Virus record (IMG/VR): IMGVR_UViG_2541047680_000004
Length of the DNA stretch: 64,000 nucleotides
DNA from: a virus
Taxonomy: Duplodnaviria; Heunggongvirae; Uroviricota; Caudoviricetes
Reading direction: 5' to 3' (one strand)
The stretch's first letter is position 1; every line of letters starts with the position of its first letter. Positions 1-64,000 of this stretch are shown here, one piece after another. The notes beneath the pieces are model-generated. The model saw nothing but the letters and a program-made list of their open reading frames with translations, was not told the DNA's origin and did no database searches. The position numbers and the translations under genes are program-made.

Positions 1-74
1 TTAACTACGAATAGCTTTCATAGAACGAAATATTTCTAAGGCTGTCCAATGCAGACCAGCCTTAGAGATTTATA

Positions 75-434
75 TCAACCTTTCTTCATTAACTCGCGTT
101 TAATTTCATCGGTACGCATCGTGACATCGGCAGCAGTGATCGCCTCGTTCAGCTTCACGATGTCCTCGATTTCCTGCGGTGTCTTCTCCGCAAGATGGAA
201 AATAGCAGCACGAATCACATCAGAGCGGGTGAATTTCTCGAAGCGAGGGATGAACTTCATCATCTCCAGCAGTTCGAAGTATTCGTCTTCCAGTGACATT
301 GTGCGGCTTTTAATTTTCTCTTTGCCACGAGTCGGGCGTCCCTGTGGTCTGACTGGTTGGCGCAAAGGAGTTGTGTTCTTAGCCGGTGCATCAGGCTCTT
401 TGCGCTTTGCTAGGTCACCCATTTTCATGGACAT
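75..434 (-). CDS. putative partition partner protein (ParG/ParB-like candidate) downstream of ParA
   Basis: 119-aa ORF whose start overlaps the ParA stop by 1 nt; basic N-terminus; called from operon position, not from a recognised motif. Confidence 0.4.
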   Translation of the reverse strand: MSMKMGDLAKRKEPDAPAKNTTPLRQPVRPQGRPTRGKEKIKSRTMSLEDEYFELLEMMKFIPRFEKFTRSDVIRAAIFHLAEKTPQEIEDIVKLNEAITAADVTMRTDEIKRELMKKG

Positions 435-1102
435 TATTCTTCTTCCTCCAGACTCAACAGATAATCTACAAATTCTTCAAACTCGGCTTCCGCCTTTTTG
501 TCGCGCTCGCTACCGGTCATTTCAAAGATAGAACGACCAGACTCTTCCGCATCATCATAGACGTTGCGGTTATATAGATTGACTGGCGCAGACTCGATGC
601 CAAACGTCTCAACAATCTCTTTAGCCGCCAGAATGCGAGACACTTGTGATGGCAAAGCCGGGCACTGGTTCATGACCGCGCGGACCTTCACTTTATCGTT
701 TACATTACGAACATTGTCGATAATAGGATCGATGTCACGCAGAGATTTCAAATCACGACGCTTAGGACGAAGCGGGATAATGATAACGTCGGCCATCAGC
801 ATCGCTTGTCGCTGAATTTCGGAGTCAAAGCCACCAGCATCTACCACTACATACTCAGCTCTACCCTGAAGCGATTTTAGGTGCTTAATGATGTCATCCT
901 GAACGTATGCAAAAGGAATCAGCTCAAGGTCTTCGTTCTGTCGACGGTCTTCACACCAGCTCGTTGTCGTGCGCTGAATATCTATATCGGTGATATAAAC
1001 CTTCTTCTTCTTTTTGACTTTCAGGCAAACGGCAATTTGCTGGGCTACGGTGGATTTGCCTGGCCCGCCCTTTGTGCCGCCAACCACAAAGATCTTGGTC
1101 AT
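434..1102 (-). CDS. parA: ParA/Soj-family partition ATPase (small, type Ib-like)
   Basis: 222 aa; deviant Walker A GGTKGGPGKST near N-terminus; acidic C-terminal tail. Confidence 0.8.
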   Translation of the reverse strand: MTKIFVVGGTKGGPGKSTVAQQIAVCLKVKKKKKVYITDIDIQRTTTSWCEDRRQNEDLELIPFAYVQDDIIKHLKSLQGRAEYVVVDAGGFDSEIQRQAMLMADVIIIPLRPKRRDLKSLRDIDPIIDNVRNVNDKVKVRAVMNQCPALPSQVSRILAAKEIVETFGIESAPVNLYNRNVYDDAEESGRSIFEMTGSERDKKAEAEFEEFVDYLLSLEEEE

Positions 1103-1225
1103 TGGAGAGTTCCCTTTGCGTATATAATTATCGTCTGAAACAACTTGTTTTCTTATATGTGATATAGCCTAAATGCCTACGGCTGTGGTGTAAAGGTTTA
1201 ATGATAGGTACATAGGTGGGCTTAA

Positions 1226-1250
1226 TAACAAAAAACCCGCCGTAGCGGGT
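1226..1250 (-). terminator. rho-independent terminator after gene 1251..2024
   Basis: stem ACCCGC/GCGGGT with loop CGTA, flanked by an A-run on plus strand (U-run on minus-strand RNA) directly after the stop. Confidence 0.55.
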
Positions 1251-2024
1251 TTATTGATTCATAGATCGTTTACTCAGAATGTTCACTATATGAGTACAAG
1301 CACCTGGGGTGAGATTGATTTTATTAGTCCCCCACTCTTCACGTCTTCGCATCTGGCCTCCGTCAGACTTACCGATATCCCACGGAATAAAACCACTTAC
1401 GCCACAGGCATCCTCACCCAATTCCTCTATAAAATTTTCGTTCTTCGTATCGTAAATTTCGACCAGTCCATGTTTGCGCATACTCACAGCCCAAAGAGTT
1501 GCGCCTTTTATCGTCTGTAACGTATCGCAAACCAAGTACTGATACTTATCTACGAGATAAAGGTAAGCAAAACTTGCGATGCCTAATCCCATATAATCAG
1601 CATGAGTAAAAACCCCTCTAATCTGCTTGGCGCTGACTTTTACTCCAGATTTATCCTTGATTGGAAACTCGCAGTAGGCCACGCGGAAGACTGTTTGGAC
1701 TGGCTGCCCCACATGCAACTTGTAGGATTCAATTTCTGCTCCTATCTCAAGAGGTGTGTAACCAGCACGTTTGAGTCGCTTAACTTCCTGCTCTTGGTAA
1801 TCAGGATCACATGACTCAAGACACTCGCCAACAATACAGCGTTCATAGGCCGAATCAACAAGCTCGTATTCGGTAAATCGAATTAGATCGAAACCTCGGG
1901 AGATAAAATAGAACTCACCGAGAGCGATAATTCTCGTCGCTCTCGGCATTTCAGACAAGACCTTGCTGTAGTCTTCTATTTCAGGGATTAATCTGTTCGC
2001 CTGACCAATTAGAGATGGTGCCAT
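1251..2024 (-). CDS. hypothetical protein, possible acetyltransferase-like C-terminal half
   Basis: 257-aa ORF; segment YMGLGIASFAYLYL loosely resembles a GNAT glycine-rich motif; weak. Confidence 0.35.
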   Translation of the reverse strand: MAPSLIGQANRLIPEIEDYSKVLSEMPRATRIIALGEFYFISRGFDLIRFTEYELVDSAYERCIVGECLESCDPDYQEQEVKRLKRAGYTPLEIGAEIESYKLHVGQPVQTVFRVAYCEFPIKDKSGVKVSAKQIRGVFTHADYMGLGIASFAYLYLVDKYQYLVCDTLQTIKGATLWAVSMRKHGLVEIYDTKNENFIEELGEDACGVSGFIPWDIGKSDGGQMRRREEWGTNKINLTPGACTHIVNILSKRSMNQ

Positions 2025-2428
2025 GAAGTATTCTGTGCCGTTGATGGTTCCATATCATCGATTTTACAGAATTTCTTCATAAAAGACTCTACAACTTGTT
2101 TGATTCGTGAAGAAATATCACGATCTAAACACTTCAAGTCAGGATATTGTTCAGCAACATCTAAAACAAAAGAGGTTCGTTTACCGTTAGCGACAACCTC
2201 GGCCAACGGTTTAACCAGTGACGTAGAATTAGAGACCTTTTCGGCACGCGCCACATCGCTCTTAAAAGTGACGATGAAGTGCTGGCGGTTAGCTGATTCA
2301 CGGCACAACATACGTCGCACTTCTACTGCGTCTTCACTGTTGTGAATACGCATAGGAAAGCTGTCGATAACCGCAGTATTGGTGCGGATCGTCTGCATAG
2401 AACGCGTATTGTCATGATAATTTAGCAT
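2009..2428 (-). CDS. hypothetical protein
   Basis: 139-aa ORF overlapping the downstream gene by 16 nt; no motif recognised. Confidence 0.35.
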   Translation of the reverse strand: MLNYHDNTRSMQTIRTNTAVIDSFPMRIHNSEDAVEVRRMLCRESANRQHFIVTFKSDVARAEKVSNSTSLVKPLAEVVANGKRTSFVLDVAEQYPDLKCLDRDISSRIKQVVESFMKKFCKIDDMEPSTAQNTSWHHL

Positions 2429-2637
2429 ATATCCACCTTAGCCGTTAACACAAGTGTCATTGCGGCACCCCTCTCGGGGTTGAAGGCTACGAGAATGCGT
2501 AGCCTGTATGTGCCCACTTACGTGGATGCCTAATAAATCTACATCAAATTACTAAATGATTCAACATGAGCTTGAGTGAACAGGCGTGTATATGAGTGAA
2601 GATGCCATCTTTAGGATAAAAGGTAAACTGAGATCAA

Positions 2638-2874
2638 TCATCGACTCAGTTCAGGTGCCCCCCACTCACACAGCCTTTCACCTATCGTATTGTGGATAAG
2701 CAACTGTCGCTCCGTTTCCTCAGTCATAAAATCCTCTCTACTCACATAGATAGGATTTGCAGCATCGCAGAATAGCACGCCTGGAGCCTGCGTCTTAATC
2801 ACGCACCCATTTATCAAACAGCTCGCGATGAACACCAGAGGCATCTTTTTGCCGCACTTCATTAACCGTTTCAT
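2638..2874 (-). CDS. putative o-spanin (Rz1-like lipoprotein), overlapped architecture
   Basis: alternate frame overlapping the 3' part of the Rz-like ORF; short signal-like segment ending IASC (lipobox-like); start codon uncertain. Confidence 0.3.
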   Translation of the reverse strand: MKRLMKCGKKMPLVFIASCLINGCVIKTQAPGVLFCDAANPIYVSREDFMTEETERQLLIHNTIGERLCEWGAPELSR

Positions 2875-3046
2875 TTTTGACATCCACTGTGCTTTGAAGT
2901 CGTTTTCTGTCTTCCTGTTTTGCCTTCTCTTCCATTGCTCGTCGCGCCGCATTCCCGCCCATCGTGTAAGCGCCGACCAGAACGAAAAGAACGGCAGCCA
3001 GCGTAATCAAAGCAACTTTTAGCTTTGTCATCAGGCTGCCTAGCAT
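2795..3046 (-). CDS. putative i-spanin (Rz-like)
   Basis: 83 aa; N-terminal TM helix LKVALITLAAVLFVLVGAY followed by charged coiled-coil-like region; last gene of lysis cassette. Confidence 0.5.
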   Translation of the reverse strand: MLGSLMTKLKVALITLAAVLFVLVGAYTMGGNAARRAMEEKAKQEDRKRLQSTVDVKNETVNEVRQKDASGVHRELFDKWVRD

Positions 3047-3047
3047 A

Positions 3048-3740
3048 TTAGACCATCCCTTTCTGGTGTTTTCTTACCTGCGACCAGGCAATGAATCCTG
3101 CCACAACAATAGTGGCAATACCGAAGATGATGCGTACTGTATCCCCGCTAGAGATATGACCTTGTGCTTTATCCATAGCAGCGGAAACCTGTGGCATAAC
3201 ATCGGCCAGCTGTGCCAGACCAATACCTGCTGTAACAGTTGCGCCTGCGGTTTCTTTAGTTACAGGAACAGCCTTCACGGTTTTCACCGGCTTAACGACG
3301 CCAGCTCGACGCAGACCTTCCTCAATAACTTCTGCCGCATACCAGGTGTTCAGCGTTTTTAGCGGACCTCGCCCATTCTCATGGCGAATGATTGCCTCAA
3401 CCAAAGGTCGAAGGATGTCGTAATCATGCAGATCGATGATCATGTCTGCGGTTACACCAACGGCTTTAGACACCTCATTAATGTAGGCGTCAGTGTTGTT
3501 TTCATTCGGCGGTGCCCAACGTTCAATAACTTCACGAATGGTATCGATACTTGAGCCGTCTTTTGCGCGACGTTTGTCGTGGTAGGTAATTAGAGTCACC
3601 GCCAGCGCACGAATCCCCCAAACAGGGTCTTTAAACGTGCAAAAGCGCGGTTCGTCTGGATTCGCAACCAGACCTTGCCACGGTGATCCTTTATCAAGAT
3701 TACCGGGGTTATTATTACGAATGCCTCTCGGAGTCTTCAT
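3048..3740 (-). CDS. putative endolysin (peptidoglycan hydrolase) with C-terminal hydrophobic segment
   Basis: start placed at MKTPRG with RBS AGGAGA; motif IRNNNPGNL near N-terminus; C-terminal TM-like IIFGIATIVVAGFIAW; position between holin-like gene and spanins. Confidence 0.5.
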   Translation of the reverse strand: MKTPRGIRNNNPGNLDKGSPWQGLVANPDEPRFCTFKDPVWGIRALAVTLITYHDKRRAKDGSSIDTIREVIERWAPPNENNTDAYINEVSKAVGVTADMIIDLHDYDILRPLVEAIIRHENGRGPLKTLNTWYAAEVIEEGLRRAGVVKPVKTVKAVPVTKETAGATVTAGIGLAQLADVMPQVSAAMDKAQGHISSGDTVRIIFGIATIVVAGFIAWSQVRKHQKGMV

Positions 3741-3753
3741 CCTTGATCTCCTG

Positions 3754-4089
3754 TTATTGCAGTCCATTTTTTACGCCATACGCGGCTAACCCCAAAAGCA
3801 GTGCAGTAATAATGAACGACGTTATTTTAGAAACAATGCCGCCAAAGAACCCACTGGAGATGGAATCTAACCGGTTAAGGAGTTTGTCCAGATTGGAGTG
3901 TTGAATACTATGTTGCGCCGGGGTCATATCACCAAAGTAGGTTTTCAGCTGATCATTGACCTCTTGGCCAATTTCTTCACGTAGCTCTTTACCTAATTTA
4001 CCAACAACCTCCCGAGCAACGATCGCGGCAATACGCTCAACTTGCTCTGTTGTAACGCCCGCCATCTCGTTCGACATATTTTCCTCCAT
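3754..4089 (-). CDS. holin-like small membrane protein
   Basis: 111 aa with C-terminal TM segment ITSFIITALLLGLAAYGV; first gene of lysis cassette. Confidence 0.35.
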   Translation of the reverse strand: MEENMSNEMAGVTTEQVERIAAIVAREVVGKLGKELREEIGQEVNDQLKTYFGDMTPAQHSIQHSNLDKLLNRLDSISSGFFGGIVSKITSFIITALLLGLAAYGVKNGLQ

Positions 4090-4140
4090 GAAAAGTCAAA
4101 TCGGGATGGCGGATTTATATCACATTTCACCCTTTTGTTG

Positions 4141-4160
4141 TAGGTGTGTGCTTACCTATC
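4141..4160. promoter_or_regulatory. family-2 dyad-like motif (TAGGT..CTTACCTATC)
   Basis: shares the TTACCTATC word with sites at 30062, 56083 and 62343; intergenic between lipoprotein and holin genes. Confidence 0.3.
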
Positions 4161-4389
4161 ATTCAGCATTGCAACGGACTGATGAGAAAGCACCTACTCC
4201 AACCCATCGCCAGTTATAGATGCTACCCGCTTTGTATAAGGTATAGTCGTTCACTTTTTTAACAGCATATATGGGTATGACTGTCTCCTGTCCACCAATG
4301 ATAGCCTCACCATAACATATAGGTGTCGGCAATTTCTGGCAGCCAGTAAGAGAGAGAACAACAGCTATTGTTAGAAATAATCTTTTCAT
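4159..4389 (-). CDS. small lipoprotein
   Basis: 76 aa; signal peptide MKRLFLTIAVVLSLTGC with lipobox LTGC. Confidence 0.5.
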   Translation of the reverse strand: MKRLFLTIAVVLSLTGCQKLPTPICYGEAIIGGQETVIPIYAVKKVNDYTLYKAGSIYNWRWVGVGAFSSVRCNAE

Positions 4390-4399
4390 CGTTTACTCA

Positions 4400-5008
4400 T
4401 CAGTTATACAGATTTCTATTTATTACCGGTACTCTGCCATTTACACTAAAACTATGGCCGCCATTAAGTTGGTTTACGAATATAGAGCTAACAGTATTTC
4501 CATATGCCGCATATCCATAAACCATTGTCATGGCCCCGCCCGGTACTGGAACCGCGAACACATTTGCATATGTTGGGATTATCGCTGGCGGGTAATCAAA
4601 AACATGCCCTCCAGAACTGTTCCACTCCGTATTATTAAGAAAGGTAAATGAAAGTGGGATATTTGCCGTATTATAGATCTCCTCTCCTCGCGCATTGAAA
4701 AAACTCATGCCCCAAGTTTCTTTTTTGGCTATACCTTTCGAAAATACGTATATCGTGGCACTAGAGTCGCTACCCTGACCTCCGAAACTGTAAATCACCT
4801 GGTTGTTACGCACTATTCTGTTGGCTATTAATGAAACAGCTTTCGAATAGGCAACAAAAATCATCGGTGAACGATCTGGAGATATTTGGGTGTTAAACTC
4901 TGTCCCGCCGGACAAAGAAACAACCTGCTTTCTCTGAAAAACGATAGGAGACAAAGAAGGAGACATCCAGACCTTCCCGTCAGATCGATATATCTTGCTT
5001 CCGTACAT
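4400..5008 (-). CDS. hypothetical tail-fiber-associated protein
   Basis: 202 aa, Gly/Ser/Asn-rich; start overlaps upstream stop in TAATG arrangement (translational coupling). Confidence 0.35.
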   Translation of the reverse strand: MYGSKIYRSDGKVWMSPSLSPIVFQRKQVVSLSGGTEFNTQISPDRSPMIFVAYSKAVSLIANRIVRNNQVIYSFGGQGSDSSATIYVFSKGIAKKETWGMSFFNARGEEIYNTANIPLSFTFLNNTEWNSSGGHVFDYPPAIIPTYANVFAVPVPGGAMTMVYGYAAYGNTVSSIFVNQLNGGHSFSVNGRVPVINRNLYN

Positions 5009-5262
5009 TATTTTTGAAAAACCAATATGTTTAAATTACCACTAGCTCCAGACCACGAAATGGTATTTCCAGAAACCGTAAGACTTGTGTATTTTCCATT
5101 GGTTACGTCCATTATGTAATAGTCGATTCCCAATCCCGCCTCAACCTCATATGTTCTACTTCCTGAACCAGAGGGAGTAAAATAATCGAGGTAATAAACA
5201 GGGGCCAACGCATCGACCATCTCCTGTCTTGATGGCGACCAAACCTGTGCACCATAGCTCAT
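5008..5262 (-). CDS. hypothetical protein
   Basis: 84-aa ORF directly downstream of the tail fiber gene. Confidence 0.3.
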   Translation of the reverse strand: MSYGAQVWSPSRQEMVDALAPVYYLDYFTPSGSGSRTYEVEAGLGIDYYIMDVTNGKYTSLTVSGNTISWSGASGNLNILVFQK

Positions 5263-5322
5263 AAATATATCCTTATACTTTTAAGCAGGGGCTGGTTTAG
5301 TTCCAGCCCCGATTGAAGTTGT

Positions 5323-8300
5323 TTATTCTTTAGGTGAATTTAACTTCGTTTCAAGCTCCTCAACCCTTTTGGTCAATTGCTGAATATGATGAATGAGTGG
5401 TACAACCAAACGCTCATACATCACTCCTTCAGCGACCATACCATTTGAGGAAATATCTCCTGGAGAATCATTATTTGTTGGTTCACGCCAATGGACATAT
5501 TGCGGGGCAATCTCACCAACCTCTTCAGCAATAAGGCCGTAATACCCCCAATCCTTTCGGTCACCTCGACAAATTGAACGATACCAAACAGGTCTTAATG
5601 ACAAAAGTTCATCAGCATATCGATCTTGTAATGTTTCAATATCCTTTTTATAGCGCCTTGAAGATGTTGAACGCCAAACTGTATTGATACCTGGGTTTGG
5701 ATCAATGTACATATTGGCACCGCTAGTAGTTGTGCCAATATCCCATATAGCAAACCCTCCACTACCGCCTGATTTGACAACCAGTGTTTCAGCAATAATA
5801 TCCAGGTTGCCACTATAGCCTGTCAGTGATGATCTGCTTGCATAGGAACTTAGAAGGTTTGTTACCTCTGTTTTCGTATAAGCATTAAGGTTAGCCGCAG
5901 TCAAAGTAATATCGGCAGAGCCATCAAACGCCACACCAGCAATTTTCCTTGCTGTCTGCAATTTTGTGGCTGTTGCGGCATTACCAGTAGTATTCTGATT
6001 ACCGGTTGTATTCACACCAGGGATTGAATCCTTAGCGGTATATACCTGCGCCCACGCTGACCATGCCGCATCAGTGGTATCTCTTCTGGAGCGAATGAAA
6101 ACCGGCGCATGTGCACCGCTCGTACCACTCCAGCCAATAAGCAACTCGCCCTCACCAGCAGCACTCGCACCTTTCATGTGCAATACGTTGCCATACGTGG
6201 TCGGGTAGCTATTGTTGTACGCCTCGTACATTTGAATGCCAGCAGTACCTTGAGTAGAACCGCTTAAAGCCGTAACTCGACCACGAGAAACCAATGTATT
6301 AATATTGATATCACCTGAACCATCAAACTTAACACCATTGATGTTTCTCGCTGTTTGCAACTTCGTAGCTGTTGAAGCATTGCCATTCAAGCTACCATTT
6401 ACGCCACCAGTAACATTTAGTCCATTACCAATAGACACAACACCGCTGCTATTATTAATTATAATCGGTCGCAAACTGTTCCATGAACCTAACGTATCTC
6501 CTGATGCTGTTAGCATGAAATATGTGCTGCCGCCGTCATTACGGATAAAGAACCCGTAGTTACCGTAAGCAATGCGGAAACCATTTGCATATTTTGAAAC
6601 GATCTCACCAGAAGACGTCAACCCTCCAGATAATGTGCCACCTGAAAGCGGTAATGCTCCTACATCAGAAGCTGTTGGTTTGTTTCTAGTGTTATAAGAA
6701 CGACGCCAGCCTGGCGCATAATCACTCCCATTGTACACATAAATAAATTCCGCATTATTAACACCACCATGACCTGATGTTGTTGCCGTTGTAACACGAA
6801 TAGTGTAGTGGCTTGTTGCCTTATTACTAAACACCTCAATCACGGAACCAGATAGATCGATCCTACCGCAACCAGTGTCGTCTATATAATTATTGTTGGC
6901 GTAAGTCCATGAGCACCGTGCGATCCAATGTTTGTTTGTAAATGCCCCCTGATTGTTTAGCCAAGTTATAAATTGAGCAGTCGTAAATGCCGTTCCGTTA
7001 CCACTATTTAACCATCCAGCGGCAGCGGTTGGTGCGTTTATATCAGCCGGCTGAGGCATAAATCCAGTCGTGTAAACCTGCTCCCAACCACTTTCAAAAC
7101 CATAGCCATCTCTTGAGGAACGGTAGAACAGACCACCATTTTTATAGTGAGCTTTAATTTGAAGCGTACGGCAACTACCTACACCGGTATAAAAGTTGGC
7201 AAGAATATAACTGGCGCCTGTTCTAGTTACATTGTAAGCACCAGATTCAGCATTCCACGGCACGCCACCATCAGCATCCGCATATGACCCTGTTGCCCTT
7301 CTTGCGAAAGCGGCAACATGCGCAGCGGTTAAAGTGATATCAGTAGAACCATCAAATGGAACACCGGATATTTTTCTTGCAGTCTGAAGTTTTGTAGCAG
7401 TTGCAGCATTACCAGTGGTGTTCTGATTACCCGTAGTGTTTACACCTGGAAGGTTGATATTTGCAGAACCGTCGAAACCAACTCCACCGATAGATCTTGC
7501 CGTCTGCAATTTCGTTGCTGTACTTGCATTACCATTTAATGTTCCGGTGATCCCACCAGTAACAGACAACGGACCTGAAACTGTTCCTCCGGTTGTTGGC
7601 AGTGCTCCAATATCTAACGGCGTCGGTTTCTGATGTGTGCTATACATCGTATAAACAACACCATCGGTAACGCTGGAAGGCTTACTCGCTGAATATGTTG
7701 GCGATGTATAAACAGAAACTGACGCATTTGCAGTACAATCCCAATGGATATTTACACTCGTCGCATAATTGCCAATTTCAACGTAAATATCATATGTATC
7801 GCCGGATGTGTTGATCCAGGCGAAATTCGTTAATCCGACAGCTGTACGCTTCCACAAAGCACCTGTAATCCCTTTGGGGTTTCCATTGCCTGCTCGTAGA
7901 ACCAGTTCTGAAATGCCTGCCTGATGTGGGGAGCCGACGTTGTAACCAGCGCCACCAATCAATGCGATGTAAACGATGGAACTCGCTTGTGGCATTGTAA
8001 CAGTAGCCAGTTTGAACCACCCGGCCCCGCCAGAGAAAGACATCGTTATTGAATTTAAAGTACCAATATCTTTCGGCGTTAATGTGATATCCGCAGTCAG
8101 TGCTTTCCCGTTAATTTTTCGGTTAGATGGCACCCTGCTGTTCGCATTGTCATTGACTACTTTAACTGCTTTTGGCGTTGCGGCCAGCGATTCACTGGTG
8201 CTGTCGACAGCACTGCTAAGTTTCACAACACCTTTAGTTGTAAGGCTTGCGTCTTCCATCGCAACTGCACCGGCAATCTCTTCAGCACGATCAGCAGCAG

Positions 8301-9621
8301 CTTCCGCACGGGTCGCAGCGGATTCAGCAGCAGTTTTGCTCTGAGATGCTGCCGTCGCACTGCCTGCCGCCTCTGTTGCTTTCGTGGATGCCGTCGTGGC
8401 GCTGCCCTTCGCTGCTGACGCCTGTCTGGTCGCCTCATCTTTTGAAGCAGACGCAGATGATGCCGATGACGCTGCCGAACTGGCGGACGATGCGGCTGCC
8501 GTTTTTGAGGATTCTGCACGGGTTTCCGACGCTTTCGCGTTCGTTTCGGATGTCTTCGCTGCGGAAGCAGACCTCGCTGCTGCGCTGGCCTGTTCAGTGG
8601 CTTCGCCAGCCTTCGTTGTGGCTGTTGAAGCAGATGATGCGGCACTTTCTGCCGATTTTCCGGCGGCGGTGGCACTGGCTGAGGCCTGCCCGGCACTTGT
8701 TGACGCGGCACTGGCAGACGACGCAGCCGCTGTTTTTGAGCCTGCCGCAGCCGAGGCGCTCTGTCCCGCTGCCGTTTCAGAAGACCTGGCGTTCGTCTCG
8801 GACGTTTTTGCCGCCTTCGCGGAATTTCCTGCCGCCGTTGCCGAGGAAGCGGCATTACTGGCGCTCGAGGCTGCGCTCGTTTCTGATGATTTCGCTGCCT
8901 CTTTTGAGGCCGCCGCATCCCGGGCTGAGGTGGCAGCTTCTGACGCCTTCGTGGTCGCGGTGGATGCAGAAGTGGCTGCAGATTTTTGTGACGCTGCAGC
9001 ATTCGTTTCAGACGTTTTCGCGGCACCGGCACTGGTGGCCGCCGCGCTTTTTGAGGACTCTGCAGCGGATGCACTTTGAGACGCTTGAGAGGCTTTTTCT
9101 CCAGCGGTATTGGCGCTTTCTGCTGCTGCGGCAGCACTGGCCGCCGCCTCACGAGCTTTGTCGCCAGCAGCATCAATCGCGTCAGTGTTATTTTTATACC
9201 ACTCAACGTTTTCGTTGTGCTCGTTGACGATCTGCATTAGCGGCTTAACGGTCACTTCTGTACCGTCTTCACGCTCGATTGTCACCTCATCCAGAGCAGT
9301 CAACCAACTGCGCATGGACTTGGAATCAGCCGACATACGCGACATTAGTGCTGTAAAGCGCGCGCTAAACTGTGTTAAGTCGCCTTCATAGGTCGTAATG
9401 ATTCGGCACGGAACTTCAGACTGAGTTTCGCCGGTATAGGGTTCTGAGAGAACAATGTTCGTATCACTGGTTACGCGCTTGATCTCATACAGCTTATTGT
9501 CGGGGCCAATGACGATCATCCCCGGCAACACACCATTAGCTGTTACGTTCCAGGCTGTCCCTGCCCCAACCAGAGTATTGCTGCCCTGTGTAAATGTGAT
9601 AGTACCTTCCCTGTACCACAT
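5323..9621 (-). CDS. side tail fiber with C-terminal intramolecular-chaperone (S74-type) domain
   Basis: 1432 aa; tail-fiber motifs GVVKLSSAVDSTSESLAATPKAVK and repeated NGNASTATKLQTAR blocks; C-terminal chaperone-like segment (KKDIETLQDRYADELL...YGLIAEEV); long Ala/Ser-rich tract. Confidence 0.85.
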   Translation of the reverse strand: MWYREGTITFTQGSNTLVGAGTAWNVTANGVLPGMIVIGPDNKLYEIKRVTSDTNIVLSEPYTGETQSEVPCRIITTYEGDLTQFSARFTALMSRMSADSKSMRSWLTALDEVTIEREDGTEVTVKPLMQIVNEHNENVEWYKNNTDAIDAAGDKAREAAASAAAAAESANTAGEKASQASQSASAAESSKSAAATSAGAAKTSETNAAASQKSAATSASTATTKASEAATSARDAAASKEAAKSSETSAASSASNAASSATAAGNSAKAAKTSETNARSSETAAGQSASAAAGSKTAAASSASAASTSAGQASASATAAGKSAESAASSASTATTKAGEATEQASAAARSASAAKTSETNAKASETRAESSKTAAASSASSAASSASSASASKDEATRQASAAKGSATTASTKATEAAGSATAASQSKTAAESAATRAEAAADRAEEIAGAVAMEDASLTTKGVVKLSSAVDSTSESLAATPKAVKVVNDNANSRVPSNRKINGKALTADITLTPKDIGTLNSITMSFSGGAGWFKLATVTMPQASSIVYIALIGGAGYNVGSPHQAGISELVLRAGNGNPKGITGALWKRTAVGLTNFAWINTSGDTYDIYVEIGNYATSVNIHWDCTANASVSVYTSPTYSASKPSSVTDGVVYTMYSTHQKPTPLDIGALPTTGGTVSGPLSVTGGITGTLNGNASTATKLQTARSIGGVGFDGSANINLPGVNTTGNQNTTGNAATATKLQTARKISGVPFDGSTDITLTAAHVAAFARRATGSYADADGGVPWNAESGAYNVTRTGASYILANFYTGVGSCRTLQIKAHYKNGGLFYRSSRDGYGFESGWEQVYTTGFMPQPADINAPTAAAGWLNSGNGTAFTTAQFITWLNNQGAFTNKHWIARCSWTYANNNYIDDTGCGRIDLSGSVIEVFSNKATSHYTIRVTTATTSGHGGVNNAEFIYVYNGSDYAPGWRRSYNTRNKPTASDVGALPLSGGTLSGGLTSSGEIVSKYANGFRIAYGNYGFFIRNDGGSTYFMLTASGDTLGSWNSLRPIIINNSSGVVSIGNGLNVTGGVNGSLNGNASTATKLQTARNINGVKFDGSGDININTLVSRGRVTALSGSTQGTAGIQMYEAYNNSYPTTYGNVLHMKGASAAGEGELLIGWSGTSGAHAPVFIRSRRDTTDAAWSAWAQVYTAKDSIPGVNTTGNQNTTGNAATATKLQTARKIAGVAFDGSADITLTAANLNAYTKTEVTNLLSSYASRSSLTGYSGNLDIIAETLVVKSGGSGGFAIWDIGTTTSGANMYIDPNPGINTVWRSTSSRRYKKDIETLQDRYADELLSLRPVWYRSICRGDRKDWGYYGLIAEEVGEIAPQYVHWREPTNNDSPGDISSNGMVAEGVMYERLVVPLIHHIQQLTKRVEELETKLNSPKE
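8290..9175 (-). repeat. low-complexity Ala/Ser/Thr-rich coding repeats inside tail fiber gene
   Basis: recurring KTSETNA / SASAA units in translation; GC-rich repetitive codons create long spurious ORFs in other frames. Confidence 0.7.
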
Positions 9622-9664
9622 GTTGAATATGCTCCTTGATTTGGTGGGCTATCCTTGCCCCCAT

Positions 9665-9683
9665 TAAGTGTGTACCTACTTAT
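9665..9683. promoter_or_regulatory. family-2-like dyad (TAAGT..ACTTA)
   Basis: TAAGTGTGTACCTACTTAT in the J/tail-fiber intergenic gap. Confidence 0.25.
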
Positions 9684-9712
9684 TTTTACCGATATAAATA
9701 TTTTTTTCTACA

Positions 9713-12700
9713 TTACAGAAGGCCAATTCTTACTCGTAGGACGTTGTTATCGTCATAAACGTCAATCCGCTGACCATTTATGACCAGTCGCCCATTACCC
9801 CCGCTATTACCGTTGATCTCAAGCGTTCCATTTTTGCCGAACCGCCATCCAGATCTACCGCTAACAAAATTGGTAGATTGCAGATCGCCTACTTTTGCAT
9901 TGGTGATTGTGCCATCCTTGATATACGCACCATTCATATAGGCGATACTGTTTTCGATAACAAATGGCGTGGTGATCTTCCCGTTAACAGAGTTGACCAA
10001 ACCAAACCTGTCAGCCTGCACCAAAAACTGAGAAAGGCCAGTGGTGTCGATACCAAGCGCAATACCAGCAACATACTTCTGCCCTCCGCTCGTTGAAGTT
10101 TCCATTTTCAACGTCCACGCGGTTGACACTTTTTTGTTGGTATCAGCAATAGCTGTTGCCTGCTGTTGAATTGTCGCGGTATTTCCATCCACCTCTGCTT
10201 TCAGAGTATCGATTCGCCCACTCAGAGCATTATCTGCCTGCGTTCTCGCTGTCGTTTCAGTTGTTACCGCCGCGGAAATGTTGGCTGCCGTTTGAGACTC
10301 TAAGTTTGTGATTTGAGTCGCCAATGCAGCATCTTGCTCTGTACGCGTTTTCGTTTCGGTTGCTACAGCCGCTTTAATATCCTCTTTGTATTGAGAGGTC
10401 AGCTTGGTGATCTGAGACGACAACGCCGAGTCAGCATCAGTTCGAGCCTGCGTTTCAACTGCAACGGCCGCACTAATATCTTTCGCTGTCTGTGCTTTTA
10501 AACTTGAAACCTCTTTTGTTAAAGCGGTATCACCATCAGCACGAGCCGTTGTTTCTCTGGCAAGAGATGCCTCGAGATCATTAGCTTTTGCTGTAAGAGA
10601 CGAAATCTGAGTGGACAATGCACTATCGGCATCAGTCCTTGCCTTTGTCTCTACAGCAACCGCTGCGGCAATATCAGTTCCGGTTTGTGCTCGCAGGCTG
10701 TTAATTTCTCGTGAGAGCGCCTGGTCAGCACTTGCTCTGGCCTCCTGCTCCTGAGTGATGGCAGCGGATATATCACCGTCAACCTTTGACTGAAGCTGGT
10801 TTATTAGTTTGGCTAACGCAGAGTCCCCGCTTGCTCGGGCCTCCTGCTCACTACGTATTGCAGCAGAAATATCATCATCAACCTTTGCCTGAAGTTGGGT
10901 GATCTGGCTTGCCAGAGCCGAATCTTCCGTTGCTCGGGCTTCTTGCTCTTCCTTAATAGCTGCGACGATATCGTTGCTTACTTTCGACTCAAGCTGAGTG
11001 ATCTGTGTCGTCAGAGCTTCATCGGCAGATGTGCGAGCCTCCTGCTCTGTACTAATCGCCGCGCTGATATCTCCTTCAAACTTAGATTGCAGCTGAGTGA
11101 CACGCTTTGCCAACGCTTCATCGCCATCGGCACGAGCGGTGGACTCTTCCAGAATACTGGCCTTAATGTCTTCGCCAATTTCTACGCGAATTTCCTCAAC
11201 CTTCGTGGCCATTGCAGACATATCATCAGCAAAGGTTTTCTGTGTTGTTGCGATCTTCGCGTTATTGACCATCTGCTTGTGCTGGTCTTCATCTTGACGA
11301 AGAGCCAGGTCAATATTTGTTTTGGCTAACGCCTCAATGTTCGTAGTCAGTTCTGCACTGGCACGATCGACCTCTGCAACCGTCTTTTTCATTTCTTCAA
11401 CGGCAGCGGAGCTTTCCTCTACCGTTGACTGCAACACTTCCAGTTGTTTAGCGTTTGCAGCATCGCCTTCAACACGAGCCTCGCTTTCCTTAGCAATAAG
11501 AGCCGCCGCTTCATCTCTTGCAGCCTTTATTGCCTCGACTGTATTAGCGAGAGCTTTATCGTGTTCAGATACGGTGTTTTCGATTTCAACAATTGCAGCA
11601 TCAGTGGCATCAATTTTTTCAAACGCTTCATTGACCTTGTCGATCGTTGCCGAAACCTCACCTTTAAGCTCGGTTTGTGCGTTCTCCAAAGCATCGCTAC
11701 GCTCGTTGAATTTTATTTCAAAACCCGCGAGGTTATCGCTGAACTGCTTATCTAATTCAGCTATATCTTCCTTAACGTCGTTTACCGACCCCTCCAAAGA
11801 TTCGACGCTCTGGTTGATATGCTCATTTAACTCGTCAACTGCTTCTTGAGAGGCTTTGCTGTTGATGTCCTCAAGCAGAGCCTGACCAAGCTCGGAAGAT
11901 GTAATTTTGCCAGCCAGGAACGACAGTACATCGCGAGTTGTCGCCTCTGTACCCAAGTTTGAGTTCGGAGGGCTTAACATACCTCGCTTGTTCGATGCTC
12001 GAACCCAGTAATACCACGTTTCGCTATCCCCAAGACCAGCATGTGTAAAGGTGGTGCTTGCAGACTCTGCGATCAGTTTCGCCGTATCCAGATTGTTGGT
12101 CTGGGATGCGTAAACATTAATGTGATCAAGGTCTACCGAATCTGGATTAACCCAATTCAGTATCACATTACGATAGTCTCCAACGGCCGTTAATGACGTT
12201 GGGGCATCCGGCGGTGTCATTGTGCCCAACACCTGATAAACGGTACTGATAATCTCTGTTTTTTTACCGTTGAATGAAACCGCATACAGTTGGAAGTCGT
12301 AGCGTCCATTCTCCGCGACATTAACGATTTCGTATTGCTCTTCGGTTACACGCGCCGATTGCCAGTTCGATACATTGTTTTCATCAGAACGTCGCCAACT
12401 GATCCAATACTCTGGAGATTTTCCTTCCCATGTTGCAGTCAGTTTTACTGACAGGTTGCCCGGGCTTGAGAGATAAGTCCCTTCAGTGATTTGCAGATTA
12501 GATGGCTTGGAGTAAGTTGGGTCCAATACCGTCGTATTCTGCGGGATCAGCGTTGCACCATTGTCGATTGCCTCATATTTAGACGGATTGTTCTCAACAG
12601 CGGTGATGTCAAAGCTACCCGGCGTTTCCCCCTGCGCGATGTTAACGATGCGAACGCGCATAGGTTCGAGATCTGGTTCTGTAATTGTCCAGACACCGTT

Positions 12701-14443
12701 CAAAACAGGCGTTTCCGCTGACGACAGGGCTTTTGAAAACGTAACCTTTGTTATGTTTTCGCCAGTTTCAAGAACATCGCGTTCAACGATTTTGCCTTCC
12801 TGATTCAATATCCGAATAAAGCTGCCGCTTTTAGCTAACGACACAGGCGCATCGAGAGTGATGCTGTTTTTGGTAAACTCCACAATTCGACCGGAGTTAC
12901 GTTTACCTGCACGATATTTGTTCTGAATCAGAACGGTTTCACCGGGCATCAGAAATGAGGCGTCTAAGCCGGCAGTAAATGTAATTACATCCGACTCCAT
13001 TCTGGCGGTATACAAAAGCCACAAACCAACTCGGTGAGCCTGGCCTCGGCTTGTACATCCAAATGCTACGACTTCTGTTTTACGCTCACCATAACGGCGC
13101 ATTGCGTCCTGATCTTCAACGTACTCGATGTTTTGCTTATAACCGTCCTCCTTGTTGTTGTAGGTTACGAGCGCAACGGATGGGCGATCTTTACGCGCAG
13201 AACCTTTATAGGTAAACAGTCCATCTTTGACGTTGGAGTTGGTAAACATCATTACCGGATCTGATGGGCTATCCTGCATGATGTTAACCATGCCACCAGC
13301 CCAAAACACCATGCCGCGGAATGCACCGGCAATATCCTGAATTAATCGGTATGCGTCTTGTCGACTGGTGATCTGCGTATTGATTGCAAAGCGTTTCTCT
13401 TTACCCCCAAAGCCATCATCGACCTCTTCGTCACAATATCGACCAATCTGGTAGAGCTGGCCGAGGTCAATCATGGATTCCGACACAAATTGCCCAAGAC
13501 CATACCGAGTATTGGTAAGCAAATCGTAGAGAATCCACGCAGGGTTTGAAGAAGACAACAGCTTAAAAGTACCGTCCCATACGCCGACATAAGTATTGGT
13601 GTATTCGTTGTAGTTTGACGGTACTCGGATTTTGATACCGCGCACCAAATACGAACGGGAAGGCATTGTGCTACCAAACTGCTCTGAATTGACCTTCAAG
13701 CCAACAAGAGCAGAGTTAGGGTAGTTCATTGGCGTGTCGACAATCTCACCGATGGAATCAACCCATGTGTCGTTGTAGAGGTACTGGCTACTATTATCAT
13801 CTGTAAGACGAATCACCCTAACCTTGTATGCACGACCAGGCTTAGGCAGTTTCAGCTCATAGCTACGGTAATACACGCCGGTTTTCTTTGCCGTTAGCGT
13901 GATATCAACGCTTTTCTCACCTTCTGCCACTACATCAGAAAATGTTGCGTCTGCGTTGGCGATCTGGAATTTGTACTTCACCGTAGTGCCATTTGTATCG
14001 CCAGAGCTTTTATCAACGCTACGTAAAGAGGGGAATTTCATGATGACACGAACGCGATCAGCTTCATCGTTATCGATTGAAACCGTAACGTCGTGTGTTT
14101 TTTTAAGCTGAATATTTACGGACTTAGGCGTTTCGACAAAATCAAAACCAGCCATTGGCGTCTGATCTTGTGAGCCGTCACGAAAATCCCATGTAATACC
14201 GCTGAAGTTGGAAGAGCCATCTTCATTCAAGATCGGTAAATCGTCGATGAAGATCGACTTTGCGCCATTTACCAGGCCACCGATAACCCCCTCGCCAAGA
14301 AGGTCGAGGATGGCTGCCATAGCACGAGAATTGACAGTATCATCAGCTTCAACCGGGGTACGGCTGGAGCTTTTACTTTTCTTGCCACCAGCACCGGCAA
14401 TAAGAAGCGGTAATTTTTTCTTCTTGAACTGTTCCATGTCCAA
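9713..14443 (-). CDS. tail tip / host specificity protein (lambda J-like) with expanded coiled-coil repeat stalk
   Basis: 1576 aa; blocks matching lambda J (FGCTSRGQAHR, YCDEEVDDGFGG, SALVGLKVNSEQFGS, YVAGI..LSQFLV); about 380 aa of roughly 29-aa tandem repeats before the C-terminal domain. Confidence 0.9.
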   Translation of the reverse strand: MDMEQFKKKKLPLLIAGAGGKKSKSSSRTPVEADDTVNSRAMAAILDLLGEGVIGGLVNGAKSIFIDDLPILNEDGSSNFSGITWDFRDGSQDQTPMAGFDFVETPKSVNIQLKKTHDVTVSIDNDEADRVRVIMKFPSLRSVDKSSGDTNGTTVKYKFQIANADATFSDVVAEGEKSVDITLTAKKTGVYYRSYELKLPKPGRAYKVRVIRLTDDNSSQYLYNDTWVDSIGEIVDTPMNYPNSALVGLKVNSEQFGSTMPSRSYLVRGIKIRVPSNYNEYTNTYVGVWDGTFKLLSSSNPAWILYDLLTNTRYGLGQFVSESMIDLGQLYQIGRYCDEEVDDGFGGKEKRFAINTQITSRQDAYRLIQDIAGAFRGMVFWAGGMVNIMQDSPSDPVMMFTNSNVKDGLFTYKGSARKDRPSVALVTYNNKEDGYKQNIEYVEDQDAMRRYGERKTEVVAFGCTSRGQAHRVGLWLLYTARMESDVITFTAGLDASFLMPGETVLIQNKYRAGKRNSGRIVEFTKNSITLDAPVSLAKSGSFIRILNQEGKIVERDVLETGENITKVTFSKALSSAETPVLNGVWTITEPDLEPMRVRIVNIAQGETPGSFDITAVENNPSKYEAIDNGATLIPQNTTVLDPTYSKPSNLQITEGTYLSSPGNLSVKLTATWEGKSPEYWISWRRSDENNVSNWQSARVTEEQYEIVNVAENGRYDFQLYAVSFNGKKTEIISTVYQVLGTMTPPDAPTSLTAVGDYRNVILNWVNPDSVDLDHINVYASQTNNLDTAKLIAESASTTFTHAGLGDSETWYYWVRASNKRGMLSPPNSNLGTEATTRDVLSFLAGKITSSELGQALLEDINSKASQEAVDELNEHINQSVESLEGSVNDVKEDIAELDKQFSDNLAGFEIKFNERSDALENAQTELKGEVSATIDKVNEAFEKIDATDAAIVEIENTVSEHDKALANTVEAIKAARDEAAALIAKESEARVEGDAANAKQLEVLQSTVEESSAAVEEMKKTVAEVDRASAELTTNIEALAKTNIDLALRQDEDQHKQMVNNAKIATTQKTFADDMSAMATKVEEIRVEIGEDIKASILEESTARADGDEALAKRVTQLQSKFEGDISAAISTEQEARTSADEALTTQITQLESKVSNDIVAAIKEEQEARATEDSALASQITQLQAKVDDDISAAIRSEQEARASGDSALAKLINQLQSKVDGDISAAITQEQEARASADQALSREINSLRAQTGTDIAAAVAVETKARTDADSALSTQISSLTAKANDLEASLARETTARADGDTALTKEVSSLKAQTAKDISAAVAVETQARTDADSALSSQITKLTSQYKEDIKAAVATETKTRTEQDAALATQITNLESQTAANISAAVTTETTARTQADNALSGRIDTLKAEVDGNTATIQQQATAIADTNKKVSTAWTLKMETSTSGGQKYVAGIALGIDTTGLSQFLVQADRFGLVNSVNGKITTPFVIENSIAYMNGAYIKDGTITNAKVGDLQSTNFVSGRSGWRFGKNGTLEINGNSGGNGRLVINGQRIDVYDDNNVLRVRIGLL
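10250..11330 (-). repeat. tandem coding repeats (about 87 bp units) inside J-like gene
   Basis: repeated ISAAI..EQEARA..DSALA..QITQLQSKV units in translation. Confidence 0.65.
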
Positions 14444-14454
14444 AAAATCCTTGA

Positions 14455-15045
14455 TTACATAAGCTGGTCGATGGTGATAGAAGAACTCACGACCTGTGAG
14501 CCAACTAAAATTTCCTCGCCATAGATAAGCTGTACAGGGTTCCCCTGGTTTGTTGTGTTTTGAGGTCCATCAAAGTAATAAGAGTTCGAGTTATCCGCCT
14601 GCCTCACACTTTCGTTAGTGGCTTGCGGAGATATGATTTGCGCTATACCGCCCATCATCAGTGACAAACCGAGAGGCGCAAGAGCGGGCACCCATATCGA
14701 GGCAACCATTAATACTGCTCCAACAACCGTCTGAAACCATCCAAAAGCAGATCCACCACTTCCTCGCGGAACAGGGGTAATGCGGATTTTTGCAATATTG
14801 TCAGACTGCCCCATCATCTGATATTCACTCTCGTCCACAGACCACTTGTGGCCCTGTTTATTGGTGATCTGGATGTGGTATCTGTCATAGGTTTTGATAT
14901 TGCGCTTCATCCATGCTTTAAACCCAGGCTTGTTGGCCTCAATTAAATCCAGAGCCTGTTTTGTATTACGCACCTTTAGATGCCAGTGGCGGCCAAAATG
15001 TTTGGCCATAGGGCCGCCAAGCTGCACATGAACTAACTCAGACAC
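14455..15045 (-). CDS. tail assembly protein (lambda I-like)
   Basis: 196 aa; position between K-like and J-like genes; hydrophobic central segment. Confidence 0.75.
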   Translation of the reverse strand: MSELVHVQLGGPMAKHFGRHWHLKVRNTKQALDLIEANKPGFKAWMKRNIKTYDRYHIQITNKQGHKWSVDESEYQMMGQSDNIAKIRITPVPRGSGGSAFGWFQTVVGAVLMVASIWVPALAPLGLSLMMGGIAQIISPQATNESVRQADNSNSYYFDGPQNTTNQGNPVQLIYGEEILVGSQVVSSSITIDQLM

Positions 15046-15857
15046 GTCTCATCTCCCTTGAGCAAGTCTCTGTGACGCAAGTGATGCGTCGTATGTTTCT
15101 GATACATCCCGCCGTAATAAGCACGACAACTAAGGCGGTCGATCTGGTGATGAAGAATCATTCCATCGCCGATATAAACCGCACAGTGGTCAGGCATTTT
15201 TCCGTATTGGATAAAGAAGACGTCCCCACGTTGAGGTTCTGTTCCGGGCGCAAGCCGTACCAATCCTTCGTTTCGGTAGTTCTGATCGAGAATGTCGTTA
15301 TCGCCGGTGTACCACGATGGAATATGCAGGTGTGCGTTCGGGTTTAGTTCGACGTTAAACTCACGCTTCAAATAGTCCCGACACAACATCCAGCAATCAA
15401 ATACGCCAAATACATACGGTCTGCCCAGGTATGGCATTTCGAAACCATCAGGTGTGATCACATTCATCTCGCTAAAATGGAAAGGGGCATCTCCCTCAAC
15501 ATTCTTGCGAATAGCCAGAATCATCCACGGAACTTCCGTCGCTTCGCAGCCTGCACGATCGGCATAAGATGCTTCTGCTGATTCATCAGTATGTGAATGC
15601 CAGATTGCGATAACATCACCCGCATCCTCTGCCGCCATAATGTCGTCAACGTGCATTACAAAAGTGTTCTGCGGGTTCTCCGAAACATTCCGCGCTTCCA
15701 TAAAGCGATATTTGTCGCCATTAGTTCTAACCAGAAAGCCACACGCTTCATTAGGGTAGCGATTTATGGCGCAGAGATAGATTTGCTGCATAACGTCAGA
15801 GCCAAGCTCAGGGATTGCTTTATTACCCATACCGCGTAGCTCCAATAAATCCGCCAA
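15033..15857 (-). CDS. tail tip assembly protein (lambda K-like; MPN/JAMM plus NlpC/P60-like)
   Basis: HSH..D metal motif (AIWHSHTDES) and Cys..His pattern (FDCWMLC ... H); position between L-like and I-like. Confidence 0.8.
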   Translation of the reverse strand: MADLLELRGMGNKAIPELGSDVMQQIYLCAINRYPNEACGFLVRTNGDKYRFMEARNVSENPQNTFVMHVDDIMAAEDAGDVIAIWHSHTDESAEASYADRAGCEATEVPWMILAIRKNVEGDAPFHFSEMNVITPDGFEMPYLGRPYVFGVFDCWMLCRDYLKREFNVELNPNAHLHIPSWYTGDNDILDQNYRNEGLVRLAPGTEPQRGDVFFIQYGKMPDHCAVYIGDGMILHHQIDRLSCRAYYGGMYQKHTTHHLRHRDLLKGDETCLS

Positions 15858-16521
15858 AATGGATCACACCGTCGGCAAAATAATTCCGACGCGCATTACA
15901 GGCGTCATAACGTTTTGTGCAGTAATCCGCACCAGACATAGACGTCTGCTGGTTATTTTTGTCGAAATATGGACCGGTATAGCCGCATTCTGGCCCTCGG
16001 TATTTCCACGGGCAGGTGTTTTTAATGATCTGACGATACGGCAGTTGCACCCCCATCAAATCGAACACACTGGACAATTCAAACTCGACAACCTGATGAG
16101 TTTCGAGAGTTTTCTGTTCGATAAACCACATTTCATCCGGGAAATGTTGGTTTGGATCTGCTGTTGGGTTGCCGTCTTTAAAATTAACGGCATCGAGGAA
16201 GCGAGCCAGCGTCATCTTGCGAATAATGCGGCAGCCAACAAGATCGTCGTTCGCCTGAACTTCCGCAGAGACGGTTCCGGCAAAGTTCGATACCTGAATT
16301 TTTGGACGTGGCAACGTTCCCTGGCCAGTTTTGTCAAAGCCTGATGCTTTGATTGGCCACGGCTCGTATGTCACTCCTTGCCAGACGACCGGTTGCATCA
16401 GTTCGTTTGTTCCGGCGTGGAAGAATAGCTTCCCCCCTGAAGTTGTGTTCGACATATCCAGTACGAACAACTCAATGAGTGCAGAGGGAGATAAGCTCTG
16501 AATATCAGCTTTAATTCCCAT
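15823..16521 (-). CDS. minor tail protein (lambda L-like)
   Basis: cysteine motif CPWKYRGPECGY comparable to lambda L; start set at MGIKAD with RBS AAGGA. Confidence 0.8.
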   Translation of the reverse strand: MGIKADIQSLSPSALIELFVLDMSNTTSGGKLFFHAGTNELMQPVVWQGVTYEPWPIKASGFDKTGQGTLPRPKIQVSNFAGTVSAEVQANDDLVGCRIIRKMTLARFLDAVNFKDGNPTADPNQHFPDEMWFIEQKTLETHQVVEFELSSVFDLMGVQLPYRQIIKNTCPWKYRGPECGYTGPYFDKNNQQTSMSGADYCTKRYDACNARRNYFADGVIHFGGFIGATRYG

Positions 16522-16571
16522 TGTTTCATCCTTGAAATAAGTAGGCGCTAACATCCTGTCAGCGCCACAAT

Positions 16572-16596
16572 GATAGTAAATTAGTACTTACTTATC
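16572..16596. promoter_or_regulatory. family-2 dyad GATAGTAA-N8-TTACTTATC
   Basis: dyad symmetry in the M/L intergenic region. Confidence 0.3.
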
Positions 16597-16603
16597 CAGA
16601 TAC

Positions 16604-16939
16604 TTAAGCCTCAAATACTTGTCTGAATGTAGCAGTTAAGACACAGTACCCCTGATATCGCTTGACCGTATGACTGTCACATACAACTACAATCTGCTTG
16701 CCTCTTGGATTAACCCAATAGAACGATTCAACACCTGATCGCTCAGTCAGGAAGTCATCGATTGCATTAATTTCGTTGTATGATCTGGTAAAGGTTAACG
16801 ACCATTCTTCTTTAATACGATTAAGACCTTGAGCCTGTCGCTGCTCGTAGTCATCACCAAAATTAAGTACCGTTACATTCGGTTTTACGCTCTTTTCAGA
16901 TTCGTAATCTGGATACCAATTAAACGTTTGTCTTTCCAT
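16604..16939 (-). CDS. minor tail protein (lambda M-like)
   Basis: 111 aa; position between tape measure and L-like gene. Confidence 0.7.
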   Translation of the reverse strand: MERQTFNWYPDYESEKSVKPNVTVLNFGDDYEQRQAQGLNRIKEEWSLTFTRSYNEINAIDDFLTERSGVESFYWVNPRGKQIVVVCDSHTVKRYQGYCVLTATFRQVFEA

Positions 16940-16981
16940 CTCACATCCTTGTGAGACTGCCCCGGTCGGGGCAGTCGATAG

Positions 16982-19900
16982 TTAGTTACGTTGAGTGTTT
17001 GGGTTGAGTGATCCGCCAGGGCGTTTCTCTTGAGCGATAGTCTCAAGCGCGATTGCTTTCATCCGTTGAGCGGCATTGTTCCATATGCTTTCTGTATCGC
17101 CGGATTCTGTCGTGCTACCGTCACTATGGACGTTGATCTCAATTGATACAGGAGAAAGAACATTTCCGCCTCCACTCATACCATCGGTACTGAGCGTTAC
17201 AGGGATTGTTCGGCCATCAGGCAATGGAACATACGCCTCATTCATAGAACCTTCCCCAAACAACGCTAATTGAGGCGAGTTAGCAATACCGCCTTTCTGG
17301 TATGCCCCGAGCGGGATCACGCCGTCTTTTCCGAATATTCCTCCATTTGCAAACTTCGGGATTGCAGGAATGCCTTTAGTTCCGTCAGCCACACTGCTGG
17401 TTGCGGTTTTAGCAGAGCTTGATGTCACGCTGTCGAAACCACCGCCAGCCCAAGCTGAAACAAGACCAGATGCAACCGTTGCTCCAAAACTCAACCACTT
17501 ATTACCAGAGCCGGAAGCATTAGCTCCAAGCATTGCAAACGCGGCAGACAGCGCGCCGGTAACAGAGCTGAGGTTCTGCATCGAGAAGATGGAGTCCTTC
17601 ACGGCTTTTGTCTCGGCATCTTTGGCTTCAGTGCTATCAAATAGCCCTGATACCCAGCTACCAATCGCATTTGTTGCAGTGCCAATTGCGCTGGTGGTCT
17701 GCTGTGTTGTTTGCCCCAATCCAGTTACCGAACTGGACGTCTCCTTCGTGGCTTCTCCTACCGACTTGTCGCCGTTAACAGTGTTGCCCATTCGTACCCC
17801 TTGATTGGCAACGGCGGAAGCAACCCCGGTCAGCAAATTACCACTCTGTGAACTACCAGCTGCGGTGGTTCCCATCCCCAACATGTTCATTAGAGGCAGC
17901 GTGATTTGCGACTTCACGACCATATTGGTGATATCTTTCAAAATGGACTGAGATAGGCTGGAGAAGCTCATCTTCCCGTTAATAACGAAATCAGTCAGGA
18001 CATCAGTTAAGCCACTAAACAAATCAGTCCAGGTGCTTTCGATCTGCTCTGCCAAGTTTTCGTATTCCAGTGCCAACTTCTGCGTCGCAGTCCCCGTCTC
18101 TTTAATAAGCGCGGTATTGCCAGCAGCAATCAGTTGATTGATTTTCTTTGTATAAAGCGCCACAACTTTAGGATCAGACGCCTTATCACGAAGTTCTATC
18201 AACGCTTTGAGATTGCGGTTGTAGGTGTCTTCGAAATCAGCAACTTTCTCTTCGCGAGACGGCGTATAGCCAGCACTAATAATGGAATCCGCCTCCGGTG
18301 CCCAAGTGGAGATCATCTGCTCAACATTGCGGCGATTAAACATCTCGCGATATTCAGGTGTCGCATTTTTGAGGTCTTCAAGACGTTTTTTCGCCTTGTC
18401 GATCATCTCTTGAGTGATGAACTCGTTAGGAACCGCATTAGCCAAATCTGTCAGCGATTTCGTTGTATCGCGAAGAGACTGATCAAACGATACCGTAGCC
18501 TTAGAGCTTTCACCCATTTGCCCCATAAGCTGATCGGCTTTGTCCAGAGCCTTCTGGTATCCGGCTGCCAGTTTCTGTTGCGCTGCCTGTTCCTTCTTGG
18601 CCGCACGCTGCGAGGCGTTAGCTGATCGTTGGGCTGCTTTCTCGGCAGCTGCTGCATCCTGTTCACGAGCTTTAGTTAGTGCAGCAATGGCTGCGGCACG
18701 CTCTTCATCGCTCATTTTCTCCAGAGAGCTGGCGCTGGATGCTTTCTGCAAATTAAGCTGCGTCTTGAGTTGTTTAGGCCCAATAATCGGCTTACCTTCG
18801 AAGTCCATCATCGGAGTGCCGTCAGGCAAAGTACGCTGATAAGTCGCAGAATCCATCTGGTTTCGCATATATTGCGCCAACGCCTTCTGAGCAGCTTTAT
18901 CAGTTGTACCTAACCCAAGAACAGTCCCCTGGTTTGACATTACGCCCTTACCAGTTTTGGCCGCGTTATCTCTCTCGAACTCTGCCTGAGTAAGTTCCTG
19001 AGCAACGGCTTCCAAATGCTCCTGATAACCACGAATACTGCCTTGCAGTTTCTGGATTTGCTCGGTATTGCCATCCTTTTTGGCTTTTTCAAGCTGATCA
19101 TTAAGAGTCGCGATTTGCTTCTCGGTCGCATTCTTACGAGAAGAAAGTGAATCAACCAGTTTTTGCGCAGGCTCCAGATAGCTTTTGTTTACCGTTTCAC
19201 GTAACGGTGCCAATAGCTTGTTCTTTTCGTCATCTGAAAGTGAACCGTCATCATTGATTTTCTGAATCTTATCCAGAGCCTCCTGCCGGGCTTTCACGAA
19301 TGTTGCCGCGAAAATCTGGTTTTCCTCTCGAATTTTCTCAATCTGAGATTCGGCAGCCTCTTTAGCCAAACGCTTTGCTACAGCGCCGTCACCAAGAGCT
19401 ATCGTGCCGGTTATCTTTTGATACTCTTCCTGATTTTTTTTCAGGCGTGCTTCGATGTCAGCCTTCGACTCTTTGTGAGTAATAACACCGGCAGAGTTAG
19501 ATACGTAATTAACGCCCTCACCATTTTTTAATGCTCGTTGATCAGCGAGAATCTGCTTTTCGAGCTTTTCTGCGCGATCGGCCATCTGTGCTCGTTTGGC
19601 CGCTGTCATCGCCTCTGGTATTTTCCTAATCTCGTCAACGACCTTTGAAGTTTCGCTGCGGAGCATGGTCATGTACGTGATTAGGCCAGCAACAGCTACA
19701 GTGGCAACTGTAAATGCTGCCCCTATAGGGTTTGCTGCAATGAACGCCGTTAATCCCGCAAAAGCGCCTTTAAGCCCCGTAATCGCCCCACGGATGGCGA
19801 AAATAAGAGAGGGGATCGGAGCCAGCCCCATACGTGCCGCACGATTGAATCGAGTTACTGCTGTAGCACCGAGATTAAATGGAGTCTGTATGGCGGTCGC

Positions 19901-21556
19901 CATCGTGGCAAAGGTGCTAACCATCTGGCTCCCAGCGCCAACTACCCCCATGATCCCTGCTCGCATCAGTTTGAACGCAACCATCGCGGCCACGACCTTA
20001 CCGAGATTAATTACCAGCTCTTGGTTCTTTGCTAACCATTGAGCAAGCTGACGCAACCCATCGATTGCCGTTGTTAACCCCGAACCTAAAGAATTGGCAA
20101 ACGAAATCCCTTCGGCGCTATTCATGATTGAAGCCAGTTCTTTCATCCCCTTCGATAGAGAATCCAGATATCCGGCCTGACCAACCCGATCAGCAAATAA
20201 CGTGAATGACGTCTGAAGTTGCGCCAGCGCACCTGTGTAGGTTTGCATCATGTCTTTCGCTGCGTTCTCATTCTCCGCACGCAGACCAACAAACATCAGA
20301 GACAACGCCTGTTTTGCCTCAACCGTACCGCTGGCAACGGCTTTAGTCAGTTCCCCCATAGTGATGCCTGCGGCGTCTGCCATTGCCTGCATCGCGTTAG
20401 GAACGGCTTCACCTAATTGCTGACGTAGCTCTTCCATTGACACAACGCCCTTACCGGACATCTGCTGAACGGCCACAGCCGCACGTTTCAACAGCTCACT
20501 ATCACCACCAAAACGAGCAACGGAGTCCACCAGCGCCTTCAGAGAACCATCGGTTGGATCTAAGCCAGCAGAACGAAACTTCACGAAGGAGTCTGTTAAC
20601 GCCTGCATCGCGAACGGCGCATTTTGAGCCATGTCTACGATGTACTTCATATCATCAGCGGCAGCCTGGCCCGGGTTGGACTTCTCCTTATTCAACCCTC
20701 GAAGCATCACCCGCATACGTTCCATTTCGGCCGCAGCTTCAACAATAGGCTTCTGCCACCCAAACATGATGTCAGTAACCGTTCTGGCTGCATCTCCGAT
20801 CTCGCCAAGCAGGAAAATGTTGCCACGAAGGCCAGAGAACATACCTCCTTCGTTACTTTTACCGCTATGGCCAGAAGCGCCGCTACGCCGCCCGCTACCA
20901 CCATCGCCACTTCCAGATGTACGAACGCGTACCGGCTTGCTAATCAGTTGCTGACGTCCGATAACTTCGTCCATCTGCTCACGAACCTTTTTCAGTCCCT
21001 CGGCAGCCTGACTCGTTGTGACACCCCAATTACTGAGTCGCTTCGTCGTGGTATTAAGGCGCGTATTCATGCCACTCACGGACGCAGAGGCTTCTTTGAC
21101 CTCCGTACCAAAGCGGCTTGCGCTTTTGCTTGCATAGGTCGCCCAATCAGAGAAATCATTTAGCTCTGATTGCACTTTACGTAATGACGCGGTGAGTTTA
21201 TCTACTGAAGAAGTTGTCGTATCGACGCGCTCAATCAGGGCTTTAAGACCAGAATTGAGGCTGGTGATGTTGCCACGCATTTTACGCGTAGCATCTGAAG
21301 CAAGCTCAAAACCGGCAGCTACATCCTGTAGTTTATCTGCAGTAGAATCGAGCTTGCTTTCCAGAACGCCAATGATACGGGCGACCGAACCCAAAGAGCG
21401 TTCAAAGGTTTGGATTTTTTGAGCAGGCTTTGTTACCTGCTCACCAAATCGAGTAAGCAGTTTCCCCGCACGATCGATTGACGCTGTAAACTGTTTGTCT
21501 TCCAGCGACAGGATAAACTCTACGTTTTGTGACATTCCCTTGTCATCCTCTGCCAA
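16982..21556 (-). CDS. tail tape measure protein
   Basis: 1524 aa; long coiled-coil and Gly/Ala-rich hydrophobic regions; position upstream of M-like gene. Confidence 0.85.
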   Translation of the reverse strand: MAEDDKGMSQNVEFILSLEDKQFTASIDRAGKLLTRFGEQVTKPAQKIQTFERSLGSVARIIGVLESKLDSTADKLQDVAAGFELASDATRKMRGNITSLNSGLKALIERVDTTTSSVDKLTASLRKVQSELNDFSDWATYASKSASRFGTEVKEASASVSGMNTRLNTTTKRLSNWGVTTSQAAEGLKKVREQMDEVIGRQQLISKPVRVRTSGSGDGGSGRRSGASGHSGKSNEGGMFSGLRGNIFLLGEIGDAARTVTDIMFGWQKPIVEAAAEMERMRVMLRGLNKEKSNPGQAAADDMKYIVDMAQNAPFAMQALTDSFVKFRSAGLDPTDGSLKALVDSVARFGGDSELLKRAAVAVQQMSGKGVVSMEELRQQLGEAVPNAMQAMADAAGITMGELTKAVASGTVEAKQALSLMFVGLRAENENAAKDMMQTYTGALAQLQTSFTLFADRVGQAGYLDSLSKGMKELASIMNSAEGISFANSLGSGLTTAIDGLRQLAQWLAKNQELVINLGKVVAAMVAFKLMRAGIMGVVGAGSQMVSTFATMATAIQTPFNLGATAVTRFNRAARMGLAPIPSLIFAIRGAITGLKGAFAGLTAFIAANPIGAAFTVATVAVAGLITYMTMLRSETSKVVDEIRKIPEAMTAAKRAQMADRAEKLEKQILADQRALKNGEGVNYVSNSAGVITHKESKADIEARLKKNQEEYQKITGTIALGDGAVAKRLAKEAAESQIEKIREENQIFAATFVKARQEALDKIQKINDDGSLSDDEKNKLLAPLRETVNKSYLEPAQKLVDSLSSRKNATEKQIATLNDQLEKAKKDGNTEQIQKLQGSIRGYQEHLEAVAQELTQAEFERDNAAKTGKGVMSNQGTVLGLGTTDKAAQKALAQYMRNQMDSATYQRTLPDGTPMMDFEGKPIIGPKQLKTQLNLQKASSASSLEKMSDEERAAAIAALTKAREQDAAAAEKAAQRSANASQRAAKKEQAAQQKLAAGYQKALDKADQLMGQMGESSKATVSFDQSLRDTTKSLTDLANAVPNEFITQEMIDKAKKRLEDLKNATPEYREMFNRRNVEQMISTWAPEADSIISAGYTPSREEKVADFEDTYNRNLKALIELRDKASDPKVVALYTKKINQLIAAGNTALIKETGTATQKLALEYENLAEQIESTWTDLFSGLTDVLTDFVINGKMSFSSLSQSILKDITNMVVKSQITLPLMNMLGMGTTAAGSSQSGNLLTGVASAVANQGVRMGNTVNGDKSVGEATKETSSSVTGLGQTTQQTTSAIGTATNAIGSWVSGLFDSTEAKDAETKAVKDSIFSMQNLSSVTGALSAAFAMLGANASGSGNKWLSFGATVASGLVSAWAGGGFDSVTSSSAKTATSSVADGTKGIPAIPKFANGGIFGKDGVIPLGAYQKGGIANSPQLALFGEGSMNEAYVPLPDGRTIPVTLSTDGMSGGGNVLSPVSIEINVHSDGSTTESGDTESIWNNAAQRMKAIALETIAQEKRPGGSLNPNTQRN

Positions 21557-21812
21557 ATATTTGCATCAGTTGCTCTTTGGCGTCAGGGTCTGCCTTATCC
21601 TGGCTTGGATCGTAGACTTTATCTGTTACGACTGGTCTTCCAATCCTGAGTTGCAAACCCTCCATGAACGCCTTCACAGCCTCGCCATCCGCCTGGGACG
21701 CACGAGCGACTTGTAAGTTGCGGACATCCTCTTCCGCACGCAGACGGTCTATATTGCGACTGAGCATCCAGAACATCGTGAGAGGAACGTTCAGTAGCTC
21801 TAATGGCGACAC
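21543..21812 (-). CDS. putative tail assembly chaperone extension (T-like, possible G-T frameshift product)
   Basis: small ORF between G-like gene and tape measure, overlapping the tape measure start. Confidence 0.35.
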   Translation of the reverse strand: MSPLELLNVPLTMFWMLSRNIDRLRAEEDVRNLQVARASQADGEAVKAFMEGLQLRIGRPVVTDKVYDPSQDKADPDAKEQLMQIFGRG

Positions 21813-21892
21813 GGCGTAGTGAGCAACTACACGACTGAAATAGAATCCGAGATCTATTGAGACGGTCCTTGTCCCGGATTCATCGCGGGAAA

Positions 21893-22210
21893 TTACTTTG
21901 CCCCTTCGCCAGCCGCTTTTTCGTTTTCTTCATCAATCACTTCCATAGCGAAGGTGAAGATCTGCTGGAGTTGCGGAACAGTCAGTTTTTCAAGAACTTC
22001 GTCAGGTACTGAAGGGATAACCTTACGAACCAGATCTGCATAAGCTGTCACTTGCTCAACAGGAGACATGTTCATGAGATCTTTACCTTCCATCTGCTTG
22101 ATGGAAACGAACAGACCTACCGTCATTTCAACGATGGGATATTCCTGACCGCCAAATTTGATGCTTTTCTTCGGAGGCAGAATGGAATCGAGATCGAGTA
22201 ATTTGGTCAT
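21893..22210 (-). CDS. tail assembly chaperone (lambda G-like)
   Basis: 105 aa, acidic C-terminus; located between major tail and tape measure genes. Confidence 0.5.
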   Translation of the reverse strand: MTKLLDLDSILPPKKSIKFGGQEYPIVEMTVGLFVSIKQMEGKDLMNMSPVEQVTAYADLVRKVIPSVPDEVLEKLTVPQLQQIFTFAMEVIDEENEKAAGEGAK

Positions 22211-22227
22211 TGGTTAAAATCCTTTTA

Positions 22228-22252
22228 AAAGAGAGGCCCATCCTGAGCCTCT
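22228..22252 (-). terminator. attenuator/terminator-like hairpin after major tail gene
   Basis: stem AGAGGC/GCCTCT followed by CUUUUAAAA on the minus-strand transcript. Confidence 0.35.
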
Positions 22253-22265
22253 GCTTAATTACTGA

Positions 22266-23012
22266 TTAATCTGCGGGGTTAATCGTTACTGACTTAGTTG
22301 CCTTCTTACCACCGCTATTGCTGGTGAAGGAGATATTTGTAGAACCCTGCGCCACACCACGTACCAGACCCGTTTGATCTACCGTGGCCTTTTCCTGGTC
22401 TTCGGATTCCCAAACACCGGTTTTGTCTGCGGCATCAGCTGGAGTGATTTCGGCTGTCAGTTGCACAGTTTCTCCAGCTTTTACGGTTGGAGATTCCGGT
22501 GAGATCGACACAGTTTTTACCGGTTTAGGACCGCTCATTTTGCCCAGAACGCCTTCATCATCCGGGTATGCGCTGAACTGAACAGAGAACACACGAACAT
22601 CATCAGACTGGTAGGTCATAGTGAAGTTGCCCGCGGTTGCCGCTTTCGGGATGGTCAACACATAGTCGGTGGTGTCCTGCGGAGTCAGAACCAGCTCCTT
22701 CGCCACATCAATCAGGTTAACGCCCTGTGCAGATGTGATCGTGACAGAGTTGTCATCTTCGCTCAGAGTAGAACCAGGCATCAGGTCAACCATGTTTTGG
22801 AGTACAGACTCAGCCAGAGGCGCGGTGATGGTAATGTTGCGCCCCTGAACTAATTCGGAAATTACGGTCTGCCCCAACTGATCGACGGTGACTTTCAGCG
22901 TTTCAGTGGCTACTTCAACCTGAACACCACCTTTGGTGTAACCCAAATCCACACCACCAAACGACACCTTACAGGCACCAAGTTTGATGTTTTTTACATG
23001 GGTATTAGACAT
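22266..23012 (-). CDS. major tail protein (lambda V-like) with C-terminal Ig-like domain
   Basis: start set at MSNTHVKN; C-terminal Big_2-like segment (VSISPESPTVKAGETVQLTAEITPADAADKTGVWESEDQEKATVDQTGLVRGVAQGS). Confidence 0.8.
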   Translation of the reverse strand: MSNTHVKNIKLGACKVSFGGVDLGYTKGGVQVEVATETLKVTVDQLGQTVISELVQGRNITITAPLAESVLQNMVDLMPGSTLSEDDNSVTITSAQGVNLIDVAKELVLTPQDTTDYVLTIPKAATAGNFTMTYQSDDVRVFSVQFSAYPDDEGVLGKMSGPKPVKTVSISPESPTVKAGETVQLTAEITPADAADKTGVWESEDQEKATVDQTGLVRGVAQGSTNISFTSNSGGKKATKSVTINPAD

Positions 23013-23060
23013 TGATGGAAAACTCCTTTTTCCGTTAATTCTACGCATTCATTGCGCTAA

Positions 23061-23080
23061 TAGTAAGTATATACTTACTA
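23061..23080. promoter_or_regulatory. family-2 perfect dyad TAGTAAGTAT-ATACTTACTA
   Basis: 20-bp perfect palindrome about 50 bp upstream of the major tail gene. Confidence 0.35.
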
Positions 23081-23086
23081 ATTGAG

Positions 23087-23443
23087 TTAATTCAATAAAT
23101 AGCCAGCAAATTCAACAGGAATGCCTGCTTCTATTAATGCCCCATCATTTTTGGGATAAATGATTGGCATCGCCATCGGTCGTACAAGTCGAAAATAAAC
23201 ACCACCAGATTCCGTTTCCTCTACTGGAAACATCTCAATGATTTTATTGGCTTTCTCAACCGTCGTAGTAATTGACGAACCACGCACAATGATTGTGAAT
23301 GATTCGAGATAAAAGCCCTGTAGCTCATGATCGATGCTGATACCGGTATTTGGGTTAATAAGCAGGACGCCAGATTTCACATTGGCAGGCAAGTAGTGAC
23401 AGAAAATGTCAGTCCCGACCGTGCCAATCTTTGCCTTCTGCAT
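23087..23443 (-). CDS. putative tail terminator/completion protein
   Basis: start chosen at internal Met (MQKAKIG) to avoid overlap with upstream gene; position before major tail gene. Confidence 0.4.
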   Translation of the reverse strand: MQKAKIGTVGTDIFCHYLPANVKSGVLLINPNTGISIDHELQGFYLESFTIIVRGSSITTTVEKANKIIEMFPVEETESGGVYFRLVRPMAMPIIYPKNDGALIEAGIPVEFAGYLLN

Positions 23444-23471
23444 CAAACTTGCAAACGCTTCAATAAACACA

Positions 23472-23945
23472 TTAACCTCTCGTAAATCCGGCTTTTCTGG
23501 CAGCCTCAAGAATCGCTTCTGAGAACTGCTTCTCGCTAATTTCCACCGCTCTTTCCAGAAAGTGTGGCCCAACACGGGGTTTAACACCGGCAATTGGTGG
23601 GTTTGTCACGTTCTTCATTCGAGAAAGATAACCGAGTCGGTATTTACCCAGCTCCATGTACTTAGCATAGTCACCTACTTCTACGCCCGGATGCCCCTGA
23701 CGTGGTTTTGCTCCAGACACAGAAAGCTCAATACGCAGCCCTGAATAACCTTCTTTAATCACCCTGGCAAAGATGGCTGTCTCCAGAGATCCGGTTTCCA
23801 GCGGGGCCATTGCACGGCTGAGACGCTCAACCAAACGCGCCAGCTTTTCCATGTCCCGAATAAGATATCGCTTAAATGCTTTCTGGCTGTTGTTGAGTCG
23901 ATTCCCCGCACGTTTGAACTGATGCGCATCGTATTTCAGACCCAT
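23472..23945 (-). CDS. putative head-tail joining / tail completion protein
   Basis: 157-aa ORF within head-tail junction region; no motif recognised. Confidence 0.35.
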   Translation of the reverse strand: MGLKYDAHQFKRAGNRLNNSQKAFKRYLIRDMEKLARLVERLSRAMAPLETGSLETAIFARVIKEGYSGLRIELSVSGAKPRQGHPGVEVGDYAKYMELGKYRLGYLSRMKNVTNPPIAGVKPRVGPHFLERAVEISEKQFSEAILEAARKAGFTRG

Positions 23946-24280
23946 ATATTCGCCCCTACTTCAAGATGCCCAGGTCTTCCTCGTAGCCCCCAGCGGCGAT
24001 GAACACTGGACACCTTTAATTTTTGACCTTCAAGGATCAGTACATCATCAAGTTGTACAGCCGCTTCCAAAGGGACAACTAACACAGCATCAAACAGCTC
24101 CAGACTCGCCTTACCACGACTACCAGAGCTATCAGCACGAACTGACGATTTCTCATTACTCTGTTCGAACTTAACCACGCCGACATTCGTCTTCCTGACG
24201 AATTGTAATTGCGCCTCACCGTAAACGTTCTTTGCGCCAAAGCGGTAGATCGCAATTTCTGTTTGCCATGAAATATTCAT
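23936..24280 (-). CDS. putative head-tail connector protein
   Basis: start set at MNISWQ with RBS GGGAGAG; position. Confidence 0.35.
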   Translation of the reverse strand: MNISWQTEIAIYRFGAKNVYGEAQLQFVRKTNVGVVKFEQSNEKSSVRADSSGSRGKASLELFDAVLVVPLEAAVQLDDVLILEGQKLKVSSVHRRWGLRGRPGHLEVGANIWV

Positions 24281-24359
24281 GCTCTCTCCCTGTTGTTGTC
24301 GGTCGCTCTCATTACTGGCCAAAAACCCTTTAGACCAAAAGTAAATAATGCGACTGGCG

Positions 24360-25193
24360 TTACGCACGGCGAACAATCATACGGTTGTTGATGTAACTGA
24401 CCAGCAAGCGCCAGGTACTACGAGCCACATGCACGTTTGCAGCTTTACCGGTACGGTACATGTTGGTTGTTTCACCGATGGACTCTGACAAAATGCCATC
24501 CTCTCGTGCTGCGGCTACATCATTGCCATTTGCGATCTCACACGCTTCGTTGACAACGGCAAGCATCAACGCTTCTTTGAAGTAGTCAGGGAACTCTTCA
24601 AACTTCTCCTGCGTCATCTTTTCCCAATCGACTAAATCATGCCGGTACGCTCCATCTGCTCCCCACGGAATATCATACACATTCAGCATATTTTGAGGGC
24701 GATCGTATCGGTCAAAGTCGATACGTAGAATTTTGCGGATTGAGAACGGTAAAGTTTTAATTCGTCTGGTAGCCTCAATGAGACGCTTGCGCATTAAGCC
24801 TTCACCATCCGACAGCAAAGTGTCCCCATTCAGCATATCGATCGCCTGCATTTGAGCATCAGCGACAGTTGCAAACGACTGTTCTGGTATCGACAGTTCA
24901 AAACTATTCAGCAGAACATACATTTGCCGCTCTTCATGCGTCAGACCCGATGCAACAGCCTTCACAATGACGTACCGCAGATCTCGCTCTTTCTCAGAGA
25001 GCTGGTTATATTCAGCCGACACGACGACCGGAATCGACATTTGACCGCTGGTAATTTCTAGCGGCTCGCCATCAACGAGAATAGCCCCGGTGCTGTCCTT
25101 TACTGTGTAGGTGGCAGATTCGATATCCAGCACGTTGAAGGCAAATGAAAGAGAAACAGCTTCACCGCTACGATACGAGTCGATCTGCGCCAT
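24360..25193 (-). CDS. hypothetical structural protein
   Basis: 277-aa ORF in head-tail junction region. Confidence 0.4.
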   Translation of the reverse strand: MAQIDSYRSGEAVSLSFAFNVLDIESATYTVKDSTGAILVDGEPLEITSGQMSIPVVVSAEYNQLSEKERDLRYVIVKAVASGLTHEERQMYVLLNSFELSIPEQSFATVADAQMQAIDMLNGDTLLSDGEGLMRKRLIEATRRIKTLPFSIRKILRIDFDRYDRPQNMLNVYDIPWGADGAYRHDLVDWEKMTQEKFEEFPDYFKEALMLAVVNEACEIANGNDVAAAREDGILSESIGETTNMYRTGKAANVHVARSTWRLLVSYINNRMIVRRA

Positions 25194-25627
25194 TACTCAC
25201 CGCCTTGTGCTTTCAGGATGCCGTCAATCATTTCGACAATTCCTTTCGCTTTGACACCAACCTGATTACCAATAACTCGTAGACCGGCAATACCTTCGTT
25301 GTCTGCAATTGACTCCAGCTCTTCTCGTGTGAAAGTCTGGATCTGTTTGGCCGGTTCATCTGGTGTCCCACGTTTCATTGGCACAATGTCAGGCGCTGCT
25401 GGCTCGGTAATCAGGTCTGCTGTCAATTCACCACGATCACTGTATGCGGCAGACGGAGAAACATTTTTGCCCTCTACTGTTGACGCTCGCATTGAAGCAC
25501 AAATCCTCTGCTGATCGATAAAAGGCAACTCCGCTACGGATACCCCGTTCTCGAACTGAACGCCACACAGCATTCCCGAATAACCGGAAAATTGCGGTTC
25601 TAATAAAACAATTTTTGCTGGTTTCAT
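25193..25627 (-). CDS. hypothetical structural protein
   Basis: 144-aa ORF; TGATG-type coupling with downstream gene. Confidence 0.4.
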   Translation of the reverse strand: MKPAKIVLLEPQFSGYSGMLCGVQFENGVSVAELPFIDQQRICASMRASTVEGKNVSPSAAYSDRGELTADLITEPAAPDIVPMKRGTPDEPAKQIQTFTREELESIADNEGIAGLRVIGNQVGVKAKGIVEMIDGILKAQGGE

Positions 25628-25671
25628 AACGCTTTCTCTCTACATGGGCGGCTTTCGCCGCCCAATATTGA

Positions 25672-26592
25672 TTATTCCTGTGCAGCAGTGACTTCTACGG
25701 TCGCTGTCGCTTTGTGGCTACCATCTTGGGTAGTAACCTCGATTGTGGCAGTACCAGCCGCAACGCCAGTTACAACACCGGTTTCGCTATCCACCGTTGC
25801 AAACTCGGTATTTTTGGATTCCCAAGTAACGGTTTTATTTGTTGCTCCTGCCGGCTCGACATTTGCGGACAGCTGAACAGTTTTGTTTGCCTCAACGGTT
25901 GTGCTATTTGGGTCGATTTCGACGCCGGTAACAGCCACAACAGGCGCAGTTACTTCCACCGTTGCAGTTGCCTTTTTGCTGCCATCTTGGGAAACGATCT
26001 CAATCGTCGCAGTGCCAACTTCTACACCAGTAACGTTCCCGCTCTGGTCTACCGTTGCCTTATCTTCATTTTTGGAAGACCAGGTAACAGCCTTATTCGT
26101 CGCATTTGACGGCTGAACATTCGCTTTCAGACTGACTGATTTCCCTTTCTCAACAGACGTTGATTCTGGCGTTACCGTTACGGATTGAACGGCTACCGGA
26201 TTTACGGTGACTTCCACTGAAGCGGAAAGCTGGGTTTCCTGATCAGTTGCAGTAATTTTTACTTTGCCTGGTGCTACGCCAGTTACTAATCCAGTGCCGT
26301 TAACGGTTGCAATTTGGTCATTTGCTGACTTCCAGGTGAATGAACTGGCACTCTTACCCATACTAATACCTGCACTAAGTTGAACAGTTTTCCCAACCAA
26401 AACTGACGGTGAAGCCGGGGTTATGTTTACGGATTGGGAGAGGGGAACCGCCTGCAAACAAGCAGATAGCTGACTTTGTTGCCGCTCGGTTAAAGGTTCA
26501 TCGGAGATAGAATTGGTAAATCCGGCACGGCACATATGCCCCGTAAAATCCGAAAATGCCTCTTCCGTAATCTTCATCTTTTGTTCTGGCAT
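25672..26592 (-). CDS. Ig-like (Big_2 repeat) protein, probable head decoration protein
   Basis: three tandem Big_2-like units (e.g. VTWSSKNEDKATVDQSGNVTGVEVGTATI); directly downstream of capsid gene. Confidence 0.6.
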   Translation of the reverse strand: MPEQKMKITEEAFSDFTGHMCRAGFTNSISDEPLTERQQSQLSACLQAVPLSQSVNITPASPSVLVGKTVQLSAGISMGKSASSFTWKSANDQIATVNGTGLVTGVAPGKVKITATDQETQLSASVEVTVNPVAVQSVTVTPESTSVEKGKSVSLKANVQPSNATNKAVTWSSKNEDKATVDQSGNVTGVEVGTATIEIVSQDGSKKATATVEVTAPVVAVTGVEIDPNSTTVEANKTVQLSANVEPAGATNKTVTWESKNTEFATVDSETGVVTGVAAGTATIEVTTQDGSHKATATVEVTAAQE

Positions 26593-26637
26593 TTCTCGCT
26601 CCTACAAAAAGGGTGGGCGTATAGCCCACCCTTTAAC

Positions 26638-26655
26638 ATAGATAACTACTTATCT
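26638..26655. promoter_or_regulatory. family-2 dyad TAGATAA-CTAC-TTATCTA
   Basis: perfect 7-4-7 palindrome between capsid and Ig-like genes. Confidence 0.3.
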
Positions 26656-26665
26656 ACTACACTGA

Positions 26666-27541
26666 TTAAATTTTTACATTGGTCAGTGCAGCGATAGCCT
26701 TATCATGCTTATTCGCCAGAGAGCAGTACCACTTCACACGGGTACGTACTGCGTCTTTGTTCTGTACAGTACCAATGTTTTCAACAACGATACCTGCGTT
26801 ATCGCCGCCATACAGACCAGTAACGCCGTTCTCTTCTGACAGATGCAGGCAGTAGATGCTTGCTTTGCCAGCATCGGTCGGGATGAAGTCGTTGATGATG
26901 AACGGAACGCCGTTATGACACAGCATCGGACGACCAAAGTTCTCCATCATGATTTCAGACGGACCTACGTTTACTGTACGCAGCAGCGCACGATAAGCAC
27001 GCAGGTGCTCTGAACGCATCATGATGCAGTCAGCACCAAGATCTTTCACCGCATCGACCAGTTCGTCGAACATAGAGAAAGTCATAGATGCACCGGCGAT
27101 ATCGATCTTCTGATCTGCGTGCATCAGGCGTGGAATGCCGTCAAACGCCTTGTTGTTGGAGCTGGAGTCACCCAAAATCAGGTTGCGACGGAACGCACGA
27201 GCCAGACCTTTAACTTTCTGACGAACCTGAATAGCCAACTGGTTGTTGGTGTCGGCCATAGTGGTCGCCAGGAATTTATCAACGTCTACGTCACCAGCCA
27301 GAATACGCAGTTTCGCAACGCATTCTTCGAAGGTTGCTGCACCTTCAGGGATGGTGTCGTTAACGTCGATGAAGGTAGCTTCACTCAGCGTTTTTTCACG
27401 GTTGTACAGATATGCCTTTGAATTAATTTTCATAAAAGGCAGGATGGCAAACAGGTCATCGCGATCGATGATAGTTTCGATCACACCCTGTTCAAGTTCG
27501 TTGTTAGACAGCTTTTCAGCTTCTTCACGCAGTAATGGCAT
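26666..27541 (-). CDS. major capsid protein (candidate)
   Basis: 291 aa between scaffold-like and decoration-like genes; called from position and size. Confidence 0.55.
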   Translation of the reverse strand: MPLLREEAEKLSNNELEQGVIETIIDRDDLFAILPFMKINSKAYLYNREKTLSEATFIDVNDTIPEGAATFEECVAKLRILAGDVDVDKFLATTMADTNNQLAIQVRQKVKGLARAFRRNLILGDSSSNNKAFDGIPRLMHADQKIDIAGASMTFSMFDELVDAVKDLGADCIMMRSEHLRAYRALLRTVNVGPSEIMMENFGRPMLCHNGVPFIINDFIPTDAGKASIYCLHLSEENGVTGLYGGDNAGIVVENIGTVQNKDAVRTRVKWYCSLANKHDKAIAALTNVKI

Positions 27542-27566
27542 CTATCAATTCCCTTTGATTTAGATG

Positions 27567-28454
27567 TTACTTAAGTCCAATTTTCCCCAGACCGGAGGCC
27601 AACTTATCCATAGTCGACTTGTTCTTCGGTTGGGATATTGTGTAGGTCGATTTGGAATGTGAGCCTACACCCTGCTTGGCTTCGCTACGCATCAATGCGT
27701 CAGCTTCCGGATCTGCCCGCACAATGCGTTCAATCGCGGATTCAAACGGCAACGGCTTACCTTCACCGTCAACCAGAACAGCTCGTTCTTTGTGACCTGC
27801 CGGTTTGTCATAACCCACTACGCTACCGTCTTCACCCACTTCAAAATGAGAACCGTAGATCACGCGGGCTTTTGCCGGGGTCATCAGAACTTTGTCACGT
27901 AGGAAGAGAGAGTTACTGAAGGAAGCGCCCACGGTCATCTCGACTAATTGAGATTTCAGTGATGCGTTTTCACTTTCCAGTGCTGCATAACGTTCGTCAC
28001 GCTGTGCCAGCTCTGCCTGGTGTGCTTCGATCATCTGTTTTTTAACAGCATCGAACTCACCACGACGCTCCAGTTCAGCTTGCTCCGCCTCACGACGTGC
28101 GTTTTCTGCGGCCTGTTCAGCTTCTAAAAGCTGGCGAGCACGAGCCGGATCGATATCACCGTACTGAGCAAGCTGATCGGCCAATGTGCGCTCTTTCTCT
28201 TTGCGCTTCATGTTCTCCTTCAGCAGTTCAGCACCAGCTTTCTTGGTTTTACGAAGTTCGGCCAGTAACTCTTCCTGAGTCATGCCAGCGTATTCGTCAT
28301 CGCCCTTCGGCTGCTCTTTTTGTTCACCCTGTTTGTCAGGATCTTGTGTACTCTGCTCATTATCAGCAGCTACACCGCCAGCGCCTCCACGCTCATGCGC
28401 TTCAGCGACATCCATCAGACCACGACGGGCCAAAAGCATTTGCCACAGATTCAT
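27567..28454 (-). CDS. scaffolding protein (candidate)
   Basis: 295 aa, highly charged with coiled-coil stretches; between portal and capsid genes. Confidence 0.55.
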   Translation of the reverse strand: MNLWQMLLARRGLMDVAEAHERGGAGGVAADNEQSTQDPDKQGEQKEQPKGDDEYAGMTQEELLAELRKTKKAGAELLKENMKRKEKERTLADQLAQYGDIDPARARQLLEAEQAAENARREAEQAELERRGEFDAVKKQMIEAHQAELAQRDERYAALESENASLKSQLVEMTVGASFSNSLFLRDKVLMTPAKARVIYGSHFEVGEDGSVVGYDKPAGHKERAVLVDGEGKPLPFESAIERIVRADPEADALMRSEAKQGVGSHSKSTYTISQPKNKSTMDKLASGLGKIGLK

Positions 28455-28475
28455 AAAAATTCCTTTTGTTACTTA

Positions 28476-30050
28476 TCACTCGTTCTCTTGAGTAGATGAG
28501 TCCCCATTCCCTCGGGGTTGATCTTGCCCTCTTTCTTGGGCTGCACCACGATCATAAGTAAGTGCTGACTTATTTTCAAGGGTATTTAGATCATTTTTTG
28601 GAGGAAAATTCAAGAGATCTTTATCAAATTCCTTTTTCATCGCCTCAGTAATGTTCGGGAAAATCTTCTCAATAAGCATTTCCATCTGGTGACGACGTAC
28701 AGAGTCCGGTGCCTGAAGTAATGACAGTTTCTCGGCAACAGAAAATTCATCAGTAAGGCCACGAATATCGAAACTTTCTGGATACGCAATTAAAGAGTGG
28801 TCTTCGTCCAGATCTACCCCCATCCATTTCGCAACCAGTAGCATGATTTGGCGTTCAGCCCTTTCCAGACGCTCTGCTTTTGTGACAAGCAAGCTATTTA
28901 CACGCTGGAAGTCATACATTTTTGCGGCACCAGATGAGTTATCGATTCCCTGTGCGTTGTCCTGCTTCGTTCGCTCACCAGCTACACCAACTGAATGGTA
29001 GATTTCGTTAATCACCGTCTTAATCGTAGTGATGATCATCTGAGCTTGTTTCGGGTCTGGTGACAGATAAAACGGCTGGTTTCCACCTTCAGAATCGTAG
29101 GTGAAGACTCGCTTTGTGCCCATTTCAAGCACTTTAGTGTGGTTTTCATCACCAGGTAAAAGCGACTGTACTGGTATAGCCAACTGGCTAAATGTCTGAT
29201 CCTGAATAATGGCATCAAGGTTTGACAGATAGTTTGCAACCGCACGATCAAGATAAGCGATATCATCGATCAACGATGGGCTGAAATACGGTGATTCACT
29301 TTCTCCAATACAATCAACAGGAAACACAGGAACTACGCTGAGATTATGCTCACCGCTATCCTCTAAAATAACTTTTGCCTGACGGCGACCTGCTCCACCA
29401 GCGCCCTTCTTCACTTCCTCACGGAACAGATACCACTCGTTTTGTGTCCACAGACGATAACGTTGGTATTCCTGACCTGTAGAAGTAAAAGGATCTGCGT
29501 CATCGCGAGCGACTTCCACAATTAACGCCCATAACATATTCCCGTCGTCGTCCCATGCCACATCCAGCATTTGCTGAGGTGAAATCCAGTAGGCGTAGGC
29601 GCGAGCATCTTTCTTTTTCTCGTCAGCTACTGACTCAACATCACCACTCATCGTGCTATCGACAACAACCCATATGCGACCGTAAATAGACGACTGCAAA
29701 TCAATAGCGGCCATAAATGAGTCAATAGAGGCATTCTGGCGAGTCGCACGTTTCCAGAAATTGCGGATCTGCTCTGGTGCCTCTTCGATATTTCTATGAA
29801 TGTCTTCTTTAAAGAGATATTTGTTGATGAGGTTTACCACCTCACGAGTGTGGTTGAAGCGATAAGCACGTTCAACTCGCTCCTTAAACTCCTGATCTCC
29901 CTCTTTAAAGTAACGAAAGATATTGTCTGTAAACCAACCACGCCCGCCAGCGTAAGTGCTGGCGAGGAAGTCCCAATGTTCTTTTTTCTTTTCGTATTCC
30001 GGGTGGCGTCGCGCCACCAGATCCTTAATTTGTTTGTCGTTCAATTCCAT
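28476..30050 (-). CDS. portal protein
   Basis: 524 aa immediately downstream of TerL; size and position. Confidence 0.7.
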   Translation of the reverse strand: MELNDKQIKDLVARRHPEYEKKKEHWDFLASTYAGGRGWFTDNIFRYFKEGDQEFKERVERAYRFNHTREVVNLINKYLFKEDIHRNIEEAPEQIRNFWKRATRQNASIDSFMAAIDLQSSIYGRIWVVVDSTMSGDVESVADEKKKDARAYAYWISPQQMLDVAWDDDGNMLWALIVEVARDDADPFTSTGQEYQRYRLWTQNEWYLFREEVKKGAGGAGRRQAKVILEDSGEHNLSVVPVFPVDCIGESESPYFSPSLIDDIAYLDRAVANYLSNLDAIIQDQTFSQLAIPVQSLLPGDENHTKVLEMGTKRVFTYDSEGGNQPFYLSPDPKQAQMIITTIKTVINEIYHSVGVAGERTKQDNAQGIDNSSGAAKMYDFQRVNSLLVTKAERLERAERQIMLLVAKWMGVDLDEDHSLIAYPESFDIRGLTDEFSVAEKLSLLQAPDSVRRHQMEMLIEKIFPNITEAMKKEFDKDLLNFPPKNDLNTLENKSALTYDRGAAQERGQDQPRGNGDSSTQENE

Positions 30051-30061
30051 TTGAATAACCT

Positions 30062-30081
30062 TAGATAATTACTTACCTATC
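30062..30081. promoter_or_regulatory. family-2 dyad-like motif (GATAATTACTTACCTATC)
   Basis: in the 26-bp gap between terL stop and portal start. Confidence 0.3.
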
Positions 30082-31333
30082 GAGAACCACCAAGAATAAC
30101 ACGGTTTTTGACTGGATACCTACGATGTACTGGATAGCCCAATGCGTCTGCACTATGCTCAATGCCACCTGTCTTATCCATATCTCGTGTTCCAGGCTTG
30201 TAGATGACTTTTTCCAGTGAATCAATCAAATGCTTGCACTTCGGATCGATATACAGCCGGATATCTCCAGATGCGGTCATCAGCATTCGGTTAACAGCAT
30301 TAACACGATCCGCAATTGGCGGGTGCTTTTTCGAATAATCGACACGTAAGAATCCCTTCTCTTTGAATATGTCGACGTCAGACTCCCCGCGAGCATGTTG
30401 GCGATAAGCACCTGCCGGATCTGGAAATATCGTTATCTGTGATTTCCAGCGCCAGAAGCGTCTCTCAAGCTCATCACAAACCTCTGCCGTGTTAGAGGAA
30501 AAGAGCACCAATTCATCAATTGCCCATAGCTCACCATTTGGCTGAGGTTGCAAAATTACGGAAGACATCGGGTCAATGTTGAAGTCCTGCCCTACCCATA
30601 TAGGTAACCGAGGGTTGAACTGAAGCGGTTTTACATGCACGTTACGATCGAACGGGTAGTAAACGCGCCCGGACATGTTCTCAAAGCTGGCCAGGTACTC
30701 CTGAGCGAACGATTTGGGGTCCATATCGTTCTTAGCAGCTTCAATTTCCGCCGTAGGTACAAACGGAGAATCGGCAGTTACAAACTGCCAGCTCTTCCAC
30801 TGTCCCTTTCTTTGCAGCTCTACGTTCTGGCCTATAGTCCACAGTTTGTGAAATTCCGAGAAGCCTTTTGGCGTACCAATGATCAGTGCACCGCCGCGTG
30901 TCGATGAAAGAGTAGGTCGTAACACCTTGTACCAAGTGTCAGCCTTCATATCCTGAAATTCATCAAGCACTACAAAATGCAACGCTACGCCGCGCAGAGT
31001 GTCAGGCTTATCAGCACCTTTGAGGGCGATCTCCGAACCGTTCTTCAACACGATTGTCATCGTGGTGTCGTTCTTTTTCCTAACCCACTTACGAGGCAGA
31101 ACTTCCTGTAGATCGTCCCACAAAATCTGGCGAGCCATCTGGTAAGTAGGAGCGACATACCAGACCCTTTGCTTTTTTTCCTTTGCCGCCGCACGAATAA
31201 TAGTGGAGATCGACAACCGGGATTTTCCCCAGCGTCGACCAGCACAAACAACTTTAAATCGATGCGGAGACTGGAAGACTTTCATCTGTCCAGAATGCAG
31301 TTGCACAAGACTGAGCGAGGACGGGATTGCCAT
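30077..31333 (-). CDS. terL: terminase large subunit
   Basis: Walker A GRRWGKS, Walker B-like VLDEF, C-terminal nuclease-like region; 418 aa. Confidence 0.9.
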   Translation of the reverse strand: MAIPSSLSLVQLHSGQMKVFQSPHRFKVVCAGRRWGKSRLSISTIIRAAAKEKKQRVWYVAPTYQMARQILWDDLQEVLPRKWVRKKNDTTMTIVLKNGSEIALKGADKPDTLRGVALHFVVLDEFQDMKADTWYKVLRPTLSSTRGGALIIGTPKGFSEFHKLWTIGQNVELQRKGQWKSWQFVTADSPFVPTAEIEAAKNDMDPKSFAQEYLASFENMSGRVYYPFDRNVHVKPLQFNPRLPIWVGQDFNIDPMSSVILQPQPNGELWAIDELVLFSSNTAEVCDELERRFWRWKSQITIFPDPAGAYRQHARGESDVDIFKEKGFLRVDYSKKHPPIADRVNAVNRMLMTASGDIRLYIDPKCKHLIDSLEKVIYKPGTRDMDKTGGIEHSADALGYPVHRRYPVKNRVILGGSR

Positions 31334-31965
31334 TATTCGTCCTCCCCTTCACTTCCATCATCTGTCGCATCAAATTCGCTTAGAGCTTCTTCTTCCAACG
31401 TCTCAAGCAATTCGTCATCGATGATTTCAGGCTCGTCGTCTTCCTGACGTAATTTCGCCACCTGGGAAGGCGTAAGCTCACCAAATACCAGATTCGGAAT
31501 TTCTTCCTCGTCATTTTCCGCATGATCCATGCCCAATGCTTTGGACGAAACTTCAAAGCATTTTGCAAGGGTATTACTGGCTCTCTGTAAGCTCTTGAGA
31601 GAATCCTCAATCGCCCCTAAAGGCTTACCCTCACGTTTGGCCGTAGTGACTTCGACCATCACCATCTGCCCCAACGCATACGCCCAGCCGTCATAACGTG
31701 TACGACGTTCTTCTATCTTTTCCGCACGGGCTTTAGCGCGAAGCTCTGCGTCAGATTTAAGAGACTCACGAACCATCTTCCCAACAGAGTCCGCGCCTTT
31801 CTCTAATCCTCGCTTTTTGAAATGTCTGGAGAGTGTTTCACGACGAATGCCGTACTCTTCCTCCAGCTTTGAGAGTGTATATTCGCCTGACGTCCATTTG
31901 GCTTCAGCTTCGGCCCACTCCGCTGGTGTCAGGCGAGTTTTTACCTCGTCTTTTTCGACCGTCAT
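31333..31965 (-). CDS. terS: terminase small subunit (candidate)
   Basis: 210 aa; N-terminal HTH-like region, very acidic C-terminus; ATGA overlap with terL. Confidence 0.55.
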   Translation of the reverse strand: MTVEKDEVKTRLTPAEWAEAEAKWTSGEYTLSKLEEEYGIRRETLSRHFKKRGLEKGADSVGKMVRESLKSDAELRAKARAEKIEERRTRYDGWAYALGQMVMVEVTTAKREGKPLGAIEDSLKSLQRASNTLAKCFEVSSKALGMDHAENDEEEIPNLVFGELTPSQVAKLRQEDDEPEIIDDELLETLEEEALSEFDATDDGSEGEDE

Positions 31966-31984
31966 AGATCCCTCTAAAACACAC

Positions 31985-32004
31985 AGAGCGCGTCCATGCG
32001 CTCT
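31985..32004 (-). other. hairpin immediately upstream of terS RBS
   Basis: perfect 7-bp stem AGAGCGC/GCGCTCT with loop GTCCAT. Confidence 0.4.
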
Positions 32005-32020
32005 AAAACAACTTGTTTAC
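32005..32020. promoter_or_regulatory. family-1 operator-like dyad (AAAACAA-C-TTGTTT)
   Basis: matches dispersed consensus AGAAAACAAnTTGTTTTCT; upstream of terS. Confidence 0.45.
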
Positions 32021-32030
32021 TGCATCTGCT

Positions 32031-32049
32031 AACCAACTTGTTTTCTGGG
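32031..32049. promoter_or_regulatory. family-1 operator-like dyad
   Basis: AACCAACTTGTTTTCTGGG; second copy upstream of terS. Confidence 0.4.
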
Positions 32050-32080
32050 GTGTTTAATTAGGTCTGGCATGTCTTACGAA

Positions 32081-32136
32081 GCCTGCTTCCGTATATATTT
32101 AATAAGTTACTTATTATTTATATATACAGATGCAGG
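32081..32136. repeat. large AT-centred palindromic element, copy 1
   Basis: arms GCCTGCTTCCGTATAT / ATATACAGATGCAGG around a palindromic AT-rich centre; GGTCTGG 13 nt upstream; related copy at 61660-61716. Confidence 0.6.
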
Positions 32137-32160
32137 TCTTTAAATAAGCTCCCAGACCGA

Positions 32161-32427
32161 TTACATCACCAGTAACTTCGCTTTGGCTCGACCTAAAGTG
32201 GTTAACCCAAGAGTTCGGCGGTGATAGCGATTGTCACTGCGTTGGCGCGTATGCCCTTTCTCCACCAGCCCCTTTTTTATCAGAGCGCGAATTGAGAACT
32301 GGATACTTTGCTTGGTTGTCTTGTACGGCAAAACTTCAAGCAATTCGTCCAGGTCAAGTAGATGACCTCGCTCATAACCGAGATTGAGCGTTTTGATGAT
32401 GTCCTTTTGTTTATCGGTTAACGTCAT
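32161..32427 (-). CDS. small winged-helix-like DNA-binding protein (candidate)
   Basis: 88 aa; helix-turn-wing-like pattern TKQSIQFSIRALIKKGLVEK and basic C-terminus. Confidence 0.4.
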   Translation of the reverse strand: MTLTDKQKDIIKTLNLGYERGHLLDLDELLEVLPYKTTKQSIQFSIRALIKKGLVEKGHTRQRSDNRYHRRTLGLTTLGRAKAKLLVM

Positions 32428-32436
32428 GGCAAATCC

Positions 32437-33327
32437 TTATGCCGGTAAAGCAATTTCTAACGGTTTATCCAAAGGTTGTTTGTCGAATGCCAGCAGTGGC
32501 AGCGTGTCAGGCAGTCGACGGCCAAAGTCAGGGTTTCGGTACACACCATACAACGGAGACGTAAAGCTCAGGTTGTGAATGTCCTTGAGCAGCTTCACAA
32601 TGCTGGCCTCGTCCACCAGACTGTCGGCAATGTCCTGAATCGTCGTGCCACGATTCCGCCCAGCTTTTGCCAGGGAACTGTTCTTGTGGTAGTCCGCCAC
32701 CAGATCACGCAGTGCACGGCGACGACGAGACTCGCTCATTGCGAACAATTCTTTGACGATCGCCTCGTTATCACCCGGGTCGGAACGGAAATGGCGCTGG
32801 AATACACGCAGTGCACTTTCATAGCTCTTCGGTCGCTCAGGGCGGATGAACTTAAACCCTGCTTTCATGGCGAAGGGATTGTATTTGCTCATCGAGGACT
32901 GGATCTCAATGATTGGCCGGTCATGCATCCTGCTAACCAGGTTAATCATTCGATAAGAGACGCCTACGCCACGATACTGAGTATCCACAACTGAGCGACT
33001 GATCACCGCAAAGTTGTTATTCACGTACCGACCCCAGTACTGGTTAGCCACGGTGGTATTAGTGGTTGGTTTCAACTTAGGAAACATGCGGTGGCGAGGT
33101 GCCAGCAGTAGTTTCGGGTAAGCCATAACCACGACGCCCACCAGACGGTCATCAAGTTCGCAGCGATAGTAAGTTGGCGCGAAAGGTTTGCCGTCTGTTT
33201 TGTAGTGAAGCGACTTAAGAGCGTGCCAGTCCTCTACAGTTCCCTTTGTGACAGTCATTCGCTCCAGAAAGTCCAGATGACGCGGAAACTCTTCAGGGCG
33301 GTAGCGTTTAATGATGATGTCCGTCAT
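32437..33327 (-). CDS. GNAT-like acetyltransferase domain protein with C-terminal extension
   Basis: VVDTQYRGVGVSYRMI (R-x-x-G-x-G-like) and NPFAMKAGFKFI resemble GNAT motifs A and B; 296 aa. Confidence 0.45.
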   Translation of the reverse strand: MTDIIIKRYRPEEFPRHLDFLERMTVTKGTVEDWHALKSLHYKTDGKPFAPTYYRCELDDRLVGVVVMAYPKLLLAPRHRMFPKLKPTTNTTVANQYWGRYVNNNFAVISRSVVDTQYRGVGVSYRMINLVSRMHDRPIIEIQSSMSKYNPFAMKAGFKFIRPERPKSYESALRVFQRHFRSDPGDNEAIVKELFAMSESRRRRALRDLVADYHKNSSLAKAGRNRGTTIQDIADSLVDEASIVKLLKDIHNLSFTSPLYGVYRNPDFGRRLPDTLPLLAFDKQPLDKPLEIALPA

Positions 33328-33989
33328 AAATGAACCTCATCATGACTACCATTGTGATATTCCACCTTCACGCGTTCTTTGTAGTGCTTGGTGATCTGCA
33401 TATCCGGGCGCAGCGCGTTCTTCAGGTCTTCGTGAGTCGTCGCCACCATTACCGTCGCACCAACCTTTCGAGCGGCACGCTGGAGGTTAGATGCCACAAC
33501 CTGAGCGGTTACACGGTCTAGAACAGCACCGAACTCGTCAGCAGCCCACACTTTAGCGCCTGACTCAATCAGTTTGGCAATCTTGAGACGATATTTCTGA
33601 CCGTCTGACATTTCAGAAGGCTTGCGAACAAACAGATATGCATCGTTCAGACCAGCCATAGATAACAACCCAAGCGCATCGCTGGTCGTTTTGCCCAACT
33701 GATCGATGACGTTAACCTCATTATCGAAGGTAAAATCATCGATGGAGGCTACAGACAGCCCTTCATCCTTCATCTGTCGTTGCAACTCGCGCAGCACAAC
33801 GGATTTGCCGGAACCGGATTGGCCGGTGATGTACACCACATCGCCCTGCTTCACTTCCAGCTCCAGATTGTCGTAAAGCGTCCACTCTTTTTCGTCCAGG
33901 CCAAGCCCGAACGACTCAGCGATTTCCAACGTGCGCGTGGTTTTATTTACGCGTGTCTGAAACGATACGTTGATGATGTATTTGCTCAT
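33324..33989 (-). CDS. small ABC-type ATPase
   Basis: Walker A GQSGSGKS, signature-like MSDGQKYRL, Walker B VWAADEF, H-loop TTHE; 221 aa, no transmembrane partner adjacent. Confidence 0.8.
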   Translation of the reverse strand: MSKYIINVSFQTRVNKTTRTLEIAESFGLGLDEKEWTLYDNLELEVKQGDVVYITGQSGSGKSVVLRELQRQMKDEGLSVASIDDFTFDNEVNVIDQLGKTTSDALGLLSMAGLNDAYLFVRKPSEMSDGQKYRLKIAKLIESGAKVWAADEFGAVLDRVTAQVVASNLQRAARKVGATVMVATTHEDLKNALRPDMQITKHYKERVKVEYHNGSHDEVHL

Positions 33990-34654
33990 ACAGCCATCTC
34001 CCCGGAAGAGATCTTCTCCGCATATGCCACAAATGCGTCTACCCCGCTTTCTCCCGTCATTTCTTCCATGTGGGCAAGCAAATCACCAACAACAATGGCA
34101 GAGCCAGCAGGAAGCGTTTTAAAGCCCAATACGTCGACAACACGTACTTCTTCCGCTGCAACTTCACGACTGATCTCGGTGTGTTCATCCTTCTGTCGTT
34201 TAGTTTCTTCGCCAAGATCGATAACTAGCGAGTCGGTGTCCATTTCTTCTGTCATGCTGCCAACGAGAACATTCAACTCACGCTCTTCAAAGCCGAAAAC
34301 CTCGATATCGTCCAGAACAAGCGACTCAAGCTCTTTCTGTAGCTTAATTGCATCGTAATCAATGCTGGCAAGTCGGTTATCTTCAAGGCGCTTCGCACGA
34401 ACCTCGTCATCACTGAGATCATCGCGAACAATAACCGGTACGCGCTCAAGTCCAGCAAAAATTGCAGCCTCACGGCGGCCGTGGCCAGTAATAATTACGT
34501 CGTTCTTATCGACCGTAATTGGCTGGTCAAATCCGCGCTTTTTAATGGCTGCGGCTAGATCTCGGATCTGCTGTTCATCATGCTTTTTGGCATTCATCTC
34601 ATAGGGAATAAGATCTGCCGGGTCGCGATATACGATTTCAAACTTTTTGGTCAT
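33986..34654 (-). CDS. ParB/Srx-like N-terminal domain protein
   Basis: motif ITGHGRREAA (GxxRxxA-type ParB box); start set at internal Met overlapping upstream stop. Confidence 0.7.
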   Translation of the reverse strand: MTKKFEIVYRDPADLIPYEMNAKKHDEQQIRDLAAAIKKRGFDQPITVDKNDVIITGHGRREAAIFAGLERVPVIVRDDLSDDEVRAKRLEDNRLASIDYDAIKLQKELESLVLDDIEVFGFEERELNVLVGSMTEEMDTDSLVIDLGEETKRQKDEHTEISREVAAEEVRVVDVLGFKTLPAGSAIVVGDLLAHMEEMTGESGVDAFVAYAEKISSGEMAV

Positions 34655-35334
34655 TACATACGCTCCTTGTAGTAGTCGACCAGCCACACCAGAGCCTCAC
34701 CAGCGTTCTCCATTTCATTACCGGTGTTAATAGCCTGCTCTTTGATGATGTTTTTTATGGTTTCTGCAACACGATCTGACGCATCGAAAGTTACTTTGAA
34801 GCGCATGGTCTGATGTTCCGCCCCCACACGTTCGGTTTTCTCTCGTTTGTCGGTATCGACAGGCTCATCACTACCACGAGACAACGCCTCCAGTGCTTCA
34901 AGGTCGATTGCCGCCTCTTTTGCTAAAACCATCGAGATTTCGTCGTCATACGGGGCGATTTCAGACAGTTGATAGTCAAGTTCTGACTGAATTTCTTCAA
35001 TGAAGCGTTGCAATGCGATTTGGTCGTCTTCACCGTATCGCTCGTTGTCCACCAGTGACATCTGTTTAGCTACGACATCGCTAATTTTGCCCACAGAAAG
35101 CACTGGAACCGTTGAAATTCCTTGCTCAATAGCGGCACGCCAGCGATGTTCGCCGCCGAGGATTTCAAAAAATCCATCTTCAAGTTCACGAGCCAAAATT
35201 GGCTTAAAAAAGCCCAATTTTTCGATAGAACCTTTCAGTTTTTCAAAATTCTGCGCACCAACCGAATTGGTGTTCCAGGTATTCGGGCGAAGGTTGGCAA
35301 CATCAACCTGCAAAATCGTGATTTTTACATCCAT
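34654..35334 (-). CDS. ParB/Srx-like N-terminal domain protein
   Basis: motif ILGGEHRWRAA; first gene of the minus-strand operon; start codon uncertain (ATG at 35334 or GTG at 35352). Confidence 0.7.
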   Translation of the reverse strand: MDVKITILQVDVANLRPNTWNTNSVGAQNFEKLKGSIEKLGFFKPILARELEDGFFEILGGEHRWRAAIEQGISTVPVLSVGKISDVVAKQMSLVDNERYGEDDQIALQRFIEEIQSELDYQLSEIAPYDDEISMVLAKEAAIDLEALEALSRGSDEPVDTDKREKTERVGAEHQTMRFKVTFDASDRVAETIKNIIKEQAINTGNEMENAGEALVWLVDYYKERM

Positions 35335-35352
35335 TTTATTGCTACAATCCAC

Positions 35353-35370
35353 TAAGTAATCACTTACTTA
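35353..35370. promoter_or_regulatory. family-2 dyad TAAGTAA-TCAC-TTACTTA in divergent promoter region
   Basis: perfect 7-4-7 dyad between the ParB-like operon and the helicase operon. Confidence 0.35.
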
Positions 35371-35416
35371 TTATAATAGCCAAATAACATACAAAAGGCA
35401 CTAAGGAAAGAGGTTT

Positions 35417-36976
35417 ATGACTGTTCGGATTGTATCTAACGCAGTTAATGCGCTTATTTCTGGCGCAGATGACAAGGTAAAGCAACTGGTGCAACAGATG
35501 TTGAGCTACGAAGTCGAGACTGGCGACTGGAAGGGCACAAGCACAATGTTCAACTGGAGTAAAAACTCGTTCCCTGCAGGCTTTGCCAAGCCTGTAGCGG
35601 CGAACTTGAACAAGGCGGGCATCAAATGTGTTCATATCCGCAAAGACAAAGCCCCGGCGCTTGGAAAACCAAATCCGGCGGTTAACCCATTCCCATACAA
35701 TCCTGATTATGCGTATCAGGATCAGACTGTGGAAACACTGGTTCGAGAGGGAATGATGATTGCGCAGATCGCTACTGGTGGCGGGAAATCTAACGTTGCC
35801 TGCAAAGCAGCTGCACGTATCGGTCGAATGACATTATTTTTAACAACCCGCTCTGTTCTGATGTTTCAAATGGCCGAAAACTTCCAGAGATCCATCGACT
35901 ACCGCGCCGAAAATGGCGAACCGTGGTTAAAAGACCAAAAGGTTGGAGTCATTGGCTCGGGTGAGTTCCAGGTATCACGACATATCAACGTCGCTACAGT
36001 TCAAACTCTTGCAAGTTTCCTCGAAGAACCACCACGCGATGCAACACCAGATAAGAAAAGCTACCACCTCAAACGTCGGGAGTTGGTGAAACGCTTCCTT
36101 TCAAGTGTCTCTCTTCTTATTCTGGAAGAGGCGCATGAGTCTTCAGGCTCAAATTTCTATGACATCGCCAGATTATGTGTGAACGCAGACTATCGTCTGG
36201 CGCTTACAGCCACGCCGTTCATGAAGGATTCGACGGAAGCCAACATGCGCCTGATGGCGGTGGCCGGGCGAATTGAAATTAAAGTCACAGAAAAGTACCT
36301 GATTGATCGAGGCATTCTGGCAAAGCCGTACTTCCTTTATCATAAAGTTGCCTACAAGCCAGACGAGGCCAGAATCAAGGCCGAACTTGCCAACAAACAC
36401 CTCAATTTTAGAGTTGGTATGAGCACCGCCTACCAAAAGGCTTATCAGTTGGGGATCGTGTATAATTTGGGACGTAACGAGGCCATTGTTCGCGAAGCAT
36501 TGCTCTATAAGCAACATTCTCTCAATTGTATGACTCTGGTTCGTCTTAAACGCCACGGGCAAATCCTGATGGAAATGATGAAAGAGTCCGGCCTTAGAGT
36601 TGACTTCATCTATGGGGAATCTAACCAGGCGACAAGGCAAGCAAAGCTGAACAGTTTAGCGTCTGGAGAAATAGATGTTTTAATAGGCTCGACTATTCTG
36701 GATGTCGGTGTTGATGTGCCAAGCGTTGGTGCGGTCATTCTTGCTGGTGGTGGGAAAGCAGAAGTTGAAATGAGGCAGCGTGTCGGTCGTGGCTTACGAG
36801 CAAAAAAAAATCAGGCAAACGTGTGTTTTATCACTGATTTCATTGACATTAGCAACAAATACCTGTTGTCTCACTCTTATGAGCGAAAACACATCATCGA
36901 CACCACACCTGGCTTTGCAGAAGGTGTATTGCCTATTGATGGAGCATTCGATTTTGGAGTTCTGAAACGAGATTAG
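35417..36976 (+). CDS. superfamily-2 DEAD/DEAH-type helicase
   Basis: motif I ATGGGKS, motif II ILEEAHE, motif III TATP, motif VI QRVGRGLR; about 100-aa N-terminal extension. Confidence 0.85.
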   Translation: MTVRIVSNAVNALISGADDKVKQLVQQMLSYEVETGDWKGTSTMFNWSKNSFPAGFAKPVAANLNKAGIKCVHIRKDKAPALGKPNPAVNPFPYNPDYAYQDQTVETLVREGMMIAQIATGGGKSNVACKAAARIGRMTLFLTTRSVLMFQMAENFQRSIDYRAENGEPWLKDQKVGVIGSGEFQVSRHINVATVQTLASFLEEPPRDATPDKKSYHLKRRELVKRFLSSVSLLILEEAHESSGSNFYDIARLCVNADYRLALTATPFMKDSTEANMRLMAVAGRIEIKVTEKYLIDRGILAKPYFLYHKVAYKPDEARIKAELANKHLNFRVGMSTAYQKAYQLGIVYNLGRNEAIVREALLYKQHSLNCMTLVRLKRHGQILMEMMKESGLRVDFIYGESNQATRQAKLNSLASGEIDVLIGSTILDVGVDVPSVGAVILAGGGKAEVEMRQRVGRGLRAKKNQANVCFITDFIDISNKYLLSHSYERKHIIDTTPGFAEGVLPIDGAFDFGVLKRD

Positions 36977-36978
36977 TT

Positions 36979-37257
36979 ATGAGTGAAAAGAAAACAACTT
37001 ACTGTCAGGTAGCATTGTCTGATAAGGCCAATGACAAACTTGGAAAGTTTCAAGTGAAACTAAAAGAAAAAAATATCAAAATGTCTAAGGCTGAAGTCAT
37101 AAATACCATTCTGGAACAATTGACAATGGCCGACTTTGACAAGGTTATATCTTCTGTCGGGGCTTCCGCTAAGACTCGTGAGAAAATCATGCGTATCTAT
37201 GAGAACTCTAATATGACAAAGGAAGATCTCGAAACGCTATTAAGCAGATTAAAATAA
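36979..37257 (+). CDS. hypothetical small protein
   Basis: 92-aa ORF tightly following the helicase gene. Confidence 0.35.
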   Translation: MSEKKTTYCQVALSDKANDKLGKFQVKLKEKNIKMSKAEVINTILEQLTMADFDKVISSVGASAKTREKIMRIYENSNMTKEDLETLLSRLK

Positions 37258-37325
37258 TCACGCTATCAATTAGGGAGACAAAGATGAAGTCTCCCATACT
37301 GTTCACTTTCTGTTCTAAAACTATC

Positions 37326-37748
37326 ATGAAATACTCGCTTCTCCCTCTACTAACGTTACCAGTGTTGATGCTTACCGCGTGCCAATCACGCCCAATATCA
37401 ATCCATGACGCCAAACCAGCACCGCAGGCCAAAGTGTTCAAGTATCAAAGCGCAGCGCCAGCTACGTTGGTGGTAATGAGAGACACAGGTTTTGTAGGAG
37501 CTGGATGTGATGCTTCCATTTTCATCAACGGCGAAACTGTCGCAAAACTGGCTACAGGCGAAAAAGCGACTTTCCATTTAAATGCCGGAGAATTAATTGT
37601 GGGTGCATCTCTTGAAGGTGCAGGTTTATGTGCTCTAAACCCCGCTCGTCAAGAGCGAGAAACGACTCTGAAGAATGGAGACACAAAAGCGTTCAGGGTG
37701 TTCACCAGCAATTCTGGTGACATCGACATTCTGCCAACAACTCTGTGA
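37326..37748 (+). CDS. lipoprotein
   Basis: signal peptide MKYSLLPLLTLPVLMLTAC with lipobox LTAC; start set at MKYSL. Confidence 0.5.
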   Translation: MKYSLLPLLTLPVLMLTACQSRPISIHDAKPAPQAKVFKYQSAAPATLVVMRDTGFVGAGCDASIFINGETVAKLATGEKATFHLNAGELIVGASLEGAGLCALNPARQERETTLKNGDTKAFRVFTSNSGDIDILPTTL

Positions 37749-37752
37749 TGAC

Positions 37753-38277
37753 ATGACAACCAAAGATATTACCTACGGTATCCAAGCTGAACTCTGGCCG
37801 CGAGATTACACTAACGTTGAAAAACTACTGATGTTCTGGCGCAGAGAACAAATTCCTGTAAGGGTCACTCTCGAAGATGGCCAGGCGTTTTGCATGTACG
37901 TTTATGGCCTCATGCCATCTCGTAACAAAGTTGACCTTTGCCCAGCCCCTTTTGACAAAGAAAATCGTATAAGGCTCCCACTTGAACGCATTAGTACAAT
38001 TGAATCAGGTGTGGTTGACAGTATCGCTCACGATTTCAAAGGTCGACTAACAGTTCACCCTGATTATGTCGATAATCGGCCATCACGCCGCGATTTTTTT
38101 GCAATTTGCAACCAAGCCTACAAAGCAAACAAATCTATAAGGGTGTACATGGCGGATGGCCGTGAAATTGAGGGGGTGTCAGCAGGCGCAGATGCTTGTC
38201 AGGTTACACTACGTGTCGAGAACGGTAGAAAAATAGTTGTTTTGTTCGATTGGGTTGAACGAATTTTGCCTTTTTGA
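37753..38277 (+). CDS. hypothetical protein
   Basis: 174 aa from MTTKDITYG; no motif recognised. Confidence 0.45.
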   Translation: MTTKDITYGIQAELWPRDYTNVEKLLMFWRREQIPVRVTLEDGQAFCMYVYGLMPSRNKVDLCPAPFDKENRIRLPLERISTIESGVVDSIAHDFKGRLTVHPDYVDNRPSRRDFFAICNQAYKANKSIRVYMADGREIEGVSAGADACQVTLRVENGRKIVVLFDWVERILPF

Positions 38278-38280
38278 GTT

Positions 38281-38589
38281 ATGAAATCGATATTGTTACC
38301 ACCATTATTTTTACTTTGCTCAGTTGCGGCAAATGCAATGGACTATAAGCCTGTCATTCAGTCGCTGATGAATGACGTGTGCTCAACGTCTCAGAATGTA
38401 TCAGTTTGCATGTATCAATTTTCGGCAGCCGTAAAAGCAGGAAAAGCGATAGGTGAGAATGTGGAACTGTGTAAGAAAGTGGCAAATGAAGAACGGGCAA
38501 TGTTGGATTGCGAATCTAGCGAGTCATCGGCACAGTTCGTTGATGCGCTATTTGACACCAATCGTAAGGCTGTAGAGTCTGTTCAATAA
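38281..38589 (+). CDS. small secreted protein
   Basis: signal peptide MKSILLPPLFLLCSVAANA; several Cys in mature part. Confidence 0.45.
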   Translation: MKSILLPPLFLLCSVAANAMDYKPVIQSLMNDVCSTSQNVSVCMYQFSAAVKAGKAIGENVELCKKVANEERAMLDCESSESSAQFVDALFDTNRKAVESVQ

Positions 38590-38604
38590 ATCTATAAGGT
38601 TAAT

Positions 38605-38631
38605 AACCGGCTAAGTCCGGTTATTATTTTT
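38605..38631 (+). terminator. rho-independent terminator
   Basis: stem AACCGG/CCGGTT with loop CTAAGT followed by TTATTATTTTT. Confidence 0.6.
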
Positions 38632-38778
38632 CACATCACTTCTTTATATCTATAAATCAAATAATCTAAATATATAAGGTCGAAAGCCGGAATCGATTAT
38701 TTATTTAGGGAACACCTTCGACGATCTCGCTTTTATTTCTAGGACTTTCATCCCTGCAAAAAAAACTTAAAAAAACAC

Positions 38779-38806
38779 TTGCAATCTTTTTTCGCGTATC
38801 GATAAT
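38779..38806 (+). promoter_or_regulatory. sigma70-like promoter of low-GC moron
   Basis: TTGCAA, 16-nt spacer, GATAAT; about 65 nt upstream of the 38872 start. Confidence 0.45.
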
Positions 38807-38871
38807 TGAACTCGTCGAAAGCGAAGACGCTAACGACAATAAATTTTAAATTTACATAAGGAAAAATTATC

Positions 38872-39522
38872 ATGGCTAACATTATCATTTCTAAAAAGTC
38901 CATCATTGAAGCTGCATCTATTGTATCCGACGAGCTGCGCGAAAAAGCAGATCTGGCAACTCAAACATATAACGAACATTATAAAAATGGTACGCACACT
39001 AAAGCAGACAAAGCAAATATGCAAGCTGCGACCACTAAACTTGCTTACTTCATCAACAACGTCGTAAACGCAGTAGAAGACGAAAAATTATGCTCTGTTT
39101 TCTACTATGCGATTAAAGCAAGCAAACAAGCGCCAGAAGTATTTTTCCGTGATGCAATGACTAATAGTTATTCTCTGGAAAAACTGGTTTATCTGGTTAA
39201 ATCAATTAAATCTGGTAAATGCGTTTATTCCGTCGCTGATATGTCTGGATCTCGTGTATTCGCTTTAATCGATATGATTAACGACGAGATCGACACGTTC
39301 ACTAATGGCGCTGTTTTCGATTTAATGAATGAAGCTAAAAAAGCGTGTGAAATTAAATTGGACGCTGGCTATACTCAAGCCAACCAGTTGATCAATCTTT
39401 GCGAACGTCTTGGACTTGTTGAAAAAGTCAAAGGAGCTGGGAGTGCGAAAGCTGGTACTCAGCAATATCGCTTTATTAAAAATGATTTCTACAATTATTT
39501 AGCTGATGCTTTCAAAGCGTAA
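38872..39522 (+). CDS. hypothetical protein (low-GC moron gene 1)
   Basis: 216-aa ORF in AT-rich segment with own promoter and terminators. Confidence 0.5.
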   Translation: MANIIISKKSIIEAASIVSDELREKADLATQTYNEHYKNGTHTKADKANMQAATTKLAYFINNVVNAVEDEKLCSVFYYAIKASKQAPEVFFRDAMTNSYSLEKLVYLVKSIKSGKCVYSVADMSGSRVFALIDMINDEIDTFTNGAVFDLMNEAKKACEIKLDAGYTQANQLINLCERLGLVEKVKGAGSAKAGTQQYRFIKNDFYNYLADAFKA

Positions 39523-39533
39523 TTAATGGAATC

Positions 39534-39554
39534 AAGCGCCCACTATGGGCGCTT
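39534..39554 (+). other. hairpin (copy 1 of GCGCCC-ACTAT-GGGCGC) between moron genes
   Basis: identical stem-loop recurs at 40030-40054 where it carries a T-run; here only TTT follows. Confidence 0.45.
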
Positions 39555-39570
39555 TAAAGGAGCTTTAAAG

Positions 39571-39774
39571 ATGGTCAGCTATGACAAGATCCGCGCGGAA
39601 TATCGCGCAAAGTATCGCGCTTATAAACTGGAATTAATCGATGATTTGATCGCGCAACGCGACCAATTAAATTTTACGTTTTCTGATTTGCTTAACAACA
39701 AGCGAGATTGCAAGCGTAAACGTGAATACTTACGTTTAAGCGCATTAATCGGAAAACTTCAAAATTCTATTTAA
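39571..39774 (+). CDS. hypothetical small basic protein (moron gene 2)
   Basis: start at MVSYDK with RBS AAGGAG; Arg/Lys-rich. Confidence 0.35.
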   Translation: MVSYDKIRAEYRAKYRAYKLELIDDLIAQRDQLNFTFSDLLNNKRDCKRKREYLRLSALIGKLQNSI

Positions 39775-39793
39775 TTTTTTAAGGAGCTTAATC

Positions 39794-40024
39794 ATGTTTG
39801 TTCTTATCGCTGGCGTTAACGTCCATAATGAATATTATGTTAATCGCATCGCTGGGATCGCTGGTTACGCTGGGCGCGCAGTCGAGCTTATAGATGAAAC
39901 GACGCGCAAAATTGACTTATTGAGCGACCAGGAGCGAAAAAAAGCAGACGTGAACGACGCTGATATATTTTTAATGTTAAAAGCGTTTGTAGAAATGGGA
40001 TTTGAAATCAGTCTACATAAATAA
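39794..40024 (+). CDS. hypothetical small protein (moron gene 3)
   Basis: 76-aa ORF with RBS-like AAGGAG upstream. Confidence 0.4.
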   Translation: MFVLIAGVNVHNEYYVNRIAGIAGYAGRAVELIDETTRKIDLLSDQERKKADVNDADIFLMLKAFVEMGFEISLHK

Positions 40025-40029
40025 AATCG

Positions 40030-40054
40030 AGCGCCCACTATGGGCGCTTTTTTC
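40030..40054 (+). terminator. rho-independent terminator
   Basis: stem GCGCCC/GGGCGC, loop ACTAT, then TTTTTT. Confidence 0.65.
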
Positions 40055-40075
40055 GTTTCCAATACTCCCACCAAA

Positions 40076-40101
40076 ACGCGCCAATGATGGCGCGTTTTTT
40101 A
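40076..40101 (+). terminator. second tandem terminator (bidirectional shape)
   Basis: stem ACGCGCCA/TGGCGCGT, loop ATGA, T-run after and A-run before. Confidence 0.6.
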
Positions 40102-40472
40102 TTGTCTTTAACTCACTCCAACAACATAAAAATAAGCGCCAAAATAACGCCATAGACGCGCTTTTATATCCTTACCAGTACATACCCATTACTTAACACA
40201 TTAACGCGCTTAAAACGCGTTATATTGCGCTATAGAGTATGGTTAATCATTGGCTTTTAGTCTTGCTTTATGATCCGCGTTTATTTGTCGGCGCGGATCG
40301 GCATTTTGTTTTGTTCCGTATCCGCTCGCGTATTATGTGCGCGTGATTTTTCACATAATCACACCACTTAATCACGTATGTGATTATGCTACGAAAGAAA
40401 TCTGGATGTCTCAGGCGACGAAAGTCATCATAATTTTCCCCGCTCACCTGTCCGACAACCGCTGGTTGGATT

Positions 40473-40480
40473 CCACCAGC
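40473..40480 (-). other. Chi sequence (GCTGGTGG on minus strand)
   Basis: CCACCAGC on plus strand; forms 9-bp inverted repeat with the Chi at 40597-40604 bracketing iteron cluster 1. Confidence 0.5.
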
Positions 40481-40594
40481 TTCCCGATGTTTTTTCTACA
40501 CAAAGGCGAATGCAGCCGTTTCCCGAAAAAATCCTGGCCGTTCCCCGTCGGCTCATGAATACGTTCCTCGCCGTTTCTGAAAATTTCCCTGCGG
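40481..40594. repeat. iteron cluster 1 (direct repeats of GCCGTTTCCCGAAAA-like units)
   Basis: units at about 40514, 40536, 40570 with partial copies at 40488, 40561, 40584; 22-33 bp phasing; ORF-free convergent intergenic region. Confidence 0.6.
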
Positions 40595-40596
40595 CA

Positions 40597-40604
40597 GCTG
40601 GTGG
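40597..40604 (+). other. Chi sequence GCTGGTGG
   Basis: exact octamer. Confidence 0.5.
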
Positions 40605-40640
40605 CTATAGAGAAAGGGCCGTTTCTGGCCCTCTTCTCAG

Positions 40641-41123
40641 TTACACGCCATCAAGGATGTGGATGCGGTTGCTTGCGTATACATTCAGCATAAAGTTAGC
40701 GCAAAACAGTTTCCATGTATCAACGCCAGCGGTATACGTAATGTTTTTGCATTTAATCGCATTGTTGGCGATCCGCATCCCCTGCGATACTGCTTCATCG
40801 TCGGAAAATTTGAACGACGATTGAGTTTTAATCCAGACAGAAATCTGCGTAGCAAACTCAATCAGCTTAGACTGGCAGAATCGCCCGGAGCGTACCGGGA
40901 AGACGAACGTTCCGAATCCAGAATTAACCACATATGCTTTCTCAAATACCCTCGAGTAACGACGATTGCCAATGATGTCGCGTGCAATAATGCATTTTTC
41001 TTGTGCTGACAGTTCTACCGTCTCATTGTCGCGCCATGCACCAAGTACTCGTTTTTCAATGTCAGAGAACGTTACAGCGATATTGCCATGTGCGGGTGCG
41101 TTTACAGTAGCGATAAAATTCAT
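40641..41123 (-). CDS. hypothetical protein
   Basis: 160-aa ORF preceded by family-1 operator and GATAAT-like element. Confidence 0.45.
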   Translation of the reverse strand: MNFIATVNAPAHGNIAVTFSDIEKRVLGAWRDNETVELSAQEKCIIARDIIGNRRYSRVFEKAYVVNSGFGTFVFPVRSGRFCQSKLIEFATQISVWIKTQSSFKFSDDEAVSQGMRIANNAIKCKNITYTAGVDTWKLFCANFMLNVYASNRIHILDGV

Positions 41124-41142
41124 GATTAATTCCTTATCGTAA

Positions 41143-41177
41143 ATAACAAATTGTTTTCTTGTTGGTGTTAATTATCG
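41143..41177. promoter_or_regulatory. family-1 operator/promoter element
   Basis: AACAAATTGTTTTCTTGTTGGTGTTAATTATCG; GATAAT-like -10 on gene strand. Confidence 0.5.
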
Positions 41178-41207
41178 TTGTACGAATAAGGCGTCAAAGT
41201 GGAAAGT

Positions 41208-41280
41208 TGCGGTAGCCGGACGGGAACAGGTGGGTTTGTCGGTTGCCTGGAGGTAAGAGGTTGGTGTTTTTAGCCTGCGG
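41208..41280. repeat. about 70-bp G/T-rich repeat, copy A
   Basis: roughly 75 percent identical to 44385-44455 (shared GGTAGCC..AGGTGGGT..TCGGT.GCCTG..AAGAGGTTGGT). Confidence 0.5.
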
Positions 41281-41473
41281 GAAACAGGATGGTCATTTAA
41301 GGCCACCAATGCTGATGGCCTTAATAATTATCGACCGATTACGCTAAGGATCTTTTCCTCAACTGATTTGTTGTTGCGACTAAACTGCCTTGCGTATCTG
41401 ATGACAGAAGAGGCGTTTTGCTTTCTGACCATCTCGGCTCTTTCCTTCAGGCGTTTCTTGAAATCGCCCATAT

Positions 41474-41848
41474 TTACCACCAGGCGCAGAAGGTCAGTCT
41501 GTTATTGTGAAAGTCGTGGTTCCTGATCAGGTCTTCCACAAGTTTTTTCAGCTTATCCACGTCATGCCAGTAACCTTCGTCGTACTCCTGACTGCCGAAG
41601 AAAAAACCTTCCCGAGTAGGCAAGTACTCTTCGCAATTGCTTTCGTTTATGTGCATCAAATGAGCTTTCAGAAGACAAATGTCATTCATCGTTAATTCTA
41701 AAAGCTCACAATTTTCGACTTCACCTACGTTGCGCTCCATCCACCCAACGAGCGCATTGAACTTACGGAAGTAAGCAACCTGCTTTCTGGATGCCTCGTT
41801 ATTCAGATCGTTTTTAGGCTGTGTCTCGATATAGATATCAAGTCCCAT
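41474..41848 (-). CDS. hypothetical protein
   Basis: start set at MGLDIY with RBS AAGGAAA; Trp/Cys-containing C-terminus. Confidence 0.45.
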   Translation of the reverse strand: MGLDIYIETQPKNDLNNEASRKQVAYFRKFNALVGWMERNVGEVENCELLELTMNDICLLKAHLMHINESNCEEYLPTREGFFFGSQEYDEGYWHDVDKLKKLVEDLIRNHDFHNNRLTFCAWW

Positions 41849-41882
41849 GATGGTTTCCTTATTAAGTTGCTTCAGTGAAATC

Positions 41883-41922
41883 ATTTTCACAAATCAGATA
41901 AGGCAGAAAACAAATTGTTATC
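41883..41922. promoter_or_regulatory. family-1 operator element (B-form)
   Basis: ATTTTCACAAATCAGATAAGGCAGAAAACAAATTGTTATC. Confidence 0.5.
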
Positions 41923-41930
41923 GGGCATAA

Positions 41931-41958
41931 TAAAATGGCGCGGTTTACGCGCCATTTA
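41931..41958 (-). terminator. terminator hairpin after gene 41966..42361
   Basis: perfect inverted repeat AAATGGCGCG / CGCGCCATTT with loop GTTTA. Confidence 0.5.
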
Positions 41959-41965
41959 AAGAGGA

Positions 41966-42361
41966 TTAAGCGAATACGCTTTCAGGGATTAAGGTGTCGG
42001 CAGGAATGCCAGAGGTAATGCGCAGACCGTACTGGCCAATCCAGGTGGTGCTGGTGTTCAGGCTGGAGGCGAATACGGTGTTAACCATATTCATCATGGT
42101 TTCAAACACCTCTTCATCAACCTGGCGGAAGTAGTTCTCGATTTTCAGCAGCAGCGGGTCAGTTGCATCGAGAATGGACTGGTATTGAGTCGCGTACTCG
42201 CCGTCGGAGGCATCACCTTTACGCACGATCGTACTGGCCTGTACTTCGGCACCAGTTTCGGTGTTGTACGTAACAACGGTGATTTTTGCCACATTCTTAC
42301 CTTCGGCGGTTTCAGAGGCATAGTAAACATCAACTGTCAGTTTTTCGCGTTTAACGGTCAT
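41966..42361 (-). CDS. hypothetical protein
   Basis: start set at MTVKREKL with RBS GGAGAG. Confidence 0.45.
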   Translation of the reverse strand: MTVKREKLTVDVYYASETAEGKNVAKITVVTYNTETGAEVQASTIVRKGDASDGEYATQYQSILDATDPLLLKIENYFRQVDEEVFETMMNMVNTVFASSLNTSTTWIGQYGLRITSGIPADTLIPESVFA

Positions 42362-42487
42362 TTCACTCTCCGTAGTGTATTGGTTATTTTTATATTCTAT
42401 GATCGTAAGTATGTACTTACAATACAAAAAAGCCCCGTAAGGATGGCGGGGCTGTCGTACTGTCGACTAATTACCACTTGCACATTA

Positions 42488-42799
42488 TCAGGCTATTGCC
42501 ATCACTGATGCTCTCTGAATTTCTTGCTGGGCCACGCGGTTAACTTCCATCAAGGCCAGTTCGAGCTGATGTTCCGGCCACATTCTTTGAAACGCCATCC
42601 AGCCTTTTCCACGCTGGCGACGAACATTCATTACATAACGAGTAAAGGTGTTTTTATCGAAAGACACCGCTGTTTCACGGAACAGACGAATAGAGGTTCC
42701 ATTGGCAACGATGTCCAGCAAAGTTAATTGAGCAACCAGCGCAGGCTTCTCTTTTCTCTTCTGGTCTTTGTCCAGACCAAGAACCAATGATTTTTTCAT
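42488..42799 (-). CDS. hypothetical protein
   Basis: start set at MKKSLVLGL; basic. Confidence 0.45.
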   Translation of the reverse strand: MKKSLVLGLDKDQKRKEKPALVAQLTLLDIVANGTSIRLFRETAVSFDKNTFTRYVMNVRRQRGKGWMAFQRMWPEHQLELALMEVNRVAQQEIQRASVMAIA

Positions 42800-42810
42800 C
42801 ACAACTCCGT

Positions 42811-42834
42811 AAACAACTTGTTTTCTCAATGGCG
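42811..42834. promoter_or_regulatory. family-1 operator element
   Basis: AAACAACTTGTTTTCTCAATGGCG about 12 nt upstream of the start codon. Confidence 0.5.
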
Positions 42835-42953
42835 TAAATAATACCAGTAAGAAAACGGCTACAAAGCATAATGATCAGGTGTATGAGCGATATGCAGGTT
42901 CTTCCCTGCGGCTACAGATGAAGTTAAGCCAGCATTGCTGGCTTTGGTTGGGT

Positions 42954-43283
42954 TTACTCGAATACTTCAAGAAACTCCTGAACGTCCCAATGCTGGACGA
43001 GGTGAAGATAGACCTTAGAAATCACGTCATTTTCGCTATCGCATGTGAAGTAGTACTTCTGGCTGCGGTTGTATGTGTCCACACAAAATTCGCTCATATC
43101 CATAAAGTCAGCATCTTCACCCATGTCGCAAATCATCAAAGCAGGTGCATCATCACGAGTCATCAGCTCCAGCACCCATCTTGAATTAATCAGAGTGGAA
43201 GACCAACCTTCCAGCTCATAGAACTGGTCAAACTCTTTTTGAGTTAATTTCTTGATTTGGTTGATGTCGATATTTGCAAACAT
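42954..43283 (-). CDS. hypothetical small acidic protein
   Basis: start set at MFANIDIN; Asp/Glu-rich. Confidence 0.45.
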   Translation of the reverse strand: MFANIDINQIKKLTQKEFDQFYELEGWSSTLINSRWVLELMTRDDAPALMICDMGEDADFMDMSEFCVDTYNRSQKYYFTCDSENDVISKVYLHLVQHWDVQEFLEVFE

Positions 43284-43294
43284 AAAGCAATCCT

Positions 43295-43329
43295 TAAACA
43301 ACATGTTTTCTTGATGGTGTTATTATCGC
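43295..43329. promoter_or_regulatory. family-1 operator/promoter element
   Basis: TAAACAACATGTTTTCTTGATGGTGTTATTATCGC. Confidence 0.5.
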
Positions 43330-43444
43330 AATAACGCACAGGCGAAAAAGGATTTTATTCCGGTGAATATGGTTTTGGCAGTGAGTTTTCAGGTTCAGTA
43401 CCGAGTATACTTTTTACATTATTCTGATTTAGTGGCCGAAGGTG

Positions 43445-43452
43445 GCTGGTGG
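43445..43452 (+). other. Chi sequence GCTGGTGG
   Basis: exact octamer about 200 bp from iteron cluster 2. Confidence 0.45.
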
Positions 43453-43644
43453 GCAGAATAATCCTCTCCCCGAAAACCTACTGAAATCGATTGTGACCCG
43501 TTGGCTGTCTGGCACAATTACGCTGTAGCTGGGCATTCAGAGGGAATCCAGCGGTAAGCAAGTCCGCCTACGTGAGCGCCTCTCTTCTTCCCGCACATTA
43601 CAGGTGGGTAGCCGCAACTCTCCCTCTCGCTATACCGGTACGCC

Positions 43645-43777
43645 GCCGTTCCTGAACCGGCATCGAGCCTTTTCCCGAAATCCACACAGGCAACTCGACC
43701 GTTTCCCTGAAAACCTCCAGCCGTTCCCCGAAGGCAACCCAGCCTTTTCTGTAGCGGGATGCAACCTTTTCCCTGTA
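43645..43777. repeat. iteron cluster 2 (six direct repeats, about 22-bp phasing)
   Basis: units at 43645, 43666, 43697, 43719, 43741, 43763 (e.g. GACCGTTTCCCTGAAAA); extra copy near 43470; same family as cluster 1. Confidence 0.65.
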
Positions 43778-44100
43778 TGGACCGAAGGCTGACCGTAGGG
43801 GTTTTACGGGGGATAAAATCAGGAGTTGAATAAATACGAAAAAGGAGGCGACACCCCTCCTTCCCTCCCCACTTATACATACCTGGCTTCTTCGCTATAC
43901 ATGTTGTGTTTTCTTCGTGTTTTATCTGTCTCAACCTCTCTATAGGCGTTAATGCTCACTCCTTCCAGAACCTTCTATACGGCGACTATTTCTGTTGGTG
44001 AATTGGGTGTGTTGTTCTCTCTGTCGGTGTATGTGGTTTCGTTCGTTTTGCGGTGGTTCTTCTATGGGGTGTTCTCGTCGTTTTGGTGATTGTTCTTCTC

Positions 44101-44460
44101 CGTGTATGGAGTAATGGCAGGTGGGCGATTCCTTTCGTTATTGTGTTTGAGTTGTTTGTCTGGAGTGTGTGAAAGGCTTTTGTAGTTATTCGTGTATTGG
44201 GTAATGGCGTTTCCCGTGATTGTTATGTTTCGTGTCTTTTGGGATTGAGAGAAACCTTGCGGTTACAGGCTTCGTTGGGGTTTCAGTGATTCTGGTGTTT
44301 CTTCGCTGTTTGGGTAATGGCGTGTCGTGGGTATCGCGCGTATGAATGTTTTCGGATTGCCTGTGAAAGTTAGGTTGGTTGTCCGGTAGCCTGGGGAGAA
44401 GAGGTGGGTCTTTTCGGTAGCCTGCCATAAAGAGGTTGGTTGTTTTGGGTAATGGTATAT
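44101..44460. repeat. direct repeats in GT-rich ORF-free region
   Basis: CGTGTAT(T)GG(A/G)GTAATGGC at 44101, 44191, 44304 and degenerate copy at 44437; strong G+T excess on plus strand across 43960-44700. Confidence 0.55.
44385..44455. repeat. about 70-bp G/T-rich repeat, copy B
   Basis: pairs with 41208-41280. Confidence 0.5.
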
Positions 44461-44701
44461 GTGTTATTTAGTTGTTTTGTTATGCCTGAAAATAAGTTGT
44501 TTATATGGTTGTGTAACGCAACGGGAGCGATTTTGAGCGTGTGTTTTTGTTGGTAGTGTGTTGAGTCGTCTGTGGTGAAAATTGGACGCTGTGGCGCTAT
44601 CTGCTGCGTAGAATTACGGGTATAAGAAGTGATGTGTGATAACGTCAATTTTTTAGACCAAATCGGGAGAAAGCGTTGATGTTTCGTTGATCTGTTATTT
44701 A

Positions 44702-44728
44702 GTTGTTTTCTTATTGGTATAAACAACC
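44702..44728. promoter_or_regulatory. family-1 half-site element
   Basis: GTTGTTTTCTTATTGGTATAAACAACC; would drive minus-strand transcription into the GT-rich region. Confidence 0.35.
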
Positions 44729-44845
44729 ATAACCTATTGATATTTAATGATGTGATTGCTGGTATGGGAGGGGAGTAGTGGCGATCAACGGGTTCTTATA
44801 GAAAAGAATCAAATTGTGACCGCCATTATCAATAAGTTGCAACCG

Positions 44846-45451
44846 TTAGTTGTTCAGATAAACATTTGGAACACGGACGTAGAACTTACTGTTACCGGTA
44901 AGTTCCAGAGTAATGTTAATGTCATTACCATTGTCTAGTGTAGCCGTCGCTCTATAGAACTTATCAGTTACCTTTTCGTCAATATTAACCTTGATGCATT
45001 TCGCCGCAGTAGAACCATTATGCTCTTTCAGAATAGTTGTCACGACAGGACATGCGGCTTCCTCAATGACGCCATCTTCCTGTTTCGGTATTACAATGAA
45101 GAATACGTAAGCCAGCAAGGTAACGACTATAATAAATGGCAGTCTACTGCTCTTTGTTATAGTCGCACGCTTCCATAGGTAGATTGGCATGAAAACTATT
45201 CCCCATAAAATAGCAGGTGGCTCATAGCCGGATTCCGAAATCGCCATTCTGTCAGCCACTAATAATCCGATGGCAGCTAAACTTCCAATTAATACAGCAT
45301 AATTTGCATACTCTTCGTTCGGAATGCCGAAGCAAATTGGAATAAAAGCTAAAATCCACGCATAAGTGTTATTCAAAGGTTTTTTTTGTTGGTTATTGGT
45401 TTCCATCACATCCATCTCATCACTTAAATTACTTGTATATATTATCAACAT
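44846..45451 (-). CDS. membrane protein (three or four N-terminal TM helices plus soluble C-terminal domain)
   Basis: hydrophobic segments WILAFIPICF, VLIGSLAAIGLLV, AILWGIVFMPIYL, FIIVVTLLAYVFFIV; AT-rich segment. Confidence 0.5.
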   Translation of the reverse strand: MLIIYTSNLSDEMDVMETNNQQKKPLNNTYAWILAFIPICFGIPNEEYANYAVLIGSLAAIGLLVADRMAISESGYEPPAILWGIVFMPIYLWKRATITKSSRLPFIIVVTLLAYVFFIVIPKQEDGVIEEAACPVVTTILKEHNGSTAAKCIKVNIDEKVTDKFYRATATLDNGNDINITLELTGNSKFYVRVPNVYLNN

Positions 45452-45527
45452 TTAACAAACATAACCTAAACACACAGCAGATATAGCATTACAAACTCAT
45501 TGTGAAAACCATTATCATAGGAAACGA

Positions 45528-45713
45528 TTAGATGAGATGGTCTAATTCATCATCTATCATGGCTTTGACGCTGGAGTCATTCACTCCATATTTATTTATG
45601 AGCTGTTTCAGCTCTGGCGAAAACTGAAGGTAGATATCGTGAGCGTTTTTCACTGTAGGTTCAACGCCACGCATTTCAAGCGCCTTTAGTAGATATGAGT
45701 CTTCTTTAAGCAT
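45528..45713 (-). CDS. hypothetical small protein
   Basis: 61-aa ORF. Confidence 0.3.
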   Translation of the reverse strand: MLKEDSYLLKALEMRGVEPTVKNAHDIYLQFSPELKQLINKYGVNDSSVKAMIDDELDHLI

Positions 45714-45749
45714 AAATTCTCCGTTATCTAGTATGAAGCGATTGCCGGA

Positions 45750-46049
45750 TTACCATTGCCAGCACTCAAGCCCTTCAACGACCGGTGCGCCACAATCAAA
45801 ATGTACAGAGTCAAAGCCTACATCAAGTACTTTCTGAATGTTCGCAATCGCGCCCTCGGATATACCATATCGACGCAACTCATCTATCCAGTCATCGTCC
45901 TGTAACCCGGCGTGGACAATGCAACCGTACTCAATTTGTGAAACCCAATCCAGCTCATTGCTTGCGATCATGAATCGGCGAGCATCTTCCTCTGATGTAT
46001 GAGATGAGCTGATCAATGCCACCTGGTAGGCTTGGGTAATGTTCAACAT
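45750..46049 (-). CDS. hypothetical protein
   Basis: ATG start at 46049 with RBS GGAGTGG; family-1 operator pair immediately upstream. Confidence 0.4.
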   Translation of the reverse strand: MLNITQAYQVALISSSHTSEEDARRFMIASNELDWVSQIEYGCIVHAGLQDDDWIDELRRYGISEGAIANIQKVLDVGFDSVHFDCGAPVVEGLECWQW

Positions 46050-46062
46050 TTCAACCACTCCA

Positions 46063-46095
46063 AAACAAGTTGTTTTCTTATGTGGTTTATTATCT
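46063..46095. promoter_or_regulatory. family-1 operator/promoter element
   Basis: AAAACAAGTTGTTTTCTTATGTGGTTTATTATC. Confidence 0.5.
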
Positions 46096-46107
46096 CCATC
46101 AACAAAA

Positions 46108-46130
46108 GGCAGAAAACATATTGTTTTAGG
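46108..46130. promoter_or_regulatory. family-1 operator element (B-form)
   Basis: GGCAGAAAACATATTGTTTTAGG about 40 bp from metG terminator. Confidence 0.5.
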
Positions 46131-46162
46131 TACTGTGTAAATCAGAAGGGATTGTGTCTATA

Positions 46163-46190
46163 TGAAAATGCCCGGCGTGTTGCCGGGCAT
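46163..46190 (-). terminator. metG rho-independent terminator
   Basis: stem ATGCCCGGC/GCCGGGCAT, loop GTGTT, U-run on minus-strand transcript. Confidence 0.7.
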
Positions 46191-46210
46191 TGCGAAGAGA
46201 GGTTGTTTAA

Positions 46211-48244
46211 TTACTTAACCTGGTGGCCAGGTTTAGCACCAGCATCCGGGCTTAACAGGAAGATATCTTTCCCGCCGGGGCCAGCAGCCATCACCATGCC
46301 TTCAGAGATACCGAAGCGCATTTTACGCGGAGCCAGGTTAGCCACCATAATTGTGTGACGACCAATCAGTGCCTGTGGGTCTGGATAAGCAGAACGGATG
46401 CCTGAGAAGACATTACGCTTTTCACCACCGAGATCCAGCGTCAGGCGCAGCAGCTTGTCAGAACCTTCAACAAACTCTGCGTTTTCAATCAGCGCCACGC
46501 GCAGGTCAACTTTAGCGAAGTCGTCAAAGGTGATGGTTTCCTGAATCGGGTCGTCTGCCAGTGGGCCAGTTACCGGTGCGGCTGTGGCTTTCACTTCTTC
46601 TTTGGATGCTTCCACCAGTGCTTCCACCTGTTTCATATCGATACGGTTATACAATGCCTTGAACGGATTCACTTTATGGCCCAGCAGCGGTTGCTGGATA
46701 CCATCCCAGGTCAGTTCTGTATTCAGGAATGCTTCTGCACGTTCAGTCAGTTTCGGCAGTACCGGTTTCAAGTAAGTCATCAGCACGCGGAACAGGTTAA
46801 TGCCCATAGAGCAAATCGCCTGCAGATCGGCATCGCGTCCTTCCTGCTTCGCCACCACCCACGGAGCCTGTTCATCAACATAGCGGTTAGCCAGGTCAGC
46901 CAGTGCCATGATTTCACGGATAGCTTTACCAAATTCGCGGCTTTCCCATGCTTCGCCAATCACTTCAGCGGCATCAGTAAAGGTTTTGTACAGTTGCGGG
47001 TCAGCCAGTTCGCTTGCCAGCACGCCGTCAAAACGCTTGTTGATAAAGCCTGCATTACGGGAGGCCAGGTTAACCACTTTGTTCACGATATCGGCATTCA
47101 CGCGCTGAACGAAATCCTCCAGGTTGAGATCGATATCATCAATGCGCGAAGAGAGTTTCGCAGTGTAGTAGTAACGCAGGCTGTCGGCGTCAAAATGATT
47201 CAGCCAGGTGCTGGCTTTAATAAAGGTACCGCGAGACTTAGACATCTTCGCGCCGTTCACCGTCACATAGCCATGAACAAACAGGTTGGTCGGCTTGCGG
47301 AAGTTGCTGCCTTCCAGCATTGCTGGCCAGAACAGACTGTGGAAGTAAACAATATCTTTACCGATGAAGTGGTACAGCTCGGCGGTGGAGTCTTTCTTCC
47401 AGTATTCATCGAAGCTTACGCTGTCGCCGCGCTTGTCGCACAGATTCTTGAAAGAACCCATATAGCCAATCGGCGCATCTAGCCAGACGTAGAAATATTT
47501 ACCCGGCGCGTTCGGAATTTCAAAACCGAAATACGGCGCGTCGCGGGAGATATCCCACTGTTGCAGGCCAGATTCAAACCACTCCTGCATTTTATTTGCC
47601 ACCTGCTCCTGCAACGCACCGCTGCGGGTCCATGCCTGCAACATTTCGCTGAAAGAGGGCAGATCAAAGAAGAAGTGTTCAGAATCACGCATTACCGGCG
47701 TAGCGCCAGAAACCACCGATTTCGGCTCGATCAATTCAGTCGGGCTGTAGGTCGCGCCGCAGACTTCGCAGTTATCGCCGTATTGATCCGGGGATTTACA
47801 TTTCGGGCAGGTGCCTTTCACAAAACGATCCGGCAGGAACATGCCTTTTTCCGGGTCGTACAACTGAGAGATAGTGCGATTTTTAATAAAACCGTTCTCT
47901 TTCAGGCGAGTATAGATAAGCTCAGACAACTGACGGTTCTCTTCGCTGTGCGTCGAGTGATAGTTGTCATAGCTGATGTTAAAGCCTGCGAAATCAGTCT
48001 GGTGTTCCTGACTCATTTCGCCAATCATCTGCTCCGGTGTGATACCAAGTTGCTGTGCTTTCAGCATGATCGGCGTACCGTGGGCATCGTCGGCACAGAT
48101 GAAATTAACCTCGTGGCCGCGCATTCGCTGGTAACGAACCCAGACATCAGCCTGGATGTGCTCCAGCATATGGCCGAGGTGGATTGAGCCGTTAGCGTAC
48201 GGCAGCGCGCACGTCACCAGAATTTTCTTCGCGACTTGGGTCAT
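46211..48244 (-). CDS. metG: methionine--tRNA ligase
   Basis: 677 aa from [25 protein letters not shown] (HIGH-type) with KMSKS; C-terminal tRNA-binding domain; near-identical to enterobacterial MetG as I recall it. Confidence 0.97.
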
Positions 48245-48401
48245 AGTAGGCATTACTTCTTTGTAGTGAAAAGGGGCTTGATAGTAACAAAATGGCCTTA
48301 TGTCTGCCATGTGATAACAGCATTTCTCATAAATGATTAAATGTCGCAGCTGGAGTACACTACAAGGCGACAATTGCGCAAATTAAAATAAAGGAGACGG
48401 G

Positions 48402-49502
48402 ATGAGCGAGTCCAAATCGCCGGATGCCCTGAGAGCAATGGTAGCCGGTACGCTGGCTAATTTTCAGCACCCAACCCTGAAACACAACCTGACTACGCTT
48501 AAAGCGTTACACCATGTTGCGTTGATGGATGACACACTGCATGTCGAACTAATCATGCCTTTCGTGTGGAATAAGCCTTTTGAAGACCTGAAAGAGCAAT
48601 GTAGTGGTGATCTGCTCCGTATCACTGGCGCAAAGGCTATTGACTGGAAGCTGTCGTACAACATTGCCACGCTTAAGCGCGTCAAAAACCAACCAGGCAT
48701 TAATGGTGTTAAGAATATTATCGCCGTAAGCTCAGGCAAGGGCGGTGTAGGCAAATCGTCCACAGCAGTAAACTTGGCACTGGCTTTGGCTGCTGAAGGT
48801 GCGAAAGTTGGTATTTTGGATGCCGATATCTATGGTCCATCAATTCCAACCATGCTGGGCGCGGAAAACCAACGTCCAACCTCACCGGACGGTACTCACA
48901 TGGCACCTATCATGTCTCATGGCCTGGCAACCAACTCTATTGGTTATCTGGTCACCGACGACAATGCAATGGTGTGGCGTGGACCGATGGCCAGCAAGGC
49001 GCTGATGCAGATGTTGCAGGAAACACTGTGGCCTGATCTGGACTATCTCGTTCTCGATATGCCGCCGGGCACTGGTGATATTCAATTGACGCTGGCGCAG
49101 AACATTCCTGTAACTGGTGCGGTTGTGGTAACTACGCCGCAAGACATCGCGCTGATCGATGCGAAGAAAGGCATTGTGATGTTCGAAAAAGTCGAAGTGC
49201 CGGTACTAGGTATCGTCGAAAACATGAGTGTGCATATTTGCAGTAACTGCGGTCATCACGAGCCAATTTTTGGCACCGGTGGCGCACAGAAACTGGCCGA
49301 GAAATACAACACGCAGTTGTTAGGCCAAATGCCACTTCATATCTCTCTTCGTGAAGATCTGGATAACGGAACACCAACCGTTATTAGTCGTCCAGATAGC
49401 GAATTTACGGCTATTTATCGTGACCTCGCAGATCGCGTTGCTGCCCAAATGTATTGGCAAGGTGAAGTAATACCTGGCGAAATCGCATTCCGCGCAGTGT
49501 GA
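48402..49502 (+). CDS. apbC: Fe-S cluster carrier ATPase Mrp/ApbC
   Basis: P-loop SSGKGGVGKS, CxxC motif (CSNCGH); divergent from metG as in E. coli. Confidence 0.95.
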   Translation: MSESKSPDALRAMVAGTLANFQHPTLKHNLTTLKALHHVALMDDTLHVELIMPFVWNKPFEDLKEQCSGDLLRITGAKAIDWKLSYNIATLKRVKNQPGINGVKNIIAVSSGKGGVGKSSTAVNLALALAAEGAKVGILDADIYGPSIPTMLGAENQRPTSPDGTHMAPIMSHGLATNSIGYLVTDDNAMVWRGPMASKALMQMLQETLWPDLDYLVLDMPPGTGDIQLTLAQNIPVTGAVVVTTPQDIALIDAKKGIVMFEKVEVPVLGIVENMSVHICSNCGHHEPIFGTGGAQKLAEKYNTQLLGQMPLHISLREDLDNGTPTVISRPDSEFTAIYRDLADRVAAQMYWQGEVIPGEIAFRAV

Positions 49503-49503
49503 T

Positions 49504-49530
49504 AAAAAGGTGGTGCAATGCACCACCTAA
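49504..49530 (-). terminator. terminator hairpin between convergent mrp and UmuD'-like gene
   Basis: inverted repeat GGTGGTG / CACCACC with U-run on minus-strand RNA. Confidence 0.5.
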
Positions 49531-49539
49531 ACAGTTCTC

Positions 49540-49929
49540 CTACATCACAGGACAATCATCAAACTCGCCACTTCTTGCGTCGTTGATAATGTGAGTGATC
49601 ACACCAAACACGGCATTGCTGCCCGTGCATCCATCATCATCCTTTGGCAATGCTTCCTTCTTACCAGTTCTTAAATCCTCCAGATGCTGACGTGGATACT
49701 TCCGGTATCTTTTTACGCGATATTCCCCATCCAGAGCACATACAAGAAGAGATCCATCAACAGGAGTCAGTGAGGAATCGACCACCAGCAATGCACCCTG
49801 CAATATTCCCTCACGATGATGACTATCAGCCGCCCTCATGAAGTAGGTCGCTGAAGGATGTCTAATTATCTGCTGATCAAGAGAAATACGGCTCTCAGCA
49901 TAATCCGCCGCAGGAGAAGGGAAGCCCAT
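49540..49929 (-). CDS. UmuD'-like S24 peptidase-fold protein (HumD-like)
   Basis: begins MGFPSPAADY, aligning with UmuD from the RecA cleavage site onward; Ser (ADSH) and Lys (RVKR) positions conserved; in-frame TAA 15 nt upstream of ATG; RBS AAGAGG. Confidence 0.85.
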   Translation of the reverse strand: MGFPSPAADYAESRISLDQQIIRHPSATYFMRAADSHHREGILQGALLVVDSSLTPVDGSLLVCALDGEYRVKRYRKYPRQHLEDLRTGKKEALPKDDDGCTGSNAVFGVITHIINDARSGEFDDCPVM

Positions 49930-49945
49930 AATACTCGCCTCTTAA

Positions 49946-49965
49946 TGCTGTATATGCATACAGTA
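49946..49965. promoter_or_regulatory. LexA (SOS) box
   Basis: TGCTGTATATGCATACAGTA = CTGT-N8-ACAG, 16 nt upstream of the UmuD'-like start. Confidence 0.8.
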
Positions 49966-50260
49966 TATGTTGAAGCTATATATTTTTGAACTCTATCTCT
50001 TAAAAAAGATGTTAATAAGATGCTAACTATTGAAAGGCATAAATATATACAATTCCAACAAACGTTATTTTTAACAAATTTTTACTTCCCATTGACTTTC
50101 CCAGACTCCTTGTCTGAACTAATGTCCGCGGAAACCACTTTTTCCTTTACGAGTTATCCACAAAGTTATGCACTTGCACATAGTCTCTATAAATCCTATC
50201 TTAATTCGCAAGACACTGATGTTGCGGTATTGTGGGTACATTTGGTTAAAAACGGACATT

Positions 50261-50293
50261 AAAAAAGCCCAGTTGACTAGGCTGGGCTTTTTA
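50261..50293. terminator. bidirectional rho-independent terminator
   Basis: AAAAAAGCCCAG..CTGGGCTTTTT. Confidence 0.65.
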
Positions 50294-50299
50294 AAAGGA

Positions 50300-50716
50300 A
50301 ACAGAGTTTGCGCCTCTGTTCCTGAGCCATAAGTATCTGGCGACTGAGCTAAGATTAACCGAATGTACTGGATTCATCAAGAAACGTTGAGCCGTCATGC
50401 TAGGTAATAATGACCATTTACCAAACATCGTTGTTCTCAAAGAAGATTTAAGTCCAGGTTTTTGGTGACTCTAAAACCTTACCTTAACTCGAAATCGTGC
50501 CGTAAGTATCTGGCGACTACAGATATTGCAACTGCAAAGGCAAGCTCAAAGGTATTTGCAGCTAGGTGCGATAAAACTAAGTGAGGCCTATAGTGCTTAA
50601 CTTACTTTTCAAAATCGTGCCGCCTATGTTCGCAATCATCGAAGCGATCATTGAGTACGTCAACCAGCGCCCATAATGCTAGTTGTTACCGGCCCCATCC
50701 AAATGGGGCCATTTTA
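50300..50716 (+). ncRNA. candidate structured noncoding region / small RNA locus
   Basis: ORF-free; direct repeats TAAGTATCTGGCGACT (50330, 50503) and AAATCGTGCCG (50492, 50612); hairpins; plus-strand terminator GGCCCCAT..ATGGGGCC then ATTTTATTG at 50690-50716. Confidence 0.25.
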
Positions 50717-50725
50717 TTGTATTGA

Positions 50726-51358
50726 CTACATACTTTCTGATCTAATTGAGTTGTTCACTGCTCTGGCAATTTTCTCCCGCAATTGCTGCGTTCCGTGGTA
50801 CTGAACCGCAATATCCCGCAACTCATTCACCAGTTCTCTAATCTGGTGATCTTTAAGCTCATTATTTGGGTGATGGGCAACAACTCTGGTTAATTCACCC
50901 TTGTCTTTTGCTCTTACGTATGCAGCTCTTGTGCATTCGACCCATGTATTACCGCCTACATTAACTTCGTAGATTAGGCTGGACTTATCTGTCAATTCGG
51001 AACAAATACGGGCCGTGGTCTGGCAACTAGAGCATTCGCAGTTATCGCGGAAACCGTGATCTACCGGTCGAGAAAGAGGTTTAACTTTTTCATCCAACTT
51101 CATCACAGCATCGTGATAAGCGTTCCAGCCGTCATCTTTACCAAGTTGATAAATCTCTGAAGGCTCCATGTAGTCTATATCGCAACCTTCTTCATCTGAT
51201 CTATCTGGTCGTTTCCCTGGTAATCGTTCATAAAAACGATTTCTGTCTCGACGTTCGGCTCTCAGTGCTAACGCAAGAAGTTGCTCAAGCGAGGTATTTG
51301 CACCAGCAATAATTTCATTGAGAATATCTTCTGTGAGATCTTTCGCTACCGTGCTCAT
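50726..51358 (-). CDS. hypothetical protein
   Basis: 210-aa ORF with Cys cluster CECSSCQ. Confidence 0.4.
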   Translation of the reverse strand: MSTVAKDLTEDILNEIIAGANTSLEQLLALALRAERRDRNRFYERLPGKRPDRSDEEGCDIDYMEPSEIYQLGKDDGWNAYHDAVMKLDEKVKPLSRPVDHGFRDNCECSSCQTTARICSELTDKSSLIYEVNVGGNTWVECTRAAYVRAKDKGELTRVVAHHPNNELKDHQIRELVNELRDIAVQYHGTQQLREKIARAVNNSIRSESM

Positions 51359-51942
51359 TTATCTCTCTCAGTATGTTGCGATGGCGTAAATTTGACGACA
51401 TCAAATATTTTGGATGGCATCAACTTTATCCGCGAGCTTAGTTCGGCTCTTCTCTGTAATGCGGTTAATAATGTTTTCGTTCTGACGCCTTCGTGTATCC
51501 TCATCCCTGGCACAAGGACTACATCGCAGGGGAGATGCTCAGGTGACAAATCATTTTGGGCATCACCAATAAGTTGTGTAATCTCTCTTTCAAGCCGACC
51601 GCCTAACTCCGTTTTAGTGCAATGTTCTGACCAATCGCCAGCCTCAAGAAGCGCGAGAATGTTTAAAATATCGTCCACAAGAGCAGTAGTGTCGCCGATG
51701 ACAGGAAAGGGATCGGCATAAAGCGCGACAATATCCCCAATCGTTTTTTGTTCCGCATCCTCAATATCTAAATATGCCGGAGTCGAAACAATTGCCGGAT
51801 CGGCCAAATCATCTTTCATTACAAACGCAGATGGCTTTTGTTCAGACAAGGCCAGTAACACATTCGCCATACGATGTGCGATGTGCTTTTTTCCGTAATC
51901 CTTTGTTGCCTGTGTTAGTTCTTCTTTTGTCATTTCAATCAT
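51355..51942 (-). CDS. hypothetical protein
   Basis: 195-aa ORF, ATGA overlap with neighbour. Confidence 0.4.
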   Translation of the reverse strand: MIEMTKEELTQATKDYGKKHIAHRMANVLLALSEQKPSAFVMKDDLADPAIVSTPAYLDIEDAEQKTIGDIVALYADPFPVIGDTTALVDDILNILALLEAGDWSEHCTKTELGGRLEREITQLIGDAQNDLSPEHLPCDVVLVPGMRIHEGVRTKTLLTALQRRAELSSRIKLMPSKIFDVVKFTPSQHTERDK

Positions 51943-52475
51943 CGTAAGGCATCCTCCACACTTAGCAGTCCGTTCCGCAAAAGATAATCCATCGCCCTAT
52001 CCGGTAATTTGCAATCAGGTTTTGCTTTTTTCAGTTGGCTGACCAATTGTTTAACCAGCATTGTTAATTCGATAACCTGGTAGCGCGGCAATGGTGAATT
52101 ATCGGCTTTACCCTGGATGACTGAACGTCCTTTCTCCTCCTTCGACGGTTCTGGCTGCGCCATGTAAAGCGGGGCAACATGTGCGACAGAACCGAGTGAC
52201 TCATGTATCCGAACCCATGTATCTTTCTCTGCACAGTCACGGTAAATAATAGAGACTGATTCCTGATCGTTTTTTGTGAGTGTTACCAGCCACGCCACTG
52301 GCTCTGCCTCCAGTGAGGTCAGTGCAATTCGAGCCAGTTTTAGATCTCGTTCAACCATCTCATGAACAACTTTGCAGTCCGCTCCTTCTTTACTAACACG
52401 TCCTTTCAAGTCTTCCAGATAACTAACGCTTTCGCGTGCATGGGAGATTAACTGTTCTTTGGTAAAGGTGGTCAT
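51939..52475 (-). CDS. hypothetical protein
   Basis: 178-aa ORF in coupled gene string. Confidence 0.4.
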   Translation of the reverse strand: MTTFTKEQLISHARESVSYLEDLKGRVSKEGADCKVVHEMVERDLKLARIALTSLEAEPVAWLVTLTKNDQESVSIIYRDCAEKDTWVRIHESLGSVAHVAPLYMAQPEPSKEEKGRSVIQGKADNSPLPRYQVIELTMLVKQLVSQLKKAKPDCKLPDRAMDYLLRNGLLSVEDALR

Positions 52476-52663
52476 TAGGTAGCTCTCTCAACAACAAGCA
52501 ATTCGTCGTAGTCATAATCAGTTTCGGAACCATCCGTACCGAACAGAGTCACTTTTTCACCGTTCATCCAGAAAGATTTAACCGCACATCGTTTGCCTTT
52601 AGATGTTATGACCACATCACCTGGGGTTACATCTTCAGCGCGAACTTCTACTGTTCTCATCAT
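52475..52663 (-). CDS. hypothetical small protein
   Basis: short ORF from MMRTVEV; start uncertain. Confidence 0.3.
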   Translation of the reverse strand: MMRTVEVRAEDVTPGDVVITSKGKRCAVKSFWMNGEKVTLFGTDGSETDYDYDELLVVERAT

Positions 52664-53201
52664 GCTGACCCTCTTTGGTGAAAACGCCTGATGCAATACT
52701 GTTTATGATGCTGTCAGTACAGGGAGTAGAAAGCTGGGCATCTCCAGCTATTTTCATGACTTCGACATCCGCATATCGAATACCGAGGTGTATCAGACCT
52801 GCTATACCTGACTTAAGTCGAACATTTTCCATAAACAGATCCTTTTCCCGCTGTTTAACGGTCTCCAGCTCAACACGCAGTTTCTCAAGCGTTAGGGCCA
52901 TCTCTACGTTCTCCTGCTCAAGACGTCGGATGTGTTGCTGTCTTTTATCCAGTTCGTCCAGCAGTGCAATCACATCGGGATCACTATCATCAACTACTGT
53001 TACGCGTGATTTTTCATAATGTTCGTCTGCAAAAGTACGCCCTATCTTAAAATATCCGTCATCACCCTCACCGGAACAGGCATAAACAACATGTGCTCCA
53101 GATATGCGCTGTATTGACATTTCCTCGCCACAAACAGAGCATTTAGGCGCTGGTTTTGGTGAATAACGTTCACGTAACGTCAGGTAGTAAATCTCATTCA
53201 C
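52635..53201 (-). CDS. zinc-ribbon plus coiled-coil protein
   Basis: CSVCGEE..YACSGEG Cys pairs; central coiled-coil-like segment. Confidence 0.4.
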   Translation of the reverse strand: MNEIYYLTLRERYSPKPAPKCSVCGEEMSIQRISGAHVVYACSGEGDDGYFKIGRTFADEHYEKSRVTVVDDSDPDVIALLDELDKRQQHIRRLEQENVEMALTLEKLRVELETVKQREKDLFMENVRLKSGIAGLIHLGIRYADVEVMKIAGDAQLSTPCTDSIINSIASGVFTKEGQHDENSRSSR

Positions 53202-53653
53202 TGTTTAGCTCCTGTACGAAGCTCAGCGGCAAAAGCTACTGCGTGATCATGATGTTCAAGTGTGTATGCGCACTCAGCAAACATCTCCACGCCCTGCGCA
53301 CGTACTTCAGCCAGAAAAGCATCGGTTGCTGGAGTCTCCGTTAATTCGCTAACCCAATTATCTCCGTGTTCCTCGGCACACATCGCATCGAATGCTCGCT
53401 CAGATTCTTTCAGGGCTGCATTCTCCGCCGCTAATGCGTCTCTCTGCGCCCGCAACTTCTCAATTTCGGCAGCCATGTAGTAACCAACCATAGCGAAAGT
53501 GGCGAAAGGGTAGTCCGAATCATCAGGAGATACGGAGGCCATTAGCAGACCATCGTGCATGTTCTGGCTTCCATCAGTGATGGATACCGCATAAGAATCG
53601 CTGGTTTCCCGTTTATACAATACGACGACCGGGTTCTTGATTTTCTCTCTCAT
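53198..53653 (-). CDS. hypothetical protein
   Basis: 151-aa ORF. Confidence 0.4.
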   Translation of the reverse strand: MREKIKNPVVVLYKRETSDSYAVSITDGSQNMHDGLLMASVSPDDSDYPFATFAMVGYYMAAEIEKLRAQRDALAAENAALKESERAFDAMCAEEHGDNWVSELTETPATDAFLAEVRAQGVEMFAECAYTLEHHDHAVAFAAELRTGAKQ

Positions 53654-54207
53654 TACGATGCCTCTAACTTGTCTAACTCTTTCAGCCCTTCACGTACCGC
53701 GTTCACAATGCGTTCCAGATACTGGTATTTCGGGTTTGGTATCGTTGGCCAGTCGGCATACCACGGATCATCACCAAATAGATTCAGCAGTTTGTTACCG
53801 ATGCCGAGACAACAGCAGCTTTCTTTGACATCATCTGCGTTTTCCGCCTCGACCCACATTTCGCGAGCCTGTACAGCATCGATTTCTCTCTCTCTTCGTA
53901 ACTTTATGATTTCTGACTTCACGAAAAGCAGATTTGCATCGTTGTCATCGTCGACCGTGCTTAGCAGTTGAGGGTCGAAATTGTCGATTAGATAGTCGTT
54001 GCTAACTCGCTTGATGAACGTCTGCACATCATCACCGCCCATAGCAAACCAAGCCGCAGTCCACGCTTTTCCGTAGCAGGTGATGGTGATTCTTCCCTTA
54101 CCAGGTTCGTAGTTTTCAATCATCACTCGAACCGGATCGAGGCGTTCCAGATCCGTCAGCACAAAGGAAAGAACATCTATTTTTTCGACCTTCATGCAGC
54201 CTCCCAC
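53653..54207 (-). CDS. hypothetical protein
   Basis: 184-aa ORF. Confidence 0.4.
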   Translation of the reverse strand: MGGCMKVEKIDVLSFVLTDLERLDPVRVMIENYEPGKGRITITCYGKAWTAAWFAMGGDDVQTFIKRVSNDYLIDNFDPQLLSTVDDDNDANLLFVKSEIIKLRREREIDAVQAREMWVEAENADDVKESCCCLGIGNKLLNLFGDDPWYADWPTIPNPKYQYLERIVNAVREGLKELDKLEAS

Positions 54208-54833
54208 GCGCTCCAGATCAGCGATTTGTGTTTTTCATAACGTTTGATGTGTACCGGTTTCAGAAGCGCAATACCTTCTGTCACTTTCGCCATTGCGCTT
54301 AATAGCAACGGGTGTTCTATACCTACCCTCTCCATGTACTCGACAACATCAGCATTGGCACCAATCTCTTTGCCGTTAAAGAGTACGTCCAGCATCAGTT
54401 CTTTCTCTGCAAGGTAGATAGCTGAAAACTCAGGATCGCGACTCACGATAGAAGAGGTATTGTCCAGCAGGTCAGCCAGCTTGATCATGCGCGTCTGCAT
54501 GTTGAGATTTTGCTCCAGCTCCCGGACATTGATGATGAAACGCTGTATTCGATTGCCGTCTTCTGGCCTTGCAATGTTGGTCAGAGCCAGAACCATTTCA
54601 GCTACGCGCTCACCGAAGTGATCACGAACCATCTCTATGGTTACATTTGTGTCTTCGACCACATCATGCAGAAGCGCCGCGATCTGCATCTCCACGGTTC
54701 CGTCATGCAATGCAACGATCTCTCGGACAGCAACCGGATGATTTATATAATCTTCACCTGTATATTTTCTTTTCTGACCAACGCCACCATGAGCGCCAGC
54801 GGCGAACATATGTGCTTCGGAAATACTAGACAT
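54192..54833 (-). CDS. SpoT/RelA-like HD-domain hydrolase (small alarmone hydrolase candidate)
   Basis: YINHPVAV and AALLHDVVEDT match the (p)ppGpp-hydrolase HD signature; 213 aa, no synthetase domain. Confidence 0.75.
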   Translation of the reverse strand: MSSISEAHMFAAGAHGGVGQKRKYTGEDYINHPVAVREIVALHDGTVEMQIAALLHDVVEDTNVTIEMVRDHFGERVAEMVLALTNIARPEDGNRIQRFIINVRELEQNLNMQTRMIKLADLLDNTSSIVSRDPEFSAIYLAEKELMLDVLFNGKEIGANADVVEYMERVGIEHPLLLSAMAKVTEGIALLKPVHIKRYEKHKSLIWSAWEAA

Positions 54834-54842
54834 TCTTAACTC

Positions 54843-54905
54843 CGTTGTTTTCTAGTTGTGGTTATTTTCACAAATAAGAAAAGGCAGAAAACAATTTATT
54901 TAAGG
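54843..54905. promoter_or_regulatory. composite family-1 operator pair upstream of HD-hydrolase gene
   Basis: TTGTTTTCT half-site plus AAGGCAGAAAACAATTTATTT. Confidence 0.5.
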
Positions 54906-54952
54906 CCATAAGTTATGGCCTTTATTTATTCATGCAGAAGGATTTGTAGCGC

Positions 54953-55333
54953 CTAATTGCCGGATAAAATGGGTTGAGGTGCTTGCCAGTAAGCTCCACC
55001 GTCCCATGTGAACCCCATGCGAATAAGAGTGTTTATTGCGGCTTTGGTAGACTCCGATTCGACACTGGCTTTTCGAAACTCTTGAACCTCTTTCGCCAAC
55101 TTGTATGTAATTGTGCAGGGGACGATTGCAGCCCAGCCTTTCTCATGACTGTTAATGACCATCTGGATGTGACCATCCAGAATAGGTTGATCAGGCATGT
55201 TATTGAAAACGTCTGCCTGTTTTTGAATATGAAGAAAAAGCCTTGCCAGCTCCATTTGCTCACTACGAGACAAGGGATTATCAAGAGGGTTTTTTGCAAA
55301 AGCGGCTATACGCTGTGCGTCAATGCCAAACAT
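54953..55333 (-). CDS. hypothetical protein
   Basis: 126-aa ORF. Confidence 0.35.
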   Translation of the reverse strand: MFGIDAQRIAAFAKNPLDNPLSRSEQMELARLFLHIQKQADVFNNMPDQPILDGHIQMVINSHEKGWAAIVPCTITYKLAKEVQEFRKASVESESTKAAINTLIRMGFTWDGGAYWQAPQPILSGN

Positions 55334-56037
55334 CAGCGCACCTCACCATCTTTATGGCTGGAGTTAACTTCCGCCATTAAATGTCTGACGTAATCGACAA
55401 GAGAGCCACCTGGTGGAATCTGGCATTCCTCAACTAACTGGAAGTAGATATCCGCAGCATTACGTGTATTGCTACCCGCGCATATTCTTTCTTCCCGAAG
55501 TGCATGAAGCTCGTTGATCAAACGGTCACACTCTCCGTTACGCTGATCCACAACAGCCTCAAGCTCTGCGACGCGTTCACCTGGCGTCTTACCTTCTTTG
55601 CGTTGGATGGTAACGACGAAATCGCCAATTGCAGGGACGTTGTAATCCAGCTCAAGGTAGTTTTTGGCACCGCTGCGGACGAACTCACCCGCGAACATGG
55701 TGGCGAACATCGCAGAGGCCACTTCGCCGTTGAAAAGTGACTCCAGATCTAACGGAGTCCCGGCAGCAAGAGCCTCTTTTGCTGTATCCATTGCATCCAT
55801 GAACCGATCAAACTCATTAGCGCGCTTTTCCAGGTCTTTCCATTGCTCGCTCCAACGTTTGGCAACGAAGTCTATGAATGTTTTCGCGGATTCATCAAAA
55901 TCCCCCTCAAACTTAACGATGCCTTTATCAATAATGATCTGGCCTACCGCATCCTCTGCATAACCTTTCAATGTAAACTTGAAAGAAAAATCAGAACGGC
56001 CTGTGACGTTAAAATGCTCTAACTGGAGGTTGCTCAT
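55333..56037 (-). CDS. hypothetical protein
   Basis: 234-aa ORF. Confidence 0.4.
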   Translation of the reverse strand: MSNLQLEHFNVTGRSDFSFKFTLKGYAEDAVGQIIIDKGIVKFEGDFDESAKTFIDFVAKRWSEQWKDLEKRANEFDRFMDAMDTAKEALAAGTPLDLESLFNGEVASAMFATMFAGEFVRSGAKNYLELDYNVPAIGDFVVTIQRKEGKTPGERVAELEAVVDQRNGECDRLINELHALREERICAGSNTRNAADIYFQLVEECQIPPGGSLVDYVRHLMAEVNSSHKDGEVR

Positions 56038-56082
56038 GTGTTTTTCTCTTCTCGTTTAGTTACTACATTCTTACACAAATTA

Positions 56083-56100
56083 AGTAAGTATTTACCTATC
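56083..56100. promoter_or_regulatory. family-2 dyad-like motif
   Basis: AGTAAGTATTTACCTATC. Confidence 0.3.
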
Positions 56101-57784
56101 ATTTAACGCGTTTGAAAACGTATACGCTGACTGTGATCCCGGTATCTTCAAACTCGTTGGTAAACGACTTCCCTCTGGCATAAACGTAATTATCCATCGT
56201 CATCCAGTCCAGTATTGGCGCAGTGCCCGGCAATACTGCTACAAGACGCCCGCCGACTTTCAGATGCCCCAGCGCAGCCATCGTGTGCTCTCTATGACGA
56301 CCAAGCGAGTACGGCGGGTTCATAACGATTTTGTCGAACTGATAACCTGCGTTGTTCTCAGACCACTTTATGAAGTCGCAGCAAATCGTGTTCGTATACC
56401 CTTTTCCACGCAGGATATCAGCGAAGAGAGGTGCGATTTCTATGCAGGTAACATCTTCCAGATCGGCGTTAATATAGGCCAGAAGATCCCCACGTCCGGC
56501 TTGAGGCTCCAGCAGCTTCTCACCAGGCTTCAATTCAGTGGCTCTGGCAACGTACTCAGCAATCAAGCGTGGGGTAGGGTAGAACTGGTGTGATTTTGTA
56601 TCCGGTATTAATCCGGTAGCCACAATCGTATTTAGCGTATGGCCGATCTCATACGGGAACTGCCAGTGCTTTTTCTCCTGCACGCCGCCAATGAAGCTCA
56701 GTGTGCGCTCAAGCTCTTCCACCTGCGACTTCTGGAGAGCTGAATCAGAGAAGTACCATACGCCTTTGTCTTTGCTCAATCGCCCGTCACGAAGCGCAGT
56801 GCGAACCGGCACGGAGATCGTCTTCTGGATTAAACCGAACTGCTTTGGTGCCCGTGTTTTTGGCGCAGTTCGGCATGGCGCGGGGATTGCAGCAGGCATA
56901 CTGTAAGCCAGCACCTCATTCAACTTCCAGGCCACGTCAGGATGTATTTCAAAGTGAACGTTGCCGTTCTTGAACATCTTCACGCGCATCAGATTTCCAT
57001 CGACGTTCATCCAGTCACCGGTCTGGCAGTCGTTTGCCCTATACGCAGCTGATAGCACCTCAGCAGTGCGGTTGATGGTAATAAATTCTTTGTGCGCGAA
57101 GAAATGAAGCAAGACACGCAGATCGTCGATGTAGTCCTCTTTGCGATAGTTCACGCTAACGCTGTCCCGCCAGAAATCAGAAATGCAGTCAGCGATTATC
57201 AGACGCTCGCTGAAACCGTTTGTCTTATTTGTCTTGTGCGCAGGACTCAGCGCCTTAAACAAGCCATACACGCGCTCAGAGAGATATTTGTGCCTGTCAT
57301 TCAGCAAATTAAGCATCGTGGGTATGACCGTTTCTGCTTTGAACTCCGGTACACCAACGAACTCTTTAACCTTCATCTGGTAGCCTGTTCTGTCAGTTTT
57401 GATGACTTCCTGTTTGCCCTCTATAAACTGCTCGCGCCACTCATCTCGACGGGAAGCTGGCATGATCAGCAAAACGTTAGTCATGTCCGTGACCTTCCTC
57501 CAGTACTCGGCCCAAATATTCTGTTTCACCCATTCCAGATCGACTTTATCCAACCAACCTCGATTTAAACGCGAGCGATCTTCATCTGGTCGATGGTTTA
57601 GTCTCAGCAGGCGATTAATCATGTTGTGGCGTTCGTCGCCATAAACGAAGTCGTGTACCTGATACATGAAGGCGATCTCTTTCTCGCACTCGGCCACGAT
57701 TTCGTGGATGACATTCATTTCCTGACGATAGTCGATAGCCGTGTTTGAGCTGGCATCGTCGATGATAGAAAGGGCTGTATTCAT
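56099..57784 (-). CDS. N6-adenine DNA methyltransferase with large N-terminal domain of unknown function
   Basis: C-terminal motifs FYPTP, LEPQAGRGDLL (SAM-binding-like) and NPPY; about 370-aa N-terminal region without recognised motif. Confidence 0.75.
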   Translation of the reverse strand: MNTALSIIDDASSNTAIDYRQEMNVIHEIVAECEKEIAFMYQVHDFVYGDERHNMINRLLRLNHRPDEDRSRLNRGWLDKVDLEWVKQNIWAEYWRKVTDMTNVLLIMPASRRDEWREQFIEGKQEVIKTDRTGYQMKVKEFVGVPEFKAETVIPTMLNLLNDRHKYLSERVYGLFKALSPAHKTNKTNGFSERLIIADCISDFWRDSVSVNYRKEDYIDDLRVLLHFFAHKEFITINRTAEVLSAAYRANDCQTGDWMNVDGNLMRVKMFKNGNVHFEIHPDVAWKLNEVLAYSMPAAIPAPCRTAPKTRAPKQFGLIQKTISVPVRTALRDGRLSKDKGVWYFSDSALQKSQVEELERTLSFIGGVQEKKHWQFPYEIGHTLNTIVATGLIPDTKSHQFYPTPRLIAEYVARATELKPGEKLLEPQAGRGDLLAYINADLEDVTCIEIAPLFADILRGKGYTNTICCDFIKWSENNAGYQFDKIVMNPPYSLGRHREHTMAALGHLKVGGRLVAVLPGTAPILDWMTMDNYVYARGKSFTNEFEDTGITVSVYVFKRVK

Positions 57785-57796
57785 AATTACACCATT

Positions 57797-57830
57797 AAAT
57801 AATTTGTTTTCTGATTGGTGTAATTATCGC
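57797..57830. promoter_or_regulatory. family-1 operator/promoter element
   Basis: AAATAATTTGTTTTCTGATTGGTGTAATTATCGC. Confidence 0.5.
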
Positions 57831-57925
57831 AAACTTGAAAAGGCATAAAAGCTGCATTCATAGGCGTTACAGCAGATTTAAGGCGTAAAAATGGGGGCTT
57901 TCGCCCCCTGTCGACTGGTGCAGTA

Positions 57926-58492
57926 TTAGAGTGCGTATTGCGTTTTGTGCGGCTGCTTATTCAAGTCATGGCGATGCGTGAGCTCCCGCATCATGTCTTC
58001 AAGGCGACTCTTTGTGTCGTCGAGCTGGTCGGCCATTGCACCTAAAAGCTGGCGAACGGCCATCGGATCGTCGCTGTTTAGTGATGGCATTTTATAACCT
58101 GCTTTAGAAGATATAAGGTTAATTGCAGACATCAACATCGTTAGAGAGGATTTAAGCCCGGCAATTTCACGATCTTTGCTGGCAATAATCGTCTCACTTT
58201 TATTACCGTCATGAGATCCTTGAGTCTCGCTCACCATATCCAAAGTCGCTTGCAACTTATCAGCTCTCTCTTTTTCAGCAAGATAATGAACACCGAAATG
58301 ATGTGCTAAAGCTACAATCTGAGTTGGCTCTTCAAAGGTGGACTCAAAATTAAGTGCTGTAACCACTCTCTCAAATATGGAAACGTCTTCTATTCCTCGA
58401 AGAATGGCTAACATTTTGACCAGTTCATTAGCATCCATTTCTTCGAATAAGGCGTTTTGTTCATCAGCTATCGCTTTGCATTTCTTGCACAT
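57926..58492 (-). CDS. hypothetical protein
   Basis: 188-aa ORF. Confidence 0.4.
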   Translation of the reverse strand: MCKKCKAIADEQNALFEEMDANELVKMLAILRGIEDVSIFERVVTALNFESTFEEPTQIVALAHHFGVHYLAEKERADKLQATLDMVSETQGSHDGNKSETIIASKDREIAGLKSSLTMLMSAINLISSKAGYKMPSLNSDDPMAVRQLLGAMADQLDDTKSRLEDMMRELTHRHDLNKQPHKTQYAL

Positions 58493-58510
58493 GTGTTTTT
58501 CCTAATGCTT

Positions 58511-58549
58511 AAACAAGTTGTTTTCTTATTGGCTTTATTGTGATGTGGC
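58511..58549. promoter_or_regulatory. family-1 operator/promoter element
   Basis: AAACAAGTTGTTTTCTTATTGGCTTTATTGTGATGTGGC. Confidence 0.5.
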
Positions 58550-58789
58550 ATAAAAGGGGAGCAAGCTAAACGTAAAGGTGCAAACTCTCTATTTCGGTCA
58601 ACGAAACACAAGGGCCATTTGGCCCTTGTCATTAGCACTTTGCTTTACGAACTAACGGATAAGCGAAGTAGATCGCCAAACCAATGAGGACGCCATCAGA
58701 AATGACAGACATCATCTTTCCCGTAAAATCCACCAACACCGCCATCACCAGAAGAGCAATGACGATCACAAGCCGGAATCTCTCAAGCA

Positions 58790-59215
58790 TTAGAGATAAG
58801 CATCCAGTGACAACTGAAGCGCCTGGGCGATCTTTTTCAGTGCCTGCTCTTCTTGTTCACCAATGCCGTCCTGATCGGCAATATCAAGGCACAGACACAG
58901 AACATCGACCGCCTCTGGAGTACCCGCAATATCAGACAGCTCACGAATAGCCTGTGCATTAGCAGAACGAGGGGACGCTTCGTAACGAGCACGGATATTG
59001 GCGCTCATTTGGGCAATTTCACCAGCAAACGGAGAAAACGCAGGCAGAGCTGCAATTGTCTTCTCAAGAATGGCAATTTCTTTTGCGTCACATGTGCCGT
59101 CGGCATAGGAGATCATGTACGCGCCCCACACGGTGGCCTCAACCGCATCACGGTTCTCCATTTTTTTGACTTCGATAACAGCTTTACGAGTTTTCTTTTT
59201 GAAGAAACCTAACAT
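58790..59215 (-). CDS. hypothetical protein (possible TerB-like fold)
   Basis: 141 aa; loose resemblance to TerB-type pattern (YADG..E..L); weak. Confidence 0.35.
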   Translation of the reverse strand: MLGFFKKKTRKAVIEVKKMENRDAVEATVWGAYMISYADGTCDAKEIAILEKTIAALPAFSPFAGEIAQMSANIRARYEASPRSANAQAIRELSDIAGTPEAVDVLCLCLDIADQDGIGEQEEQALKKIAQALQLSLDAYL

Positions 59216-59238
59216 GTGTTTTCCTTTTATTATTTGTC

Positions 59239-59270
59239 AAAACAAGTTGTTTTCTAATTACATAAATTGC
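59239..59270. promoter_or_regulatory. family-1 operator/promoter element
   Basis: AAAACAAGTTGTTTTCTAATTACATAAATTGC. Confidence 0.5.
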
Positions 59271-59308
59271 TTACGCAGAGATGGTCAATGCATATGCACT
59301 AACAGCCG

Positions 59309-59497
59309 TCAGAAATAACCAAGTACCGAACCAACTGGAAAAACAAAAATCCCAACTACACGAGCCAAGGTCATGCCAGCCTGAAACTGGAGATCGCCAG
59401 AGCAAACAAGTTTTATAATGTTCGATACCCAACCGGCGGCCATGAGGGCAAGAATTGCCAGCCAAATTTTTCCAAAGTGATTTGAAAACCAGTTCAT
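59309..59497 (-). CDS. small membrane protein
   Basis: 62 aa with two hydrophobic helices. Confidence 0.35.
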   Translation of the reverse strand: MNWFSNHFGKIWLAILALMAAGWVSNIIKLVCSGDLQFQAGMTLARVVGIFVFPVGSVLGYF

Positions 59498-59506
59498 ACA
59501 ACCGCC

Positions 59507-60001
59507 TTAGTCACAGCATGATCCTGAGTAACTGGATGAACTTGAGGTATCGCATCCACCGCCATCCCATCCAGAGTGACAGGACGCTCCACTGGAGTGG
59601 TGGTAATTGTCGTCGACGAAGGTGTGGTGATGGATGAATCCGGCATCAAAAGGCTCTGACCGGCTGGAACGGCTACCGTCGCCAGTGAAACTATAATGAG
59701 AACGTAGGCCATTGGTTTCAGCCTCTTTCTTTGAAAATTTTCCATTCGAACTGTCCTTGTTGTTTTTCTCCTTCACTAAAGGCCGTGCATTTTTCGCTTC
59801 GCGTGAAGAACCAGAGGCAACAATCGCCCCCACGTTCGCAACAACTGACGCTTGATTATCTAAACGTTCATTCAGCAACCGAACGGTAGTCTCTAGTTCA
59901 TCAAGACGTGACATAACACGACCGCTAAATAATTCGGCCAAAATTTGACGTAAAGAACGAGGACGTTTAGTTACAGAAGTGAAATAGGTTTGACGTGCCA
60001 T
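59507..60001 (-). CDS. hypothetical protein (N-terminal coiled coil, low-complexity C-terminus)
   Basis: first about 75 aa protein-like; remainder Ser/Gly/His-rich and overlapped by another ORF with a signal-peptide-like start (59494..59745). Confidence 0.3.
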   Translation of the reverse strand: MARQTYFTSVTKRPRSLRQILAELFSGRVMSRLDELETTVRLLNERLDNQASVVANVGAIVASGSSREAKNARPLVKEKNNKDSSNGKFSKKEAETNGLRSHYSFTGDGSRSSRSEPFDAGFIHHHTFVDDNYHHSSGASCHSGWDGGGCDTSSSSSYSGSCCD

Positions 60002-60130
60002 GTGGACTCCATCCAGTGTCAGAAAGAGTTGCGGCTGGCGATTGCCAGCCGCCTTTCTCGTTCCATCCTGGAACTGTGTCTTACCGACACATTGTCATCC
60101 TGACGCCGATAAGATACATGATTTAAAATG

Positions 60131-60153
60131 ATAGGTAAACACTTACTTACTAT
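60131..60153. promoter_or_regulatory. family-2 dyad-like motif
   Basis: ATAGGTAAACACTTACTTACTAT. Confidence 0.3.
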
Positions 60154-60740
60154 TTGTTATAAACAAAACCAATATCTTTCTTGTGAGGCATATCTGCTGC
60201 TGAAAAAGCTGCGATCTTCGCGAGTCGATCACATATTTCATTTTCACGATGCCCGGCGTGACCTTTAACCCACTTCCAGCGAACATTATGTCGACTTGCG
60301 GCCTCATCCAGACGCTTCCACAGATCAACATTCTTTACCGGTTTTTTGTCAGAAGTCATCCATCCATTGCGTTTCCACCATTTCATCCACTGTGTCATGC
60401 CGTTTTTCAGATACTGGCTATCAGAGTGCAAAATAACGTTGCATGGATATTTCAAACGCTCCAGCCCGATAAGTGCCCCCATCATCTCCATGCGGTTATT
60501 GGTGGTGCTATGAAAACCATCTGAGAACTCGCGTTCCTCACCACGATACTGGAGAACGATACCGTAACCGCCCGGGCCACCCGGATTTTTAAGGCAAGAG
60601 CCATCACTAAAGATTTTCACGGTTTTAAGCTGGGGATTGAACTCTACGACAGGCGTTGTGGGATTGGTGCGGGGAGAATTTTTGTTTTTGTCTTTTTTGC
60701 GAGTTTTTGCTTGCGATCGGGCTGGTGTCTTCGTCGTCAT
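60150..60740 (-). CDS. ribonuclease H (RNase HI family) with basic N-terminal extension
   Basis: SDGSC, NNRME, HSDSQY, VKGHAGH, NE..D motifs; start set at MTTKT with RBS AGGAG. Confidence 0.8.
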
Positions 60741-60839
60741 ATAAACTCCTGAATCAAGCGCCGCGCCGATTTTTCCTCGCGCGTGCGCACACGCGTGCGT
60801 GTTAATAATTATTAAAATAAACAAATTACTTCCCAGAAC

Positions 60840-61205
60840 AGGTTTTTATAAACCTGAACTGAACGAACGAAGTGAGTGACGTTCACCTCGAACGAAGTGA
60901 GAGGTTGTCTTTTCAGGTAATACTCTCCCAGGGAGGTGAGTATAAAATTCCTCACCAACCTGGTCGTTTCATAACCTGAAAAGCTATGGTCTAAGTCTAC
61001 TGCCAGCTTAGACTTGGGAAGTTATGGATGACAGCACCCCAGAACCGAGATCTTCCCACACTTTATGAAGGGGAGTACTGGATTCAACCTCTCGAAACAC
61101 CCCAGACTCGACAATCATAAAGTGACCCTTGTCTCTGCTCACTTTGGTTCCCCCTTCCCCGACACCTATACGGCACCGGTTCTACGCTGGTAGTGAGCTT
61201 TTTTA
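60840..61205 (+). ncRNA. candidate structured noncoding RNA (antisense to flanking genes)
   Basis: ORF-free 480-bp gap; nested inverted repeats CTTTTCAGGT/ACCTGAAAAG and GGTGAG/CTCACC; duplicated GAACGAAGTGAG; plus-strand hairpin GCTCACT..AGTGAGC followed by TTTTTT at 61137-61205. Confidence 0.3.
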
Positions 61206-61321
61206 AACCTGACGCCAGTGACGCTTACCCCCACCCATCAGGTCGAGCCTCCAGTCTACGACTGGAAACTATCAGATCTTAGCACTTACAATTCACTTTA
61301 TGAATAGTTTGTACTTATCTA

Positions 61322-61576
61322 TCATTGTGATTGATTATTTTCTCGACCATGTAGTTGAACATTCAAGGCAAACACCTCATTGATCAACTCACCTAAAAGC
61401 TGTTCAACAAGTTCGCGATGCTCGCCAAGATGCAAGCACTTAATTGCCCACTCGTACAAGTTGAAAGCCTGCTCACGATCTTTCATCATTTCACGAGCCT
61501 GGGCCAGAAAATCGCTCTCTACGAGCGCAACGACATTAGTCGGGTATGACATGTTGGTTTCCTTAAAGTGGTTCAT
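61322..61576 (-). CDS. hypothetical protein
   Basis: 84-aa ORF. Confidence 0.35.
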   Translation of the reverse strand: MNHFKETNMSYPTNVVALVESDFLAQAREMMKDREQAFNLYEWAIKCLHLGEHRELVEQLLGELINEVFALNVQLHGRENNQSQ

Positions 61577-61659
61577 AAAATCGATTTTAAAGCGTCTGGG
61601 AAGGGGGTCTAGTGGATTCTGTAGTGATGTTCAGGTCTGGGAGTCTCTGATACAAAACA

Positions 61660-61716
61660 GCCTGCTTCCGTATATTAATAATTAATATGTAGTTATTTAT
61701 ATATACAGAAGCAGGC
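61660..61716. repeat. large AT-centred palindromic element, copy 2
   Basis: arms GCCTGCTTCCGTATAT / ATATACAGAAGCAGGC; GGTCTGG 19 nt upstream. Confidence 0.6.
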
Positions 61717-61738
61717 TAATTACAGACGCCAGAGCAAA

Positions 61739-62332
61739 CTAAGCAGCCTTCTTTGATGGTCTTTTTTTCCTGATCACATTCGCAGGATCATACCCTCCCA
61801 GACTTTTCATGACGTCCAAAGGGATCTTGCTTATAGAGTGCCCAGCGTCCTGACAAAACCCTCGAAAAACAACGAGCATACTGCCACCGGGGTTGATGTT
61901 TACTTCTACCTGACCCAAATTGACGTCAGGCTCGACAAACGCAACGCGGCCACCAGACAGAATAATCGTCTCATTCGCATACTCTGTTGCACGCTCATAC
62001 CACTTTGTATCGAGGGATTGAGGAATTAGCATCACTGTTGTAACTCCGCGAGCCTGCTCACGTATAGCCGCATCAATCCAGGGGGAGATTTTGGAGTAGG
62101 GTGGATTGAGGAAGGCAATTGTACCTGGCTGCCCCCATTCAGATTTCAAAGCATCGCGCTCAACGCCTATGAAAATAGGCAGCTTTGCATTGTCCTTGTT
62201 GCAGGCAACGTCAACATCAAATGTCACTCCAAGATAACGTTGAATGGCAGAAAACAGCCAATCAGGTGTTCTCCAGAGGTCACGAAGAGAGTTGTCGCGC
62301 TTTCGCTGTTTGATTTTTTCGGCTGCAATCAT
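61739..62332 (-). CDS. phage-type DNA N6-adenine methyltransferase (Dam-like)
   Basis: motifs RTPDWLF, FDVDVAC and FLNPPYS; 197 aa; no adjacent restriction partner. Confidence 0.8.
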   Translation of the reverse strand: MIAAEKIKQRKRDNSLRDLWRTPDWLFSAIQRYLGVTFDVDVACNKDNAKLPIFIGVERDALKSEWGQPGTIAFLNPPYSKISPWIDAAIREQARGVTTVMLIPQSLDTKWYERATEYANETIILSGGRVAFVEPDVNLGQVEVNINPGGSMLVVFRGFCQDAGHSISKIPLDVMKSLGGYDPANVIRKKRPSKKAA

Positions 62333-62342
62333 CTTCTTCCTC

Positions 62343-62364
62343 GATAGGTAAGTGATTACCTATT
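62343..62364. promoter_or_regulatory. family-2 perfect dyad ATAGGTAA-GTGA-TTACCTAT
   Basis: 8-4-8 palindrome about 10 bp upstream of the methyltransferase start. Confidence 0.35.
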
Positions 62365-62514
62365 TTTGCATTTGATTTTATGTATGGCAATCAAATAAAA
62401 CGCGCCAGAAATGCGAACAAGAAGCTCTCTGGCGCGTTTTTGTGGTGCTGGGTATGGGTTAGCTTACCCAGCACTATAAAGCTCTCTATGGGCTTTATTT
62501 TCAGTAGGGGAACG

Positions 62515-63324
62515 TCATCCAATAGTGTACTCCGCGACAAACTTCTTAACGATCGGTGATTCTTCGTTCAATGTTAGATTTCCACCGTCTCTAACAGCAA
62601 TTCCTGTAGCTGGAAATACAGCCATCATTTGCCCAGCCTGAGTTGACGCAGTGTTAAGCGGATACGGTTTTTCTGGATTGCTCATTAAAGCAATCTTAAT
62701 ACTATTACTTGTAGCCTTCTTTTCTGTGAGAAGGTGTCTCATGGAAATTACCGTGTAAACACTAATATCTGGACCTCCGCTAAACCAATTAAGAAGGTTT
62801 AATATCTTATCCTTTGCTTTGACAGGCGCGTTTTCGTAAGCGTCTAAGAAAATATCTTTTTCTAAGCCTGCTTTATTGAAAAACAAATCATCTTTATCAC
62901 TTAAAGTAAAACGAGGACCTCTTGCAGTACGAGCTTTTTTATTTGTATTGCTATCATTTGACTGTTGAACTTTTAATTCATCATTAACCTCAACACACTC
63001 TTCAACCTCAATAAACCCCAATTGTTCTGGCTCGTTTTCGGCAGATTCAACACTTTCAGCCTTAATTACGTTTATAGGCTCATGAGCTAACTCCAACTCA
63101 TTTAAAGCGGAGCTGAAATCACCTGCTTTTTCTTCATTGAACAGTTCTTCGGCAACATCATCAGAACTCATGGCTACGCCAGCATCGAGGCCGAGAAGCA
63201 GATCGTCAATATCATCAGTATTTTCAACCTGTGCAGCTTTTTTTACTGGTTCATCAAGTGATTGCAACATGGCTGTCAGCTCATCCAGATCATCATTTGT
63301 CATTACATTTTCAACCGAACTCAT
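62515..63324 (-). CDS. hypothetical protein with highly acidic N-terminal half
   Basis: 269 aa; Asp/Glu-rich first 120 aa. Confidence 0.4.
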   Translation of the reverse strand: MSSVENVMTNDDLDELTAMLQSLDEPVKKAAQVENTDDIDDLLLGLDAGVAMSSDDVAEELFNEEKAGDFSSALNELELAHEPINVIKAESVESAENEPEQLGFIEVEECVEVNDELKVQQSNDSNTNKKARTARGPRFTLSDKDDLFFNKAGLEKDIFLDAYENAPVKAKDKILNLLNWFSGGPDISVYTVISMRHLLTEKKATSNSIKIALMSNPEKPYPLNTASTQAGQMMAVFPATGIAVRDGGNLTLNEESPIVKKFVAEYTIG

Positions 63325-63447
63325 GTAAGTCTCCTTCTGTTTAGTTGCATTTGCGTTTCGATGGCTACATTTTGACTAAACCTATCAGGCGGAAAAGTAT
63401 TAAATACAGGCAGGAAATGATTGAAAGGCGACTGTTCTTTAAAAGAA

Positions 63448-63486
63448 AGCCTGCTTCAAACTCTCTTTAAAGCAGGCTTTTGTTTT
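63448..63486. terminator. terminator hairpin related to the palindromic elements
   Basis: AGCCTGCTT..AAGCAGGCT stem followed by TTTTGTTTT. Confidence 0.5.
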
Positions 63487-63784
63487 ACACAATTTCAGAG
63501 GGTAATTTAAAAAATCCGTATTTATTACGTGCCTTAAAGAAGCATTGCATCATTAAGTTTGTGTCATATAAGGCACTATGTGCTTTGGCATGATCGTATA
63601 TAAAGCCAAGAGAGAAGGCCAATTCTTCAAGGCGAGGACGTTTACCGTCTTCTGTGGCCCACAATCCCGATAACATAGTATCTATAACGGGAACGTCTGG
63701 CAGTCTTACTCCATACCCTGAAAACTCGTGTCGAATAAATGGTATATCAAACGCTTCGCCGTTATGAGCAATCCACGCACTACA
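63485..63784 (-). pseudogene. DnaQ-like (DEDDh) 3'-5' exonuclease gene, 5'-truncated by IS10
   Basis: C-terminal reading frame contains HNGEAFDIPF (Exo II-like) and HSALYD (Exo III-like); reading frame runs into the IS10 end at 63785 with no Exo I region. Confidence 0.65.
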
Positions 63785-64000
63785 CTGATGAATCCCCTAA
63801 TGATTTTGGTAAAAATCATTAAGTTAAGGTAGATACACATCTTGTCATATGATCAAATGGTTTCGCGAAAAATCAATAATCAGACAACAAGATGTGCGAA
63901 CTCGATATTTTACACGACTCTCTTTACCAATTCTGCCCCGAATTACACTTAAAACGACTCAACAGCTTAACGTTGGCTTGCCACGCCTTACTTGACTGTA
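63785..64000 (+). mobile_element. IS10 (IS4 family) end, partial, continues beyond window
   Basis: sequence from CTGATGAATCCCCTAATGATTTTGGTAAAAATCATTAAG matches the IS10 terminal sequence as I recall it. Confidence 0.85.
63892..64000 (+). CDS. IS10 transposase, N-terminal fragment (partial at window edge)
   Basis: translation MCELDILHDSLYQFCPELHLKRLNSLTLACHALLD. Confidence 0.85.
   Translation, partial: MCELDILHDSLYQFCPELHLKRLNSLTLACHALLDC

Follow-up and report, generated by a model that had tools for sequence, protein, structure and literature searches.

A probable type Ib partition operon in an SSU5-type phage-plasmid, with a palindromic operator that recurs at other promoters

Partition systems of plasmids and phage-plasmids

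Among described partition systems, the parFGH locus of TP228 offers the most direct comparison for the operon considered here. ParG is a ribbon-helix-helix protein, which includes the sequence TSITDVVNQLV, and parH is the centromere of TP228. The partners of small type Ib ParA proteins are likewise small and are encoded next to them, and type Ib centromere-binding proteins repress the promoter from which they are expressed. Type Ib centromeres are built of iterated repeats, examples being parH of TP228, parC of pB171 and the omega heptads. A second point of reference is provided by the phages N15 (linear, sopAB) and P1 (parABS), in each of which a Walker-type ParA system maintains the prophage as a low-copy plasmid. 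The partition sites of N15 are palindromes scattered among phage promoters. In the C1 regulon of P1, many copies of one operator are spread across the phage-plasmid genome and control dispersed operons; P1 par is not itself known to be under C1 control.

The DNA analysed here is a stretch of 64,000 nucleotides (the window) from IMG/VR virus record IMGVR_UViG_2541047680_000004. It carries a small ParA gene and an overlapping partner gene close to one end. The par region of SSU5, pHCM2 and pECOH89 consists of this cassette as well, again following the lysis genes (85.7% DNA identity to SSU5 and 99% to pECOH89); there is no essential difference between them, the flanking cargo genes alone vary, and the partner is labelled hypothetical there. 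The SSU5 phage-plasmid supergroup has SSU5 as its type member (PMC7969092), and parA of SSU5 is an established marker of such phage-plasmids (bioRxiv 10.1101/2025.09.12.675607). Both the phage-plasmid state and the ParA of such elements are established biology. The core finding, a real plasmid-partition pair in a well-known phage family whose members exist as plasmids of gut bacteria, is correct but ordinary and adds nothing new. The literature searched contained no experiments on partition in SSU5-type elements or on the palindromic operators described below.

The locus resembles TP228 parFGH in three respects. The ParA is small and lacks an N-terminal DNA-binding domain, with ParF as its top match among solved structures; the small downstream partner is predicted to have a flexible N-terminal tail followed by a compact DNA-binding core; and the ATPase gene is immediately preceded by a control region. 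Unlike the TP228 system, the partner has no detectable similarity to ParG in sequence or fold. At 119 aa it is also longer than ParG (76 aa): helices A and B are separated by a long loop, and two additional helices follow at the C-terminus. TP228 has an array of 4 bp boxes, whereas here there is a single 15 bp palindrome that is common to many unrelated promoters. N15 and P1 differ in using a large type Ia ParA with SopB or ParB partners, in contrast to the type Ib protein of the window. We are fairly confident of the following reading: the locus is a type Ib partition operon that belongs to a phage-plasmid of the SSU5 supergroup, it keeps a low-copy plasmid prophage of ~110 kb in both daughter cells, and its palindrome is probably bound by a regulator of the phage-plasmid backbone.

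Identity and lifestyle of the element

Over positions 73-25000, the window shares 99.8% identity with pECOH89 (NC_023916.1), and it is syntenic, gene by gene, with Salmonella phage SSU5 and with Cyrano. pECOH89 is a circular phage-like plasmid of 111.7 kb (PMC3999498). The cassette is also found in elements deposited as phages (SSU5, Cyrano and PhiR41_1). Among 5426 complete E. coli genomes, 263 contain the cassette, and every one of the 264 copies is plasmid-borne, with none on a chromosome. It is also present in hundreds of records of circular plasmids of 100-115 kb, and 740 of the 774 cassette-bearing plasmid records are typed as non-mobilizable. Both the E. coli counts and the plasmid records are database evidence on relatives rather than on this isolate. 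These comparisons support assignment of the element, by sequence, to the SSU5 supergroup as a phage-plasmid of E. coli that is essentially pECOH89.

The first-pass annotation had proposed a phage-plasmid rather than an integrating lambdoid phage, and the identity to pECOH89, the synteny with SSU5 and the plasmid location of all E. coli copies bear this out. It had also held that stable integration by a conventional integrase would count against the proposal, which is too strict because pECOH89 is a plasmid although it encodes a site-specific integrase (19743..20846, beyond the window). The HumD-like gene on which the proposal partly relied is present at 49540..49929 and encodes a Peptidase_S24/UmuD-like protein. 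The iterons that it had invoked were not recovered: Tandem Repeats Finder reported nothing iteron-like anywhere in the window, and the RepB gene of pECOH89 falls outside it.

SSU5-type phage-plasmids are common in clinical Enterobacteriaceae and carry resistance genes, such as blaCTX-M-15 on pECOH89. Their stable inheritance therefore matters for the spread of resistance.

The cassette and its surroundings

The cassette and the genes around it are arranged as follows:

32..69, minus strand: hairpin (inverted repeat I2) directly 3' of the partner stop codon and outside the conserved cassette, probable terminator
75..434, minus strand: partner gene, 119 aa, probable centromere-binding protein (ORF list)
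434..1102, minus strand: parA, 222 aa ATPase (ORF list and comparison with Pfam, PHROG and PDB)
1103..1209, minus strand: upstream control region of the par operon, delimited by conservation across relatives
1233..1252, minus strand: intrinsic terminator, an 8 bp stem followed by a T-run
2638..3046: spanins
3048..3767: endolysin
3754..4089: putative holin, named by synteny with SSU5_026 only (PHROG 5093, function unassigned)

The annotation had described a ParA with a deviant Walker A motif and an overlapping downstream partner within positions 75 to 1,102, and both reading frames lie exactly there on the minus strand. Its placement of a partition module beyond the lysis genes also holds, since the holin, endolysin and spanin genes precede the module. 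Between the spanins and the module are two genes with no assigned function and then the intrinsic terminator, which would putatively close the upstream late/lysis transcription unit and insulate the par promoter. The cassette itself, at ~72..1209, has sharp edges and is conserved in 774 plasmid records and 11 phage records, so parA and its partner are not a chance pair of reading frames. At the other end, the hairpin at 32..69 has an RNA folding energy of -20.2 kcal/mol (z = -3.5) and sits between convergent genes, the convergent coding sequence ending at window position 14 in L001. It is probably a terminator, to judge from these features.

The partition ATPase

The N-terminus of the parA product reads MTKIFVVGGTKGGPGKST, with the deviant Walker A motif KGGPGKST at residues 11-18 and the signature lysine present. 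Matches above the Pfam cut-offs were obtained to AAA_31, MipZ, CbiA, ParA and VirC1, and the protein matches PHROG 164 ('ParA-like partition protein') at 2e-51. ParF of TP228 (4dzz) aligns over residues 9-199 with an E value of 3e-10. With 222 aa and a Walker A motif that begins at residue 11, there is no N-terminal helix-turn-helix or other DNA-binding domain. The score against the NCBIfam equivalog NF041546 (ParA_partition) is 115.5 bits, below the 180-bit cut-off, so that the protein is not filed under that equivalog and is a divergent ParA. Its sequence places it among the type Ib Walker-type partition ATPases, on the ParF/MipZ branch. A 366 aa 'MinD' at 48402..49502 was considered as a second partition ATPase and rejected, as it is an Mrp/NUBPL-type protein.

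The partner protein

The ATG of the partner gene and the stop codon of parA overlap by one base (TAATG), and the partner is translationally coupled to parA. It belongs to PHROG 5111, a family without assigned function, and Pfam and PDB searches (phmmer and profile) returned no match. Likewise, none of 13 members of the family matched any Pfam family, including ParG, Omega and ribbon-helix-helix. The family is very narrow: an exhaustive search found 18 matches among 1.84 billion representatives, other searches found 25 close relatives (word index) and six loci in genome contigs, and the 80 partner loci in viral contigs are all at least 90% identical. Distant homologues, at 25-41% identity, still lie directly 3' of a small ParA.

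AlphaFold2 predicts a disordered N-terminal tail, a basic stretch, a ribbon-helix-helix-like core and two further helices. The core would consist of an IKSRTMS strand and helices at 48-59 and 70-82 (two models, with pLDDT of 65 and 70 and mostly below 50 for residues 1-25). Fold searches did not confirm a ribbon-helix-helix fold for this core. Helix B, TRSDVIRAAI, resembles TSITDVVNQLV of ParG; an hhalign comparison of the two proteins gave a probability of 0.1. In the family alignments A1 and A2 the tail carries the motif MGDLAK(R/K), generalised as G-x-L-x-K, in which L8 is invariant and K10 almost so, and the putative DNA-contacting strand SRT.S and RSDV.RA of helix B are invariant or almost so throughout the family. 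No covariation of the DNA-binding strand with the upstream site could be obtained, given the narrowness of the family and the conservation of the strand motif. The protein is a probable centromere-binding protein of a narrow, previously undescribed family.

Database labels for the partner are 'hypothetical' or, wrongly, RelE/ParE toxin. The second label raises the question of whether the pair is some other stability module and not a true partition system, and the orthologue in phage Cyrano, CYRAN_29, is indeed named 'RelE/ParE putative toxin'. All 13 family members failed to match the toxin families in Pfam, even at E values up to 10, and the PDB search returned no such toxin either. The RelE fold is compact, whereas the partner has a helical C-terminus and an N-terminus that is long, basic and disordered. 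There is also no paired antitoxin gene, and the KacAT-like toxin-antitoxin pair near the Cyrano locus is a separate, variable insertion. A toxin at this position is barely credible.

A different objection is that the ParA could have its true partners elsewhere, leaving the 119 aa protein with another role. Two proteins encoded at 33986..35352 match Pfam ParB_N and PHROG 'ParB-like partition protein' families. These genes are 33 kb distant from parA, share an operon with an ABC-type ATPase upstream of the terminase genes, and are kept in pMT1, which has no such ParA but its own large ParA/ParB pair. The 119 aa gene is, by contrast, coupled to parA in every relative. We regard the distant ParB_N proteins as very improbable partners. 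For the adjacent gene, the reading as a probable centromere-binding protein upgrades an annotation that has so far been 'hypothetical' or toxin.

The upstream control region and the centromere

The control region contains two smaller elements:

1166..1194, minus strand: putative sigma-70 promoter of parA, with -35 TTTACA at 1189-1194, a 17 nt spacer and -10 TAGGCT at 1166-1171
1137..1151: 15 bp palindromic operator, AAAACAAGTTGTTTC on the gene strand, with its start 14 nt past the -10 hexamer and 35 nt ahead of the parA ATG

No part of the cassette is better conserved than the 105 bp ahead of parA, and homology breaks off sharply at ~1209. Across nine relatives from E. coli, Salmonella, Enterobacter and Klebsiella, 80-97% of alignment columns are invariant in 1127-1201. 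For windows that lie entirely in parA the share is 43-83%, and it falls to 10% in the variable linker of the partner. A consensus promoter scanner did not call the parA promoter, whose -10 agrees with the consensus at only three of six positions. Its spacer holds GCCGTAGGC (1175-1183) and a TAGGC direct repeat.

The first-pass annotation had stated that the centromere site is not in the window. This is doubtful and probably wrong, because the best-conserved non-coding DNA in the cassette adjoins parA on its upstream side, inside the window. The upstream search for centromere repeats that it recommended yielded no iterated array: positions 1..1300 contain only short two-copy chance matches, there is no array in the aligned upstream regions of relatives, and the single palindrome and the TAGGC doublet are the only non-coding repeats upstream of parA. 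The centromere could accordingly lie elsewhere; the region 1103..1209 is the best candidate location, as judged by conservation, for both the operator of the centromere-binding protein and the centromere. GCCGTAGGC occurs once in the window, and the distant locus L107 has it too, ahead of its parA. ATAATTCACGC also recurs in L107 and is unconserved in the main group; neither sequence is claimed as a binding site.

Steps in the proposed partition mechanism can be drawn from type Ib systems such as TP228 parFGH. ATP-bound ParA dimers would coat the nucleoid, and partner dimers would use the ribbon-helix-helix-like core to bind a site within the conserved 105 bp ahead of parA. The disordered G-x-L-x-K tail of the partner would stimulate ATP hydrolysis by ParA, and the resulting ParA gradient would move plasmid copies apart. 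Binding of the partner upstream may also repress the par promoter. The palindrome in that promoter, if bound by a backbone regulator, would wire expression of the partition genes into the global control circuit of the element.

A dispersed family of palindromes

The palindrome in the par promoter is one of ~16 dispersed in the window, with the consensus AAAACAAsTTGTTTT. The dispersed operators reported in the first-pass annotation thus find a counterpart in this family, which gives 22 matches against 1.13 expected (13 against 0.3 for sites with at most two mismatches). Copies away from the par region include:

32005..32044: two copies upstream of the small-terminase gene, both conserved in pMT1 and not part of the par module
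41143..46127: operator cluster, with copies at 41143, 41907, 42810, 43295, 44489, 46062 and 46113
54888..59253: further copies at 54888, 57796, 58510 and 59239

Nearly all of the palindromes are just 5' of a start codon, and several share one promoter layout. At 41143, 43295, 46062 and, approximately, 42810, a -10 hexamer (GATAAT or TATTAT) precedes the palindrome by 12-13 nt. The copies at 41907 and 46113 are at the level of the -35, and those at 57796, 58510 and 59239 lie 11-23 nt upstream of minus-strand start codons. A reading at the RNA level finds little in the par leader, which has no significant structure (z = 0.29). The sharing of one operator by the par promoter and ~16 other promoters or start codons is a concrete link between plasmid maintenance and global control. 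The arrangement recalls the P1 C1 regulon, with the difference that the P1 operators are asymmetric 17-mers bound by C1, of which no homologue was seen here. It also resembles the scattered partition sites of N15.

The par copy is strongly conserved, its 19 nt core AAGAAAACAAGTTGTTTCA being invariant in 77 of 78 viral-contig relatives, and the divergent groups L010/L011, L108 and L112 retain it. The other copies are informative in pMT1, which has no homologue of ParA or of the partner, yet retains the palindromes at orthologous promoters. Only one of 40 arm positions has changed there, against six of 20 centre or outer positions, and the surrounding intergenic DNA has diverged by about 22%; the arms are apparently under purifying selection. 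The operators are likewise unchanged in the divergent plasmid L115. Given pMT1, dependence of the dispersed sites on a partition protein, of the kind seen with SopB in N15 and KorB in RK2, probably does not apply. Because they are kept without the par cassette, the dispersed palindromes are probably not centromeres, and for the same reason some other regulator probably binds them.

Candidate binders of the palindromes

One might nevertheless expect the partner to bind the palindromes itself, given that autorepression of the par promoter is generally expected of type Ib centromere-binding proteins. There would then be ~16 or more dispersed centromere/operator sites, and the partner would act as a global repressor as well, at early, replication and packaging promoters. 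Precedents are the SopB sites of N15, the KorB operators of RK2 and the omega heptads of pSM19035. The palindrome is the sole dyad of the par promoter and essentially invariant among the viral-contig relatives. It is also the sole non-coding element of the cassette kept across the main group and the divergent groups, as expected of the partner's own site. The near-invariance of SRT.S and helix B parallels that of the operators even in divergent plasmids, and the parA-partner operon is the only operator-preceded operon found to encode a recognisable DNA-binding candidate. If the partner did bind them all, partition complexes would be spread over the entire plasmid prophage, and one small protein would run segregation, early-gene silencing and packaging-gene control, as a type Ib counterpart of N15 SopB or RK2 KorB. 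Against this stand the selective maintenance of the palindromes in pMT1, from which the partner is absent, and the start-codon proximity of nearly all sites and fixed -10 spacing of several, which suggest a dedicated regulator of transcription or translation. In addition, L107 has a partner with a similar strand motif and a related par promoter but no palindrome. We consider binding by the partner unlikely.

The mosaic plasmid pLKJULY7989, which retains the palindrome along with the cassette, was tried as a test of the cassette without the backbone and set aside. It keeps the par-promoter palindrome only, the transfer looks recent, and the plasmid carries two other par systems, so that the result is of little weight.

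The preferred reading is that a backbone regulator, and not the partition protein, probably binds the palindromes, as their sequence distribution suggests. Two genes of the window are candidates:

37756..38277, plus strand: FljA-like repressor gene (Pfam Flag1_repress, 2.5e-84; PHROG 1444, 'transcriptional repressor')
32161..32427, minus strand: gene for an 88 aa protein, adjoining the terminase operators (labelled 'DNA binding domain containing protein' in Cyrano)

FljA is a known repressor of fliC. The Salmonella fliC leader has the palindrome core CAAGTTGT ~20 nt before the start codon (primer sequence, PMC5056187), and the same core lies at a similar distance from start codons here. With a homologue of FljA encoded in the window, this likeness makes the FljA-like protein a candidate binder of the dispersed palindromes and hence of the parA operator. 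Its gene is present in pMT1, Cyrano and 831 plasmid records, and absent from pLKJULY7989. The protein is only 36% identical in L115, where the operators are unchanged, and this weakens it as the binder. The alternative candidate from sequence is the 88 aa protein, which has no Pfam match and is 89% identical in pMT1 and 78% identical in L115.

The par genes and their products

The first-pass annotation had placed a small ParA with a deviant Walker A motif and an overlapping downstream partner gene beyond the lysis cassette, and both open reading frames lie on the minus strand at precisely the coordinates it gave, after the holin, endolysin and spanin genes:

75..434, minus strand: partner gene, 119 aa
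434..1102, minus strand: parA, 222 aa
1137-1151: palindrome AAAACAAGTTGTTTC, 14 nt after the -10 and 35 nt before the parA ATG
1166-1171, minus strand: putative par promoter -10, TAGGCT
between -10 and -35: 17-nt spacer with GCCGTAGGC and a TAGGC doublet
1189-1194, minus strand: putative par promoter -35, TTTACA
1233-1252: intrinsic terminator, after the two genes of unknown function
1251..2428: two genes of unknown function, after the spanins
2638..3046: spanins, lysis genes before the par module
3048..3767: endolysin, lysis gene before the par module
3754..4089: putative holin, named solely by synteny with phage SSU5; its PHROG has no known function

The ParA N-terminus, MTKIFVVGGTKGGPGKST, includes the deviant Walker A motif with its signature lysine. 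The protein matches the Pfam families AAA_31, MipZ, CbiA, ParA and VirC1 as well as PHROG 164, "ParA-like partition protein" (2e-51), its closest solved structure is ParF of plasmid TP228 (E 3e-10, residues 9-199), and its score against NCBIfam ParA_partition (115.5 bits) falls under the cut-off of 180. These matches class it, by sequence, as a divergent small (type Ib) ParA that has no N-terminal DNA-binding extension. The start codon of the partner gene overlaps the end of parA by a single base (TAATG), which indicates that the two genes are translationally coupled.

The partner has no sequence match in Pfam or PDB, and is assigned to PHROG 5111, a family without known function. Its orthologue in phage Cyrano (CYRAN_29) carries the label "RelE/ParE putative toxin", which no profile or structure search supports; the label is probably a mis-annotation and could spread to other records. 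The family is very narrow, with 25 relatives found by word-index search and 18 by an exhaustive HMM search of 1.84 billion representatives. All five of the distant members looked up (25-42% identity) directly follow a ParA of 221-229 aa. The alignment opens with an N-terminal motif MGDLAK(R/K), replaced in distant members by GGLGKK or GLGGLVK; its L8 is invariant and its K10 almost invariant. A variable linker comes next, then a basic stretch ending I-K-S-R-T-M-S, where I41, R44 and S47 never vary. Of the four helices that follow, the first two span 48-59 and 70-82, and the one at 70-82 starts T-R-S-D-V-I-R-A-A, with R70, D72 and R75 invariant.

Phage-plasmid lifestyle

Window positions 73-25000 are 99.8% identical to pECOH89 (NC_023916.1), a circular molecule of 111,741 bp published as a phage-like plasmid encoding CTX-M-15 (PMC3999498). 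The gene order is that of Salmonella phage SSU5 (holin, endolysin, spanins, two hypothetical genes, a ParA-like protein and a hypothetical gene), the type member of the largest phage-plasmid supergroup (PMC7969092), whose parA serves as a screening marker (bioRxiv 10.1101/2025.09.12.675607). The cassette, meaning the par gene pair and its upstream control DNA, is carried by 774 plasmid records, of which 740 are typed as non-mobilizable; their hosts are Klebsiella, Escherichia, Enterobacter, Salmonella, Citrobacter, Cronobacter and Shigella. It also occurs in 11 phage records, among them SSU5, Cyrano and PhiR41_1. It is present in 263 of 5426 complete E. coli genomes, where every copy (264 of 264) is plasmid-borne and none is chromosomal. 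The earlier proposal of a phage-plasmid rather than an integrating lambdoid is therefore correct, and this status is already established.

The pECOH89 record contains, beyond the window, a site-specific integrase gene (19743-20846) as well as a RepB initiator gene (101-1315), and pECOH89 is a plasmid, so the presence of an integrase does not argue against plasmid maintenance. Because all E. coli copies are plasmid-borne, this integrase probably acts in dimer resolution or as an accessory recombinase. As to the other features cited for the proposal, no iterons were found within the window, and the HumD-like gene is indeed present as a UmuD/HumD-like S24 peptidase of 129 aa (49540-49929, minus strand). 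No UmuC-like polymerase gene was noticed beside it.

Among relatives, cassette homology starts at 72-77 and ends at about 1209 independently of overall identity, which for the cassette is 97% in E. coli, 86% in SSU5 and Enterobacter, and 79% in Klebsiella. The flanking DNA (window 1-75 and 1210-2430) varies even between close relatives (loci L003-L009, L116 and L117). The upstream flank may hold a DUF1778/GNAT (KacAT-like) toxin-antitoxin pair or, as in the window, a 257 aa gene; on the downstream side a convergent hypothetical gene can occur, or a gene for a DUF2971 or P-loop NTPase-fold protein. With flanks that differ and edges that stay constant, the aligned sequences place the cassette between two cargo-exchange hot spots, with sharp homology edges at about 72-77 and 1209.

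The parA upstream region as a candidate centromere

In an alignment of nine relatives, 80-97% of columns are invariant across 1127-1201, exceeding all coding DNA (43-83% for stretches wholly within parA). The consensus promoter scanner made no call at the par promoter because its -10 is weak. The 19-nt palindrome core is identical in 77 of 78 viral-contig relatives, and the palindrome is kept in divergent groups, as AAAACATCTTGTTTT in L010/L011, as AAAACAACATGTTTA in L108 and in a weaker form in L112.

The first-pass annotation had put the centromere outside the window and suggested looking upstream for its repeats. A repeat search and the aligned upstream regions revealed no array of short repeats like known type Ib centromeres. 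Since the most conserved DNA of the cassette lies inside the window, an outside location cannot be upheld; the block upstream of parA is the best candidate for centromere DNA, though no classical centromere can be named.

The palindrome family and its candidate binding proteins

The dispersed operators noticed earlier are well above chance: the 16-mer has 22 occurrences (about 16 sites) with up to three mismatches, versus 1.13 expected, and the 15-mer consensus AAAACAAsTTGTTTT has 13 with up to two mismatches, versus 0.3 expected. Sites lie at 1137, 32005-32044, 38229, 41143, 41907, 42810, 43295, 44489, 46062, 46113, 54888, 57796, 58510 and 59239. Several have a common layout, in which a -10 hexamer (e.g. 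GATAAT) and 12-13 nt resembling ACACCAnnAAG precede the palindrome, and at several a minus-strand start codon follows 10-40 nt later; some promoters have a second copy at the level of the -35. Downstream genes encode the small terminase, many small early proteins, and DUF4942 (methylase-like), HD-domain and TerB-like proteins, and in pECOH89, beyond the window, a palindrome also precedes a DnaB-like helicase gene. The palindrome is conserved in Yersinia pestis pMT1 and in the divergent Klebsiella plasmid L115, and the sites look like a genome-wide repressor regulon. RNA folding gave no significant structure for the par leader, so a protein-DNA or protein-leader contact is more likely than a hairpin.

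N15, RK2 KorB and omega are precedents for dispersed centromeres combined with global repression, and the same would follow here if the partition partner bound the palindrome. Within the non-coding DNA of the cassette, the palindrome alone is deeply conserved, and the putative DNA-contacting residues of the partner are invariant. This reading is nevertheless unlikely, for pMT1 has the SSU5 backbone but a large ParA/ParB pair, with no homologue of the window's ParA or partner, and still retains palindromes at orthologous promoters. The palindrome arms differ between pMT1 and the window at only 1 of 40 positions; for centre or outer positions the figure is 6 of 20, and the intergenic DNA around the sites has diverged by about 22%. 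This pattern points to selection that has gone on acting on the sites in the partner's absence, unless the cassette was lost only recently. The binder is thus probably a backbone regulator rather than the partition partner. Plasmid pLKJULY7989, which is not an SSU5 relative, carries the cassette and, of all the palindromes, just the par promoter copy; the transfer looks recent, so this plasmid says little about the binder. pLKJULY7989 (E. coli, NZ_CP029688.1, loci L022-L025) is a 152 kb mosaic multiresistance plasmid without the SSU5 backbone. It captured the cassette along with the toxin-antitoxin pair next to it, in addition to two ParA/ParB systems of its own.

Two backbone proteins are candidate binders:

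37756..38277, plus strand: FljA-like repressor (Pfam Flag1_repress, 2.5e-84)
adjoining the terminase operators: 88 aa protein, annotated DNA-binding

FljA is the Salmonella repressor of phase-1 flagellin and is known to repress fliC. The FljA-like gene belongs to the core of these phage-plasmids and is found in 831 plasmid records, some of them from Yersinia. The Salmonella fliC leader sequence CCAATAACATCAAGTTGTAATTGATAAGGAAAAGATCATG, taken from a primer (PMC5056187), has a CAAGTTGT core in common with the palindrome, at a similar distance from the start codon. Given the homologue and the shared core, one may ask whether flagellin expression in the host is influenced as well. Against the FljA-like protein as the binder, L115 keeps ten perfect AAACAA-N-TTGTTT sites although its version of this protein has only 36% identity; the 88 aa protein is 78% identical in L115. 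The minus-strand operon at 32161-35352, upstream of the terminase genes, encodes two ParB_N-domain proteins, an ABC-type ATPase, and proteins of 296 and 88 aa; it is conserved in pMT1 and unlinked to the window's ParA.

A second dispersed palindrome family, GTAAGTA..TACTTAC, lies mostly in the structural-gene half (23063 and 42405 in the window; 7104, 13540, 17189, 19105, 31760, 44956 and 46107 in L115) and may mark late promoters or terminators.

Proposed partition mechanism and relation to known systems

By analogy with established type Ib systems, ParA-ATP would bind the nucleoid and partner dimers the upstream region; the partner's N-terminal tail would trigger ATP hydrolysis by ParA, and the resulting ParA gradient would separate plasmid copies. 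Partner binding would also auto-repress the par promoter, which the element's global palindrome-binding regulator may throttle further. TP228 parFGH would thus be the functional counterpart of the module, but no homology of the partner to ParG is detectable and an iterated centromere is absent. Because SSU5, pHCM2 and pECOH89 have this module as their par region, the finding as a whole is already known. The modest additions are annotation of the partner family, correction of the toxin label and the tie of the par promoter to an operator family that spans the genome.

Other genes in the window

A full-length methionyl-tRNA synthetase gene (46211-48373, minus strand) is divergent from a gene for an Mrp/NUBPL-type iron-sulfur carrier ATPase (48402-49502, plus strand), which some records label "MinD" and which is not a partition ATPase. 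The tail-fibre protein (5323-9621, 1432 aa) has a long Ala/Ser-rich low-complexity stretch, and a 1576 aa reading frame (9713..14443) contains 2.2 copies of a 99 bp tandem repeat (10731-10948).

Follow-up and report, generated by a model that had tools for sequence, protein, structure and literature searches.

A mobile two-gene module with a GNAT-fold protein and a conserved structured leader in SSU5-type phage-plasmids

The window analysed here, a 64,000-nt stretch of DNA, belongs to an SSU5-type phage-plasmid of Escherichia coli. According to the open reading frame list, it carries on its minus strand a gene for a 139-aa protein (gene A, 2009..2428, phrog_2594) and a gene for a 257-aa protein (gene B, 1251..2024, phrog_3307), which overlap by 16 nt (2009..2024, minus strand, ATGGCACCATCTCTAA) with the stop codon of A lying over the start codon of B. 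An intrinsic terminator (1226..1252, minus strand) closes the unit ahead of the par operon; the terminator scan resolved it into the hairpin AAACCCGCTACGGCGGGTTT followed by the T run TTTGTTATTA at 1252->1233, and the stop codon of B falls within the hairpin. Downstream of the pair lies parA (434..1102; Pfam AAA_31/MipZ/CbiA, phrog_164) with a small partner gene beside it, and upstream lie two genes for Rz-like spanins (2795..3046 and 2638..2952) and an endolysin gene (3048..3767). The first-pass annotation had described two genes of these sizes that overlap by 16 nt, end at an intrinsic terminator and stand between partition and lysis modules, and both the layout and the placement were confirmed.

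Over the region 1100-2700, the window shares 99.9% identity with pECOH89 and with about 17 further plasmids; the flanks match 266 plasmid records. Since both proteins fall into PHROG families (E 1e-35 for A and 2e-54 for B), are annotated in at least 18 near-identical plasmids and have diverged homologues elsewhere that keep the same order, A and B are real genes rather than chance open reading frames. The same 16-nt overlap was found in pAVS0968-B, Dickeya, Erwinia and a Klebsiella plasmid. On reading the sequence, we found no separate Shine-Dalgarno (SD) sequence for B at the overlap, which we propose as a site of translational coupling. Similar or analogous terminators, each a hairpin plus a T run, follow B in SSU5, pAVS0968-B, Dickeya, the Klebsiella plasmid and an Acinetobacter plasmid, and none was visible 3′ of B in Erwinia.

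Upstream of A lies a promoter-like box (2536..2564, minus strand) that consists of a -35 element TTGAAT (2564-2559), a 17-nt spacer and a -10 element TAGATT (2541-2536). Only 8/12 consensus positions match, and the generic promoter scan missed the box for this reason. When we searched metagenome and viral collections with a relaxed 14-base leader pattern, the matches were mostly due to chance; requiring a downstream SD box as well left 22 distinct leaders, and the arrangement TTGNNN-17-TAGATT is kept across all 22. The core of the box, GTAGATTT, recurs upstream of A in enterobacterial loci and in one Acinetobacter locus. The box would be a candidate promoter of the module.

The stretch from 2529 to 2429 (minus strand) forms a structured 5′ leader of roughly 100 nt with several hairpins. 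In the direction of transcription, these elements, all on the minus strand, are H0 (2525-2514), a hairpin that varies in sequence and is always present in the collected leaders; H1 (2505-2484), which contains the invariant GCATWCTCGTAGCCT and whose loop and 3′ arm are invariant; H2 (2480-2467), a covarying stem; P3 (2466-2463 with 2444-2441), a GCCG/CGGC stem around a variable hairpin; and the invariant SD box TAAGGTGGA (2440-2432). The collected leaders have in common the invariant ribosome-binding box CGGCTAAGGTGGA. The same kind of promoter-like box and leader was found at 5350-5620 of locus L005, at 5350-5623 of L008 and in L013-L023. A nucleotide stretch upstream of A is conserved even among loci whose proteins are only ~30% identical, and the invariant 15-18-nt box of the leader (GCATWCTCGTAGCCT) is more conserved than the proteins encoded downstream of it. 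The window has a single copy of the 18-nt box CTACGCATWCTCGTAGCC (2502-2485), against 0 expected by chance, and in 18/18 loci with this box the genes A and B lie, in this order, within 75-165 nt downstream.

The leader of the window folds at -39.2 kcal/mol (z -3.2), and in the minimum-energy and the centroid structures alike its 5′ AUCCAC pairs with GUGGAU of the SD box. H2 is 97% paired, 4/7 of its pairs have changed on both sides and G-U wobbles occur on the sense strand; the predicted H2 structure is supported by this covariation. For H1 and the long-range stem, which hardly vary, covariation gives neither support nor contradiction. The explanation that the H1 hairpin alone accounts for the invariant box was weakened, because its 5′ arm varies or mis-pairs in some lineages, whereas the loop and 3′ arm do not change. 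H1 is wholly missing from one Klebsiella allele, and the leaders of Dickeya and Erwinia carry an insertion of ~70 nt. Neither the window nor the Erwinia leader matched a family in Rfam 15, and the sole match in the window was a chance-level rsmX at the terminator (20 bits versus a gathering score of 56). The leader may have a regulatory role. Dickeya-type leaders (L005 and L018; ~5560-5720 of L005) additionally show an internal duplication of the SD-ending segment, GGAGAGG...CCCACGGCTTAGTTG / ...CCCACAGCTAAGGTGG, and a hairpin with UUUU behind it, a possible attenuator.

Protein B represents phrog_3307, a family of unknown function. We found no Pfam family for B at E <= 1, the GNAT-clan models included, no Pfam match for A, no NCBIfam model for A or B, and 0 families for each protein among the defence-system models of PADLOC-DB 2.0 at E <= 1; accordingly, neither protein matched a GNAT-toxin or DUF1778 antitoxin family in PADLOC, Pfam or NCBIfam. 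A sequence-profile search of the PDB returned just a chance match to CtsR (E 0.4). An exhaustive profile search of 1.8 billion representatives detected only 64 relatives of B, and the weak tail of these relatives overlaps the Pfam domains Acetyltransf_1 and DUF6934; the link between B and Pfam is an indirect one, leading from the B family profile to proteins that themselves match Acetyltransf_1 weakly.

In its fold, B has the mixed alpha/beta order of GNAT proteins (beta1-alpha1-alpha2-beta2-4-alpha3-beta5-alpha4-beta6-7), with a GNAT core spanning ~residues 62-205 and an extra N-terminal beta-hairpin. Using hhalign, we aligned B with 97% probability to P0115, a bona fide weak GNAT, which placed M145-G-L-G148-I-A150 of B on the canonical acetyl-CoA loop RGRGLA. 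Against the loop consensus Q/R-x-x-G-x-G/A between beta4 and alpha3, the window allele thus reads M145-G-L-G148-I-A150 and the pAVS0968-B allele R-Q-R-G-L-C; G148 is ~90% conserved across the B family and missing in the SSU5 allele. The family has its own invariant motif, LVCD..QTI.GA..WA (residues 164-179), an invariant N-terminal MAPxL, and invariant polar residues in the canonical active-site region (C166, D167, Q170, T171, Y154 and Y191). When motifs alone are aligned, Ala179 of B appears to take the place of the catalytic Tyr that is usual in GNAT toxins. Because the first loop position is not R/Q and the Tyr is apparently Ala179, B may use another chemistry or be non-catalytic.

In sum, B has a divergent GNAT fold, and its cofactor loop is conserved in part. 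Compared with members of the GNAT superfamily such as NatD/Naa40 and AAC(2')-Ia, it shows only 7-12% sequence identity, no Pfam match, the family motif described above and obligatory pairing with A. The acetyltransferase-like C-terminal half originally assigned to B therefore stood as far as the fold is concerned; it found no counterpart in Pfam, and the GNAT core extends beyond the C-terminal half. The remote-homology search that had been suggested as a check likewise succeeded at the level of fold and of the hhalign match to P0115, but came back empty from Pfam, NCBIfam and PADLOC. The B core is also weakly matched by giant proteins of 1000-1900 aa (P0099, P0102, P0104, P0112, P0114 and P0118) in which several GNAT and DUF6934 domains are combined, with a ParB-like nuclease domain added in one of the proteins; these look like polyvalent conflict proteins.

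For protein A, whose family phrog_2594 is likewise of unknown function, the N-terminal motif RS(M/I)QTIR is conserved and the C-terminus is variable, and the predicted structure is moderately confident (pLDDT 69). The fold search revealed no recognisable DNA-binding fold and no DUF1778/RHH domain in A, so that classical type II autoregulation is not evident. Homology between A and B was not detectable by hhalign (probability 0.3%), so that weak fold matches are all that speaks for A being a duplicated GNAT half. We propose A as a neutralising or regulatory partner of B.

We then compared the sites at which the pair is found. Pairs between par and lysis genes are also present in SSU5 and pAVS0968-B, where A is 32-61% and B 29-37% identical to the window alleles, and nearly all of the SSU5-like elements examined have the module at this site, a constancy that is less typical of toxin-antitoxin cassettes. 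The backbones of the window and pAVS0968-B are 97-98% identical up to positions 1209 and 2421, with no DNA similarity between these positions. The swapped segment (1210-2420) comprises exactly A, B and the terminator; the leader is retained, and the proteins are ~30% identical. A second variable spot was seen between the helicase-adjacent gene and par (L001 2176-2931 versus L002 1156-1923), where pECOH89 carries a DUF2971 gene upstream of par on one strand and pAVS0968-B an unrelated gene on the other.

Outside SSU5-like elements, the pair forms a lone islet in the Dickeya chromosome, between a pilT-like ATPase gene and an amidohydrolase gene, and another in the chromosome of Erwinia pyrifoliae, between rep and a ppx/gppA homologue, two genes that are neighbours in E. 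coli K-12. It is flanked by IS5 copies on a Klebsiella IncFIB/HI1B plasmid, adjoins the integrase gene in lambdoid PhiR12 phages, in which B is frameshifted, and occurs on Acinetobacter plasmids including the 9-kb mobilisable OXA-72 plasmid pAba9201a of A. baumannii (L258 6946-8019). Acinetobacter plasmids of roughly 110 kb carry it as well. By tblastn against plasmid records, A was detected in 370 and B in 374, and a peptide-pattern search of genome contigs for related loci yielded only 2 loci. These findings indicate that the A/B pair is an autonomous, horizontally mobile module.

The two genes differ in how they occur. A is present without B, in any frame, in P1-like phage-plasmids of the D6/RCS47 type; this orphan A (116 aa, phrog_2594), found in phages D6 and RCS47 and in the E. 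coli IncY plasmid pFORC64.1 (L256 3492-3842), is without the leader and adjoins hot, humD and phd-doc. Among Escherichia and Salmonella plasmid records, tblastn matched ~100 more with A than with B. In five PhiR12 genomes, a frameshift within seven consecutive T interrupts B, and A is intact (PhiR12_1, L004 713-1479); the frameshift may reflect a real pseudogene, a sequencing error or programmed slippage. The annotated 66-aa open reading frame of PhiR12 is accordingly the N-terminus of the frameshifted B, and we rejected it as a third component. In every B locus inspected, A lies directly upstream. Such a pattern, with A alone and B never alone, is to be expected where B depends on A and where A does no harm or protects.

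Among described systems, we compared the module with the type II toxin-antitoxins that pair a GNAT toxin with an RHH (DUF1778) antitoxin, namely TacAT, AtaRT, KacAT, ItaRT and GmvAT (PMC9177977, PMC6698736, PMC7470980). Judged from sequence, the A/B pair resembles them in gene order and in the GNAT fold of the larger protein, including an upstream partner gene that overlaps the GNAT gene, here by 16 nt in several lineages. Their antitoxins, however, have a DUF1778/RHH domain, whereas A has neither such a domain nor such a fold. Their toxins measure ~160-180 aa, whereas B has 257 aa with the extra N-terminal beta-hairpin and no Pfam GNAT match, and the catalytic Tyr of those toxins appears substituted in B when motifs are aligned. 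Acetylation of aminoacyl-tRNA, a feature of these toxins, is at most a candidate activity for B, and the conserved structured 5′ leader further marks the A/B module off. The module is not a member of the GNAT/RHH toxin-antitoxin family. We also compared it with phd-doc of P1 and other addiction modules of phage-plasmids (PMC7969092). Like A/B, phd-doc is a small two-gene unit on a plasmid prophage near maintenance genes with the antidote gene first, a role that is proposed for A, but the protein families are unrelated, and in D6-type plasmids orphan A and phd-doc lie close to each other. Our literature search found no description of the A/B genes; the papers on SSU5 and toxin-antitoxins concern an unrelated alarmone hydrolase.

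We tentatively favour, at slightly less than an even chance, the reading that the pair is a toxin-antitoxin or addiction-type module with B as a GNAT-fold effector and A as a novel neutraliser. The first-pass annotation had suggested an accessory cassette with a toxin-antitoxin or modification function; its accessory character was borne out by the self-contained, mobile unit, and its functional part gained no DUF1778/RHH or GNAT-toxin model match. By analogy with addiction modules on plasmids, we counted the position next to parA for the toxin-antitoxin reading, together with the autonomy of the module, the asymmetry between A and B and the exact exchange of A, B and terminator between near-identical backbones, and we counted against it the lack of PADLOC, Pfam and NCBIfam matches, the lack of a DNA-binding fold in A, the atypical motif of B and the pLDDT of 69 for A. 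Under the toxin-antitoxin reading, transcription would start at the module's own promoter-like box and end at its own terminator, and the roughly 100-nt multi-hairpin leader would partly occlude the ribosome-binding site and tune translation. A would be translated first and B solely by coupling through the 16-nt overlap. B would act as a divergent GNAT-fold acyltransferase that uses acyl-CoA to modify an essential or phage-relevant target in the cell, and A would bind and neutralise it, perhaps by means of the conserved peptide at the N-terminus of A or in the manner of a degenerate GNAT-like partner. Located beside par in SSU5-type phage-plasmids, the module could stabilise the plasmid prophage, exclude competitors or both; orphan A on D6-type plasmids would provide anti-addiction factors, and allelic replacement would lead to specificity groups. 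The allelic swaps would be explained by selection for A/B pairs that do not cross-react.

An extended form of the toxin-antitoxin reading, which we regard as unlikely in its entirety, is a selfish or defence module of three parts, namely the GNAT-fold effector B, a degenerate GNAT-like pseudo-enzyme A as antidote, and a leader RNA that would sense or transmit a signal and set the A:B ratio. Allele swaps behind the constant leader would then define exclusion or addiction groups among SSU5-type phage-plasmids, with orphan A of D6-type plasmids serving in anti-addiction or anti-exclusion.

The strongest alternative, which we consider somewhat doubtful, makes B a GNAT without toxicity that serves in conflict or protection by acetylating a target from the host, from a phage or among small molecules, such as a defence protein, a component of an invading phage or an antimicrobial, and makes A its specificity or regulatory subunit. 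The anti-CRISPR protein AcrVA5 acetylates a defence protein in this manner, and the distant B-like domains inside giant multi-GNAT/ParB-like proteins fit such an enzyme. It would leave unexplained, however, the orphan A on competing D6-type plasmids, the frameshifted B beside an intact A, the apparently strict coupling of B behind A and the wholesale allelic replacement of the pair, and resistance GNATs are normally encoded by single genes.

The remaining explanations are less likely than both of these. B might be a catalytically inactive scaffold with a GNAT fold, as in antizyme, which has a GNAT-like fold without catalysis, and the pair would then act by binding alone, for instance to regulate or inhibit a host protein; the invariant polar block at the canonical active site and the alignment of the loop to RGRGLA of P0115 point to a conserved site for catalysis or ligand binding and make this improbable. 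For E. coli YjhX(TopAI)/YjhQ, a GNAT-family protein is reported to counteract a small toxin encoded upstream of it, and A/B shows the same order, with the small gene upstream and the larger GNAT-fold gene behind it. A reversed polarity with A as toxin and GNAT-fold B as antidote is very improbable, since A alone in D6/RCS47-type plasmids and intact A beside frameshifted B in five PhiR12 genomes would be unexpected for a toxin and argue for a polarity opposite to that of YjhX(TopAI)/YjhQ. Least probable of all is a function in the SSU5-type phage cycle (lysis timing, lysogeny control or a partition accessory) with the pair as the last part of the lysis/par cluster, because, even though SSU5, pECOH89 and pAVS0968-B all keep the pair between the lysis and par genes and it lies on the strand of its neighbours, the same pair with its leader stands alone in bacterial chromosomes with no phage genes nearby, is present on the 9-kb mobilisable Acinetobacter plasmid, and has its own promoter-like box and terminator.

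From its sequence, the module appears to be widespread, clearly modular and previously uncharacterised, and its conserved RNA leader was unexpected. Clinical E. coli, Klebsiella, Enterobacter and Salmonella commonly harbour SSU5-type phage-plasmids, and CTX-M-15 is one of the resistance genes found on these elements. A role in addiction or exclusion, if true, would help to explain the persistence and competition of these elements, define their specificity groups, and add a new type of antidote and a new RNA leader to the repertoire of GNAT toxins; its presence on small Acinetobacter OXA-72 plasmids suggests that its part in plasmid maintenance is a wider one. Should B prove instead to be an acetyltransferase with a protective or anti-defence function, the target that it modifies would matter for the biology of phage-host conflict.

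Two further observations concern genes elsewhere in the window. A small open reading frame at 4159-4389 (minus strand) encodes 76 aa with the lipoprotein signal LSLTGC, at the place for which the SSU5 annotation gives a Cor-like superinfection-exclusion protein. In the tail-fibre protein encoded at 5323-9621 (minus strand; 1432 aa), a long low-complexity tract rich in Ala and Ser lies close to the N-terminus, and the motif 'GNASTATKLQTAR' is repeated.

Follow-up and report, generated by a model that had tools for sequence, protein, structure and literature searches.

The DNA analyzed here (64,000 nt; hereafter the window) belongs to an SSU5-like phage-plasmid with 99% identity to Escherichia coli phage Cyrano. 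About 14 copies of a 20-bp dyad (consensus ATAGGTAAGT/ACTTACCTAT; pattern RTARGTA-N6-TACYTAY) are present in the window, mostly in short intergenic gaps (Table 1). The family extends into the DNA-metabolism region beyond it; the whole Cyrano genome (108 kb) carries about 26-30 copies, and 29 of its 32 PWM matches are intergenic. The genes that follow dyads include not only late genes but also those of DNA metabolism, the methylase, the ParB operon and UvsW. Dyads accompany structural, lysis and DNA-metabolism genes, whereas the plasmid-maintenance genes (repA, parA) lack full ones. Orientation is not strict, the strong half-site being found on either side. All copies share a single 20-bp register.

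Table 1. Dyads and genes of candidate binding proteins (window coordinates)
Feature	Position	Strand	Context
Weak member, two direct half-sites ATAGGTACATAGGT	1204..1217		Upstream of parA region, just 3' of terminator; fails 20-bp pattern
Dyad, gene strand ATAGGTAAGCACACACCTAC	4140..4159		About 50 nt upstream of holin gene (3754-4089, minus); only left half strong; Cyrano orthologue 26657
Dyad ATAAGTAGGTACACACTTAA	9664..9683		Junction of J-like host-specificity gene and tail-fibre gene; Cyrano 22448
Dyad ATAAGTAAGTACTAATTTAC at 16576-16595	16572..16596		Gap between minor tail genes M and L; predicted promoter TGGATA-17-TATCAT overlaps
Dyad ATTAGTAAGTATATACTTAC	23059..23082		Tail-completion/tail-tube gap; kept in relatives; predicted TTGAAT-18-TATACT overlaps
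Dyad GTAGATAAGTAGTTATCTAT	26638..26657		8 nt past major-capsid stop codon; then GC-rich terminator-like hairpin (26608-26637)
Dyad ATAAGTCAGCACTTACTTAT	28554..28573	-	Inside portal gene 3' end; spacer of promoter TTGAAA-17-TATGAT (28579 to 28551) reading into next head gene
Dyad ATAGGTAAGTAATTATCTAA	30061..30080		Includes TerL stop codon; portal ATG 11 nt on
Candidate binder 1, p88 (88-aa winged helix-turn-helix)	32164..32427	-	Last gene of ParB-like operon
Candidate binder 2, ParB/Spo0J-like (ParB_N, PF02195)	34657..35334	-	Dyad in own promoter region
Dyad	35352..35371		Divergent region, ParB-like operon (minus)/uvsW (plus)
Dyad, GTAAGTACATACTTAC core	42403..42424	-	Past terminator; predicted TTGTAA-17-TAGAAT overlaps
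Dyad ATAGGTAAATACTTACTTAA	56080..56099		DUF4942 gene/Ead-like gene gap
Dyad GTAAGTAAGTGTTTACCTAT	60131..60150		Immediately 3' of RNase H-like gene
Weaker dyad ATAGATAAGTACAAACTATT	61303..61322		Only left half strong; Cyrano 78477
Best window dyad ATAGGTAATCACTTACCTAT	62344..62363		Adenine-methyltransferase ATG 11 nt downstream

A first-pass annotation had named ten positions, and AT-rich dyads as described were found at all of them. The "perfect palindrome" it placed at 23061-23080 is indeed a dyad but does not represent a separate register; because TA recurs every 4 bp, the element can be read 2 bp out of register, and this is the same element so read. The list itself was incomplete, lacking 28554-28573, 42403-42424, 61303-61322 and the half-site pair at 1204-1217. 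Nor is the family restricted to operon junctions of the two arms; further copies are spread through the DNA-metabolism region outside the window.

The word GATAGGTAAGT (≤1 mismatch) occurred six times in the window (0.72 ± 0.84 expected). Although intergenic DNA makes up just 12% of the window, 11 of 12 occurrences of TAAGTAA and all six of GATAGGTA were intergenic. Enrichment against shuffled intergenic sequence, a check named beforehand, was quantified with the refined pattern [AG]TA[AG]GTA-N6-TAC[CT]TA[TC] and 300 dinucleotide shuffles. With ≤2 mismatches, 11 of the 12 sites in the window were intergenic, compared with 0.37 ± 0.61 (maximum 3) in the shuffles; with ≤1 mismatch, the numbers were 6 and 0.03, respectively, the exact fold-enrichment being somewhat inflated because the pattern had been refined on the same sequences. 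This contradicts the outcome that would have told against the family, a lack of enrichment over AT-rich intergenic DNA. Independent support comes from conservation of the dyad in relatives. It was present at the orthologous junctions TerL/portal, MCP/Ig, tail completion/tube and ParB/uvsW, and within the portal gene, in 80 viral contigs, and also in elements of Kluyvera, Yersinia pestis, Xenorhabdus, Morganella, Photobacterium, Halomonas, Piscirickettsiaceae and Ancylobacter. Distant relatives (Morganella, Xenorhabdus, Photobacterium, Halomonas, an alphaproteobacterium) had it at the same junctions at a portal identity of 50-70%. The outer RTARGT/ACYTAY and the central TA are retained in relatives, and the centre and flanks drift. 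At TerL/portal, the motif is kept despite divergence of its spacer to the ATG; the ParB/uvsW dyad is kept in Xenorhabdus, Morganella and Halomonas relatives, and one relative (L049) has a perfect ATAGGTAAGTACTTACCTAT at the junction equivalent to 26638..26657.

Lying between genes and on the transcribed strand, the dyads might act at the RNA level, as hairpins of polycistronic mRNA with a role in processing, stabilisation, translational control (as operators) or termination. Folding of the best copies beats that of shuffles (z −3.6 to −4.1), and 37675-38277 encodes a FljA-like (PF03614) regulator of post-transcriptional type. However, the hairpins reach only −3.7 to −7.1 kcal/mol and the U tract is absent, which bears out the earlier view that the dyads are not terminators, and many copies have a single good arm. 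Arm pairing (69.1% of cells) did not differ from that in column-preserving shuffles (69.4 ± 1.7%), and within one genome no covariation between the arms beyond consensus was detected (score 0.188 vs 0.195 in shuffles); the R/Y pair at positions 4 and 17 of the Cyrano sites, for example, is GC in 5, AT in 5, GT in 6 and AC in 5. Distant relatives keep the sequence itself, not the pairing. An RNA element is thus highly improbable, and the lack of arm covariation, together with the weak hairpins, argues that the dyads are symmetric sites for a protein binding duplex DNA. They behave like sites of a dimeric (or higher-order) protein, in line with the dimeric regulator proposed earlier, the palindromic consensus being kept without arm-to-arm covariation.

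The clearest promoter is that of the in-portal site, TTGAAA/TTGATA-[dyad]-TATGAT, in which 17 bp separate the hexamers (10 of 12 matches in the window). This arrangement is retained within coding DNA in relatives at 60-80% portal identity. The same geometry was found at Cyrano 57446 (TTGAAA-17-TATCAT), in Piscirickettsiaceae (L100:1981, TTGAAA-17-TACTAT) and Ancylobacter (L098:7907, TTGCTT-17-TATTAT) elements, and at L096:8692 (−10 TATAAT). Visible −10 hexamers have a fixed location, dyad positions 18-23. Where −35 and −10 are present, an activator contacting RNA polymerase would show such a fixed placement too. A recognizable fixed-register sigma-70 promoter was present at only about 20-25% of the sites, and promoter-likeness on the gene strand showed no significant excess over the opposite strand (35 of 61 sites, p = 0.14); the sign of regulation therefore rests on a subset of sites.

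We give about an even chance to the reading that one symmetric protein encoded by the phage, a dimer or tetramer, binds the dyads on duplex DNA in a sequence-specific manner; it would most likely be a repressor of lytic genes in the plasmid prophage. A single protein binding the about 26-30 dyads would govern a genome-wide regulon, of which about 14 sites would lie in the window. At a minority of sites, the dyad sits exactly between the −35 and −10 of a good sigma-70 promoter, covering the first 3 bp of the latter, so that the bound protein would exclude RNA polymerase and the site would be a true operator. The remaining dyads, in short co-directional gaps without a recognizable promoter, may be auxiliary or roadblock "stoperators" halting read-through transcription, by analogy with the L5 repressor. 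The placement of the dyad in the −35/−10 spacer of near-consensus promoters looks like repressor geometry, and a synthetic promoter with a repressor site at that spacer position (SlmA on an SBS) was repressed (PMC3573117).

As candidate binder of the dyads, p88 is preferred, then the ParB/Spo0J-like protein, then an XRE-type repressor encoded outside the window. The p88 and ParB-like genes belong to one conserved operon with a dyad upstream, and in distant relatives both accompany the motif. The AF2 model of p88 (pLDDT about 85-88 for residues 1-55) gave the LexA DNA-binding domain as best Foldseek matches (prob 0.99, TM 0.55, but a weak E of 0.14). Its recognition helix is almost invariant among gammaproteobacterial relatives and differs in the Ancylobacter homologue, where the half-site is unchanged. 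The ParB-like protein aligned to Spo0J (1vz0) over residues 13-160 (E 2.6e-9) and is kept in all distant relatives; its AF2 model was unusable (pLDDT 45). Both candidates are weakened because a Pseudohongiellaceae relative (L097) has both genes but no dyad within the 10 kb examined, and because of the differing Ancylobacter helix.

The same spacer position could instead serve a phage activator that, Lpa-like, recruits or remodels RNA polymerase, the dyads marking middle or late promoters. Besides the fixed −10, this would agree with the uvsW-side site (35352..35371, plus strand), where TATAAT follows directly and a good −35 is absent, and with the depletion of other sigma-70-like promoters in the late region (10 vs 27.8 ± 5.0 expected). 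P1 late promoters also carry an AAGT/ACTT inverted repeat in the spacer just 5' of the −10 (Lpa −22 box AAGTNACTT, 4 bp upstream of the −10 in the annotated record). That box, however, spans 9 bp with N1, whereas the half-sites here are N8-separated, and P1 late promoters lack the −35 that the best dyad promoters have. The best-conserved sites combine near-consensus −35 and −10 with a 17-bp spacer, so that activation should be unnecessary; some sites overlap or crowd the next start codon (Cyrano 59399, 35607). No Lpa homologue was found by tblastn in the window, nor convincingly in Cyrano (best match E 0.29, to a gene that the window lacks). As the sites are, in addition, not limited to late genes, the late activator suggested by the first-pass annotation was not upheld, and an activator-dependent promoter element is considered unlikely. 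Rather improbable, too, is that the dyads are loading or binding sites of the ParB/Spo0J-like protein(s), serving either as N15-type dispersed centromeres or in KorB-like sliding-clamp silencing. Two ParB_N proteins are encoded beside a dyad, and every element in which the dyad was found keeps the module ParB-ParB-ABC-ABC/GNAT-p88-terS; RK2 KorB is described as a ParB-family global repressor with operators including some far from the silenced promoters (PMC11790492). Yet half-sites about 13-14 bp apart contrast with the contiguous parS/OB palindromes (13-16 bp), the partition ParA is encoded elsewhere with no full dyad upstream, and the L097 element and the unusable model also count against this reading. 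ParB as binder of repressive operators overlaps with the repressor explanation; the true rival is the centromere/partition reading only.

Recruitment of the host nucleoid-occlusion factor SlmA by the enterobacterial dyads, silencing promoters and/or tying copy number to cell division, is very unlikely. The consensus centre GTAAGTACTTAC does fit the SBS rule GTRAGYRCTYAC (G, T, A, G required at positions 1, 2, 4, 5, purine at 3, pyrimidine at 6; PMC3020112), SBS-like 12-mers (≤1 mismatch) number 9 in the window (1.37 ± 1.10 expected) and 7 of these lie in dyads, and the repressed synthetic promoter mentioned above carried an SBS. But none of the window sites is a perfect SBS, and the SBS does not cover the dyad positions that are conserved best (outer TA, ATAG). 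The centre is not kept in relatives from other hosts, the critical A and G being lost in the Xenorhabdus, Morganella and Photobacterium elements, and an alphaproteobacterial element, from a host class in which SlmA is not known to occur, still has the outer dyad. Of the 24 SBSs on the chromosome, just 2 lie between genes (PMC5519180). The likeness is probably incidental. Homology between window and Cyrano breaks off at dyads in two places (1209 and 4160), as it might at recombination or mosaic-boundary sequences, but across 83 relatives only 4 of 100 breakpoint clusters were at dyads, about chance level. Chance AT-rich palindromes are excluded by the enrichment over shuffled intergenic DNA and by conservation, and both readings are effectively refuted.

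RK2 has 12 KorB operators, and the KorB site OB is a contiguous 13-bp palindrome. The KorB-OB regulon likewise consists of palindromes scattered over a plasmid, both at promoters and far from them, with a ParB-family protein encoded, but the half-site spacing here is atypical for a ParB HTH and the ParB-like proteins are candidate binders. The LexA box (CTGT-N8-ACAG) shares the hexamer-N8-hexamer 20-bp geometry, and candidate p88 has a predicted winged helix like that of the LexA N-terminal domain; the half-site sequence differs, however, and p88 lacks the S24 cleavage/dimerization domain. The P22 operators for Mnt (ATAGGTCCACGGTGGACCTGT) and Arc (ATGATAGAAGCAC...) are each symmetric, about 21 bp long, and share the start (ATG)ATAG(G/A), but no Arc/Mnt-like protein was found here by phmmer. 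No support was obtained for reading the ParB-like C-terminus as an RHH. P1, likewise a phage-plasmid, has many C1 operators dispersed over separate lytic operons (NC_005856 annotation), which differ in being asymmetric 17-mers of unrelated sequence, with late genes under separate Lpa control; no C1 or Lpa homologue was seen. L5-type mycobacteriophages (Cluster A) carry 20-30 repressor sites genome-wide, few within promoters and most of them "stoperators", and some Cluster A prophages are extrachromosomal (PMC6550527). Their sites are asymmetric 13-mers, monomer-bound and oriented with transcription, in contrast to the symmetric 20-mers of non-strict orientation here, and there is no sequence or protein homology to this system with its putative repressor. 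Alike are the dispersal of the sites, mostly in short intergenic gaps and including the structural-gene arm, and the absence of promoters at most of them. By analogy, the overall pattern resembles the operator/"stoperator" network of L5 or the C1 operators of P1.

The AT-rich dyads that the first-pass annotation had listed at ten positions, at operon junctions, were present as described at all ten. When the 20-bp pattern [AG]TA[AG]GTA-N6-TAC[CT]TA[TC] was scored at up to two mismatches, the window contained 12 sites (11 intergenic), compared with 0.37 ± 0.61 in dinucleotide-shuffled intergenic DNA, which bears out the family as enriched. Likewise, GATAGGTAAGT at up to one mismatch was found in six copies versus 0.72 expected in the window. 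Intergenic DNA makes up ∼12% of the window and holds 11 of the 12 TAAGTAA copies and all six of GATAGGTA. Alignment on the gene strand brought the copies into a single 20-bp register, ATAGGTAAGT / ACTTACCTAT, with TA steps at positions 2-3, 6-7, 10-11, 14-15, and 18-19; because of this 4-bp periodicity, copies such as 23061-23080 appear palindromic in a shifted register. In the complete genome of Cyrano, a near-identical E. coli phage-plasmid, a position weight matrix yielded 32 matches (29 intergenic), also across the DNA-metabolism region beyond the window. The dyad family is genome-wide, with ∼26-30 good sites, that is, one site in many copies throughout a temperate-phage genome and enriched in intergenic DNA. 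Stop codons also occur on each strand of the dyad and its common ATG/CAT flank, aTGATAGgtaagt, in several reading frames: one frame has TGA-TAG and another TAA. The TerL stop codon (30077-30079) is a TAG within a dyad.

Coordinates of additional dyads, the ParB-like operon, and other palindromes (window positions unless another element is named)
Feature	Element	Position	Strand	Remark
Additional 20-bp dyad	window	28554-28573		inside portal gene
Additional 20-bp dyad	window	42403-42424		
Additional 20-bp dyad	window	61303-61322		
Operon ParB_N, ParB_N, ABC ATPase, ABC/GNAT-type ATPase, 88-aa wHTH	window	32161-35352	minus	also in related loci L092-L100
GAAAACAAnTTGTTTTC dyad	window	1136-1152		
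GAAAACAAnTTGTTTTC dyad	window	32004-32020		
GAAAACAAnTTGTTTTC dyad	window	32029-32045		
GAAAACAAnTTGTTTTC dyad	window	41142-41158		
GAAAACAAnTTGTTTTC dyad	window	41906-41922		
GAAAACAAnTTGTTTTC dyad	window	42809-42825		
GAAAACAAnTTGTTTTC dyad	window	46061-46077		
GAAAACAAnTTGTTTTC dyad	window	46112-46128		
GAAAACAAnTTGTTTTC dyad	window	58509-58525		
GAAAACAAnTTGTTTTC dyad	window	59238-59254		
Long palindrome (∼55 bp)	window	32082-32140		
Long palindrome (∼55 bp)	window	61661-61715		
Long palindrome (∼55 bp)	Cyrano	31150-31211		
Long palindrome (∼55 bp)	Ancylobacter locus L098	5813-5900		

By megablast, the window belongs to the SSU5 phage-plasmid group, with 98.6% identity to Escherichia phage CMS-2020a, 99.2% to Cyrano (pLF82), 81% to Salmonella phage SSU5, and ∼79% to Klebsiella relatives. 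It comprises a terminase-head-tail-lysis arm, the parA region, the ParB-like/uvsW region, and many small genes, nearly all on the minus strand, which corresponds to the plus strand of Cyrano. Window 37232-38587 and Cyrano 100782-103246 are a non-homologous replacement, the rest of the genomes being 97-99% identical; Cyrano gene 116, the sole marginal match to P1 Lpa, is missing from the window at this replacement. SSU5-like phage-plasmids are common in E. coli, Klebsiella, and Salmonella, and S. Typhi pHCM2 and Y. pestis pMT1 are further members of the family; a Y. pestis plasmid was also assigned to it by a scan of species-representative genomes. Members can carry resistance genes (PMC9600943).

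The dyads were followed into relatives by a portal-anchored scan, which returned 80 viral-contig loci with portal identities of 68-100%. At the TerL/portal junction the dyad was kept, whereas the 10-35 nt separating it from the portal ATG diverged freely. More distant loci retained the outer ATAGGT...ACCTAT and the central TA, with the centre altered (e.g., to GGTTAAC or TTTAAA). The species-representative scan added relatives from Kluyvera, Yersinia pestis, Xenorhabdus, Morganella, Photobacterium, Halomonas, a Piscirickettsiaceae MAG, and Ancylobacter rudongensis, again with RTARGT-N8-ACYTAY at the same junctions. The last of these is an alphaproteobacterium, in which the locus has 64% GC and the portal 50% identity; retention of a 20-bp AT-rich palindrome in such a genome is strong evidence that the dyad is functional. 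A role as mosaic or recombination boundary was rejected, as only 4 of 100 homology-breakpoint clusters lay at dyads, which is chance level.

Whether the symmetry belongs to DNA or RNA was addressed with 25 paralogous sites of a single genome, so that inherited changes were not counted, and the 3′ letters were shuffled within columns as control. The arms did not covary: paired cells amounted to 69.1% versus 69.4 ± 1.7% in shuffles (310 of 500 shuffles as high or higher), and the covariation score was 0.188 versus 0.195. At the variable R/Y pair (positions 4 and 17), the Cyrano sites carried GC 5, AT 5, GT 6, and AC 5 times. This tally and the single-genome test identify the covariation seen in pooled orthologues as phylogenetic redundancy. 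The first-pass annotation had held the dyads too AT-rich to be terminators, and rightly so: their AT-rich stems reach −3.7 to −7.1 kcal/mol, with no U run, and a terminator scan called none of them, calling separate GC hairpins adjoining some dyads instead. A hairpin or structured RNA element (for processing, stability, or translational control) was rejected on the covariation test and the folding energies. In many copies just one half-site is good, and it may be either the left or the right one. The lack of covariation, the weak hairpins, and these one-armed copies argue that the symmetry is one consensus recognized twice, which makes the dyad a candidate site at which a dimeric or tetrameric protein would bind duplex DNA. 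The window also encodes a FljA-like "repressor of phase-1 flagellin" (37675-38277, plus strand; PF03614, E 2.5e-84). Its C-terminus has a weak Hfq-like match, and Cyrano has a diverged, syntenic copy; the protein may act in lysogenic conversion or as a post-transcriptional regulator. As an RNA-level binder of the dyad it was set aside because the dyad is symmetric and unoriented.

The dyad inside the portal gene forms the spacer of TTGAAA-17-TATGAT (28579-28551, minus strand), the best minus-strand match to the promoter consensus between 20 and 40 kb. In relatives with portal identities of 60-80% the surrounding codons vary, yet TTGAAA/TTGATA, the dyad, and TATGAT/TATCAT/TATACT keep exact spacing (the 80% group, Morganella, Xenorhabdus, and Photobacterium). 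This near-consensus sigma-70 promoter presumably drives the scaffold/protease and capsid genes from within the portal gene. The same geometry, with the −35 element abutting dyad position 1 and the −10 element at positions 18-23, recurs at Cyrano 57446, at two sites of the Piscirickettsiaceae locus (L100:1981 and 11498), at Ancylobacter L098:7907, and at L096:8692 in another relative. A subset of dyads thus overlaps core elements of predicted promoters. As a general rule, however, the dyad as sigma-70 spacer was rejected: in fixed register the gene strand was more promoter-like than the opposite strand at only 35 of 61 sites (p = 0.14), an asymmetry that is not significant. In free register, half of the Cyrano sites exceeded the 95th percentile of random positions on the gene strand versus 27% on the other. 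Several promoterless sites are flanked by a stop codon on one side and a GC-rich terminator-like hairpin on the other (MCP/Ig, J/fibre), and others are 11-12 nt or less from the next start codon. The picture, as far as promoters can be predicted, is one of a few true operators within strong promoters and many non-promoter sites. Across the lytic gene blocks, sigma-70-like matches were fewer than in dinucleotide shuffles (10 versus 27.8 ± 5.0 in 1-20000; 18 versus 29.6 ± 5.4 in 40001-60000), which suggests selection against spurious promoters there.

Candidate binders are encoded by a module kept in all distant relatives, in which a dyad separates uvsW from the divergent genes for two ParB-like proteins, an ABC ATPase, an ABC/GNAT protein, and the 88-aa winged-helix protein p88; this operon lies directly upstream of terS and ranges from Enterobacteriaceae to Halomonas, Piscirickettsiaceae, and Ancylobacter. 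p88 was modelled as a winged helix, for which LexA DNA-binding domains gave the best structural matches, and LexA boxes have the hexamer-N8-hexamer geometry of the dyad; the LexA box reads CTGT-N8-ACAG, however, whereas the dyad half-site is TAAGT/TAGGT. The recognition helix of p88 is almost invariant in gammaproteobacterial members and differs in Ancylobacter, where the half-site is unchanged. PF02195 was found in two proteins of the element, and the first ParB-like protein aligns with Spo0J over residues 13-160. In this protein GGEHR replaces the canonical ParB arginine patch, and the C-terminal segment RFK...NAGxAL is invariant; its AF2 model was unusable (pLDDT 44.8). Known parS/OB sites are contiguous 13-16-bp palindromes with abutting half-sites near the par locus, whereas in the 20-bp dyad the conserved half-sites are its outer 6-7 bp and the centre between them varies, and no full dyad lies at parA in the window. 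The Pseudohongiellaceae locus (L097) has both ParB-like and p88 genes and no dyad in 10 kb. An Arc/Mnt-type ribbon-helix-helix binder was also considered, as the P22 operators resemble the dyad (that of Mnt begins ATAGGT..., that of Arc ATGATAGA...), but no homologue was found, and reading the ParB-like C-terminus as such a fold had no support from PDB profile search, Pfam, or hhalign. Outside the window, in the immunity-like region of Cyrano, an XRE-type repressor gene and a cro-like gene flank the divergent stretch 42575-42825 (L003 9575-9825). This stretch contains GGTAAGTGCTTACC, which corresponds to the inner 14 bp of the dyad but lacks the outer ATA/TAT arms, together with several half-site-like words, and could be an immunity operator related to the dyad family.

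Lpa-dependent late promoters of P1 have a 9-bp inverted repeat, AAGTNACTT, centred near −22 with the −10 element four bp downstream, an arrangement that the dyad lacks: the words of the P1 boxes (AAGTGACTT/AAGTTACTT) are the same but their spacing differs, the dyad half-sites being N8 apart and centred at ∼−19.5 for a −10 element at positions 18-23. By tblastn, no homologue of Lpa (PF25716) was detected in the window (best E 3.1), and Cyrano gave only a marginal match (E 0.29) in a gene missing from the window. With similarity confined to words and no Lpa homologue, this type of promoter was rejected. The dyad centre was also compared with the SlmA-binding site (SBS) rule (PMC3020112). The consensus centre GTAAGTACTTAC satisfies the rule (12-bp palindrome GTRAGYRCTYAC), and nine SBS-like 12-mers at up to one mismatch were counted in the window versus 1.37 expected, although every window site departs from the rule by at least one mismatch. 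Conservation does not fall on the SlmA-critical bases: A4 and G5 are lost in relatives from Xenorhabdus, Morganella, and Photobacterium, and the outer dyad is retained in the alphaproteobacterial Ancylobacter element. That enterobacterial dyads (SSU5-like plasmids of E. coli, Salmonella, Klebsiella, and Yersinia) combine a phage-protein site with a functional host SlmA site at GTAAGTACTTAC is considered very improbable. If they did, ∼30 sites per copy in several copies per cell would match or outnumber the 24-52 chromosomal SBSs, and the phage-plasmid could borrow SlmA to silence lytic promoters, or tie copy number and lytic amplification to host division inhibition.

Other palindromes are distinct from the 20-bp dyad. 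A separate family, GAAAACAAnTTGTTTTC, presumably the first family of the first-pass annotation, is concentrated in the small-gene region and also found before parA, terS, and the helicase gene, a distribution largely complementary to that of the 20-bp dyad. Most of its members precede a start codon by 20-50 nt, and GATAAT or TAATTA often stands ∼10 nt upstream of them, so that they would fall at or near the transcription start. Long palindromes of ∼55 bp, CCTGCTTC(C/T)GTATATA...TATATACAG(A/G)(A/T)GCAGG, have an AT-rich centre, which is dyad-like at Cyrano 31175 and in Ancylobacter; the AT-rich palindrome 32095-32120 is such a centre rather than a plain dyad. One copy lies just upstream of terS, where the linear records of Cyrano and SSU5 start, a position at which it could serve in packaging or as another cis site. 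The alphaproteobacterial relative has an equivalent long palindrome at this place upstream of terS, with other arm sequence and a dyad-like centre.

The dyads are a newly found, well-conserved, dispersed network of putative phage operators. In the literature searched, with partial coverage, no description was found of the motif sequence, of transcriptional control in the SSU5 group, or of how ∼100 kb of lytic genes stay silent in SSU5-like plasmids. One conserved 20-bp putative operator at ∼30 junctions, from Enterobacteriaceae to an alphaproteobacterium, defines a regulon, predicts real internal promoters (e.g., in the portal gene), and offers a bait for finding the master regulator. Judged from sequence and by analogy, the chance that a global repressor of lytic functions acts at the dyads in the plasmid state is about even. 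A near-consensus promoter with its spacer occupied by a protein would be expected to be repressed, and a synthetic promoter of this design is repressed by its cognate protein (PMC3573117), which favours a repressor; an activator acting at the dyads, as had been proposed for late genes, appears unlikely. Non-promoter sites would serve as stoperators at which elongation is blocked. Should the ParB/Spo0J-like protein prove to be the binder, the network would represent the phage equivalent of global silencing by KorB. The network resembles the many C1 operators of P1, itself a phage-plasmid. In L5 and Cluster A phages, 20-30 repressor sites are spread genome-wide, some being promoter operators and most elongation-blocking stoperators (PMC6550527); the few promoter operators and many promoterless sites predicted here match this picture, which again favours a global lytic repressor.
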